Notes under the pieces: generated by a model
What the model was told of the DNA's origin: nothing
Seen by the model: only the letters and a program-made list of their open reading frames with translations
Database searches by the model: none
Part shown: positions 1-37,490 of the stretch, one piece after another
Position numbering within the stretch: position 1 is the first letter of the stretch
Layout of the letters: every line of letters begins with the position of its first letter
DNA from: a virus
Taxonomy: Duplodnaviria; Caudoviricetes
Virus record (IMG/VR): IMGVR_UViG_3300030334_000096
Span: 1-37,490 of that record
Direction: 5' to 3' (one strand)
Length of the DNA: 37,490 nucleotides
Program-made: the position numbers and the translations under genes

Positions 1-264
1 ATGACTGATCGTCAAGTCACTGCCACTGGCAAAGACACAGATGGTGATATCACTAAGCTTTGTAAGTCGGGTGAGTGGTGGTCGCCACGTAGCAAAGCAG
101 ACGCTATCAGGGATATTGAGATGGGCTTCAACACTTACTACGTGAAGGATAAAGCGGGAAACCGTGCAGACATTCACGTAGTGACCGTGGGGTCAAAAAA
201 ACACCTAAGGACCTCAGCTGACGCATCATCCGCTAATAATTTGGATAACTTGCCTGACTGCTAA
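1..264 (+). CDS. DUF3892-like small protein (accessory/moron)
   Basis: 87 aa with 'AIRDIE...YYV...IHVV...KHLRT.AD....NNLDNLPDC', the pattern I recognise as DUF3892; start may be at the window edge. Confidence 0.75.
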   Translation: MTDRQVTATGKDTDGDITKLCKSGEWWSPRSKADAIRDIEMGFNTYYVKDKAGNRADIHVVTVGSKKHLRTSADASSANNLDNLPDC

Positions 265-297
265 TAAGATTTTGTGGGCTTGGTTCAGCTACATGTC

Positions 298-326
298 TTG
301 CACAGTGTGCCTGAAATAGCTAAGCT
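298..326 (+). promoter_or_regulatory. putative sigma70 late promoter (pR'-like)
   Basis: TTGCAC (298-303), 17 bp spacer, TAAGCT (321-326); followed closely by a terminator and then the lysis genes. Confidence 0.5.
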
Positions 327-343
327 AATCCCATTATCTAATT

Positions 344-937
344 TTGCGCCTCGGCTTTGCCGGGGCGTTTTGCTATGAGGCCCTGCGAGTGCCGCCGTTG
401 CTGCCAGAGTACCTGACGGAAACTGTTCAAGTGGTCGTGCAGTCTCTTCCAACTGACTGGGAGGCTGTTCGCTTCTCCGCACTATGGAACGGCGTTGGAG
501 CAGGTGTAGGGGCAGGTGTGGGTGCGCTCATTGGTGGGGCTCTGAGCTATTTTGCTACGGTTAAGGCAAATTTTAGATTCGAGCGAAGCAAAAAAGCTGC
601 ACAGATATGTGCATTGGCCAAGCACTGTAAAGAAGAATTATATGAGTTAGATTTAAAGCGAGCCATGAATGCTGCATTAACAAGGCCTGTTTTTATAATG
701 CGAACTGAGGTGGAGGATTATAAAAAATACCTTGACCAACTTGTATTATTGATCGAGCTACATTTCCCTGATGATGAGTCATTAACTTACAATCTTTCTA
801 AAGATGCTCGTAAGCTTTTCGATGTTAGGGCCACCGAGCCTATCTCTCAGAATCCAGAAAGTGCATGTGAACGTCGGAGTGATCTGGAACGTCGTTTAGA
901 GTGTATTTCTAACCGTTTCAAAAGAGAGATTACATAA
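344..937 (+). CDS. hypothetical membrane-anchored protein (moron); true start probably downstream of 371
   Basis: Open frame with a Gly-rich hydrophobic segment (GVGAGVGAGVGALIGGALSYFA) and an AT-rich 3' half; the annotated TTG start overlaps the terminator. Confidence 0.55.
   Translation: MRLGFAGAFCYEALRVPPLLPEYLTETVQVVVQSLPTDWEAVRFSALWNGVGAGVGAGVGALIGGALSYFATVKANFRFERSKKAAQICALAKHCKEELYELDLKRAMNAALTRPVFIMRTEVEDYKKYLDQLVLLIELHFPDDESLTYNLSKDARKLFDVRATEPISQNPESACERRSDLERRLECISNRFKREIT
346..371 (+). terminator. intrinsic terminator (tR'-like)
   Basis: GCGCCTCGGC-TTT-GCCGGGGCGT followed by T residues. Confidence 0.55.
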
Positions 938-973
938 ATCTAAACTACTGTCGGGAGACAGCAGGCACCCACT

Positions 974-1600
974 ATGACTACCTCCCTCAAGCAGCGGCTG
1001 GTCGCCTCGGTCATTGACCGAGAGGGCGGCTACGTCAATCACTCGTCTGATCGTGGCGGCCCTACCAATTACGGCATTACCGTTGCTGTCGCTCGAGAAA
1101 ACGGCTACTACGGCGATATGCGAGAGCTGCCCAAGTCGCTGGCCGTGCGTATCTATGAGGCCCGCTACTGGACGAGCATTCGCCTCAACTGCATTGCACC
1201 GATCAGCGCCACACTGGCCGAATACCTTTTCGATTTTGGTGTTCACTCTGGCCCAGGTCGATCAGCCAAAGAGCTGCAGCGCACGCTTAACGTGCTGAAC
1301 AATCGCGGCCAGCTGTTTGCCGACCTCAAAGAAGACGGTGCCGTCGGCCCCGCTACGCTCAATGCGCTTGACGCTTTCCGCAAGGCCCGGGGCGGTGCTG
1401 GTCTTTATGTGCTGGCTGAGTCTATCAATGGCGTCCGCATTGCCTTCTGCCGTGGCCTCGCTGAGCGGGACGAGCGACAAGAGGACTTCGCCTACGGGTG
1501 GTTTAAGCGCGTCGTCAATTTACGCAACGAGGTAGAAAGCGACCAGGCAGACCGCTTGGTAGCGACGCTATACAGCGAGATCGCGGCGGAGGTGGCCTGA
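974..1600 (+). CDS. endolysin, glycoside hydrolase family 108 with peptidoglycan-binding domain
   Basis: 'REGGYVNHSSDRGGPTNYGIT' GH108 motif; C-terminal 'DGAVGPATL...F.YGWFKR' PG-binding region. Confidence 0.93.
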   Translation: MTTSLKQRLVASVIDREGGYVNHSSDRGGPTNYGITVAVARENGYYGDMRELPKSLAVRIYEARYWTSIRLNCIAPISATLAEYLFDFGVHSGPGRSAKELQRTLNVLNNRGQLFADLKEDGAVGPATLNALDAFRKARGGAGLYVLAESINGVRIAFCRGLAERDERQEDFAYGWFKRVVNLRNEVESDQADRLVATLYSEIAAEVA

Positions 1601-1905
1601 TGGCCCAGGAGCGCGACGTGAAACCCTCCGTATTCGAGCGGCATATGCAGACAGGAATTCAAGTGCTGCTGGTGGCACTGATTATTTGGGCCGGTACCCA
1701 GCTTGTGAAGCTCGGCCAGCAATCGGTTGTTCTCGAAGAACGACTGACTACTCAAGGTCTGATGCTTCAAGAGTTACGCCAAGAGCTCAAAAGCTGGGGT
1801 GACACTTACTACCGAGCTACCGACGCCCGCCGCGAGCTTGATCAGATTGAAACCCGCATCGACAACCTGAATAGCCGTGTATCGGCGCTGGAAGGTGGAC
1901 TGTGA
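1600..1905 (+). CDS. lysis-cassette membrane protein (single TM plus coiled coil)
   Basis: TM 'IQVLLVALIIWAG' then heptad-like coiled coil; translationally coupled between endolysin and holin. Confidence 0.65.
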   Translation: MAQERDVKPSVFERHMQTGIQVLLVALIIWAGTQLVKLGQQSVVLEERLTTQGLMLQELRQELKSWGDTYYRATDARRELDQIETRIDNLNSRVSALEGGL

Positions 1906-2345
1906 ACCTCATTACCAAAGCGCTGAGCGCCATTACCGGCCCGCTATTCAGCGTGATCGATAAAGCGGTGACAGATAAAGACGAAGCCAACCGGCTCAAA
2001 TCTGAGATTCAGTCGCAGCTCATTGAGTCGCAAGACTCGCTGCTCAAGGCTCAGATGCAGATCATCTTGGCCGAAGCGCAGGGCGAGAGCTGGTTGCAAC
2101 GCAACTGGCGGCCGCTGCTGATGATCGTGATCGTTGCTGTGATTGCGAACAACTATTTGCTGGCCCCTTACCTTGGCGCGATCTTCGGCGTGGGGCTGCA
2201 GCTAGATCTTCCAGAGCGGCTATGGGACTTGATGACTATCGGTGTCGGCGGTTACGTCACCGGTCGCACGGTGGAGAAGGGCATTAGCTCATGGCAGCAA
2301 GGCAAGGCGCAGTCAGGCCTCTACCGTGAAGCTGACACTAAGTAA
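1902..2345 (+). CDS. 3TM-type holin (GTA holin-like)
   Basis: 'ESWLQRNWRPLLM' and 'LWDLMTIGVGGYVTGRTVEK' motifs typical of this holin family; next to the endolysin. Confidence 0.85.
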   Translation: MNLITKALSAITGPLFSVIDKAVTDKDEANRLKSEIQSQLIESQDSLLKAQMQIILAEAQGESWLQRNWRPLLMIVIVAVIANNYLLAPYLGAIFGVGLQLDLPERLWDLMTIGVGGYVTGRTVEKGISSWQQGKAQSGLYREADTK

Positions 2346-2451
2346 GCGTATTGAAGCGTGGCTACGGCTGCGCTGGGTTATCGCCGTGTTTCTGCTGTCT
2401 GGGTACTGGCACTACAAGCACCGCAAACACTTCGTGAGGAAGTCGAGATGA
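2326..2451 (+). CDS. possible 41-aa membrane peptide
   Basis: GTG start, hydrophobic core (WLRLRWVIAVFLLSGYW) and basic tail; stop overlaps the next ATG (ATGA). Confidence 0.35.
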   Translation: MKLTLSKRIEAWLRLRWVIAVFLLSGYWHYKHRKHFVRKSR

Positions 2452-2987
2452 GTAAAGAAACAGGCATTAACGGGCCAACAATCACGGTTGACCATATCAA
2501 TAGCGTGATCGTAGACGAGCAGTACCACGTATTCGCAGGCACCACCCTGACCGTATGTGTCCTAACACTGCGTAATGGTTTCACGGTGACCGGGGAAAGC
2601 GCGTGTGTGGATCCTGCCAACTTCGATGCTGAGAAGGGGCGCCATTACGCTCGGGAGCAAGCGTTCGGGAAAATCTGGATGCTTGAAGGCTATCTGCTCC
2701 GAGACCAGCTTCACCAGTCCGCGGCTACTGCGCCTGTTCCCATTGAGGGCAAGCCTGGCTTCATGACATATCAAGGCAAGCCAACCACCCGGGATGCATA
2801 CTGCGTGCAGCCAGGCGATGTCATTGAGAGTGCAGGCGAGGCCACTTATCGCACCGTGATCGAAGGCAAGGCGGTGGAGTTCAAGGCTTACGAGCAGGTA
2901 AATGTGGGTGATTACATCGTCTATCTCACTGACAGCGATATCTACCATTGCCGAGCCGATGTGTTCCACGAGCGAAATATTGTTTAA
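2448..2987 (+). CDS. Phage_gp49_66 (N4 Gp49/Sf6 gp66) family protein fused to a second small domain
   Basis: 'TLTVCVLTLRNGFTVTGESACVDPANFDAEKG...IWMLEGYLL' is the Gp49 family signature; real start taken as ATG 2448; extra C-terminal domain ending 'GDYIVYL...YHCRADVFHERN'. Confidence 0.85.
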   Translation: MSKETGINGPTITVDHINSVIVDEQYHVFAGTTLTVCVLTLRNGFTVTGESACVDPANFDAEKGRHYAREQAFGKIWMLEGYLLRDQLHQSAATAPVPIEGKPGFMTYQGKPTTRDAYCVQPGDVIESAGEATYRTVIEGKAVEFKAYEQVNVGDYIVYLTDSDIYHCRADVFHERNIV

Positions 2988-2992
2988 CACTC

Positions 2993-3110
2993 TCGCTGTG
3001 AAGCGACACGCCACGCTGTGAAGCGTTGCACTGGTCGCGCTGTGAAGCGCCACCACCCGGCCATGCCGTGAGGCACCGCCAACCCCGCCGCACGTCGTGA
3101 GACGTCCGGC
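2993..3110 (+). ncRNA. putative structured ncRNA: array of five GUGA-tetraloop hairpins
   Basis: TCGCT-GTGA-AGCGA (2993-3006), ACGCT-GTGA-AGCGT (3013-3026), GCGCT-GTGA-AGCGC (3037-3050), TGCC-GTGA-GGCA (3064-3075), ACGTC-GTGA-GACGT (3092-3105); intergenic, stems covary. Confidence 0.7.
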
Positions 3111-3160
3111 ATCTTTTGATACGCTGTTCCCATAACACTAACTAGAGTGAGGGGAGCAGA

Positions 3161-3424
3161 ATGCACACCAGCAGGGTCGATCATTACCTATCCATTAGTA
3201 CCGCGAACATTCTTAGAAGTAGTGGGCTTGAGCTATCCAGGCCAACCCCAGAGCTTCAGGAGTTGGTGGATACGGATGCTTGGAAGGAGATATTTGGCCT
3301 TGGCCCTAAGAGACGTGATGAGCTAAGCCATGCACTCACCTCAGCTCGACAGCGGACTCATAAAAGCATTGAGGCCGCAATTGAGCTTCTGGAAGAGCAT
3401 GGCTATACCGTGAATCCGCCTTAA
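3161..3424 (+). CDS. hypothetical protein
   Basis: 87-aa ORF with a good SD (GAGGGGAG) before the ATG. Confidence 0.6.
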   Translation: MHTSRVDHYLSISTANILRSSGLELSRPTPELQELVDTDAWKEIFGLGPKRRDELSHALTSARQRTHKSIEAAIELLEEHGYTVNPP

Positions 3425-3456
3425 GAGTATGTCCTATATGATTGGCGAGTTGTAAT

Positions 3457-3484
3457 CACTGGAGCGTCTGGCGACGCTCCAGTG
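3457..3484. terminator. perfect 12-bp hairpin between convergent genes
   Basis: CACTGGAGCGTC-TGGC-GACGCTCCAGTG. Confidence 0.55.
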
Positions 3485-3489
3485 TTCAT

Positions 3490-4098
3490 TCATTGATGTG
3501 TGCTTTCTGTAAGATATTTAACCGCCTTTTTTACCATTATTTCCTTGTGAAAGTTTTTTAGTGATACCATAAATGGGAAAAGTATTATTGAGTAAAATAA
3601 TGTAGCTATGAAAACTTTTGTTAGATCGATGTCATTGAAGGTGTAGCTCATCATAGCAGGTGTTAAAAAGTAAAAATTCAATGCGAAAAATGAAAATGCC
3701 AGAAATAAGAATATAGCATTGATTTTAAAAGATTTTTTTTCAATAAAATTTACCGGTTCCTTTTTTTTAAATAAGCTGTTGAACCCACTTATTTCAACTT
3801 TGTGTGGTGCAATTCTATAAAATTCTAGTATTTTTGGGGAGTTGGCTTTTTTAAGTGCTAATAGCAGGCATTGTGCATTCGCTTCAAAACCGGTTAAGTC
3901 GTAAAAGTTATGCATGATTACGCCGAATTTTTTGCTTGATATATCTATGTCTTCTTCGCTTGCATATAGATCGATGATTCTGTTTTTGATTTCTTGATCT
4001 ATTTTTTTTTGATTATGCTGAAGGTTTTTATTTGCAACATAATAGGCCATTGCTACACCTAGAAGCGGTAAAATACTTTTAAGTAAATCGTTCATCAT
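3490..4098 (-). CDS. AT-rich membrane protein (moron, opposite strand)
   Basis: 202 aa with about 3 hydrophobic segments; visibly much lower GC than flanks; AAGGGA SD. Confidence 0.7.
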   Translation of the reverse strand: MMNDLLKSILPLLGVAMAYYVANKNLQHNQKKIDQEIKNRIIDLYASEEDIDISSKKFGVIMHNFYDLTGFEANAQCLLLALKKANSPKILEFYRIAPHKVEISGFNSLFKKKEPVNFIEKKSFKINAIFLFLAFSFFALNFYFLTPAMMSYTFNDIDLTKVFIATLFYSIILFPFMVSLKNFHKEIMVKKAVKYLTESTHQ

Positions 4099-4201
4099 AT
4101 CCCTTGCTAGTTGAATAAGTTAGATGTGGCCTCTATTAGGCATCCGAATTATACATTTTTTTTGATCATGGAGGCGCTGCCAGCAATGGCGGCGTTTTTT
4201 T

Positions 4202-4804
4202 ATGGCGAAAAGACACGATTGGGAGCTGATCGAGCGGGAATATCGCACTGGTCGTTTTTCGCTGGCCCAGCTAGAGGCACGGCACAACGTGAACCGCTCG
4301 AATATCAGCCGCCGTGCCAAGAAGTACGGCTGGAAGAAGGATCTCAGCGGGCGCGTGCGTGAGCGCACCCAGGAGAAAATAGCCCGCGTATCGCTGCCGC
4401 CAGAAGCCCAAGAGGCGCTGGACGAGCAAGACGACGCCATCATCGAGTTTGCGGCGAATGAGAACGCCGCCGTAGTGAAAGGGCACCGCAGCACACTAGA
4501 GCGCTGGCGAGGCATTACAAACCGCTACGCCGAGATCCTGGAAGAGCAGGTTGAGAAAGGCACCATCGTTGTAGATGTGCCCACTGGCGGTACCGTTGAA
4601 GTAGATGTGCCGCTGGATTATGTCGGCAAGTGTCTAGGCTTCGGCACCCAAGCGCTTGAGCGCGTGGTCAAGTTGGAGCGCCAAAATTACGGCCTCGACT
4701 TGAAAGAGAGCGACGACGACAAGGCACCAGAAGCTGAGCTCACCGACGATGAGCTAGAGGCGCGCATCGCCAAACTTCAGCAGCAGGTGGGCGGTGAGCA
4801 ATGA
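4202..4804 (+). CDS. terS: terminase small subunit
   Basis: N-terminal HTH 'DWELIEREYRTG..SLAQL...HNV...NISRRAKKYGW'; directly upstream of the terminase ATPase. Confidence 0.8.
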   Translation: MAKRHDWELIEREYRTGRFSLAQLEARHNVNRSNISRRAKKYGWKKDLSGRVRERTQEKIARVSLPPEAQEALDEQDDAIIEFAANENAAVVKGHRSTLERWRGITNRYAEILEEQVEKGTIVVDVPTGGTVEVDVPLDYVGKCLGFGTQALERVVKLERQNYGLDLKESDDDKAPEAELTDDELEARIAKLQQQVGGEQ

Positions 4805-5510
4805 TAACCGCGCTGCCCGCTTGGCGCTGCTGGCGGCGCTGGAAGAAAAGGCGAGGCGCAAACGCTACAACCTGATACGCGAGCTATTCCCCGATGAAGG
4901 CCCGTATCAGCGTGAGCTGTACGGCAAGCACTTAGAGTTTTTCCGGGCAGGCAAGTATCACAAAGAGCGCCTGTTCATGGCCGGTAACCGCGTAGGCAAG
5001 ACGATTGCCGGTGGTGGCGAGATGACCTACCACCTCACTGGCGAGTACCCGCACTGGTGGGAGGGACGCACGTTCGATAAGCCAATCACTGCACTGGCTG
5101 CAGGCGATACCAGCCAAACCACCCGCGACATTATCCAGAGCAAGCTACTCGGCGGCCTTTGGAATACCGACGAGTTCGGCAGCGGCCTGATACCACGCGA
5201 CAAGCTAGGCAAGCCGACGCCTGCCCGGGGCGTTGCCAACCTATACGAAGAGATCAATGTCAGCCACGCCAGCGGCGGTACCAGCCGATTGATGCTCCGC
5301 AGCTATGACCAGGGCCGACGAATATTCCAGGGCACCGAGCAGGACGTGGTCTGGCTCGATGAGGAAGTACCCAAGGACGTATACGACGAGGCGCTGATCC
5401 GCACGATGACCACACGCGGCATTGTGATGATGACCTTTACGCCCCTGTCTGGCCTCACGGAGCTGGTGGTGTCGTTTCTCGAATCCAAACACGAGCAGGA
5501 GCCGGTATGA
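4794..5510 (+). CDS. terL: terminase large subunit, N-terminal ATPase half (P22 gp2-like)
   Basis: Walker A 'AGNRVGKT', Walker B 'VVWLDEE', coupling motif 'TFTP'; ends at TGA 5510. Confidence 0.9.
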   Translation: MSNDNRAARLALLAALEEKARRKRYNLIRELFPDEGPYQRELYGKHLEFFRAGKYHKERLFMAGNRVGKTIAGGGEMTYHLTGEYPHWWEGRTFDKPITALAAGDTSQTTRDIIQSKLLGGLWNTDEFGSGLIPRDKLGKPTPARGVANLYEEINVSHASGGTSRLMLRSYDQGRRIFQGTEQDVVWLDEEVPKDVYDEALIRTMTTRGIVMMTFTPLSGLTELVVSFLESKHEQEPV

Positions 5511-5728
5511 CCGACCCCATCCAATGCGAATATCTCGCCGCGAGCGTCAGCACCAAGTACCAGGAGCGCACCACGGCTGCAGCCAAGCGCATTGCCGACC
5601 TAGTGAAAGAGCGCGGCATTGAAGGCGGCATGCTGTCAATAAAAGTGGCGCGCATGGTAGACCCGCACGCTAGCACTGGCGATGTGCTGACCATTGCAGG
5701 CGCACAGTTCATGGTAGGTCTGCGTTGA
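5507..5728 (+). CDS. 73-aa hypothetical protein inserted between the two terminase halves
   Basis: AGGAG SD; ATGA overlap with the upstream stop and TTGA overlap with the downstream start. Confidence 0.65.
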   Translation: MTDPIQCEYLAASVSTKYQERTTAAAKRIADLVKERGIEGGMLSIKVARMVDPHASTGDVLTIAGAQFMVGLR

Positions 5729-6441
5729 GCCGCTATGTCGTACAAGCGGGCTGGAAAGATGCTCCGCACCTCAAGCAAGAGGATATCGACGATATGGCCA
5801 AGGGCATTAGCCCTCACCAGCTCGAAGCGCGCATGAACGGTATTCCGACCCTAGGAAGTGGCGCCATATTCCCGGTACCAGAAGAAGACATTATCTGTGA
5901 TCCATTCCAAATCCCCGGCTGGTGGGCGCGTGCTTATGGCCTCGACGTTGGCTGGAAAAAGACCGCTGCCGTGTGGGGCGCGCTCGACCGAGATACCGAC
6001 ATTCTCTACCTGACCAGCGAGCATTACCGGGGGCAGGCCGAGCCGACCGTTCACGCGAAAGCCATCAAAATGCGCGGCAGCTGGATGCCGGGAATCATCG
6101 ACTACGCAGGCACGAACCAGAGCGACGGCAAGCGCGTGATGACGCTGTACGAAAACGAAGGCCTGAACCTTATCCGTGCTGACAAGAGCGTGGAGGCTGG
6201 GCTGCTGGAAGTGCTGGACCGGTTAAGCACTGGACGCCTGAAAGTGTTCAGCACGCTGCAGCACTGGCTAGGCGAGTACCGGCTGTACCGCCGCGATGAG
6301 AAAGGCCGCGTGGTGAAACAGAACGACCACCTCATGGACGCCACCCGCTACCTAGTGATGAAGCTCCACCACGCCACCACGCGCCCCGTTCAAAATATCG
6401 GCGCAGGCAGCGCCCCCGGCGACTACACGACAGGGTACTAG
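5725..6441 (+). CDS. terL: terminase large subunit, C-terminal lid plus RNase H-like nuclease half
   Basis: 'RYVVQAGWKDAPHL...ARMNG' lid region; 'GLDVGW' and 'DHLMDATRY' nuclease acidic motifs; TTG start after AGGT. Confidence 0.88.
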   Translation: MSRYVVQAGWKDAPHLKQEDIDDMAKGISPHQLEARMNGIPTLGSGAIFPVPEEDIICDPFQIPGWWARAYGLDVGWKKTAAVWGALDRDTDILYLTSEHYRGQAEPTVHAKAIKMRGSWMPGIIDYAGTNQSDGKRVMTLYENEGLNLIRADKSVEAGLLEVLDRLSTGRLKVFSTLQHWLGEYRLYRRDEKGRVVKQNDHLMDATRYLVMKLHHATTRPVQNIGAGSAPGDYTTGY

Positions 6442-6442
6442 C

Positions 6443-8701
6443 ATGCGAAACCCCGCGACTGCCGAGATGGCAGACGAGCAAGACACAGCGCCCGTTGAGC
6501 TAGACGCCGACGAGCGCGAGGCATTACGCCAGCAGCAGGAAGAAGAACTGAACATGCTGGGCACCAAGCTTCACCGCTTGGCCCATGAGCAGGTGGCCGC
6601 TAAAGAGCAGATCGAAACCCGCTGGCTGGAAGATTTGCGCCAGTACAACGGCAAGTACACCGAAGATCAGCTTGCCAGGATGCGCCAGAAGGGCGGCAGC
6701 CAGGTGTTCGTCAATATCACGCGCAACAAGACGCGGGCGGCGATTGCGCGGCTCAGCGATATGTTGCTGCCCAACGACGACACCAATTTCGGCATTAAGC
6801 CCACGCCCGTACCGGCGATGAGCAAGCAGCAGGGCGTGATGCAGGCCGATATTCAGCAGCCGGGGATGATGCCGCAAGGCATGCCGCCAGAGATGAAAGG
6901 CCAGCCCGGCATGATGTCAGAGCAGGGCATGCAGCCAGAGCAGCCCGACCCGCAGGCGATTGCCGACGAAGCGGCACGGCAAATGCAGCAGCAGATCGAG
7001 GACGACTTCGCGGAGAGCCGCTACAACGCCCATACCCGCGACGTGATCGAGGACGCCTGCATCCTGGGCACTGGCATTCTGAAAGGCCCGGCTATCGTGA
7101 ACCGCACTCGCCGCGCTTGGACGACCGACCCGGCCACTGGCCAGAGCGTGATGGAGATTCAAGAGGAGTTCCGGCCAGCGGTCGAGCGTGTAGACCCCTG
7201 GGACTTCTTCCCCGATATGTCAGCGGCCAAGATGAGCGAGGCCGAGTTCGTGTTTGAGCGCAAGCTGCTCAACCGCAAGCAGCTGCGCGACCTAGCCGAC
7301 CTGCCTGGCGTAATGCTGCCCCAGCTGCGCCGAGCGCTGGAAGATAAAGACGGCCACCATATTTCCCACGACCGCCGCGACGAGATGCGCGCCATTACCG
7401 GCGTGGATACCGTGGTGAGCGATGCCCGCTACGAGCTATGGGAGTATTGGGGGCCGCTGGATAAGGAAGAATTAGAAGCGTGTGGTTGCGACGTAGACGA
7501 TGACCCGTTAGTGGAATACACCGGCTGCGTGCTGATGGTGGGCAACCACGTTATCAAAGCCGCTCTGAACCCGCTGGAAACCGACGACCTGCCTTATTCG
7601 GTATTCAACTGGGAGGAGGATAGCTCCACCATTTTTGGCTTTGGTGTGCCGTACCTGATGCGACAGCCGCAAAAGGTCGTCAACGCCGCGTGGCGCATGA
7701 TGATGGACAACGCCGGGCTGTCCGCAGGCCCGCAGATCGTAGTCAATAAGCGGGCCGTCACGCCCAAGGATGGCGATTGGACGATTCGCAGTAACAAGGT
7801 GTGGGAATACACCGGCGATGCGCCCATCGATCAAGCGTTCCTGTCAGTGCAAATCCAGAACAACCAGGCCGATATGGCAGCCATCTTCAACATGGCGCAA
7901 GAGCTGGCCGACACCGAAACCAACTTGCCGGTGTTGCTGCAGGGCGAGGGCATGAGCGGCGGCCCCGGTGCCAGAACGGCGACCGGCATGCAGATGCTGA
8001 TGAACAACTCCAACATCGTGCTGCGCAGCGCCGTGAAGAACTTCGATGACGGTATCAGCGTGCCGACCGTTCGCCGCTTCTACGACTACCACATGATGTA
8101 CACCGACCGCGCCGAGATAAAAGGCGACTTCGATGTGGTGGCGAAGGGTACGTCTGTACTGATTGCCCGCGAGGAGCAGCAAGAGAAGTTGATGATGCTC
8201 AGCCAAGTAGCGGCCAATAACCCCATCTTTGCTGAGCTGACCAACTGGCAGGGGCTCTACAAAGAGATCCTGCGCACGCTGCAGGTGCCGGTGGATACCG
8301 TAACCTACACCGACGAGGAAGTGGAGCAGCGGCAGCAGAACCAGGGGCAGGAAGGCCCGCCGCCCGAGCTGCAGATCAAGATGCAGGAGCTACAGCTTAA
8401 ACAGCAGGAAATACAGTTAAAGTCCCAGCAACAGCAGTTTGATCAGCAGTACAAGGCTGCGCAGCTTCAAAGCGACCAAGAGATTGCCCGCCAAGAGATG
8501 GCCATTAAGTACAACATGACTATGGCGCAGCTGGAGGCCAAGTTAGGCCTAGACAGCCAGAGGCTTGAGATGGAAATGCAGAAAACGGCTGCGCAACTAC
8601 AGAACCAGCGTGACGTGAAAGCCGCCGAGCTTACCGAGCGGCAGAACGACCGCATGGCGCGCCGTGACAACATGGCTCAAGGGTACGATTCCTATGGATA
8701 A
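6443..8701 (+). CDS. portal protein
   Basis: 752 aa directly after terL; 'VNITRNK', 'GTGILKGP', 'VDPWDFFPD', 'GFGVPYLMR' podoviral portal motifs; long C-terminal coiled coil (barrel). Confidence 0.88.
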   Translation: MRNPATAEMADEQDTAPVELDADEREALRQQQEEELNMLGTKLHRLAHEQVAAKEQIETRWLEDLRQYNGKYTEDQLARMRQKGGSQVFVNITRNKTRAAIARLSDMLLPNDDTNFGIKPTPVPAMSKQQGVMQADIQQPGMMPQGMPPEMKGQPGMMSEQGMQPEQPDPQAIADEAARQMQQQIEDDFAESRYNAHTRDVIEDACILGTGILKGPAIVNRTRRAWTTDPATGQSVMEIQEEFRPAVERVDPWDFFPDMSAAKMSEAEFVFERKLLNRKQLRDLADLPGVMLPQLRRALEDKDGHHISHDRRDEMRAITGVDTVVSDARYELWEYWGPLDKEELEACGCDVDDDPLVEYTGCVLMVGNHVIKAALNPLETDDLPYSVFNWEEDSSTIFGFGVPYLMRQPQKVVNAAWRMMMDNAGLSAGPQIVVNKRAVTPKDGDWTIRSNKVWEYTGDAPIDQAFLSVQIQNNQADMAAIFNMAQELADTETNLPVLLQGEGMSGGPGARTATGMQMLMNNSNIVLRSAVKNFDDGISVPTVRRFYDYHMMYTDRAEIKGDFDVVAKGTSVLIAREEQQEKLMMLSQVAANNPIFAELTNWQGLYKEILRTLQVPVDTVTYTDEEVEQRQQNQGQEGPPPELQIKMQELQLKQQEIQLKSQQQQFDQQYKAAQLQSDQEIARQEMAIKYNMTMAQLEAKLGLDSQRLEMEMQKTAAQLQNQRDVKAAELTERQNDRMARRDNMAQGYDSYG

Positions 8702-8897
8702 CCTCGACCGCCACTCAGGCACTTGGCAATCCGTGACTAAGTGGCTGCAGGATCGCCGCCAGCAGTGCGTTGAGTCGCTGATTAACGGCAGCCCCAACGA
8801 CGACAAGCTGCGCGGGGAGATTCGCGTCATTGATGACCTGATCGCTAACGCGGACGACACGCCCGCGCGAGAGCCGCTACCAGATACCGATTACTAA
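8694..8897 (+). CDS. small conserved head-module protein
   Basis: 'TWQSV..WL......L.......KLRGEIR....L' pattern commonly found between portal and scaffold; ATG 8694 overlaps the portal end. Confidence 0.6.
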   Translation: MDNLDRHSGTWQSVTKWLQDRRQQCVESLINGSPNDDKLRGEIRVIDDLIANADDTPAREPLPDTDY

Positions 8898-8919
8898 CCT
8901 GCCGCTGCGCGGGTTTTTT
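8897..8919 (+). terminator. intrinsic terminator
   Basis: ACCTGC-CGCTGC-GCGGGT followed by a T tract. Confidence 0.5.
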
Positions 8920-8980
8920 ATTGCCTGCACGCAGGCCAACCGCGTCGTGAGACGCCACAGCCGTTCGGGAGAACCGCTAC

Positions 8981-9874
8981 ATGAGCACCGAGAACCAGCC
9001 GCTTGATAAGCCGCAGGATACTCAAGACGACTTCGACAGCGCGTTTGACGAGTATGCCGGAAAGACCACGGCACCCGATGAGCGCGACGAGTACCACCGC
9101 GACCAGGAGCCAGAGCAAGAGCCGGACCCAGAGGGCGAGGAAGAAGAAGCCGCCCAGCCTGAGCCGGACATTAACGAACGCCTAAGCGCGCTCGAGCAGG
9201 AAAACCAGAAGCTCAAGCACTCTGAGGCCAGTCAGCGCGGCCGCCTGGGCGCGTACCAACGACAGATCAACGAGCTGCAGCAGCAACTACAGCAACGCCA
9301 GCAGCACACCCAGCACGCCGATGGCCGGGAGAAGTCCGACGACGAGCGCCGCGACGAAGCTGCCCAAGAGATGGGCAGCGACGATTGGGACGCTTTTAAG
9401 GAGGACTTTCCCGACATGGCCCGCGCCTTCGAAGCTCGTCTGAAAGCAGACCAGCAGCGGCAGGCGCAGTTAGAACAGCAGCTCCAGCAGCTGCAATCCG
9501 CAGTGCAGCCCATCCAGCAACAGGCGCATGAACAGCAGCTTCAATCGGAATACGCCCGCCTCGAAAGCCGGCACAGCGATTGGCGTGACGTGGTCAATGC
9601 CCCTGAGTTTCAGTCATGGCTGCAAAACCAGAACCCGGCTATCCAGCAGCTTGCGGGAAGCGAAAGCGCCGATGACGCATCCGCGCTCCTCGATTTCTAC
9701 AAGGGCAACATGCCGGGCGATAACAGCCGTGCCACTCAGCACGACAAACGGCAGAGCCGACTAGCGAACGCCCAGACCGTGAGCCGCCGAGGGGCCGCTC
9801 AACAACGGGGCACGCCAGACGACTTCGATGCCGCCTTTGAACACTACGCCGCCAAAAAAGCGCGGCAACGCTAA
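8981..9874 (+). CDS. capsid scaffolding protein
   Basis: Acidic, Gln-rich coiled-coil protein immediately upstream of the major capsid gene; 'H.DW..VV....FQ.WL' motif. Confidence 0.75.
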   Translation: MSTENQPLDKPQDTQDDFDSAFDEYAGKTTAPDERDEYHRDQEPEQEPDPEGEEEEAAQPEPDINERLSALEQENQKLKHSEASQRGRLGAYQRQINELQQQLQQRQQHTQHADGREKSDDERRDEAAQEMGSDDWDAFKEDFPDMARAFEARLKADQQRQAQLEQQLQQLQSAVQPIQQQAHEQQLQSEYARLESRHSDWRDVVNAPEFQSWLQNQNPAIQQLAGSESADDASALLDFYKGNMPGDNSRATQHDKRQSRLANAQTVSRRGAAQQRGTPDDFDAAFEHYAAKKARQR

Positions 9875-9900
9875 TCCTTCTTACCGTGAGGTAACACGCA

Positions 9901-10893
9901 ATGGCTACTACTACCTATGGCTCTATCTCGCAGCGTACCGCTGCCTGGGCTGCCGCTGAAATGCTGGCTCACGCCGAGCCTATCTTGGTGCTGTCCAAAT
10001 TCGGCCAGTCCAAGCCGATGCCCAAGAACAAAGCCGATACGGTGAAGTTCCGCCGCCCGGTGCCGTTCAACATCCCTAATACCCCGCTGGCCGAAGGCGT
10101 CACCCCGACTGCGCAACAAATGCAGTACGAGGACGTGGAAGTACAGCTCAAGCAGTGGGGCGCTTGGGTTGAAATCACCGATGTGGTCAACGACTTGGCC
10201 GAAGACCCGGTGCTGTCTGACGCTTCCATGCTGTGCGGCGAACAAGCAGCGGAAACCGTCGAGGTGCAGACCTGGGGCGCCATTCGCGCAGGCACCAACG
10301 TGTTCTATGCCAACGGCGCAGCCCGCTCAGCGGTGAACACCAAGATTAGCCTGGCTAAGCAGCGCGCTATCACTCGCGCACTGAAAGCCCAGCGCGCCAA
10401 GAAAGTCACCAGCATGGTGGGCAGCTCTCCCAACTACTCCACCGAGCCGGTTGATGCCGCGTTTGTCGCGTTCGCACATACCGACCTCGAAGCGGATATT
10501 CGAGACATGGTCGGCTTCGTGCCCACTGAGAAATACGGCAGTATGAAGGCGCTACCGTATGAGATCGGCAAGGTGGAGGATGTGCGCTACGTACTTTCCC
10601 CGGTGCTGGACAAGTTCGCCGACGCGGGCGGCACTGCAGGCAGCATGGTGTCTACCACTGGCACCAACGCAGACGTATACCCCGTAGTGTACATCGCCAA
10701 GGAGTCCTACGGACTGGTGCCGCTGAAAGGCAAGAACGCGGTCACGCCGAAGGTGCTGAACCCAGATACCCCGCGTGGCGGCGACCCGCTTGGCCAGCGC
10801 GGCTCCGTAGGCTGGAAAACCTACTTTGTGGCCAAAGTGCTTAACGAAGCATGGCTTGCCCGCCTGGAGGTCGCTGCTTCCGAGCTGGCGTAA
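9901..10893 (+). CDS. major capsid protein, N4-gp56 family
   Basis: 'LVLSKFGQSKPMPKNK.DTVKFRR', 'LAEGVTP', 'EIGKVEDVR', 'DPLGQRGSVGWK' motifs. Confidence 0.93.
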   Translation: MATTTYGSISQRTAAWAAAEMLAHAEPILVLSKFGQSKPMPKNKADTVKFRRPVPFNIPNTPLAEGVTPTAQQMQYEDVEVQLKQWGAWVEITDVVNDLAEDPVLSDASMLCGEQAAETVEVQTWGAIRAGTNVFYANGAARSAVNTKISLAKQRAITRALKAQRAKKVTSMVGSSPNYSTEPVDAAFVAFAHTDLEADIRDMVGFVPTEKYGSMKALPYEIGKVEDVRYVLSPVLDKFADAGGTAGSMVSTTGTNADVYPVVYIAKESYGLVPLKGKNAVTPKVLNPDTPRGGDPLGQRGSVGWKTYFVAKVLNEAWLARLEVAASELA

Positions 10894-10909
10894 CCCCTAA
10901 CCACCCCTC

Positions 10910-10936
10910 AAGCCCCGGCATCCGCTGGGGCTTTTT
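10910..10936 (+). terminator. intrinsic terminator after the capsid gene
   Basis: AAGCCCCGGC-ATCC-GCTGGGGCTT followed by TTT. Confidence 0.75.
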
Positions 10937-10963
10937 ATTTCTGCTTACCGTGAGGTAACCGCA

Positions 10964-11374
10964 ATGTCAGAAGTCAACGTCAACACCATGGACCGCGCCA
11001 CGCTGGAGCAAACCGCTAACGACCTGGGCGTTAAGTTTGCACACAACGCCAGCGACGACACGCTGCGTAACAAGCTGCGTGAAGCACTAGGCGAGCCGCC
11101 AGCGCCAGAGCTGAATACGGCGCCAAGCACCGCTGAAAGCACCAAAGAAAAGCGCTTTGAGATCATCATTCAAACCGATGGCAAGGATAAGCAGCCGGTG
11201 CCCGTGGGTGTGAACGGCAAGATGTGGGCCATTCAGCGCGGCAAAAACGTCATCGTGCCTGAATCCGTGGTCGAGGTGCTGAAAAACGCCAACCGCTACG
11301 AGTACGACCCCAAGGATATGAGCCGCACCGAAGTCTTGGCCTACCCCTTCCAGATCGTGCGCGAAGTGGAGTAA
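10964..11374 (+). CDS. conserved virion-module protein with an N-terminal small helical (HeH/Rho-N-like) domain
   Basis: 'LEQTANDLGVKFAHNASDDTLRNKL' N-terminus and 'VPVGVNG....IQRG..V.VPE.VVEVL.NA' C-terminus. Confidence 0.65.
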   Translation: MSEVNVNTMDRATLEQTANDLGVKFAHNASDDTLRNKLREALGEPPAPELNTAPSTAESTKEKRFEIIIQTDGKDKQPVPVGVNGKMWAIQRGKNVIVPESVVEVLKNANRYEYDPKDMSRTEVLAYPFQIVREVE

Positions 11375-11377
11375 GCC

Positions 11378-11992
11378 ATGACGTTCCTGGAATTGTGCCA
11401 ACGGCTACGCCAAGAAGTTGGCGCAGCCGGGAATGGCCCTGCGAACGTGGCCGGTCAGTCTGGGGAATACGCACGCCTGATCGGCTGGGTGAAAACCGCT
11501 TGGCGGGAAATCCAGTTAGAACGCCGCTGGCGGTTTGATTGGTCGCTCGGCCAAGTGGAGCTGACCACCGAGGATATCCAATACCCACTACCAGATGATT
11601 TTGACGCCTGGGTAGTGGATACCCTGCGTTTCGGCAGCCAAGTGATTCGCGTATTGCCGTGGGAAGAACTGCGCTATGCCGCTAACGACCACCTCACATG
11701 CGCGGCGATTGCGCCGGACGGCGTGCTTCACCTTAACGCCGCGCCTACCAACTCAGGTACGCTGCTGTTTGAATACTGGCGCACCCCGCAGGAATTGGAG
11801 AACAACAACGATGTGCCGCGTATGCCGTCACGCTATCACATGGCGATTGTTTACCGCGCGATGCTGCAATACGGGCTTTATGAGAATGCCCCCGAAGTCG
11901 TGCAGCAGGCGGGCAACAACTATCGGGAGGTGATGATGCGCGCAGCTGCCACCGAACTACCCCCAATTAGCACAGGGGAGGCGCTAGCATGA
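11378..11992 (+). CDS. head-tail adaptor protein
   Basis: 'MTFLELCQRLRQEVG...WV..AW.EIQ...P.MP.RYHMAIVYRAM' adaptor pattern and position. Confidence 0.75.
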   Translation: MTFLELCQRLRQEVGAAGNGPANVAGQSGEYARLIGWVKTAWREIQLERRWRFDWSLGQVELTTEDIQYPLPDDFDAWVVDTLRFGSQVIRVLPWEELRYAANDHLTCAAIAPDGVLHLNAAPTNSGTLLFEYWRTPQELENNNDVPRMPSRYHMAIVYRAMLQYGLYENAPEVVQQAGNNYREVMMRAAATELPPISTGEALA

Positions 11993-13812
11993 GTAGCAGC
12001 GCTTACACCCCTTTGGGCGGCGGCATTGACCTTGTTACACCGCCCGCACAGCTCGCCCCCGGCGCCTGCTTATCCGCCGTCAACTACGACTGCCCAGTAA
12101 CAGGCGGCTATCGTCGCATTGAGGGCTATACGCAGATTGGCCCGGAAGTGCCGGGCACTGGCCCGATGCTGGGTGTGGTGTCGTTTGGCAGCTACGAGCT
12201 AGCGGTGCGGCAGCAGGTGGATATTCCCGCCGAGGAGGAAGGCGGCGACCCTGCCGAATGGGCAGCGCTGTTCGTGCGTGAAGGCGAAGACGCAAGCGAA
12301 ACCTGGCGCTTTGTGTCAGAGGCCAATCTGGGTCGCCACGAATGGACGGAAGGCAACGTATTAGGCACCGAAGGCGGGCGGCGCTTATATGGCGTGGGTG
12401 GCGGCAAGCCGTTCACGTTGGCCCTGCCTGCTGCCGAGGCTGCAGATTACGCCTCTATCACGGCGCTGGTCACTGCGATGGAAAGCCACTTTGCCGATGG
12501 CGTGACCTTTACCAACGCTACGGACGTGCTCACCCTCAAAGATCCGAAAGGGCGCGACATCACCGGCGCTACGGTGCTAGGCCGTGACGGCACGGCTTTG
12601 CTATCGCCTGCTGACGTCACAGGGGATGGCACCACCACTACGGAAATGGCAATCGATCTAGCGAGCATCGAACCCAACGACATTGAGCGTGTGACGTTCA
12701 GCGTAGGCAGTCTCCCGCAGATGAGTATGATTGTCCCGGACAAGACGCTGATCCATACCGAGCTGACCGATGCCCCAAATGGCGCGGTGTTCATCAAGCT
12801 ATTCAAGAACCACCTGTTTTTAGGTTTCACCGAGGGCAGCATTCAACATTCCGAGCTGGGCAAGCCTGCCGAGTGGGATGCCTCTACCGGCGGCGCGGGC
12901 GAAATAGCAGTGGGCCAAACGCTCACCGGCCTAGTGCTGGGCCGTGGTGGCGTATTGCATGTGCTTTGCCGCGACACCATTCAAACCCTGTATGGCTCAA
13001 GCTCGGCCGATTGGCGCCTAGAGGTCACTGTTCCCAATAGTGGCGCACGCCCTTACAGCGGGCAAAGCCTAATGCAGCCTTACTTTATCGCCGAGCGCGG
13101 CATCGGCAGTTTGGAGGCAACCAACGCTTATGGTGACTTCCGGCCCATGCAGCCAGGTTATCAGGTCGAACCCATCTTTTTGCAGGAGCGACTGTTCACC
13201 CGCGTCAAAGCCTCGGCGATCAGCAAACAGCGGGCACAGTATCGAGTGTGGTTCGATAACGGCACCGGCGTGTATATGAGCCCGACCGGCATTACGACCG
13301 TGCGTTTTCCCGCGCAGGTCGAAGTGACGCACAGCGGTGAGCGTGACACCGGTGCCGAGGTGCTGCTATTCGGGGATGACAAAGGTAACGTCTACCGCCT
13401 GGATAACAACGCCACCAGCTTTAATGGCGCGCCCATCGAAGCCTTCCTAACGCTGGCCTATAACACGCTCAAAAGCCCATCGGTACGGAAGCGATTCCGC
13501 CGCGTGTTTTGGGACGTGCGCTCCGGCTCTAACGCCAATATTTCTATCCTCACCGACTTCGACTACGGCCGTGTTGAAACCGCAACACCGCGCAGAGAGT
13601 TCATTCAGTTCCTGCTCGGTGGCGGGTTGTGGGATGTCGCCAACTGGAACCAGTTTAGCTGGTCGTCACCCTCACTAGGCCAAGAGCCGATGAACGTCAG
13701 CGGCACTGGCACCGCCATCAACTTCGCCATCTACTCCAACTCTGACAGTGAGCCCCACGAAATCTTGGGCTACGACATTCACTTTGAACAGCGGAGGCGC
13801 CGCCGTGGCTGA
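11989..13812 (+). CDS. tail nozzle / tail tubular protein B-like (beta-propeller)
   Basis: 607 aa beta-rich protein after the adaptor; 'GGIDLVTP', 'GGYRRIEGY', 'RKRFRR', 'W.QFSW' motifs. Confidence 0.7.
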   Translation: MSSSAYTPLGGGIDLVTPPAQLAPGACLSAVNYDCPVTGGYRRIEGYTQIGPEVPGTGPMLGVVSFGSYELAVRQQVDIPAEEEGGDPAEWAALFVREGEDASETWRFVSEANLGRHEWTEGNVLGTEGGRRLYGVGGGKPFTLALPAAEAADYASITALVTAMESHFADGVTFTNATDVLTLKDPKGRDITGATVLGRDGTALLSPADVTGDGTTTTEMAIDLASIEPNDIERVTFSVGSLPQMSMIVPDKTLIHTELTDAPNGAVFIKLFKNHLFLGFTEGSIQHSELGKPAEWDASTGGAGEIAVGQTLTGLVLGRGGVLHVLCRDTIQTLYGSSSADWRLEVTVPNSGARPYSGQSLMQPYFIAERGIGSLEATNAYGDFRPMQPGYQVEPIFLQERLFTRVKASAISKQRAQYRVWFDNGTGVYMSPTGITTVRFPAQVEVTHSGERDTGAEVLLFGDDKGNVYRLDNNATSFNGAPIEAFLTLAYNTLKSPSVRKRFRRVFWDVRSGSNANISILTDFDYGRVETATPRREFIQFLLGGGLWDVANWNQFSWSSPSLGQEPMNVSGTGTAINFAIYSNSDSEPHEILGYDIHFEQRRRRRG

Positions 13813-14920
13813 TGACCGTTATTACTCTAACACCGACGAGGCTCAACGCTTTCAGCCAGGCACCACAGCGGAAGCGGGGCAGGTTGATCAGAAGTTTGAT
13901 GAAGTGACGGCAGGCTTTCAGGAAGTCGCGCAGGACACCGACCGAAGCCTGAAGCTGCCCGCCGTCACCGGCACAAGCCAGGAGCTTAACGCCACACCAC
14001 TGCAGCGCCGCCGAATGGTTGTTGGCTTTGATGCGGACGGCAACTTAACGCTACTGCAAGGCTTTGGCTGGCGGGGTGATTGGGCGACGGCGACTGAATA
14101 TTTCGTCAACGATGTATTCCGCGACCCGGTTACCAAAAACCTTTACGTCACCGTTACCCGCCATACCAGCGCCGCCGCACTAAGCACCGACATTACCGCA
14201 GAGCGTGTTGAGCTAGCGATTAGCGTAGAGGAGATCGAGGCCGCCAAGACAGCCGCACAAACGGCAGCCTCTACCGCCACCGCCAAGGCAGGAGAGGCGG
14301 CAAGCTCTGCATCTACAGCTGCTGCCAAGGCAAGCGAAGCAAGTGCGTCGGCAGGCACTGCCACCACCAAAGCAGGCGAGGCCAGCAGTTCCGCAGCCGC
14401 CGCAGCCGAGATTTACGACAATTTTGATGACCGCTACCTGGGCGCTAAAACCTCAGACCCCGACACTGATAACGATGGTGATCCACTCTTAGTCGGCGCG
14501 CTTTATTTCAACTCTACTAGCAGCTCTATGCGCCAGTGGAGCGGCAGCGCCTGGGGTGATAGCTATGCCACGGTGGACCTTGAGGGCGATGCTAGCGGCG
14601 CGATTAACATGGCGGGCAACGCCCTGAATATCCGATGGAGCACAAAAACTGCTGCTTATGCGGCGATCAAAGGTGACCGACTGTTGGCGAATACGAGCGC
14701 AGGGGCCTTTACGATAACGCTACCTTCCACTCCCTCGTCCGGCGACGAAGTGTGGTTTGCCGACCCTGGCGCTAACTGGGCGACGAACAACCTAACAGTG
14801 GATGGAAATGGCAATAACATCGACGGCGCAGCGACTTTTTCCGCTGATCTAAATGAAGGTTATTTCGCGGCGATTTATAACGGCGCGGCATGGGTGATTA
14901 AATTTGCAGGGGGTGTGTAA
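13805..14920 (+). CDS. tail fibre protein
   Basis: GTG 13805 with GGAGG SD; 'WRGDWATATEY.VND' module, Ala/Ser/Thr-rich repeats, 'FDDRYLGAK..DP..DNDG..L..GALYFN' segment and a C-terminal 'ANTSAGAFTITLP' beta module. Confidence 0.8.
   Translation: MADDRYYSNTDEAQRFQPGTTAEAGQVDQKFDEVTAGFQEVAQDTDRSLKLPAVTGTSQELNATPLQRRRMVVGFDADGNLTLLQGFGWRGDWATATEYFVNDVFRDPVTKNLYVTVTRHTSAAALSTDITAERVELAISVEEIEAAKTAAQTAASTATAKAGEAASSASTAAAKASEASASAGTATTKAGEASSSAAAAAEIYDNFDDRYLGAKTSDPDTDNDGDPLLVGALYFNSTSSSMRQWSGSAWGDSYATVDLEGDASGAINMAGNALNIRWSTKTAAYAAIKGDRLLANTSAGAFTITLPSTPSSGDEVWFADPGANWATNNLTVDGNGNNIDGAATFSADLNEGYFAAIYNGAAWVIKFAGGV
14272..14400 (+). repeat. three 14-aa (42-bp) tandem repeats in the tail fibre
   Basis: TATAKAGEAASSAS / TAAAKASEASASAG / TATTKAGEASSSAA. 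Confidence 0.7.
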
Positions 14921-15414
14921 TGGGCGCATTAAGTGATTTTGTTCGTAATCCTGCCTTCGAGTCTGCACTGCTTTATGCTGTTGATGAAAAGCCGGATGGA
15001 TCTAGTGGCGGCGCATCTAATAACGACTCTTACCGCACCAGGGATTTAAATACCATACTGGTAAACGATATAGAAGGCGCGTCTCTTGCCTCCAATCGGG
15101 TATTGCTACCTCCTGGTAGCTACTATATTGAAGCGTCGGCTCCTGCCTCATATTCAGATAGTCACCATTTGGCGTTATTTAACTATACAGGCTCTACCTA
15201 TGAGTGTTTTGGCACATCTGAATATACAGATAGCGGAGCCGGGCTCGACCAGACGAGATCCTTCTTATTTTGCAAGGTTACAATTCAAGCGGCTACTGAA
15301 TTTGAGTTTCGCCATTACACTCAGAGTTCACGAACATTAACTGGGTTAGGCGTTGGGAGAACGCAAGGCAGCCCCGAAATATATCTGCAAGCAAAAATCT
15401 GGAAGGTGGCATAA
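14920..15414 (+). CDS. tail-fibre-associated (receptor-binding tip-like) protein
   Basis: Beta-rich 164 aa, lower GC than flanks, coupled to the fibre gene (TAATG). Confidence 0.6.
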   Translation: MGALSDFVRNPAFESALLYAVDEKPDGSSGGASNNDSYRTRDLNTILVNDIEGASLASNRVLLPPGSYYIEASAPASYSDSHHLALFNYTGSTYECFGTSEYTDSGAGLDQTRSFLFCKVTIQAATEFEFRHYTQSSRTLTGLGVGRTQGSPEIYLQAKIWKVA

Positions 15415-15905
15415 TGACTTATGTGCTTATAGAAGGCGGTGTCGTAAGGCAGAAGCAGCCATACCCGCAAGATGGCTTCATCAAAGCGCCCGATCATATC
15501 GTGTGCGGCATGTTTTACGATCACAAGACAGGCGGATTCACCACCCCGCCCAAGTACACCACGCTTGAAGAAGCCAGAGCCGACAAACAGCGCGAGATCA
15601 ACGCCGCTTATTCCTCCGAACTTGATGCCATCCTTTCCGACTACCCGGAAGCTGAGACCAAGACATGGGACAAGCAAGAGAGTGAGGCGCGGGCGTATCA
15701 AGACGATAGCACCGCCTCGACCCCGCTGATTGATGCTATCGCCACCGCCCGCAGCATGGATAAGGCCGAGCTAGTGCAGCGGGTGATTGCTAAAGCGGAT
15801 GCCTGGATTGCGTTAAGTGGGGCAGCGACGGGTAAGCGGCAGGCGTTGGAAGATGCGATTGCTAGCACTGAAAGCTTGGAGGCGCTCGACGCTATTAGCT
15901 GGTAA
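15414..15905 (+). CDS. tail fibre assembly chaperone-like protein
   Basis: 'YP..E..TW.KQE.EARAY...TPLID.IA.AR...GKRQALED.I...LDAISW' pattern. Confidence 0.75.
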   Translation: MTYVLIEGGVVRQKQPYPQDGFIKAPDHIVCGMFYDHKTGGFTTPPKYTTLEEARADKQREINAAYSSELDAILSDYPEAETKTWDKQESEARAYQDDSTASTPLIDAIATARSMDKAELVQRVIAKADAWIALSGAATGKRQALEDAIASTESLEALDAISW

Positions 15906-15926
15906 CGCTAACACTCTGCACCACAC

Positions 15927-15946
15927 GCCGCGAAAGCGGTTTTTTT
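15927..15946 (+). terminator. intrinsic terminator
   Basis: GCCGC-GAAA-GCGGT followed by a T tract. Confidence 0.7.
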
Positions 15947-16007
15947 ATGCCCGCACAAAACACCTATACTATGACAGAGCACTATCCAGCAAGCCGGGAG
16001 GCTTCCT

Positions 16008-17099
16008 ATGGCATTCGATGAACAGTCCTACTACATCAATAAAGCTGCTCAACTCAATAAGACTGGAGAGAGGGGTAAGAACGATTGGACAGTGGTTGAT
16101 GTAAAAAACGCCTTTAATGACGCAGGGCTTTCGGCTCAAGAGCATTATCAGCGCTATGGAAAAAGTGAGGGCATTAAGGCGACTAGCTCTACATCGCGAC
16201 CTCAAGCAGTAACTCCTACGTTCGATAATGATACATACCTAAAAAATAAAACGTCTCAGCTCAACCAGACTGTGCAGGGAGGTCGGAGTAACTGGACAGT
16301 AGCAGACACGAAAAAGGCAATTGCTGATGCTGGTATGAGTTTGCAAGAACACTACAACCGATATGGTGCCGCTGAAGGGGTTCTGCCTTTTGCAGAAGCC
16401 CAGATTCAAACCAGAGGGCTATTAGCTCCTCAGACTAACGTCAGCGTAAACCAGACATCCCAAGGTCAGTTGCATAAAATGTTGGCAAGTGACTCCCCGC
16501 TGATGCAACAAGCAGCCACAATGGGCAATCAGCGCGCTAATGCTAGAGGATTGCTTAATAGCAGCATGGCAAGCCAAGCCGCACAGGGTGCGATGATTTC
16601 GGCAGCCACTCCTTTCGCACAGCAAGACGCCCAGACTTACTTTCAGAACAGTCAGGCTAATGCAGATCGCCAGCAGCAGGAATACATGGCGAACCTCAAC
16701 TACCAGAACCAGCGGGGCTTGAACGAACAGCAATATGGCTTTCAGCGTGGCTTGAATGAGCAAGGCTATCAGTTCGACATGGGCCGAATGCAAGCGGACT
16801 ACGGCTTCTCCAGTCAGTTATCAACCCAAGAGGCCAGTCAAACCCTTAACCAGCTTTATGCCACCAGCACGGCGAATGGCTGGGGCGTGATGGCCAATAA
16901 CCTGACCGACATTGTGGGACAGTATTCCGCACAGCTAGAGCGCATCCAGGTAAACCCCGACATTGAGGAAGAGGATAAAGTGACGCTTATCGAGCAAGTG
17001 CTAGCGATGCGCGACACCGACATCGAGTTCCAGAAGTCCCTTTATGACAACCTTCGCACTTCTTATCTCGATAAGACCGGCGTTTTCCCCAACCGCTAA
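16008..17099 (+). CDS. putative internal virion/ejection protein with two N-terminal repeats
   Basis: 'SPLMQQA...ANARGLLNSSMA.QAAQ.AMI..ATP.AQQDAQTY' segment typical of podoviral ejection proteins; duplicated N-terminal 'FD..Y..NK..QLN...WTV...EHY.RYG..EG' unit. Confidence 0.65.
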   Translation: MAFDEQSYYINKAAQLNKTGERGKNDWTVVDVKNAFNDAGLSAQEHYQRYGKSEGIKATSSTSRPQAVTPTFDNDTYLKNKTSQLNQTVQGGRSNWTVADTKKAIADAGMSLQEHYNRYGAAEGVLPFAEAQIQTRGLLAPQTNVSVNQTSQGQLHKMLASDSPLMQQAATMGNQRANARGLLNSSMASQAAQGAMISAATPFAQQDAQTYFQNSQANADRQQQEYMANLNYQNQRGLNEQQYGFQRGLNEQGYQFDMGRMQADYGFSSQLSTQEASQTLNQLYATSTANGWGVMANNLTDIVGQYSAQLERIQVNPDIEEEDKVTLIEQVLAMRDTDIEFQKSLYDNLRTSYLDKTGVFPNR

Positions 17100-17107
17100 G
17101 GTGATTT

Positions 17108-17506
17108 ATGAACTTACTAGATGGCCTGGACACCGCGCTCAACAGTGACGCGGTGAGCGCCGCTGTGGACGTGGCGGGCAAGTCCAACTTTATGGACAAC
17201 ATCGACCATTCTGCCAGCGCTAGTTGGTGGGATACCGGCATTAAATACGCGACTGATGCCTTTGGGTGGATGGAAGACAACCCAACCACCACCAATCTGC
17301 TGGCAGGCGTGGTCGGTGGCGTGGGCCAGTACCTAATGAGCAAGGAGCAGCTTGCCCAGCAGGAGCGCTTTGCACGCGAGCAATGGGAGCGTGAGCGCGC
17401 CGCTCGACGCATCAAGCCCGGCAGCATGGACGGCTACGGCTCGCACGTCGCCACGGCAAAAGGCGGCCTACTCACCAATGGGCTGATTATTGGCCAGGAG
17501 GATTAA
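17108..17506 (+). CDS. putative ejection/virion protein
   Basis: SD AAGGTG; short Gly-rich hydrophobic segment; position in the ejection cluster. Confidence 0.6.
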   Translation: MNLLDGLDTALNSDAVSAAVDVAGKSNFMDNIDHSASASWWDTGIKYATDAFGWMEDNPTTTNLLAGVVGGVGQYLMSKEQLAQQERFAREQWERERAARRIKPGSMDGYGSHVATAKGGLLTNGLIIGQED

Positions 17507-18601
17507 ATGGGTTACGGCGGCGTAGGCGAACAAGGCGGCGGCTTTGGCGGCGAGGCTGATACCGGCGGTGTAGCCGAAGGCAGCAGCGGTAACAGCAGCT
17601 CCGGTGGCGGTCGTGGTGGCAACCTTGGCTCCGAAATGGGTACCGTTGGCCCAGGTCAGGGCTACGGTTCTGGTCATTCAAGTACAGATGGCAATGCGGG
17701 CGGTGGAGGTCGCGGCTCAGGTACGAGCAACAACGGCTATGGAGACACGTTCGGGGATAGCTTAGATGCCCGGAGCGCTGCACCCGAAGCTAAGGCAGGC
17801 AGCTCGATGACCGGCACGGCCGCCATGGTCAGTATGGATGATGCCGCCAAGGAGGCGAAAGCCGTGTTTGGCGGCTGGGCCACGCAAGCGGATACCCAGC
17901 TAGGGCCGGAAAACGTGGGCTATGGTAACGCTGCTTATGGGGGCAATGGCGCGATTGCCAATGCTTCTCAAGCGGCTGCTATGACCCGCGACCAGCACAC
18001 GCAGTCGCTAGAAATGGCGGGCATTCCCGAATCACACCACGCTGCCGCACGCCCAAGCGCACTGGCGAAAGGACTCAGTTTCGCTGCCACGGTCGCCAAC
18101 CCGGTGGCTGGATTGTTAGGCACCGCCCTCAGCACTCACAGTGCCGCAAAAAACGCACAGACCAGTATTGGCGCTATCAACGATGCGTTTGGTACCAGCC
18201 TCGATAGCTCCTACGGCACAGCGCTTGGCCAGCAAGCGGTAGGCACCGCAGCAGGTACGTTAGGCGGCAAGGTCGGTGGGAATTTTGGTGCCAAAGCGGG
18301 CATGAGCGTCGCTGGCGTACCGGGGGCTGTTTTAGGAGGCCTGCTAGGGGCGGCGACGCTAGGCAACACCGCACGCGGCCTAGCCATGGGCCCCAACACC
18401 AACACCGAAGGCCCACAAGGCCCAGCAGCCGGTGCCGATGGCGACAGTGGTTTATCGAACGCACCCAGCAGCGCCGTGGCGTCTGCGTCTTCCACACCTA
18501 AAAGCGGTTACGTCAGCATCGATAATTACGCGATGGACAGCGACCGCAACCCCTTTGACCGTTACAGCGACTACGCCGCGCAATTCTTTGGCACCGCCTA
18601 G
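17507..18601 (+). CDS. Gly-rich putative ejection protein (membrane-spanning glycine zippers)
   Basis: AGGAGG SD; Gly/Ser low-complexity N-terminus and GxxxG-rich hydrophobic segments. Confidence 0.65.
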   Translation: MGYGGVGEQGGGFGGEADTGGVAEGSSGNSSSGGGRGGNLGSEMGTVGPGQGYGSGHSSTDGNAGGGGRGSGTSNNGYGDTFGDSLDARSAAPEAKAGSSMTGTAAMVSMDDAAKEAKAVFGGWATQADTQLGPENVGYGNAAYGGNGAIANASQAAAMTRDQHTQSLEMAGIPESHHAAARPSALAKGLSFAATVANPVAGLLGTALSTHSAAKNAQTSIGAINDAFGTSLDSSYGTALGQQAVGTAAGTLGGKVGGNFGAKAGMSVAGVPGAVLGGLLGAATLGNTARGLAMGPNTNTEGPQGPAAGADGDSGLSNAPSSAVASASSTPKSGYVSIDNYAMDSDRNPFDRYSDYAAQFFGTA

Positions 18602-18609
18602 GAGGCAAC

Positions 18610-19224
18610 ATGGTAGGACTACTACAGCAGGGCATGCAGCCCGCACCGCAGCAAGGCCCTCAAGGCCAGCCGCCGCAACAGCCGCCCCAGGGCGGGCAGC
18701 CAGTGCAAGAGGGCAACGACCCCCGCGTAAACGCCACACCCGAAGAGGCGGGCCCGCAGTTTGAAGCGCTGCTGGAGGGTATGCTTGGCTATCTGTACGG
18801 CGACGGTATGCAGCAGGCAACGCAAATGCTCCAGCAGGGCGACGACATTACCCGCCGCATGGGGCAGGTGATTGGCACCGTGATGGTGACCACCTACAAC
18901 ATGATCGCCCAGGACGGTAAGACCGTGCCGCCGAATGTGATGGTGCGCGCCGGTATCGAGCTATCCAAAGCCGTGGGCGAAATGGCGATGGAGGTTGGAC
19001 GCTTGCAACCCGGTGAAGATGAGGCCATTGAAGCCGCGTTTATGCTGGGCTTGGGGCTGTTCGGCAAAACCGCTGAAGGGCTAGAAGATGCCCAGCGGCA
19101 GCGCTACAGCGAAATGGTGACCGCGATTCAGGACGGCAAGCGCGAGACCATGCAGGGGCAGCAGCCTCCACAACAGCAGTCACAAGGCCAGCCGACTCAA
19201 CAGCCCATGATGGAGGGCGCATAA
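18610..19224 (+). CDS. putative virion protein
   Basis: AGGAGG SD; Gln/Pro-rich ends around a helical core. Confidence 0.65.
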   Translation: MVGLLQQGMQPAPQQGPQGQPPQQPPQGGQPVQEGNDPRVNATPEEAGPQFEALLEGMLGYLYGDGMQQATQMLQQGDDITRRMGQVIGTVMVTTYNMIAQDGKTVPPNVMVRAGIELSKAVGEMAMEVGRLQPGEDEAIEAAFMLGLGLFGKTAEGLEDAQRQRYSEMVTAIQDGKRETMQGQQPPQQQSQGQPTQQPMMEGA

Positions 19225-19225
19225 C

Positions 19226-20224
19226 ATGGCACTAGGACTCATCGGCGCGGCATTGTCTGGAGGGGCAGAAGCCGCGCAAGATAACGCCCGCACCCGCATC
19301 AAGCAGATGCACGACGAGGCGATTCTGCGTATGCGCCAAAACTTCGCCAAAAGTGAGCGCATCGCTGGGCAGGAATTCACCACCAATGAGCGCGTGGCAG
19401 GGCAAGGCTTCACCTCAGAACAAAACGAGCTGAATAGAGGGCACGACTTAACGTTGACCCAAATGCGCGAGCAAGGGGCAAACAGTCGCACAGGAGCGCA
19501 GATTGCCGCCGGAGACCGTCGCGCTCAGATGGGATTGTTGCAACAAGGCATGAGCGCAGAGGGCAACCCTGTTTGGTTTAACCCGGTATCTGGCGAGCGA
19601 TACGATGCTCCAGAAGGCGTGACTCTTAGCAGCCCAGACCTAACAGGTCGTCAAAAAGCTCAGCTCGATATGCTTGAAAATCAGGCCAAACCGCTGCGCG
19701 AAAAAATGGCTGAAGGGATGCCACTAACACCAGAGGAAAAAACCACGCTAGGCCAATTGGAAGCGCAGGCGCAATCACTGATTGGTGGCGGCCAGCAAGG
19801 CATGACACCCTTCCAGCAACTTATGCAGGGGGAGGGAGGTAGTCAGCCAGAAGCCAAGGCTACCAATCCTGACACCATCCCCGGCCAAGTGCGCCAACAA
19901 CAGGAGGAGCGCCGCAATACTCAAGAAGCTAATGAGGCGCGCCGCCAAGCCAGCCAAGCGCGTGACTCTGCTGATGCCGTGCTACAGCGTATTGAGCGAG
20001 AAGCGGCGGGCGGCGCCACGCGCGGCGGCTTGCTAGCTCAGGTCAATCAGGCCGCAGGGCGCGGCGAAGTAAGCCAAGAAGCCATTGCTGAAGCGCAGCA
20101 GGTGGTCCAGCAGATTCTTGCACTTGACCAAAACCCCAGCATCTCAGTCGATGAAAAGCGCTGGCTATCCGAGCGCCTAATTCGCTTGCAAGAAGCCGGT
20201 GTACCGCTCAATCTTGACCAGTAA
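19226..20224 (+). CDS. putative ejection protein
   Basis: N-terminal 'MALGLIGAALSGG', coiled coils and short 'ER.AGQ.FT' repeats. Confidence 0.6.
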   Translation: MALGLIGAALSGGAEAAQDNARTRIKQMHDEAILRMRQNFAKSERIAGQEFTTNERVAGQGFTSEQNELNRGHDLTLTQMREQGANSRTGAQIAAGDRRAQMGLLQQGMSAEGNPVWFNPVSGERYDAPEGVTLSSPDLTGRQKAQLDMLENQAKPLREKMAEGMPLTPEEKTTLGQLEAQAQSLIGGGQQGMTPFQQLMQGEGGSQPEAKATNPDTIPGQVRQQQEERRNTQEANEARRQASQARDSADAVLQRIEREAAGGATRGGLLAQVNQAAGRGEVSQEAIAEAQQVVQQILALDQNPSISVDEKRWLSERLIRLQEAGVPLNLDQ

Positions 20225-20299
20225 CCCGTAGCCCATTGCTGGCTGTACCACGCCAGCGATGACGTTACGCCTACCAGCCTTGTCGGGAGACAACGCCTC

Positions 20300-23200
20300 A
20301 TGGCCCTGTTAGACGAAATCCGTCAGAAAAACCCCTCGCTCAGCAATCGCTCTGATGAAGAGCTAAAAGCCGTTATCCGGCAATCCCCCGAGTTCAAATA
20401 CTTTAACGACGACGAGTTCGACGCCTTCGTTAGCGGCGACGATGCCCAGGCGAGCCAGCAAGAGGGCAGCCCCGGCTTTATGGCGGGCGTCTCCGCTGGC
20501 GTTGACCAACTGCAAGCCATGGGTGGCGGCCTAGTGATGGCCGCTGGCGAGGCGCTGGAAAGCCCCGGCATGCTAGAGGCTGGTCGCGATATCTACAGCC
20601 GCAACATGGAGCAGGCCGCAGAAAACGACCTCGGCTATGGCTTTACCGATATTCGCAGCGTGGGCGATGCCTGGAATTGGGCGCGCTATACCGCAGGTAA
20701 CCAGCTCCCGATGTTGGCCGCATCCATTGCAGGCGGTGGCGTAGGCGGTGTTACCGCTGGGCTAACAGCTCGCACGCTAGCAGGCGCTACCGCCAAGGAG
20801 GGCGCTAAGCGTGCAGGGCAGGCGCTGGGCGCTATCGGCGCATCCACCGGCATGGAAACCGGCGCCCTCATGGGCGAAACCGAAGACCTGGACGTGTCGT
20901 TAGCCCATGGCGTACTGGCAGGCTCACTCGATGCAGTGACGCCGCTGCGCCTGCTGCGCTCCGCCGGTAAGAGCGATATTGCCGATCAAGCGGCCAGCGA
21001 GATCAGCGACCGCGTATTGGCCGACCTGCAACGCGAAGCCGCGCGCACCGCTCGCGGCGCGGCCGGGCGCGGTTCGCTCACCAATTTAATGGCGGAAGCC
21101 AGCACCGAAGGCCTACAGGGGCTAATCAATCAGCACGCCAACTACTGGGTAGAGAACAACGGCGAAACCCTACTAGCCAACTTGGGTGACGTGGACCTTA
21201 AAGCGCTCGTAGACGAAGCTGCCGCAGGTGGCTTAATGGGTGGCGTTGTCGGCGCGCCTGCTGGCGTACTGGAGCGTAACCAAGCACGCACCCAGGTAGA
21301 CCGTGTTACCCAAGCCCGCGAACAAACCGCCGCCCAAGGGGGTGACGCCCTCGACCAAGCGACGGCAGGGCTGGGCGCCGAGCAGCAAGCGCAGGGTGAG
21401 CAACAAGCCGCCGAGCAATCCCCTGAAGTGCGCGCCCAAAGGCAACAGCAGGCGAGCGAAGTAGGGCTGCGTATTCAGCGCGGCCTGCAAGATGCTGACG
21501 ACTTGCAAGCACTGGCACGCGGCGCAAGCTTTGAGGGCTCAACTCGCCTGCGCAATATGGATAGCATTATCAAGCGAGCAGAGGCGGCGCTAGAAGCAGG
21601 CGAGATTGAGCGAGCGGGTCGCATCATGGAACGCGCCGAGAACATCGCCAACGATCTTCGCAGCGCTCTACGCACCGCAGGCACCCGCGAGCGCCCAATG
21701 GAAGGCGAGTTAGCCGACCCAGAGCAGCCGCAGCCGGTGGTAGGCTTGCTCGGTGGCGGCATGGGCCGATTACCACCCGGCACCGGTGACAGCATTCGCG
21801 GCGAATCCCCGCAGCAATTTGAAGCCCGCCAGCGCACCCAGCAGGAGCAGGCCGACACGCTCAACCGCCGTAGCCTGGGGCGCGATGACGTGATTTATGG
21901 TCAGGGCCCAATCGCAGGCAATGCCAACACCGGCATGGACCAGCCGTTTGGGCGCGCCCAATTCACCGATACTGGTGCCCGCGAATCAGTAGAAGGCCGA
22001 CGCCCACAGCAGCAGGAGAGCGCCGAGCGTGTTGCTCAGCTTGCCCGTACCCGTGGCCGTGGCCAAACCACCTACCTACCCGATAACACCCCAATCCGAA
22101 CCCGCTTCCGTGTGGTAGAGGCCTCAGAGCTGACCGCCTCTAACTCCCCCGATGGCCGCGTGAACCAGCGCTACCCGCAGGAGCTACAGCCCCGCGACCG
22201 CACCAATGCTAACAGCCAGGTACAAGTGCGCAACATTGCCGCCCGCCTGAACCCGGAGCGATTAGGCAGCAGCAACGACGCCGGAACCGGTGCGCCGATT
22301 ATCGGCAGTGACGGCGTGGTGGAGTCCGGCAACGGTCGCACCATGGCGATCACCACCGCCTATGGCCAGAACAGCCCGCAGGCAGAGCGCTACCGGGAGT
22401 TTGTGCGTTCCGAAGCTCAGCGCCAGGGCATCGACCCCAGCGCCGTGGATAAAATGCAGCAGCCGGTATTGGTGCGCGAGCGCGTGACCAACGTAGACCG
22501 TGCCGACTTCGCCCGCCGTGCCAATGAAAGCACCGTCGCGGGCATGACCGCCTACGAACAAGCACAGGCCGATGCCGATAGCCTGACCGCTGATGACCTT
22601 CAGGCGTGGGCACCGGACGAAAGCGGCGACCCGCTGGCCGCGACTAACCGAGGCTTTCAGCGCGGCTTTGTGCAGCGCCTGGGCAACAACGAGGCCAGTC
22701 GCTACACCACGCGGGACGGCCAAGCCACGCCCGAGCTCGGCCAACGCATGCAGCGCGCCGTCTTTGCTGCCGCGTACCAAGACCCCGACATGGTGGAAAT
22801 GGTCACCGAGCAGGCCGAGAATATGCGCAACCTTGCTGCCGGACTGCAAACCGCCGCCGCTGACTTGGCGGTAGCGCGTGAAACCGGCAGCCGTGACGCG
22901 CTGGATGCCATCGGGACGATTAACGACGCTGTGCGACTAGTGCGCCGATCCCGCCAAGACGGCATTAGCGTGCGCGAGCTGACCCGCCAAACCGACGCCT
23001 TTAGCGATCCGGTACCGGAAACCACCGCGCTACTCGCCATTGCCATTAACAACAACATGCGCAGCCGACAGGCAATGACCACCGCCTTTGGCTATATTGG
23101 ACGGGCAGTGCGCAGCCGCGCAGAAGGCGAGGCCAACGGCGCGCTATTCGGTGACGACACCACCAACCAGGATATTTTCGATGCAGGCTTCCAAGGGCAA

Positions 23201-26200
23201 AATCAAGATCAGCGTACCCAACAACGATCACCTGAAAGGGATGTTCAGCCAGGCGCTGACGGACGCGAACCAGGAACTGAAGGGCAAGGACAGGCTGAAC
23301 CTACCCAGCGGCCTCAAGCAGAGCAACCCGCCCAAGAAGTAGACGACGAGCCGCTACTTAGCACCTACACCGAGCAGGAGCTAGCCGAGCGTGAGCAGGC
23401 CCAGCAGCAGGCTGAAGAAGCCGAAGCCAGCCAGCAGCGTGATCGGGCACAGCGCGCCCAGGCAGACCAGGAAACCGACGACTTCAACCTAACCGGCAGC
23501 AATCGCTCCGCCGACGTGGCTGCTGCCCAGGGCCAGCAGGATCTAACCGACTCCCCGCCAGAAACCAACCAGGTGGAAAACACGGAGGCAACCGATAGCG
23601 CTCCTCAAGCCGAGCGCATCGAGGACTTCGGCGAGAAGATTGCAGGCGCTCGGAAAGATCAGGTCAACCAAGTGCTGTCTGGCCTAAACAGTGAAGTGAC
23701 CGATGCCACAACGCTGAGTGAAGCATTCCCTGCGCCTAACTACACCAAGCTGATCGAGGAGGGCGTTGACCCGCGAGCCGCCGCTTTTGTTGCGGTTATG
23801 CGCGCTCAGATTCCTGCAAAACCACGAAAAGCCTATCGTCTTCAGCAGTGGATGAAAGGCCTCACGATGGCTCAGGACGTTGCCCGCCGAGTGCTGGACG
23901 GTTCTCTTTCTATCGATGACATGATGGGCCGTGTTCGCTCTCGGGAGTACAAGCAGCTGGAGGGCGCGCTGCGCACTGCTGAGCTCATCGCTCCGTTGAA
24001 GCCTAGCTTGTTCGCTAAGGCAGCTAAATGGAGTGTCAACGCACGCGCAGGCTACTCCATGTTTAACGGCGAGAAGGTGAGCCCCAACACCACGTTCTAT
24101 CGTCTGAAAGATGAGCGTGGGCGTGATACCGGCGTTTGGGCCACCGACTTCGACGAGATGCGGGACAAGGCGGCGAACGTGATTTCCCGCGCTATCGAAG
24201 GCGACAACGCTAAGCCTAAAAGCAAGCTGACGCCGGTAAGCGTTTACCGTGACCGCAGCACAGGCGAGCGCTTTATTGCTTTCAAAGCAGGGAGCCGAGT
24301 CATTCGTCTGCAAGGTGGCTTTGATTCGCCTTCGGCGGCGGCAGACTACGTTGCCGAGAACCGTGATGCCATTCAGCAGCAGATCGACGCCATGCGGGCA
24401 GGGCCGCGTATGCGCCGCGATACCAACGCACCCCGCGAAGGCGCGGAACTGCGCGAAGGTGATGTAACGCCCGATGACTTCCAGGAAGCCTTTGGGTTTC
24501 GTGGTGTGCAGTTCGGTAACTACGTCGAAGGTAAGCGCCGCCAAGCTGATCTTAACCGCGCCTATGATGCGCTGATGGATCTATCTTCCATGTTGGGCGT
24601 GCCTCCCAAAGCTATGTCGCTGGACGGCACTCTGGGGCTAGCCTTTGGCGCTCGTGGTAAAGGTGGGCGCAACGCCTTCGCAGCCCATTACGAACCCGGC
24701 CAAGTTGTCATCAACCTGACTAAAACCGAAGGCGCAGGCAGCTTGGCACATGAGTGGTTCCACGCGCTGGATAATTTCATTCCACATGGCCAGGGCACGG
24801 ATGCCATGCAGACTGAGCTTACCACCGATGGCCCTGCCCGTGCCGAGCTAGCCGAGCGCTGGCGAGAAATGCGGCAAGCCCTCAAAGATAGCGGCTTTGA
24901 AAAGCGCTCCCGCGAGTTTGATGCCCCGCGCTCAAAGGCGTACTTCGGCACACCGGTTGAAATGGCAGCCCGTGCGTTTGAGCGTTACACCCGGGACAAG
25001 CTGGAAGCGCAAGGTATACGCAACGACTACCTGGTCAATATTTCCAGTGACCCCGAAGGCCCTTATCCCAACGATCAGGAAATTAAGAGCATCGGCCCCG
25101 CCTTTGATCGGCTAATGGGCACCCTTGAACACCGAGAAACAGCCCGAGGCGTTCAGCTGTACTCACTTAACCCAGGTAGTGAGGAATTGCGTCCAGCGCC
25201 GCGCGCCCAGGATATTCGCGACGCACTGGCCAGCGCTCCTGAGCTAGCTGACGTGACCGTAATTCAGTCTGCTAGCGAGCTGCCACCGCAATCGCTTCTT
25301 GTGATGGCTCTACAGGGTGTGAATCCAGGCGACGTGCGTGGCCTGTTTGTGGGTGATCAGCTCTATGTGATTGCGGATAACGTCGATGACGTACAAGAGG
25401 GCGTGCGTACCGCCGTTCACGAAGCCGTAGGGCATCAAGGCATGCGCGCCGTTCTGGGCGAAGACCTCGACCGTGTGATGCTCAACCTCTACCGCAACCT
25501 ACCGAACAGCAAGGAAGGCCGCGACGCATTGCGCGAGGTGCGCCGCGACTACCCGTTCCTCGATCCGGAGAACCGCAAAGACCGTATCACCATTGCCGAG
25601 GAAATGGTGGCCCACCTGCTGGAGAAAGGCCATCGACCCAAGGCTTGGCAGCGCGCCGTGGCGAAAATCCGCGAACTGCTGCGCCGCTTATTCCCCTCTG
25701 TGGCATGGACGTATACCGACGCCTTGGCGCTAGGCGAGCGTAGTCGGGAGTATTTGCGCAAGCGGCAGGCAGAGAGTCGCGGCGACACAGACCAGCTTTA
25801 TGCAATCCGAGCTAAGCGCCGCGTTGCTTTTGAGCAAGCTTTTGAAGACTTTGCAGACAAAGACCGTCGTGCTGCATCTAAGATTGGCGAGCCCACTATC
25901 TCGCGCAGCGCTATGCAATGGTGGCGAGAGAAGACCGACCGCTGGCAGCTCAAGATTCGTCAAGGGCTAGTAGATAAAGTGGCGGCACTACAGGAGCATG
26001 ATGAGCGTCTTTATGGAAAGGATATCAAGGAGAACATTACACAGCGCGCCTGGGTGCTAGCCCGTACATCTGGCGCAGCTAATGGCGTGACCGAGGTACT
26101 GCTTAAGGATAGTCGCATTGAATGGAACGCCAAGGAGCAAGTTTTCCAGCCAAAAGATGATGACAGCATGGGGCTGGGCGCTGTCCTGGGGCAGCTTGGC

Positions 26201-28492
26201 GATGGAGCAGAGATTCGACGCTTTCTAGGGTGGATCGCTGGTAATCGTGCCGACAAGCTGCGCGCAGAAGGCAGGGAAAACCTATTTGACGATAGTGATA
26301 TCGATGCCATGAAAGACTGGGATCGCGGCAATCTTGAGGATGGGCGAGCCCGCAAAGAGGTTTATGGTCAAGTTTTTAAGGAATTCCAAGTCTATCGCGA
26401 CGATGTGCTTGCCGCTGGCGAAGCGCTGGGCGTCATTAGCTCAGAGCAGCGCGAAGCGTGGCGCGACGAGTTTTATGTACCTTTCTACAGACTGAGCGAA
26501 GAAAAAGGCTTTGAGGCCGGGCAGTTGGCGACAAGCGGCCTATCCCGCCAACAGGCAGTGAAAAAGCTCAAGGGCGGAACTGGCAACCTGAATGATCTGC
26601 TCGAAAATACGATGTTGAACTTTCACCACATCATCGACGCAGGTCTTAAAAATAATGCTGCCCGGCAGGCTATCGACAATGCTCAACAGCTTGGCGCCGC
26701 TCGCAAGGTGCCCGAAAGCGCTAAGGGCATTGAGCACCGCACTTTTATCATGCGGGACGGCAATAAAGAGTTTTATGAGATTGATGACCCGCTGGTCTAC
26801 AACGCCCTTGCAGCACTATCCCACAACGGCATGAACAGCTCGCTAATGAAGATGCTGCGCGGCTTCAAGCGCGTGTTTACCAACACTGTCACAGTGACTC
26901 CCCAATACATCATCGCCAACTTAATACGCGATACGGCGCAAGCGCCGGCCACCAGTGATATCAGCAAGAACGTGCTTGGCAATATATTGGTGGGCAACAA
27001 GACATTGCGCGACCGCAAGATGAAAGCGCGCATGCTGGCGTCAGGGGCCAACTTCAGTTTTGGTCACTTATACGGTAGCGGCGCTGCGGACGAACTGCGT
27101 GCTGGCATGACACGCAATCTAAGGGATGCGGGCGCTACAGGTGCTGCCGGTAGCAGTATTCCCCTCGGCATTGGGAATGCCGCCTCCATCATGCGAATGG
27201 GCTGGGCGAAATGGAACGACTTTAACAATCACGCGGAAAACATAAACCGAGCAGCCATCTATTCGAAAAACGCCACCGAAGGCAATGAGCTGCGCGCTGC
27301 TTTTGAGGCACGCGACCTAATGGATTTCTCGTCGCATGGTGCATGGGGAGCAACCCGCGTGCTTATCGATATTATCCCCTTCTTAAACGCCAGGATTCAG
27401 GGTTTAGATAAAATCTATCGCTCCGGCGTGAAACCGGGTGGCAGCGTGATCATTGACGCTTTGCGCGGAAAAACCCCTGACGCCTCAGACAAACAGATTG
27501 CAGGGCGCTTTTGGGCCGTTACAGGCGCTGTATCACTGGCTATGCTTGCCCTCTATTTAGAAAACTACGACGAAGAGTGGTTTAAAGAATTAGAAGAATG
27601 GGAAAAAGATACCTACACCCATTTCAATGTTGGGCAGCACGTCATCCGCATTCCTAACCCTTTTGAGGTTGGCGCGATCGGCACGATGATGGTGCGTACC
27701 GCTGAGCAGTTCGTCAATGACGAAGCGACAGGCGAACTGTTTGCCCAACGCATGTGGCATATGCTGACTCAGACATTTGCCGTTGGCATGCCCCAAGCCA
27801 TGCAGCCAGCGCTAGACGTGTATGCCAACAAAGACAGCTTCACCAACCGGCCTATTGAAAACATGGGCATGCAGAACCTATCTCCCGAGCTGCGTAAGCG
27901 CTATAACACCACGGCGGTGGCTACCGGTATCAGCAATCTACTTAACAGCACCGTAGGCGCTATCGGCAATCCAGAAACCAATCCTTTGGCGCTTTCTCCC
28001 GTGCAGGTGGATCACTTGATTGGTGGATATCTTGGGCAAGTGGGTTCGCTAGGTGCAGGTATGGCAGACACCATTTGGCGAACAGCTAACGGACACGAAG
28101 CGCCTGACCGCAAGTGGTACGAATTCAACCCGGTTCGTCGTTTTTACAGCAACCTTGGTGACACCGATGCGTATACTCGCTACGGAAGTATCTTCTATGA
28201 AGGGCTTACCGAAACGCGCAGAGCTTACTCGGACGTTAACGAGCTTCGCGAATTAGGCCACTGGGAAGAAGCAAGAGAGCGATTTGAAGAAAACCGCAAC
28301 ACGCTTGCTTTGCGCACAGGGCTTAACCGCGCACAGCGTCAGCTATCGACGTTTAATAAACAAATCGACATGATCCGGCGCTCTGATGTTGGCGGCGAGC
28401 TTAAACGACAACGCATTGATAGGATACAAGAGAAAAAACGCATTCTGCAGCGCACATGGGGAGAGCGCATCTTGCAAGCTAGAACTACTTAG
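20300..28492 (+). CDS. giant polyvalent ejection protein (ddrB-like ParB, LPD5, LPD1 metallopeptidase-like, second zincin-like motif, LPD38-like C-terminus)
   Basis: 2730 aa; 'YPQELQPRDR...GAPIIG.DGVVESGNGR' (~22170-22340), 'IEDFGEKIAGARKD' (~23620), 'FGFRGVQFGNYV...GSLAHEWFHALD' (~24490-24775), 'VHEAVGH' (~25420), C-terminal 'IPFLNARIQG...RIP.PFEVG...NKDSFT.RPI'. Confidence 0.85.
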   Translation: MALLDEIRQKNPSLSNRSDEELKAVIRQSPEFKYFNDDEFDAFVSGDDAQASQQEGSPGFMAGVSAGVDQLQAMGGGLVMAAGEALESPGMLEAGRDIYSRNMEQAAENDLGYGFTDIRSVGDAWNWARYTAGNQLPMLAASIAGGGVGGVTAGLTARTLAGATAKEGAKRAGQALGAIGASTGMETGALMGETEDLDVSLAHGVLAGSLDAVTPLRLLRSAGKSDIADQAASEISDRVLADLQREAARTARGAAGRGSLTNLMAEASTEGLQGLINQHANYWVENNGETLLANLGDVDLKALVDEAAAGGLMGGVVGAPAGVLERNQARTQVDRVTQAREQTAAQGGDALDQATAGLGAEQQAQGEQQAAEQSPEVRAQRQQQASEVGLRIQRGLQDADDLQALARGASFEGSTRLRNMDSIIKRAEAALEAGEIERAGRIMERAENIANDLRSALRTAGTRERPMEGELADPEQPQPVVGLLGGGMGRLPPGTGDSIRGESPQQFEARQRTQQEQADTLNRRSLGRDDVIYGQGPIAGNANTGMDQPFGRAQFTDTGARESVEGRRPQQQESAERVAQLARTRGRGQTTYLPDNTPIRTRFRVVEASELTASNSPDGRVNQRYPQELQPRDRTNANSQVQVRNIAARLNPERLGSSNDAGTGAPIIGSDGVVESGNGRTMAITTAYGQNSPQAERYREFVRSEAQRQGIDPSAVDKMQQPVLVRERVTNVDRADFARRANESTVAGMTAYEQAQADADSLTADDLQAWAPDESGDPLAATNRGFQRGFVQRLGNNEASRYTTRDGQATPELGQRMQRAVFAAAYQDPDMVEMVTEQAENMRNLAAGLQTAAADLAVARETGSRDALDAIGTINDAVRLVRRSRQDGISVRELTRQTDAFSDPVPETTALLAIAINNNMRSRQAMTTAFGYIGRAVRSRAEGEANGALFGDDTTNQDIFDAGFQGQNQDQRTQQRSPERDVQPGADGREPGTEGQGQAEPTQRPQAEQPAQEVDDEPLLSTYTEQELAEREQAQQQAEEAEASQQRDRAQRAQADQETDDFNLTGSNRSADVAAAQGQQDLTDSPPETNQVENTEATDSAPQAERIEDFGEKIAGARKDQVNQVLSGLNSEVTDATTLSEAFPAPNYTKLIEEGVDPRAAAFVAVMRAQIPAKPRKAYRLQQWMKGLTMAQDVARRVLDGSLSIDDMMGRVRSREYKQLEGALRTAELIAPLKPSLFAKAAKWSVNARAGYSMFNGEKVSPNTTFYRLKDERGRDTGVWATDFDEMRDKAANVISRAIEGDNAKPKSKLTPVSVYRDRSTGERFIAFKAGSRVIRLQGGFDSPSAAADYVAENRDAIQQQIDAMRAGPRMRRDTNAPREGAELREGDVTPDDFQEAFGFRGVQFGNYVEGKRRQADLNRAYDALMDLSSMLGVPPKAMSLDGTLGLAFGARGKGGRNAFAAHYEPGQVVINLTKTEGAGSLAHEWFHALDNFIPHGQGTDAMQTELTTDGPARAELAERWREMRQALKDSGFEKRSREFDAPRSKAYFGTPVEMAARAFERYTRDKLEAQGIRNDYLVNISSDPEGPYPNDQEIKSIGPAFDRLMGTLEHRETARGVQLYSLNPGSEELRPAPRAQDIRDALASAPELADVTVIQSASELPPQSLLVMALQGVNPGDVRGLFVGDQLYVIADNVDDVQEGVRTAVHEAVGHQGMRAVLGEDLDRVMLNLYRNLPNSKEGRDALREVRRDYPFLDPENRKDRITIAEEMVAHLLEKGHRPKAWQRAVAKIRELLRRLFPSVAWTYTDALALGERSREYLRKRQAESRGDTDQLYAIRAKRRVAFEQAFEDFADKDRRAASKIGEPTISRSAMQWWREKTDRWQLKIRQGLVDKVAALQEHDERLYGKDIKENITQRAWVLARTSGAANGVTEVLLKDSRIEWNAKEQVFQPKDDDSMGLGAVLGQLGDGAEIRRFLGWIAGNRADKLRAEGRENLFDDSDIDAMKDWDRGNLEDGRARKEVYGQVFKEFQVYRDDVLAAGEALGVISSEQREAWRDEFYVPFYRLSEEKGFEAGQLATSGLSRQQAVKKLKGGTGNLNDLLENTMLNFHHIIDAGLKNNAARQAIDNAQQLGAARKVPESAKGIEHRTFIMRDGNKEFYEIDDPLVYNALAALSHNGMNSSLMKMLRGFKRVFTNTVTVTPQYIIANLIRDTAQAPATSDISKNVLGNILVGNKTLRDRKMKARMLASGANFSFGHLYGSGAADELRAGMTRNLRDAGATGAAGSSIPLGIGNAASIMRMGWAKWNDFNNHAENINRAAIYSKNATEGNELRAAFEARDLMDFSSHGAWGATRVLIDIIPFLNARIQGLDKIYRSGVKPGGSVIIDALRGKTPDASDKQIAGRFWAVTGAVSLAMLALYLENYDEEWFKELEEWEKDTYTHFNVGQHVIRIPNPFEVGAIGTMMVRTAEQFVNDEATGELFAQRMWHMLTQTFAVGMPQAMQPALDVYANKDSFTNRPIENMGMQNLSPELRKRYNTTAVATGISNLLNSTVGAIGNPETNPLALSPVQVDHLIGGYLGQVGSLGAGMADTIWRTANGHEAPDRKWYEFNPVRRFYSNLGDTDAYTRYGSIFYEGLTETRRAYSDVNELRELGHWEEARERFEENRNTLALRTGLNRAQRQLSTFNKQIDMIRRSDVGGELKRQRIDRIQEKKRILQRTWGERILQARTT

Positions 28493-28706
28493 CGCCCATG
28501 CCAATCAATAGGATAACCAGGAACAGCAAGACCGGCACATTAACCAGGATGGCAATGATAACAATGAAGGCAGGGATGCCTGCATAACTCACAATCAGCC
28601 AGCCTTTGGCGTTTTGCCAATGGGCTGGCACTACTGTCATCACCATAAGGCCGAATAAGGGCAGGGCAATCAGCACGGGGCCGATATCGTCGAGAGTCAG
28701 GCTCAT
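28485..28706 (-). CDS. small membrane protein convergent with the giant gene
   Basis: 73 aa, almost entirely hydrophobic; overlaps the end of the giant ORF by 8 bp. Confidence 0.65.
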   Translation of the reverse strand: MSLTLDDIGPVLIALPLFGLMVMTVVPAHWQNAKGWLIVSYAGIPAFIVIIAILVNVPVLLFLVILLIGMGAK

Positions 28707-28727
28707 GAGTCCGGCCTTATAAAAAGT

Positions 28728-29294
28728 TCATTGATGGTAGTGGGCAAGTTCAGCGCCGTGATCAAGCTCAAAGCCATGACTGGCACGAAACGCAATGACT
28801 GCAGATTCAGCCTCATTTATGTCATTAAAGACGCCGAGGTGATGAGTCTTGCCAGAGACAGTGCATCGAGCGCGCCACTTCCCCAGCCTCCCGTGCCAAT
28901 CAACTCCTGTCACTCCGCTTTTGTTGGTAAATCTTTTCGATCTATTCAGGCAGTTTTTAGCGTTATTTGATGCACGTATATTCTGCCAACGGTTATCAGT
29001 TCCATCTCTATTTTCATGGTCTATCTGAGCTGGCAATGGCTCATCGCTCATCCACATCCAGGCAAGCGCATGCTCTAGGCGTGTTTTTCTAAACAAGGCG
29101 ATATGACGCCTCTTAAACCCCGTCCTGGGGCTTGTCCAAACACAGCCGGCGCGCTTATTTGCGTGCTTGGCATTCCATGCCATACATGAATGCTCGCTTT
29201 TGAACCAGCGCCTATCGCGCGCACGCCACGTGAATATTCCGGTTTCCGGATCGTAGTGCAAAAGCTCGCGGACAATTTCGGAGGTTATATCCAT
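28728..29294 (-). CDS. HNH homing endonuclease with AP2 domain
   Basis: Start at ATG 29294 ('MDITSEIVRELLHYDPETGIFTW'); 'IDHENRDGTDNRWQNIR' HNH; 'NKSGVTGVDW....KWRA......HHLGVF' AP2. Confidence 0.88.
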   Translation of the reverse strand: MDITSEIVRELLHYDPETGIFTWRARDRRWFKSEHSCMAWNAKHANKRAGCVWTSPRTGFKRRHIALFRKTRLEHALAWMWMSDEPLPAQIDHENRDGTDNRWQNIRASNNAKNCLNRSKRFTNKSGVTGVDWHGRLGKWRARCTVSGKTHHLGVFNDINEAESAVIAFRASHGFELDHGAELAHYHQ

Positions 29295-29362
29295 TGCGCG
29301 CCACCTTGGAGAGGAACGCTTATAGCGTAGTGCTTGGCAAGGTGAAGTGCGAGGGCCTGGTT

Positions 29363-29965
29363 TTATTGCGGCGGATCTATACCAAGTCGCTCCCAAAACT
29401 CTGCATTTGTTTCGGGCTTTGCTCTTAACACATTTCCGTGCTGATCAATTAATCTAGACACTGTATCACTTCTTCTATTGCTTAATATCTGGGCGGCAAG
29501 CTCGTTAATACTGTTTTCCACAGCTATTGCAAAATGAGGGTTGAGGGATCGGCCAAATGCAATATTCTGCTTTCGAAAATAGCTAATCTCACCTATGAGC
29601 TGGGTCTCTCCTAGGTAGCGTCTGGCAATGTCGCTAATACCCACCTCAATAAACCCAATGCAGTTTCCAGATGACCTGTCTCCAAACGCCTCTATGTAGA
29701 TCGCTGCTGATTGCGGATAACTAGTCGCCAAGGGCTCCAAGTAAACACTTATGCCACTTTGCTCTAGCGTTAACCTTGATTTTTGTAGGATTGCATCAGC
29801 ATTTGTCCAGCATCCATCAGTAACGCCATCATTAATGGTAATAGATGCGCTGTGCACTAGGCCTAAAGATTCCTCGCTAAAAATATAATTCAAATCATCT
29901 TGAGAAATTGCATGAGAGGCAAAGGAAATACCTGCTATAGCAGCTAAGGAAGAGAGCAGTTTCAT
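29363..29965 (-). CDS. secreted hypothetical protein (moron)
   Basis: Signal peptide 'MKLLSSLAAIAGISFASHA'; lower GC. Confidence 0.65.
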   Translation of the reverse strand: MKLLSSLAAIAGISFASHAISQDDLNYIFSEESLGLVHSASITINDGVTDGCWTNADAILQKSRLTLEQSGISVYLEPLATSYPQSAAIYIEAFGDRSSGNCIGFIEVGISDIARRYLGETQLIGEISYFRKQNIAFGRSLNPHFAIAVENSINELAAQILSNRRSDTVSRLIDQHGNVLRAKPETNAEFWERLGIDPPQ

Positions 29966-30017
29966 ATTTTCACCGGCTGAGTTGTCAGTTTTAAATTAAT
30001 CCGTTAATAATGACATG

Positions 30018-30299
30018 CTATAGCTTAATACGTACTTGATTAAGCAATCTTTCTGCCTCCTCTCTATGTCGTTTTGTCTCCTCCTGCATCTCCCGCACCT
30101 CGCGCAGCGACTGCTGCAAACTATCTACTAGCGAGCTAGCTGTGTTCTGGTCGAGACGAGTATCAAAGCTTTCTTGCAGACGCGCCACTATCTCCGCGTT
30201 CATGGACCGGTGATTTTCTTCTGAGGCGCTCTTTAGCTTATCCCTAAGCTCAGGCGGCATTCGTAATTTGTACTGTGTGTGCGTGTCGTGTGTGCTCAT
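30018..30299 (-). CDS. Arc/Mnt-family ribbon-helix-helix repressor (Mnt-like)
   Basis: 'QYKLRMPPELRDKLKSASEENHRSMNAEIVARLQESF' plus a C-terminal coiled coil (possible tetramerisation). Confidence 0.88.
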   Translation of the reverse strand: MSTHDTHTQYKLRMPPELRDKLKSASEENHRSMNAEIVARLQESFDTRLDQNTASSLVDSLQQSLREVREMQEETKRHREEAERLLNQVRIKL

Positions 30300-30311
30300 T
30301 TTTCAGATAAT

Positions 30312-30374
30312 GCACCTAATGGGTTCTTGACACAATGGAACCCAAAGGGTACGTTTATAGAACCCAATGGGTGC
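30312..30374. promoter_or_regulatory. three 15-bp palindromic operators overlapping a rightward promoter
   Basis: GCACCTAATGGGTTC (30312-26), GAACCCAAAGGGTAC (30338-52), GAACCCAATGGGTGC (30360-74); TTGACA (30327-32), 17 bp spacer, TACGTT (30350-55). Confidence 0.75.
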
Positions 30375-30392
30375 AAAGGAGATTGAGCACAG

Positions 30393-30551
30393 ATGAAACA
30401 ACGCGACCCCCAATTAAAAATCCGCCTAAAGCCTGAAACCAAAAGCTGGATAGAAGAAAAGGCGGAGCAGGAGGACAGGAGCCAGACATGGCTAATCAAT
30501 CACTATTTACAGGAGGCAATGCGTCGTGAAGCCAAAAACCCAGCAGCTTAA
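30393..30551 (+). CDS. Arc-like repressor (52 aa, absent from the ORF track)
   Basis: MKQRDPQLKIRLKPETKSWIEEKAEQEDRSQTWLINHYLQEAMRREAKNPAA; AAGGAG SD; divergent from the Mnt-like gene. Confidence 0.85.
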   Translation: MKQRDPQLKIRLKPETKSWIEEKAEQEDRSQTWLINHYLQEAMRREAKNPAA

Positions 30552-30622
30552 AAACGAAGAAGCCCCCGGCGCTGCAACGCCAAGGGCTTCGGATTACCAC
30601 CAACCAACTACGAAAGGTGACG
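30552..30622 (-). ncRNA. putative sar-like antisense RNA to the antirepressor RBS
   Basis: GAAGCCC...GGGCTTC hairpin (30559-30590) with a minus-strand U tract; minus-strand extended -10 (TG-C-TAGTAT) overlapping the ant start codons, as in P22 immI. Confidence 0.5.
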
Positions 30623-30624
30623 CT

Positions 30625-31371
30625 ATGAATACTAGCACACATCTCATCACAATCGAATCCGCCGAGATTGACGGGCAGCTCATTGAAACCGTCAATGCTC
30701 GTGAACTGCATTCATTCTTAGATGTGGGCGTGCGTTTTAATGACTGGATTTTTCGCCGCATCAATGAATACGGGTTCGTTGACGGCCAGGACTTTTACTC
30801 AGAATTGAGTAAAACCCCAAACGGCGGGCGTCCCAGCAAGGAGTACGCTATTTCTCTCGATATGGCCAAGGAGCTATCCATGGTCGAGCGAAACGAGAAG
30901 GGCAAGCAAGCGCGTCAGTATTTCATCGAGTGCGAGCGCAAAGCTAAGCAAGCACCGAGCGACCCTATGCAGGCTCTATCAGACCCCGCCACGATGCGCG
31001 GCTTATTACTGAGCTATAGCGAGAAGGTGCTTGAGCTTGAATCCCAGGTAACAGAGCAAGCCCCGAAGGTAGATGCCTATCAACGTCTATCCGATGCAGA
31101 AGGCTCGCTGTGCATCACTGATGCAGCCAAATACCTTCAGGTGAAGCGCAAAGACCTGATTAACTACCTGTACTCCAATGGGTGGATTTATCGCCGCGTA
31201 GGCAATAAAAATTGGCTTGGCTACGACACGAAGCGCAAGCAGCAACTGGTCACGCACAAAGCGACCACCTACACGCTGGATGATGGCACCGAAAAGCTTA
31301 GTGAGCAGGTACGCATCACCCCAAAGGGGTTGGCCAAACTAGCGCTGACCTTTCGGGAGGACGCCGCATGA
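30625..31371 (+). CDS. ant: phage antirepressor (AntA/AntB N-terminal domain plus KilAC/ANT C-terminal domain)
   Basis: 'VNARELHSFL....FNDWI..RI.EYGF..G.DF...LDMAKELSMVERNEKGKQARQYFIECE' and 'PKVDAY..L..AEGSLCITDAAK...VRITPKG'; ATG 30625 with AAGGTG SD. Confidence 0.9.
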   Translation: MNTSTHLITIESAEIDGQLIETVNARELHSFLDVGVRFNDWIFRRINEYGFVDGQDFYSELSKTPNGGRPSKEYAISLDMAKELSMVERNEKGKQARQYFIECERKAKQAPSDPMQALSDPATMRGLLLSYSEKVLELESQVTEQAPKVDAYQRLSDAEGSLCITDAAKYLQVKRKDLINYLYSNGWIYRRVGNKNWLGYDTKRKQQLVTHKATTYTLDDGTEKLSEQVRITPKGLAKLALTFREDAA

Positions 31372-31808
31372 ACCGTTTATTTTATGCTAGCAGCATGGTT
31401 AGTAACGCGGCCAGCTTGCTTACTGCTCTTTCAGCCGATGTTGAAGATATGCACTACGGGGCCCTAATGGGCACCATCCAGCAGTTAGAGTTACTTCAGG
31501 AGGCTATCAATCTGAAAGCCACGGCGCTTACTGGCAGTGAGGCTCTTCAAATAGATGTAGTGTCTATGCTGGGAGAAGGCGGACTATCTGAAGACGTGGA
31601 GGCTCTGCTCGATGATTATGTTTCAGTTCGCCTCAGTAGTATTGAAGCGGCAGTGCTTAGCGTACAGTCGCGATATTTGGAATCAGACGACAAGCCGCTC
31701 GCCATGATCGGCCGCTCGATGTTTGAAGCGCGGCGCTGGATCAGCGCCGCGACGCATGCGGTAAATGCCGAGCTTGAGGCAAAGCTTTCCGTTCGCCTAG
31801 TAGCTTAA
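31368..31808 (+). CDS. hypothetical protein
   Basis: GGGAGG SD and ATGA overlap with ant. Confidence 0.65.
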   Translation: MNRLFYASSMVSNAASLLTALSADVEDMHYGALMGTIQQLELLQEAINLKATALTGSEALQIDVVSMLGEGGLSEDVEALLDDYVSVRLSSIEAAVLSVQSRYLESDDKPLAMIGRSMFEARRWISAATHAVNAELEAKLSVRLVA

Positions 31809-31823
31809 AATAACATCCAGCTC

Positions 31824-31848
31824 AAAAGCCGCCTACGGGCGGCTTTTT
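31824..31848. terminator. bidirectional intrinsic terminator
   Basis: AAAAGCCGCC-TACG-GGCGGCTTTTT between convergent genes. Confidence 0.8.
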
Positions 31849-31850
31849 GA

Positions 31851-32753
31851 CTATCGGCAAATAGATTCACAGGGTACGCCATCGCTATCACCATCGAGGC
31901 GACCGTTCCCACATTGATTCAGGTGGAACATTGCCTCTTCACATGACGACATAGCGCCGCAATTCTTTCGAGTCGAACAGCTAAAGTCAGCGCTACTTGA
32001 GCGCTGAGGTATAGCGGGCGCAGGCCTAACTGGCTCAGGCTCTGCAGCCTGCTGAATAGCGACCTCGCCCACATAGGGATTAGCATTGCCCTGAACAGCA
32101 GCGATTCGGCGGTTTCGTTCTAGCTCCCAATCATCGACCGGGTCTTGGTTAGCCCAGGCCGTAAATAGCTGCTGTTGCTGTCGGCTAATCTCAATGCCGT
32201 AGGTGTCCCGCATGTACCAGTAGGTGCGCGCTATGTCGCCACGCCTATGGGGTGGTGGCTGAAAGGTGCGCTCTTCAAATGAGACAGCGACATCACAAGC
32301 ACCATATTCGTGAACAGGTGTATTGACCATTCCGAAACGCATGTTGGACCGGTCGCCGTTGACCTCACCAATCGCCGGTACCAAATTATGCAAGTCTGCC
32401 TCTGCACGCCTGAATACCTCATCTGTTTGGCGGCAGTTGTCCCGGCCATCATCTATCCAGCATTGGCGTTGCCGGCCAAAATCGTAGGCTGGCATCACAT
32501 GCTCCCACTCGATGCGGCTTGCCCGTTGTGGCTGCTTTCTAATCTCGTAACCGCAGGCGTCCAGATTGGGGCCAGCCCCAAAGTCGAACTGGCAACCGCA
32601 GTAAAAAGACGTGTCCTGATCGTGGTAAATCTGCTCTTCAGCGATGCGCTTTGCCGCATTGAAAGAAGAAGGCACATCGGCGACTGATTGGCCAGGCAGC
32701 AGTAGGGCAACTAGAAGGGCACTAAAGTAGGAAAGCTGTTTCATTTGGGTCAT
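31851..32753 (-). CDS. secreted endonuclease I (EndA/Dns family) with C-terminal Excalibur Ca-binding domain
   Basis: Signal peptide; 'FYCGC', 'RIEWEHVMPA', 'DLHNLVPAIGEVNGDRSN', 'RGDIARTYWYM'; C-terminal 'C..MSSCEEA...L..C....LDGD.DGVPCE'. Confidence 0.92.
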   Translation of the reverse strand: MTQMKQLSYFSALLVALLLPGQSVADVPSSFNAAKRIAEEQIYHDQDTSFYCGCQFDFGAGPNLDACGYEIRKQPQRASRIEWEHVMPAYDFGRQRQCWIDDGRDNCRQTDEVFRRAEADLHNLVPAIGEVNGDRSNMRFGMVNTPVHEYGACDVAVSFEERTFQPPPHRRGDIARTYWYMRDTYGIEISRQQQQLFTAWANQDPVDDWELERNRRIAAVQGNANPYVGEVAIQQAAEPEPVRPAPAIPQRSSSADFSCSTRKNCGAMSSCEEAMFHLNQCGNGRLDGDSDGVPCESICR

Positions 32754-32910
32754 CCCTGCAAGTGAGAGGGAAGACTAATAAAATTTCGCAATTGATGCGA
32801 CCTGCTGATAAAAATTAAGTAGGCTTTTGACTAAAGTCAGCTTTGCTTGAGTAGGGACAGTGCTAATCTCTTTTGGCTGGCGATGGGCCAGCGTAAATGA
32901 GGAAGCGATA

Positions 32911-33078
32911 ATGAAAAAGGTACTGGTAGCTCTAATGCTGGCTGGCATGTTGCTAGGTGCAGGAAACGTAACGGCTGCCACCGCTATTAGCAGCGGTGAC
33001 GTAGTGGAGCATGGTGGCCGTACTGATGGCAGTGGTTGCCACCGGGATACGAAAGCAGGCACGCGTCACTGCCACTAA
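32911..33078 (+). CDS. small secreted YHYH-type protein
   Basis: Signal peptide followed by 'HGGRTDGSGCHRDTKAGTRHCH'. Confidence 0.7.
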   Translation: MKKVLVALMLAGMLLGAGNVTAATAISSGDVVEHGGRTDGSGCHRDTKAGTRHCH

Positions 33079-33291
33079 GCTCGACAATGCAACGCCATTA
33101 ACGCCGCTTCCAGCATGTCGCACGCGTTGTATTTTGGTTAGCAGGGCAGGCTCAAGGTGGTAAGATAGGGGAACTGAAGAGGCATAGATTTAGGCGGGAA
33201 CAGAGCTAAAACACACGAGTATAACCGCTTACCGTTATACTGCTGTATTCTAAGCTGCTGTTTTATAGAGGGAAATTGAGGCTGGTTTTCT

Positions 33292-33353
33292 GGTCTTGAA
33301 AACCGGCATAGGTTAATAGCCTATCCAGGGTTCGAATCCCTGTCCCTCCGCCA
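33292..33353 (+). tRNA. 3' fragment of tRNA-Ser(UGA), prophage att site
   Basis: GGT-CTTGAAA-ACCGG anticodon arm (TGA at 33297-99), long variable arm, CAGGG-TTCGAAT-CCCTG T arm, TCCCTCC-G-CCA; no proper D arm upstream. Confidence 0.88.
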
Positions 33354-33365
33354 AGTATTACGAAT

Positions 33366-33391
33366 AAGCCGCTGATTTCAGCGGCTTTTTT
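33366..33391 (+). terminator. tRNA terminator
   Basis: AAGCCGCTG-ATTT-CAGCGGCTT followed by TTTT. Confidence 0.8.
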
Positions 33392-33499
33392 GCGTCTGTA
33401 GTTTAGCTAGCCCATACTCCAGCCCATACTTTGGATTTGGCTTTCACTGAATAGAAACAAATCTCACTGGACGCCCTCTCTTCGTAAGTCGTTTTTTGA

Positions 33500-34125
33500 T
33501 ACTCGCCTCCATGGCTCAATTCCCTCAAAAGCTTCAATGATGCACGCTCTTGAGGGGGAGGTGACAGCCCTTTCAGATACCGTCCTCTGAAGAGTTTTGA
33601 ATGGTAGCCACTGGCTGGTAACGTGATATGGCGATCACCCGGCTTGAGCTTGGTCATCGGCTCGGCGGGGTTGTGTTTGCCTACCCCCAACGCTGGGCAT
33701 ATCGGAAGATGTGCTTGAGTAGAGCCAGCTCGTGGTTGGCTTGCGTTTTCGACTGGACGCCGCGAGTATCCGTATAACGATAAATGTCGTGCACCGTTAT
33801 ATCGCCTGGCTCATACTTGGCAAACACAGCACGCAGCCTTTTTGAGCTCCTGCAGATTGGAGCGTCGCGTTGCTTCAGCATGCTTGGCAGGAATGATCTA
33901 TGCTTCATAGCGATCAAATATGCGGCCCGTACCTGCTTTGGGGAACAGCTGCTTTTGCCATTGCTTATAGGCGGTCTGGGCCTCCTTGGCCGATTCACCC
34001 TGGCGTATCCAGCTTTTGCCTACTAATGCCTTCTGACGGGCGTTGCATTTATAGCGCCATGCGCCGCTTTTCCAATACACCCGGGGAATGCCTGGGTTTC
34101 CTGCATAACGCGTGTAAGGCCTCAA
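33500..34125 (-). pseudogene. degraded tyrosine integrase
   Basis: Arm/core-binding remnants 'RVYWKSGAWRY', 'FDRYEA*IIP', 'QANHELALLKHIFRYAQRWG..NPA'; premature TAG at 33898, frameshifts near 33843 and 33686; catalytic domain largely missing. Confidence 0.8.
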
Positions 34126-34326
34126 AGTTGGGTCGCTTGGTTTCAGGTACCTGGCTGAGGTTTTTGCCGCACAGCACTTGCTCAACGTGCCGACGACCAA
34201 CGATCAGTGCGCCGCTTGCGTTGATCTTCCAGCGCACCCCATGGCATCAAGTGAGGCACATTGCTCCTTGGTTCGCTTGCGGCCAATCAGGGTTTCTATC
34301 TCACCTGGCGTTAATAACAGGTCCAT
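34049..34326 (-). pseudogene. DUF4224 excisionase-like gene, frameshifted
   Basis: MDLLLTPGEIETLIGRKRTKEQCASLDAMG, then a 1-nt deletion in a G run near 34238, then VRWKINASGALIVGRRHVE...RPNFEAL. Confidence 0.7.
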
Positions 34327-34419
34327 GATGGCGTCTCCCTTGGTGGACAGCGAGGCCCGAGCAGGGCCTGCGGGCACAAAAAAACCGCCAGTTGGCGGCC
34401 TACTAATCGGTGGGAAAAA

Positions 34420-34851
34420 TTAACACGGCGCTCCTGGTGGAGCTGACGCAGAAACTATTCGGTCATGAATACGCTTGATGGTGTTCCACTCAATAGCCAC
34501 CGATTGCTCGTATTCCCCGAGGCCATTACAAATTTCGCAATGCTCGTCCGGCTCATCTGTATCACAGTCAGGGCAAGTCAGCTTTATCGACTCAGAAAAC
34601 GCGCCCATCAATGCATACTTGTGACCAGACTCTGCCGTTATCTTGGTGGGCACCAAGCTGTAACCTTCGGGGCATGCCGTATGCTCAGGTTCTTGGCTTG
34701 GACGACGATTCCAATTATCGGTAGCCCGTTTACTGCTCGCGGTAGTATCGCTACCTGCGCCGCATTTTAGGCATCTCACCCAGTATTCTGGAGCACCGGT
34801 AACTAGCTCGGCTTTCCCTCCACAGAGTGGGCATGGCTGTATTTCGCTCAT
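34420..34851 (-). CDS. Lar-family restriction alleviation protein with an added Zn-binding C-terminal domain
   Basis: 'PCPLCGG...VRCLKCGA...A..NWNRR' Lar motif; second CxxC...CxxC.G.G module. Confidence 0.75.
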   Translation of the reverse strand: MSEIQPCPLCGGKAELVTGAPEYWVRCLKCGAGSDTTASSKRATDNWNRRPSQEPEHTACPEGYSLVPTKITAESGHKYALMGAFSESIKLTCPDCDTDEPDEHCEICNGLGEYEQSVAIEWNTIKRIHDRIVSASAPPGAPC

Positions 34852-34930
34852 AAACACCTCGCAATAAAAAACCGCTCATTGGCGGCGGTAGTCTTTGAAT
34901 AATCGCGTCGATAATCGCCAGCGTGGCGTA

Positions 34931-35137
34931 TCAGGAATAAGCCGCCGTTTGCGGACTATCTCTGCGATCCGCTTGGCGTGCGGGAGCTGGTCGAGCATCT
35001 TGGTACTCCGTGCAGCTGACGATAATGCGGTGCTTGCTTTTGCTCAGAAGGGGCATTGAAGAAAAGGGCAGGTGGCCACAATCAGCTATGGCGTGGCGGC
35101 AGGACATGCACATGGTGTCTTTCGGTTGGTAGGTCAT
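34931..35137 (-). CDS. phage hypothetical protein (Cys-rich)
   Basis: 'YQPK..MC.SC......C.HLPF..MP......IV.CTEY' pattern seen in phage early regions. Confidence 0.6.
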   Translation of the reverse strand: MTYQPKDTMCMSCRHAIADCGHLPFSSMPLLSKSKHRIIVSCTEYQDARPAPARQADRRDSPQTAAYS

Positions 35138-35373
35138 GGTTGCACCTCTGGCTGTCGGAACAGTCGTGCTGTTGGGCAGCCACTGGTCAAGCGAAGAGCT
35201 CTGTCATGCTTAACGACGCAGCGAACCAAGTGGCGCAGGGAGTAACGACGGCATCGAGTATCCATCCATTCAGAGCCCGGATCATTCGCCACGTCTTTAA
35301 GTTGCTCCCGATAGATCTCTATGCCATAAGCAAGCTTGCCAGCTGACACTTGGTAATTAAGATATTTTCGCAT
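35134..35373 (-). CDS. phage hypothetical protein
   Basis: Fills the gap between coupled minus-strand ORFs; ATGA overlap with the next gene. Confidence 0.45.
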   Translation of the reverse strand: MRKYLNYQVSAGKLAYGIEIYREQLKDVANDPGSEWMDTRCRRYSLRHLVRCVVKHDRALRLTSGCPTARLFRQPEVQP

Positions 35374-35800
35374 CACAGTTCCCATCGGCTTGGCGGCGCA
35401 GCTTGGTTGCTCGCTGCTCAATTTTAAATACAGCGTCAAAGTCCAAGTTTCCGCCGTATTCTCCTTCTAAAAACTCTTCAAGTGCTTCTGCCTGCTTGAA
35501 CGCATCGCGGTGGGCGAGGCTTGCGCCGTTTGGAGAGCGATCATAAAACGTGGGTGGGTTGCCGCCAGTCACTCGACTCAGTACCTGCTTGGCATCGTCG
35601 GCATAGGCTGGAGTACATTGGCCTGATTGTGCGAGCTGGTGCAAAACGTTCTGGCAGGGCACTAGCTCTTTGATTAAGGCGGCACGGTCAGCGGCTAAGG
35701 CGTCGCGTTCGCCCATGACCGCCTCAAGGTGTTCACAGACCCGGTTCAGTTCATCGTTGTCAGCGCGATCCTGGTCACTCGGCCAGATAAAGTTGGTCAT
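35357..35800 (-). CDS. phage hypothetical protein (Ead/Ea22-like coiled coil)
   Basis: GGAG SD before ATG 35800; 'ERDALAA' coiled coil. Confidence 0.55.
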   Translation of the reverse strand: MTNFIWPSDQDRADNDELNRVCEHLEAVMGERDALAADRAALIKELVPCQNVLHQLAQSGQCTPAYADDAKQVLSRVTGGNPPTFYDRSPNGASLAHRDAFKQAEALEEFLEGEYGGNLDFDAVFKIEQRATKLRRQADGNCDAKIS

Positions 35801-35903
35801 TGGGTTAGCTCCAGAGTGGGTGCCTAAATAGGTGGCGATCATAGGTGTATGACTCCAATAAAAAAGCCGCTGTTTTCAGCGGCTCAAAAAATGATGTGAG
35901 GGG

Positions 35904-37021
35904 TTATGGTGTTTTTTGTGGGCCAGACAATAACGTAGCTTCAAAATTTCTGATTACTGTCCGAGCGATAAACCGAACAGTTGAGATTTGTACTGCTACA
36001 TCTTTCAGGTCTGAAGCTCGAAACGACGTTCGCGGTCGGGTACGCTTTGCATCAGCATGAGCTATGGCATCACGGTATGGTTTCTCCAAGTGTTGGCGTA
36101 CCTGCGTAAAGGACAGACCTACTTTGTCTGACCAAACCCATGTATTGGGCATTTTTTCTTCTACGATTTTTTTATCTGCACATTTATTAATTTTTCTCCA
36201 ATGTTGCCGGGCACTCGTAATTCTTTCGTAGATGCGCCATAGTGTAAGGAATTGGTGAAAAGGATCACTTGTTGATAAAGCCTCCCAATATAGTGCCTTG
36301 GCTTCTTCCAGTTCTTCGTTTAAAGGCTCTTTAAGCAGAATGTTGAGGCTCTCAAATTCTACTTCTTTCGATGGCTTGGGGAATTTAAGCCGAATAACCC
36401 CTGAGGGTACACCTAGGATAAAAGAATGAGCAATTGCTAGTGGTACGTCAGCGATATAAGTCATCTCTCTTAAAGTTGATTGAACTGCTTCATAAGCTGT
36501 GTCATCAAAGGTATCTTCATCAGTACCTGGTGGGCCTTCCACTACAATTAATGCGAGTCGTCCTTCAGGATCAGGACACACATGTATCGTAAGCCCTTTA
36601 AAAACTGCACGTTGTCTTTTTTTTAATTTAATTGGTACTGGGCCGATCATTGATGTATCTGTCGGACAAGGAAAGAAAAAAAGATTAGGTCTTAGATAAA
36701 AGTGAGCAATCCAGCCTATGTCGTTTTTTTAGCATCAAGCGGGTCAACGCCTGGTGCAATTATTACTTCCGTTTGTGTTGAAGCTGGTTGCTCTCCACCA
36801 GCTAAACCCTCGGGGGTTGGTAGCTGATCCACCGGATAACGCCGCGGAGATAGATTAGTGCTCCACTGCGTGAGATATTTCTTGTAATCTTCTATGGCGT
36901 CTTGGGAAATAATTTTACCATCAGTATAGCCAAGAAGCCCTCCACGTATCAAAGCGCTACAGATAGCAGCAGGTGCGCCAATGGCCTCAGGGAGATCTTT
37001 AATATCGACTTTATTTGCCAT
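35904..37021 (-). pseudogene. MauJ/ApeA-like HEPN protein, split by a 1-nt frameshift in an A7 run
   Basis: ORFs 36716-37021 and 35904-36650 join if one A is added at 36724-36730; C-terminal 'EALS..DPFHQFLTLWRIYE...RDAIAH' carries an Rx4H motif. Confidence 0.7.
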
Positions 37022-37365
37022 AATTATTTCACTTTATGGATTAACTGGTTAGATTTAAATTTAGCTTTGATCCATTAACTGCGGATTTTATTACTTGATT
37101 GCTATTGAGGGATCATGGCTTTAAGTACTAATGGTAAACGAAAAAAGTGAAGTCTGTAAGATGGAATTCAACAGTAAATAGCTTTGCAGTCATGTTTTCG
37201 CGTTTCTGATGACTACTGGTTTAGAGCCTTTATCCGCACATGACATTTTGTGGAGTAGGGCCAATTCGTAGGCATATCTAAGCTGCACTGGCTTAGAGAT
37301 ATAAGGAACCCACGTGCCGCCCCGAGCCGGTGTGCAAACGGTCAGACGAGACGTGGATTTAGAGG

Positions 37366-37490
37366 CTAAAATGGAATCTCATCGTCAAAGTCATCGTATT
37401 GGGCTGGGTCAGGTGATCCATAAGGGCGCTGCCTCTGAGGCTGCTGGGTGCCATATCCCGTATTATTCGGTGGTGGTTGTCGGTGGCTAA
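37366..37490 (-). CDS. ssb: single-stranded DNA-binding protein, 3' end (partial)
   Basis: Minus-strand frame reads ...QPPPNNTGYGTQQPQRQRPYGSPDPAQYDDFDDEIPF*, the canonical SSB acidic tip. Confidence 0.88.
   Translation of the reverse strand, partial: SHRQPPPNNTGYGTQQPQRQRPYGSPDPAQYDDFDDEIPF

Follow-up and report, generated by a model that had tools for sequence, protein, structure and literature searches.

Hairpins at the late genes of the phage genome

The window, that is, the whole 37,490-nt stretch of Caudoviricetes DNA analysed here, contains 13 related hairpins, eight of them before seven late genes and five in an array before the terminase region. All are built on a stem of 4-5 bp, a GNRA-type tetraloop (GNGA, optionally followed by one further 3' base) and a closing mismatch of the C·C type. 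The eight hairpins described in the original prediction were all recovered where it had placed them, and the five that it counted without listing correspond to the array at 2993-3105. All hairpins and the genes behind them lie on the + strand. The first hairpin (947-962; 5 bp, GGGA loop, -6.6 kcal/mol) precedes the endolysin gene (974-1600; GH108 and PG-binding domain), with its GGGAG 16 nt from the ATG. It closes with A·C, and the C·C pair, predicted to be nearly fixed, holds at most copies and fails at this one. A hairpin with a GUGA loop plus one base and a C·C flank (2428-2444), present in relatives too, covers the Shine-Dalgarno (SD) sequence of the gene at 2448-2987. The encoded protein belongs to the Acb4 family (PF13876) and contains a second domain (phrog_36318). 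Two hairpins stand before the gene of the probable scaffolding protein (8981-9874), a label inferred from its position before the capsid gene. The core of the first (8941-8956; 5 bp, GUGA, C·C) is shared with many host copies between rpsJ and rplC, and the second (8959-8978; 4 bp, GGGA, C·C, with outer pairs) covers the scaffold SD. The major capsid gene (9901-10893) carries a hairpin over its SD (9880-9895; 5 bp, GUGA, C·C, -4.6 kcal/mol), an identical copy of which (10944-10959) covers the SD of the following gene (10964-11374; 136 aa, no assigned function), just 3' of a terminator-like site at 10910-10933. The last two, both with GGGA loops and C·C, also lie over SD sequences: one (15988-16007) at the first of the probable ejection genes (16008-17099), the other (20277-20296) at the gene for a 2730-aa polyvalent protein (20300-28492). 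A doubtful copy (26289-26304) lies inside this giant gene, 4 nt upstream of an in-frame ATG (26309); it has a GUGA loop with an A·A flank and may be due to chance.

The array (2992-3106) comprises five GUGA hairpins with cores at 2993, 3013, 3037, 3064 and 3092. In relatives it lies immediately before the small terminase gene (terS). In the window it is separated from terS (4202-4804) by a segment (3110-4168) with ORFs at 3161-3424 (+) and 3490-4098 (-), which is regarded as an insertion because 3110 is joined to 4168 in the contig of one relative. The array folds better than shuffled sequences (z -3.4); single copies do not (z 0.54 to -1.40), and the start-proximal ones are of marginal stability (-4.4 to -6.8 kcal/mol).

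Covariation and spread among phages

When a G(U/G)GA loop and a stem of 5 or more Watson-Crick pairs are required, the + strand of the window holds 12 hairpins and the - strand 1, as compared with a mean of 0.28 and a maximum of 3 per strand in 300 dinucleotide shuffles. When the C·C flank is added to the criterion, 8 (+) and 0 (-) hairpins remain, against a shuffle mean of 0.017. A scan of viral contigs that was blind to the stem returned 104 contexts, 90 of which were Watson-Crick, 5 G-U and 9 unpaired (Fisher p 4e-14, the contexts not being independent). Among scaffold orthologues, 25 of 29 retain the C·C hairpin with altered stems, which makes this the most conserved copy; in distant relatives the C·C stem persists, but its loop is UUCG or another sequence. 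These figures bear out the proposal that late-gene starts carry an RNA hairpin which is recognised and whose stems covary, and we infer that the hairpin acts as RNA. In one alignment (A1) the five inner pairs make the pair count circular, and that count was left out of the evidence. Of 229 different intergenic hairpins with a GNGA loop and 4 bp or more, taken from 56 phage regions with no constraint on stem or flank, 220 have 4 or 5 bp and 127 have C·C closure, a C being found at position -6 in 81-85%.

The motif is not particular to the phage of the window. It precedes capsid, scaffold, tail-tube, terminase and lysin genes in unrelated phages, including the cultured Pseudomonas phage PAJU2 and phages of hosts other than Pseudomonas; the phage sets were collected partly by means of the motif itself, and RNA runs were covered as contigs only, from which neither RNA ends nor strand can be read. 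Carriers have unrelated head and tail modules and include HK97-type carriers with other head modules. A single phage genome has up to about nine copies, almost all of which lie on the late strand. No copy was found in lambda, HK97, P22, D3 or phiHAP-1, the last of which infects the same host species, nor in the genomes of the blastn matches Pam1, TMCBR2 and BcepF1.

Position relative to start sites and terminators

Phage copies are intergenic in 225 cases and genic in 17, the intergenic loops being GUGA (164), GGGA (41), GAGA (11) and GCGA (9). No start is called within 30 nt of 102 of these 225, a number that includes arrays and gene-calling errors. Of the 123 start-proximal copies, 66 have the SD within the hairpin and 48 have it 3' of the hairpin, so that the hairpin contains or precedes the SD in 114; in the other 9 no SD was found. 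Loop type follows this division: the SD lies within the loop in 34 of 35 near-start GGGA hairpins, and 41 of the 48 hairpins with an outside SD have GUGA. Starts with a hairpin did not show reduced computed SD accessibility in comparison with the other late starts.

One alternative is a boxB-like or put-like transcription element that modifies or pauses RNA polymerase in the long late operons and in the host S10 operon. The 5-bp stem of the window copy at 3037 is identical to that of P22 boxB-left in its record, arrays at terS stand before a terminator-like hairpin, the PAJU2 copies flank a terminator-like site, and NusA-dependent pausing occurs in the E. coli S10 leader (PMC3616713). A nearby boxA is nevertheless missing (upstream of 4/220 copies vs 2 in controls), and no convincing N-like arginine-rich ORF was found in 17 carrier regions, where several were partial; in the control for this screen P22 gp24 ranked first and an N-like HK97 ORF third. 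Moreover, the copies favour the 3' end of gaps (63 vs 21) and have the SD built into the loop, and a transcription element is considered quite unlikely. A link to upstream terminators was dropped, gaps after terminators not being enriched in the motif (28/97 vs 32/144). Neither U enrichment 3' of the stem, as in the U tract of intrinsic terminators, nor a copy among the + strand terminator-like sites was found, and an N4-type DNA hairpin promoter was rejected because the GNGA loop lies on the coding strand.

A conserved copy in a host ribosomal-protein operon

The motif is not absent from hosts: a search anchored on the flanks located the hairpin in the rpsJ-rplC spacer of 69 out of 101 Halomonadaceae genomes. 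By hand count all 69 loops begin with GNGA, 23 as tetraloops and 46 with one extra base, a variant that phages also use; stem changes are compensatory and the C·C flank is present in 65. In one host genome (G001), among 18 matches, the only fully paired one outside the prophage is that in the rpsJ-rplC spacer. Bulk host DNA is no richer in the pattern than a reversed control. Judged from the genomes sampled, the host hairpin is restricted to the family Halomonadaceae. It was found in 1 of 29 spacers drawn across the order, in a genome that also belongs to the family sample, and 26 other genomes had no paired copy near rplC; class-wide, the exact pattern matched 1 of 121 genomes, the query host itself, and is too strict to be informative. 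The spacer also holds a mimic of 23S rRNA domain I (Rfam LSU 329-385, E 5.7e-10), a separate element adjoining the hairpin; such a 23S-mimic leader before rplC has apparently not been listed before.

Stable GNRA hairpins might also have arisen convergently in host and phage without any shared function, with covariation produced by quasi-palindrome DNA repair. Template switching can indeed homogenise short inverted repeats, and a C-G-closed GUGA is a common stable loop that occurs in rRNA too. Convergence would, however, leave unexplained the strand bias, the proximity to starts, the fixed stem length, the C·C pair and the GNGA loops in 69 of 69 host spacers, as well as the hairpin kept at terS in L177 after terS itself was swapped for a gene of another family. 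This reading is highly improbable.

What might read the hairpin

The hairpin is found at phage late-gene starts and in a host ribosomal-protein operon; therefore, phages likely borrow a host RNA-binding protein to time late protein production. The original prediction left the choice between a phage and a host protein. The conserved copy in the rpsJ-rplC spacer favours the host, and the phage branch is weakened by the lack of a co-distributing protein: neither BLAST nor phmmer, small ORFs included, detected a phage protein family common to all carriers, a search that very diverged proteins could escape. Two individual candidates were set aside. Gp49, the product of the gene at 2448, belongs to the patchily distributed Acb4 nucleotide-sponge family PF13876 and is therefore no obvious RNA binder. 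The Q-position protein has no Pfam family, falls into a PHROG without known function and has a homologue in AUS531phi and LC3I3, both of which lack the motif.

A phage-encoded protein, either too diverged to be detected or, on the model of the P22 scaffold, one of the late structural proteins, could still repress or activate late translation, with the array as its sponge. The number of copies per genome, their late-strand bias, the high conservation of the scaffold copy and the background level of the pattern in bulk host DNA are all consistent with it. Apart from the missing family, HK97-type carriers with other head modules and the absence of the motif from P22 speak against it, and a conserved, covarying host site would not persist for the sake of a phage protein; a phage-encoded reader is considered unlikely.

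A protein-free structural element deserves attention as well. The GNGA loop might dock on an RNA receptor, either ribosomal or within the mRNA itself; alternatively, the hairpin might insulate, tune or stabilise processed late mRNAs. GNRA loops are standard docking and stabilising modules with GYRA/helix preferences (PMC6326782), and docking would fit a loop in which position 3 is always G and position 2 is free; distant relatives with other loops on the C·C stem and the failure to find a phage factor agree with this. A mere stabiliser, however, would not stop at 5 bp, keep C·C and prefer GNGA, the motif is not enriched after terminators, and no receptor-like flank common to the phage copies was found. 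A purely structural role seems fairly unlikely.

The explanation that we favour, at a little under an even chance, is a translational operator whose putative reader is a host protein, probably a ribosomal one, that would hold down the late genes until late RNA outnumbers it. The host protein would read the loop together with the C six bases 5' of it. Binding would clamp the marginal hairpin over or beside the SD and probably repress initiation, repression being somewhat preferred to activation. Leaky late RNA of this temperate phage would thus stay silent in the lysogen, and after induction late mRNA and the five-copy array, acting as a sponge, would titrate the small pool of free protein and switch translation on. 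Several observations speak against this explanation: the host copy is confined to one family while phages of Pseudomonas and other hosts carry the motif, phiHAP-1 lacks it, many intergenic copies have no called start nearby, hairpin-bearing starts show no loss of computed SD accessibility, and the likeness to rRNA is not significant. A weak lead to the binder is L2 (rplB, same operon), since 23S helix 93 is the nearest likeness in rRNA. A broader scenario, offered tentatively as one possibility, is that many temperate phages, unrelated to one another, have tied their late genes to host ribosomal-protein feedback: free ribosomal protein, perhaps L2, would gate translation of capsid, packaging and lysis genes by ribosome supply, and the phage sponge RNA would throw the switch and also de-repress the host S10 operon.

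Late control in temperate phages is usually described as transcriptional (Q-type antitermination). The reuse of one hairpin in unrelated phages, at genes for lysin, terminase, scaffold, capsid, tail and ejection proteins, suggests a second, post-transcriptional layer. Since the host copy is conserved, the reader is expected in uninfected Halomonadaceae, which is testable at once. Were the reader a ribosomal protein, phage output would depend directly on the state of the host ribosomes.

Comparison with known systems

The motif belongs to no Rfam family: Rfam 15 gave 0 matches at the gathering score, array included, and only chance ones at E up to 10. No published description was found; a published table lists Halomonas-phage candidates without sequences, with which an overlap is possible. 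CsrA/RsmA sites present ANGGA in a hairpin loop, and the sponges CsrB, RsmY and RsmZ are known. Short hairpins over the SD of many genes and a multi-hairpin array are shared with that system, but the ANGGA consensus is unmet, in line with the original prediction, and 164 of 225 motif loops are GUGA, which lacks GGA. RNA-phage coat proteins have translational operators and the P22 scaffold is autoregulated, a subject on which no primary paper was found in the literature. A marginally stable hairpin at the start site, with predicted clamping by a protein, is common to these cases; the many unrelated targets, the lack of a candidate phage protein, the host copy and the absence from P22 set the motif apart. 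The N-bound boxB of lambdoid phages likewise has a 5-bp stem and a GNRA-like loop, but the motif is late rather than early, is not accompanied by boxA or an N-like gene, and has its extra loop base 3' of the A.

Helix 93 of 23S rRNA is a site of L2, RluB and RluF. The contact of L2 is with the major groove of the helix (PMC2330241), and an isolated helix 93 stem-loop is bound at its loop end by the S4 domain of RluB (PMC3919597). In the host, the sequence of this helix corresponds to the phage consensus, GUGA loop included; it differs in a bulged A2602 that the motif lacks, and the motif accepts any base at loop position 2. Likeness to rRNA (14.1 for 23S and 10.1 for 16S; null P 0.005 and 0.025 per loop) is not significant over 28 loops.

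The leaders of ribosomal-protein operons share the operon setting. A 23S mimic is their signature (PMC3616713), and the hairpin, though absent from the Table 1 rows covered of the 20 r-leader candidates in PMC7247131, is likewise a structured RNA in a ribosomal-protein operon, conserved in 69 of the 101 family genomes and adjoining an rRNA mimic in overlap with a ribosome binding site (PMC3616713). In the L4-regulated S10 leader the L4 RNA lies before rpsJ, whereas the present hairpin occupies the rpsJ-rplC spacer and recurs at many phage late genes.

Hairpins in the window and their phage

The original prediction had placed hairpins with a G(U/G)GA loop and a flanking C·C mismatch at late-gene starts, and every hairpin that it listed was found in the window sequence. 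Their number is above chance: with at least five Watson-Crick pairs, 12 G(U/G)GA hairpins lie on the late strand and one on the opposite strand, compared to a mean of 0.28 and a maximum of 3 in 300 shuffles, and adding the C·C flank gives eight in the window versus 0.017 in shuffles. Single copies are marginal, with computed energies of -4.4 to -8.2 kcal/mol that are no better than those of shuffled sequence. The array at 2993-3105 folds into five separate hairpins (z -3.4); in relatives it lies directly 5' of the small terminase gene (terS), and in the window phage about 1 kb is inserted between them. At 4165-4204, the apparent Shine-Dalgarno (SD) sequence of terS is about 30 nt upstream, and a terminator-like hairpin and U run bridge it to the ATG. 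A GUGA hairpin with an in-frame ATG within the giant gene (26289-26311) is a possible internal start.

The phage is temperate and podovirus-like, and the window, which spans the whole 37.5-kb virus record, covers its late region, with genes for endolysin, holin, terminase, SU10-type portal and adaptor, capsid, tail fibre and a 2730-aa polyvalent protein. A prophage (locus L081) in Vreelandella aquamarina ADH-27 (genome G001) encodes a capsid protein with 98% identity to the one in the window. The early region is absent from the window and was examined in relatives instead. The ATPase and nuclease of the large terminase are encoded by separate genes (4794-6441) with a 73-aa ORF (5507-5728) between them, a layout that recurs in several relatives. 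An Arc-like repressor/antirepressor pair, an endonuclease I plus Excalibur gene and an integrase fragment were seen at 30018-31371 and 31851-33998. The Gp49 gene adjoining the array belongs to PF13876, the Acb4 anti-CBASS sponge family according to a preprint (10.1101/2024.12.30.630793); at 2448-2987 the Acb4-family domain has another small domain (phrog_36318) fused to it, possibly forming a two-signal sponge.

Motif grammar and covariation

All intergenic late-strand GNGA hairpins with at least four pairs, the sole constraint, were collected from 56 phage and prophage regions. Among the 229 distinct cases, the stem has four pairs in 111, five in 109 and more than five in nine; C·C closing occurs in 127, and a C stands six positions 5' of the loop in 81-85%. 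Since part of this set was gathered using the motif itself, more weight is placed on two less circular tests. In an exact-pattern scan of viral contigs with one stem pair left free, 123 loci gave 104 distinct contexts, in which the free pair was C-G in 55, T-A in 35, T-G in five and C-A in nine. Pairing is thus maintained in 90 of the 104 although the sequence differs, as had been proposed. Of 29 genomes, 25 keep the C·C-closed hairpin upstream of the scaffold-gene orthologue, and its 4-bp stems come in seven different sequences; five distant orthologues have a 3-bp stem with a loop outside the GNRA class, for example UUCG. Some relatives carry GAAA or GUAA loops, and GNGA loops extended by one 3' base are found repeatedly upstream of late genes.

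Position relative to genes

After filtering on stem and flank, there are 225 distinct intergenic copies and 17 in genes. In gaps of 40-400 nt the 3' quarter is preferred (63 versus 21 of 141), and copies are not enriched downstream of terminators (28/97 versus 32/144). For the 123 copies no more than 30 nt from a called start, the SD lies inside the hairpin in 66, downstream of it in 48 and is missing in nine. Near-start GGGA loops have it inside in 34 of 35 cases, and where it lies outside, the loop is GUGA in 41 of 48. Counting against a simple occlusion model, the SD region of hairpin-bearing starts is computed to be no less accessible than that of the window's other late starts.

The motif is not strictly late, since a few copies precede genes of the early region, namely a small one close to the repressor region and one for replication (loci L149, L161; regions of genomes G125, G138). 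Often a UCC tract comes after the hairpin and could pair with the downstream SD as a second small hairpin (loci L271, L279, L336, L338, L342, L353, L361, L380). Some arrays (L281, L301, L331, L358, L273) contain an insert matching the complement of the 16S 3' end over up to 12 nt, which may be a ribosome trap or the start of a tiny ORF. In some GC-rich prophages (L335, L337, L350, L360) the lysis genes are preceded by a long structured leader that opens with one hairpin and measures about 170 nt in L337, possibly a larger RNA motif.

Breadth among phages

Unrelated modules carry the motif upstream of genes for capsid, scaffold, tail tube, terminase, adaptor and lysin: the window phage's family, a second Halomonas group with a different capsid, HK97-type siphoviruses and P22-type coats (labels assigned by inspecting sequences). 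Among 15 cultured phages, six examined partially, only Pseudomonas phage PAJU2 carries it, with four copies upstream of the major tail gene; lambda, HK97, P22, D3, phiHAP-1 and nine more lack it. No phage protein family common to all carriers was found.

A host copy in the rpsJ-rplC spacer

In 151 Halomonadaceae genomes in bulk, pattern matches are about as frequent as those of a reversed control. Paired matches cluster within prophage-sized spans, with one exception, the rpsJ-rplC spacer. Of the 18 matches in V. aquamarina ADH-27, the only fully paired one outside the prophage lies there, 77 nt upstream of the rplC start. When the search was anchored on the flanks, with the loop and the 3' stem side left free, the hairpin was recovered in 69 of 101 family genomes; the flank anchors were unmatched in the other 32, and the following counts cover the 69. 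By hand count all loops start with GNGA (18 GUGA, three GCGA, two GAGA, 46 with one extra base), stems of three main types alternate, the changes being compensatory, and 65 copies are flanked by C·C, three by C·U and one irregularly. Across the order, one of 29 spacers has a GNGA hairpin, in a genome also within the family sample, and near rplC in 26 other genomes no paired copy was seen. This restriction of the host copy is the chief difficulty for the host-factor reading, given that the motif is also found in phages of other hosts.

The same spacer contains a mimic of domain I of 23S rRNA (Rfam LSU positions 329-385, E 5.7e-10; L515:1527-1583, the spacer of V. aquamarina ADH-27) that overlaps the rplC ribosome binding site and was seen by eye in 26 of the 29 order-wide spacers (loci L555-L583). 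It is likely an L4-bound leader, judging by the L4 site on 23S rRNA; the consulted portions of two papers on ribosomal-protein leaders contain no such mimic before rplC. Because the helix closing the hairpin-bearing junction shares bases needed by the mimic, the spacer may be a switch.

Candidate readers and direction of control

Conservation of the structure in a host ribosomal-protein operon implies a host-encoded reader. The typical ligand of elements in such operons is a ribosomal protein, and rRNA mimicry is common among them (PMC3616713). Within rRNA the closest likenesses are to 23S helix 93, a label that agrees with PMC3919597, and to a 16S GUGA hairpin near position 1069; both scores are within chance over 28 loops. 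Helix 93 is bound by L2 (PMC2330241), which is encoded in the same operon as the host hairpin, and as a free stem-loop by RluB (PMC3919597); both proteins are leads only.

The motif would act as a translational operator bound by a host-encoded, putatively ribosomal, protein. Repression is favoured as the direction of control, because a marginal stem capped at five pairs by the mismatch would leave access to be decided by ligand binding and not by folding alone, and because a single repressor would account for both the inside and the adjacent SD geometry. On this model the array would act as a sponge and set a threshold.

Comparison with known systems

The original prediction recognised no named motif, and the Rfam search likewise gave no family. 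The literature yielded no description, including PMC2864571 with its supplements, PMC7247131 and PMC6326782 as far as their accessible parts go; an unnamed version is possible in the PMC5737381 supplement and the PMC10690425 alignments. The motif is a real and widespread RNA element, and apparently an undescribed one. It does not qualify as a nut site: no boxA was found at motif copies and no N-like gene in the carriers. CsrA/CsrB and coat-protein operators are translational-operator systems. The motif resembles the former in combining a proposed operator with a putative sponge, although it does not qualify as a CsrA site, and the latter in its proposed operator mode; it is also like a ribosomal-protein leader.

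Follow-up and report, generated by a model that had tools for sequence, protein, structure and literature searches.

The window analysed here, a 37,490-nt stretch of viral DNA, carries an array of five tandem GUGA-loop hairpins (2993..3110) upstream of the terminase genes, and sequence comparison supports its conservation as RNA structure in related Halomonadaceae phages. The same hairpin element occurs singly at the start codons of late genes, and it is a real, conserved and apparently undescribed RNA element. Our tentative reading is that one translational regulator of lytic genes binds at several sites on the array (an operator plus an array), with a probability of about 0.42.

The window is the late region of a temperate podophage of the Halomonas prophage type. 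Its late gene content comprises endolysin, holin, a PF13876 gene, the terminase small subunit gene (terS), a split large subunit gene (terL), portal, scaffold-like, major capsid and tail genes, and a gene for a 2730-aa protein. The nearest relatives by capsid protein (79-98%) are prophages of Vreelandella, Halomonas, Litchfieldella, and Chromohalobacter. The record lacks the early region, thus statements on that region rest on relatives. The array and its neighbours are arranged as follows:

2448..2987, + strand: Gp49/Sf6 gp66 (PF13876) gene, Acb4 anti-CBASS sponge family, with an extra C-terminal domain; a variable neighbour of the array, not a partner
2993..3006, + strand: array hairpin 1; 5-bp stem, GUGA loop, closing C·C mismatch (2992/3007)
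3010..3029, + strand: array hairpin 2; 2-bp outer stem, C·U mismatch, 5-bp stem, GUGA loop
3032..3055, + strand: array hairpin 3; 4-bp outer stem, C·C mismatch, 5-bp stem, GUGA loop; missing in four-copy relatives (28-nt gap at 3031)
3059..3080, + strand: array hairpin 4; 3-bp outer stem, CA/CC internal loop, 4-bp stem, GUGA loop; compensatory changes in two pairs
3087..3110, + strand: array hairpin 5; 4-bp outer stem, C·C mismatch, 5-bp stem, GUGA loop; compensatory changes in two pairs
3111..4167, no strand: AT-rich insert (GC 0.38) that parts the array from terS and carries orf3161-3424 (+) and orf3490-4098 (-); one relative has 9 nt instead
4156..4211, + strand: terS initiation region; terminator-like hairpin that buries GGAGG and AUG (-26.7 kcal/mol); other relatives have a GUGA-type hairpin here
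4202..4804, + strand: terminase small subunit gene (terS), the gene after the array in relatives

The PF13876 gene product matches 9e4w (E 0.003), and it is fused to a second domain of ~75 aa (phrog_36318), possibly a second anti-defence module. Within the insert, orf3161-3424 encodes a small moron protein with a weak alpha-CTD/HhH-like structural lead that stays under the naming threshold; a homologue lies after the array in L136. The hairpin at 4156-4211, with the Shine-Dalgarno sequence (SD) and AUG buried and a U run directly before the AUG, has a folding z-score of -5.5 and is common to a subgroup of relatives. The large terminase subunit (4794-6441) consists of two ORFs with a 73-aa ORF between them, a layout found again in several relatives and therefore no assembly error. 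Behind the gene for the 2730-aa protein (the giant gene), an Arc-like repressor and Ant antirepressor cassette (30018-31371) resembles the P22 immI region.

The preliminary description of this stretch had reported five tandem GUGA-loop hairpins directly after the Gp49 gene, had quoted three of them, and had stated that none precedes a start codon. All of this holds. The GTGA loops lie at 2998, 3018, 3042, 3068, and 3097, the three quoted sequences are exact to the letter, the first stem begins 5 nt past the Gp49 stop (2987), and no start codon follows within 45 nt, the start of orf3161 being 64 nt past the last loop. The stems have five perfect pairs in four hairpins and four pairs in hairpin 4, and all five are formed as separate stems in the predicted MFE and centroid folds, with folding z-scores of -4.26 for 2960-3160 and -2.76 for 2986-3125. 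Such a cluster is far from chance: the window contains eight GTGA hairpins of at least 5 bp where 0.15 are expected, and the 118 nt of the array hold five GNGA hairpins vs. at most two in 20,000 dinucleotide shuffles. The array folds as DNA also. The ATCTTTT at its end, suggested earlier as a weak terminator, was not called as a terminator, and a simple consensus scan found no promoter-like site upstream.

The proposal that the array is made of the element found on late-gene ribosome-binding sites (RBSs) is borne out by further copies in the window and by leader counts in relatives. Seven more copies, at endolysin, scaffold, capsid, orf10964, and injection genes among others, are found at start codons (953, 8947, 8967, 9886, 10950, 15996, and 20285, four of them with a GGGA loop); they are listed here with the scaffold-like gene:

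948..961, + strand: endolysin copy; single, GGGA loop, upstream of the SD; GUGA in relatives
8942..8955, + strand: scaffold-leader copy 1; GUGA loop, C·C mismatch
8960..8977, + strand: scaffold-leader copy 2; GC-C, stem, GGGA loop, stem, C-GC; overlaps the SD; most conserved site
8981..9874, + strand: scaffold-like gene, named from its position before the major capsid gene and a helical coiled-coil model; putative binder
9881..9894, + strand: major capsid copy, over the SD; GUGA loop, C·C mismatch
10945..10958, + strand: orf10964 copy, over the SD and just past a terminator; GUGA loop, C·C mismatch
15991..16004, + strand: orf16008 copy, over the SD; GGGA loop, C·C mismatch
20277..20296, + strand: copy at the 2730-aa gene, over the SD; GGGA loop, C·C mismatch, outer stem

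The unit thus consists of an outer stem, a C·C or C·U/A·C mismatch, a stem of 4-5 bp, and a GNGA loop. Among 311 distinct intergenic GNGA contexts the loop is GTGA in 197, GGGA in 47, GCGA in 45, and GAGA in 22. The first mismatch is C·C in 131/311 GNGA contexts vs. 13/97 GNAA contexts, and beyond it pairing returns in the GNGA contexts (0.61 at position 7), while the GNAA controls have no outer stem. The unit lies on the sense strand of rightward lytic transcripts. The distance from loop to ATG has two peaks: at 11-15 nt the hairpin contains the SD, and at 19-23 nt the SD follows the hairpin or, at terS, precedes it. This gives three geometries: SD inside the hairpin, SD after the hairpin, and hairpin between SD and AUG. 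Since all of them overlap or abut the ribosome footprint, a repressor would fit better than a position-specific activator. Taken singly, the RBS hairpins do not exceed shuffled sequences in stability (z -0.8 to +0.5).

When leaders were anchored on gene starts and not on pairing, a GNGA hairpin within 50 nt was found for endolysin (9/12), terS (14/30), scaffold (18/30), orf10964 (14/52), orf16008 (2/4), orf18610 (7/13), and the giant gene (7/8); the capsid gene is mostly without one (6/74). The same count gave 0/155 for holin (8), gp49 (14), portal (25), adaptor (54), nozzle (35), orf17108 (7), orf17507 (1), and orf19226 (11), although direct reading revealed portal-leader copies in L005 and L007 that the anchored count had missed. 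The marked genes are those that follow an intergenic gap. A single copy also lies between the cro-like and cII-like genes, so named by position, in 6/12 related genomes scanned (L146:3637(-) and five others), with a compensatory change in L149.

The scaffold leader was also examined with a test that ignores the loop and asks for a GC-C...C-GC type hairpin with a C·C mismatch. This hairpin is present in 35/39 scaffold leaders at a capsid identity of at least 64%, in 3/14 below that, and in 3/89 control leaders. The loops vary (GGGA, GUGA, GAAA, UUCG, or larger) and the inner stems covary, while the C·C mismatch and its flanking pairs stay. The test was positive for 28/56 orf10964, 12/15 terS, 5/53 capsid, and 0/4 endolysin leaders, and it matched in the cultured phage vB_Pun_Y3. 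The exact flanks of the scaffold site, GC-C/C(U)-GC, recur in only 2/5 units of the array. These counts suggest that conservation is strongest at the start of the scaffold gene itself, and that the GUGA cap and the array arose as lineage elaborations. Two phenomena may overlap here: a GUGA-before-SD module of wide occurrence, and a C·C operator.

Relatives hold 2-5 hairpin copies just upstream of terS, behind differing upstream genes. The array occurs without the Gp49/Acb4 gene in L003, L004, L032, and L042. Clusters of at least two hairpins were found in 38/50 distinct terS leaders, 19-1105 nt from terS, and in 17/28 when capsid protein alone was used to retrieve the loci. The array serves two TerS families. 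In most relatives the array is part of the terS leader on the late mRNA and no free-standing gene, and copy number is graded from one to five in ordinary leaders. One relative, found twice among the runs of a single study, has 9 nt where our window has the stretch from 3110 to 4168, which identifies that stretch as an insert of ~1 kb. Arrays parted from terS by 150-1105 nt (~1.1 kb in this window) are still intact, which is what a sink would allow. Among 25 aligned arrays, hairpins 4 and 5 are paired in 92% of the cells vs. 25-48% in slid controls, an alignment that leans towards structure because its rows were picked by loop-and-stem pattern. In these two hairpins four pairs are changed on both sides (U-A/C-G exchanges), a covariation count that is inflated by kinship among the 25 arrays. 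The covarying arms, the G·U pairs, and the restriction of GNRA loops to the sense strand argue for an RNA and not a DNA site. One relative, L007, lacks an array at terS and carries about six single sites.

A viral-wide scan for a fixed stem with GTGA loop and GGAG gave 12 matches, ten of which have an ATG 4-9 nt further on, mostly at genes for capsid, tail, ejection, and lysis functions. With a GNAA loop the stem matched eight times, never with an ATG at that distance and once with a GTG. Hairpin pairs across viruses (17 vs. 6) likewise tie the GUGA loop to the RBSs of structural genes. Unrelated phages (G021, G026, and the P2-like G033) lack this scaffold family and carry GUGA hairpins where capsid, tail, and portal genes begin, and arrays of 2-3 copies precede capsid, scaffold, or major tail genes in some phages. 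In an RNA-phage contig (L144:1100-1220) four GUGA hairpins lie just behind the replicase stop codon. Host chromosomes show no enrichment (7/301 genomes vs. 4 control matches, a tally that includes genome G979, on which no claim rests). Searches for hairpin pairs gave 8/401 genomes vs. 14 control genomes phylum-wide, and family-wide 24/301 genomes, with about 13 true arrays by eye, vs. 8 control genomes. A metagenome pattern scan returned mostly tandem repeats, with 93/337 units self-complementary, and a few true arrays were kept (L271, L277, and L292). Blastn of the array against GenBank phages gave short weak matches only, and the named phages with related capsid, tail, or terminase proteins have no GUGA hairpin at a late start. 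The Halomonas phages phiHAP-1 and QHHSV-1, which have no annotated scaffold, are without the hairpin system, except that in phiHAP-1 a single GTGA hairpin lies about 70 nt upstream of terS.

How might such an arrangement work as an operator with a multivalent array? A protein bound at a start-codon hairpin would block initiation, and to control a gene cluster a single site at its head would suffice. The array, lying on the late mRNA ahead of the head genes, would bind several regulator molecules at once. In the ancestral layout it would act in cis on terS; by soaking up the regulator it would also allow repression only above a threshold. In this window the array is 1.1 kb from terS yet intact, which leaves either a buffer role or a recent insertion, and only the sink role could remain for it here. 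The least certain part is the nature of the regulator, which by analogy with P22 could be the unassembled scaffold protein. Extended to an assembly checkpoint, the reading becomes unlikely: unassembled scaffold would repress its own gene and those for terminase, endolysin, and injection proteins, late in infection it would act on the cII-like gene, and the five-site sponge in every late transcript would set the threshold. If this were true, a phage-made, Csr-like circuit with a structural protein as regulator would couple lysis and packaging to how far capsid assembly has advanced. How temperate phages obtain protein ratios and timing from one long late mRNA is poorly understood, and to our knowledge the RNA target of P22-type scaffold autoregulation is not well defined. 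The C·C mismatch hairpin offers a sharply defined operator candidate with a gene-by-gene distribution and a natural multi-copy version.

The scaffold protein is a doubtful candidate for the binder, proposed from the placement of the sites and the P22 analogy. Its family is common to the hairpin-carrying Halomonas podo- and siphoviruses (weak links, 2e-5), and 933W has a distant homologue and no such hairpin. The predicted structure is a low-confidence coiled coil (pTM 0.34) with no recognisable RNA-binding fold, and a profile search against the PDB gave weak unrelated matches only, neither a relative nor homology to P22 gp8. Neither blastp nor phmmer found a protein common to all hairpin-carrying phages.

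Three other proteins were considered and rejected as binder or partner. CsrA is encoded in 1/36 phage records and inside a prophage in 1/5 host genomes, and the array has no GGA; host genome G005 has 14 CsrA-family matches, one of them inside a prophage early region. The protein at the Q position of relatives is present in the P. aeruginosa phage AUS531phi, which has no hairpins, and some hairpin-positive phages have an unrelated protein at that position. For Gp49/Acb4, the array exists without it and its own leader is without a hairpin (0/14).

The operator reading must be weighed against several others. It is rather unlikely, though conceivable, that no protein is involved and that the hairpins act in cis by insulating the SD, by guarding processed late mRNA ends from nucleases, or by docking the GNGA loop on the ribosome, as GNGA loops dock on CU:AG helices. 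The array would then be a stronger version at the head of the packaging/head cluster, or a 3' shield for the lysis mRNA. The proximity of the GTGA + GGAG matches to an ATG (10/12 vs. 0/8, with one GTG, for GNAA), the presence of the element in unrelated phage types, the 2-3 copy arrays before genes that must be expressed strongly (capsid, scaffold, or major tail), and the four hairpins behind the replicase in L144 all agree with this. It leaves the conserved C·C mismatch and the SD-occluding copies unexplained, however; host chromosomes do not use the element, and a 5' stabiliser would hardly help here, with terS 1.1 kb away beyond an AT-rich insert. A protein-free enhancer would provide a phage-specific RBS module useful for expression in Halomonas. 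A discrete decoy RNA of ~120 nt, cut from the late transcript or made separately and titrating a binder in trans like CsrB, seems to us a good deal less probable. The array is a multi-copy version of the target element and is intact whatever its neighbours on either side, and in the subgroup without the insert a terminator-like hairpin lies about 10 nt past it. In this window, by contrast, no promoter-like site lies upstream and no terminator right behind, arrays of several relatives start within about 30 nt of different upstream stop codons, and the graded copy number in ordinary leaders and the lack of GGA speak against such a molecule.

An antitermination signal of the put or nut type, modifying RNA polymerase or blocking Rho, had been named as an alternative and has lost ground; we now consider it improbable. 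The copy between the cro-like and cII-like genes occupies the nutR/putR position, and such a signal would tolerate distance and have terminators to act on downstream of the array. But the relatives encode an AlpA/Q-like protein at the Q position, which makes a put/nut role unnecessary (Atlas TM 0.68 to PF06323; Foldseek top matches AlpA and Q-lambda, E 0.04 and 0.7), the leftward early operon has no copy in nine loci, no boxA was seen in six cro-cII gaps, many copies overlap SD sequences, and the P2-like G033 has the hairpin too. Even less probable is mimicry of 23S rRNA stem-loop 2590-2604 as a decoy for a host factor or defence effector. Hairpin 5 equals this stem-loop minus a bulged A, six host copies lie in 23S rRNA, and the gene upstream of the array belongs to an anti-defence sponge family. 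The stems differ in other units, however, the loops of the scaffold site vary freely in distant relatives, the array is independent of Acb4, and we know of no defence system that targets this 23S rRNA helix. RluB and RluF bind the stem-loop via an S4 domain (PMC3919597), and by our own count the RluF target falls at the position of the phage mismatch. A DNA site for terminase (pac/cos-like repeats upstream of terS), also raised in the preliminary description, deserves the least credence of all. It adjoins terS in most relatives and folds as DNA too, but the arms covary as pairs and not as sequence, with G·U pairs, GNRA loops appear on the sense strand only, the unit lies at many start codons, and the array is common to two TerS families.

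Among known systems, the closest working parallel would be the scaffold autoregulation of P22, broadened to a whole regulon and laid out in Csr-like fashion; by the features compared here, the element is a member of none of them. CsrA binds GGA motifs and is titrated by CsrB. The likeness to CsrB/RsmZ lies in one hairpin element on many RBSs plus a multi-copy array. In contrast to CsrB/RsmZ, with multiple GGA motifs mostly in loops, the phage array (2993-3110) has none, and it is embedded in the late mRNA without its own promoter or terminator in a simple scan. The earlier idea of a CsrB-like RNA is therefore not supported, the more so as only 1/36 phage records has CsrA, while the shared element and its conservation as RNA stand. 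The Rfam CsrB/Rsm models had no match in the window (positions 1-17000 at E<=5 gave two unrelated weak Rfam matches only) and none in seven related loci, and no Rfam family describes the element.

Gene 8 of P22, which encodes the scaffolding protein, is translationally autoregulated. Our system resembles it in a conserved RNA structure at the start of the scaffold gene (35/39 leaders vs. 3/89 controls). It differs in that autoregulation is known there for one gene and here seven single sites and a five-copy array are involved, the phage scaffold has no gp8 homology, and binding is putative. As in P22 (10.1101/2022.12.13.520362), free scaffold is a plausible repressor. The Start-Associated Sequences (SAS/ESAS) of Cluster K mycobacteriophages, a 13-nt GGGATAGGAGCCC-type repeat at the starts of non-structural genes (PMC3203893), are likewise phage-specific, in one orientation, and near-absent from the host, whereas the element described here forms tandem arrays and is a hairpin, with covarying arms, that marks structural and lytic genes. 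With the nut boxB of lambda/P22 and the put sites of HK022 the element shares a GNRA-type hairpin and a copy between cro-like and cII-like genes, but it has no paired leftward site, no boxA, and no recognised N-like gene, a Q-like protein is present, and copies overlap SDs. In nut sites, boxA stands next to the hairpin. Rac, the CRISPR repeat mimic of type I-F, has a fixed repeat stem, a pentaloop, and repeat flanks, whereas the phage hairpins have tetraloops, freely covarying stems, and no match to a CRISPR repeat family. We found no description of the motif or of close ideas in the literature, with subscription papers and supplementary motif catalogues mostly beyond reach; the sources drawn on include the accessible part of 10.1101/2024.12.30.630793. 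The phage, GNRA, and tandem motifs in the accessible part of PMC2864571 do not match, and its additional files could hold motifs that are absent from Rfam.

Further observations come from the relatives. The protein at the Q position is L001:905-1519 in one of them (phrog_3373, annotated as unknown), with an AlpA/Q-like predicted fold. From the RNA runs there were only contigs; in two of four these reach 15-16 kb and may be DNA. A sequence that complements the 3' end of 16S rRNA almost perfectly, and that has neither an AUG after it nor an Rfam match, is inserted in or after the array at L001:4144, L036:4032, L042:966, L124:1396(-), L123:1550(-), and L271:269(-), and the short frame that follows shows synonymous-looking changes in L123 and L145.
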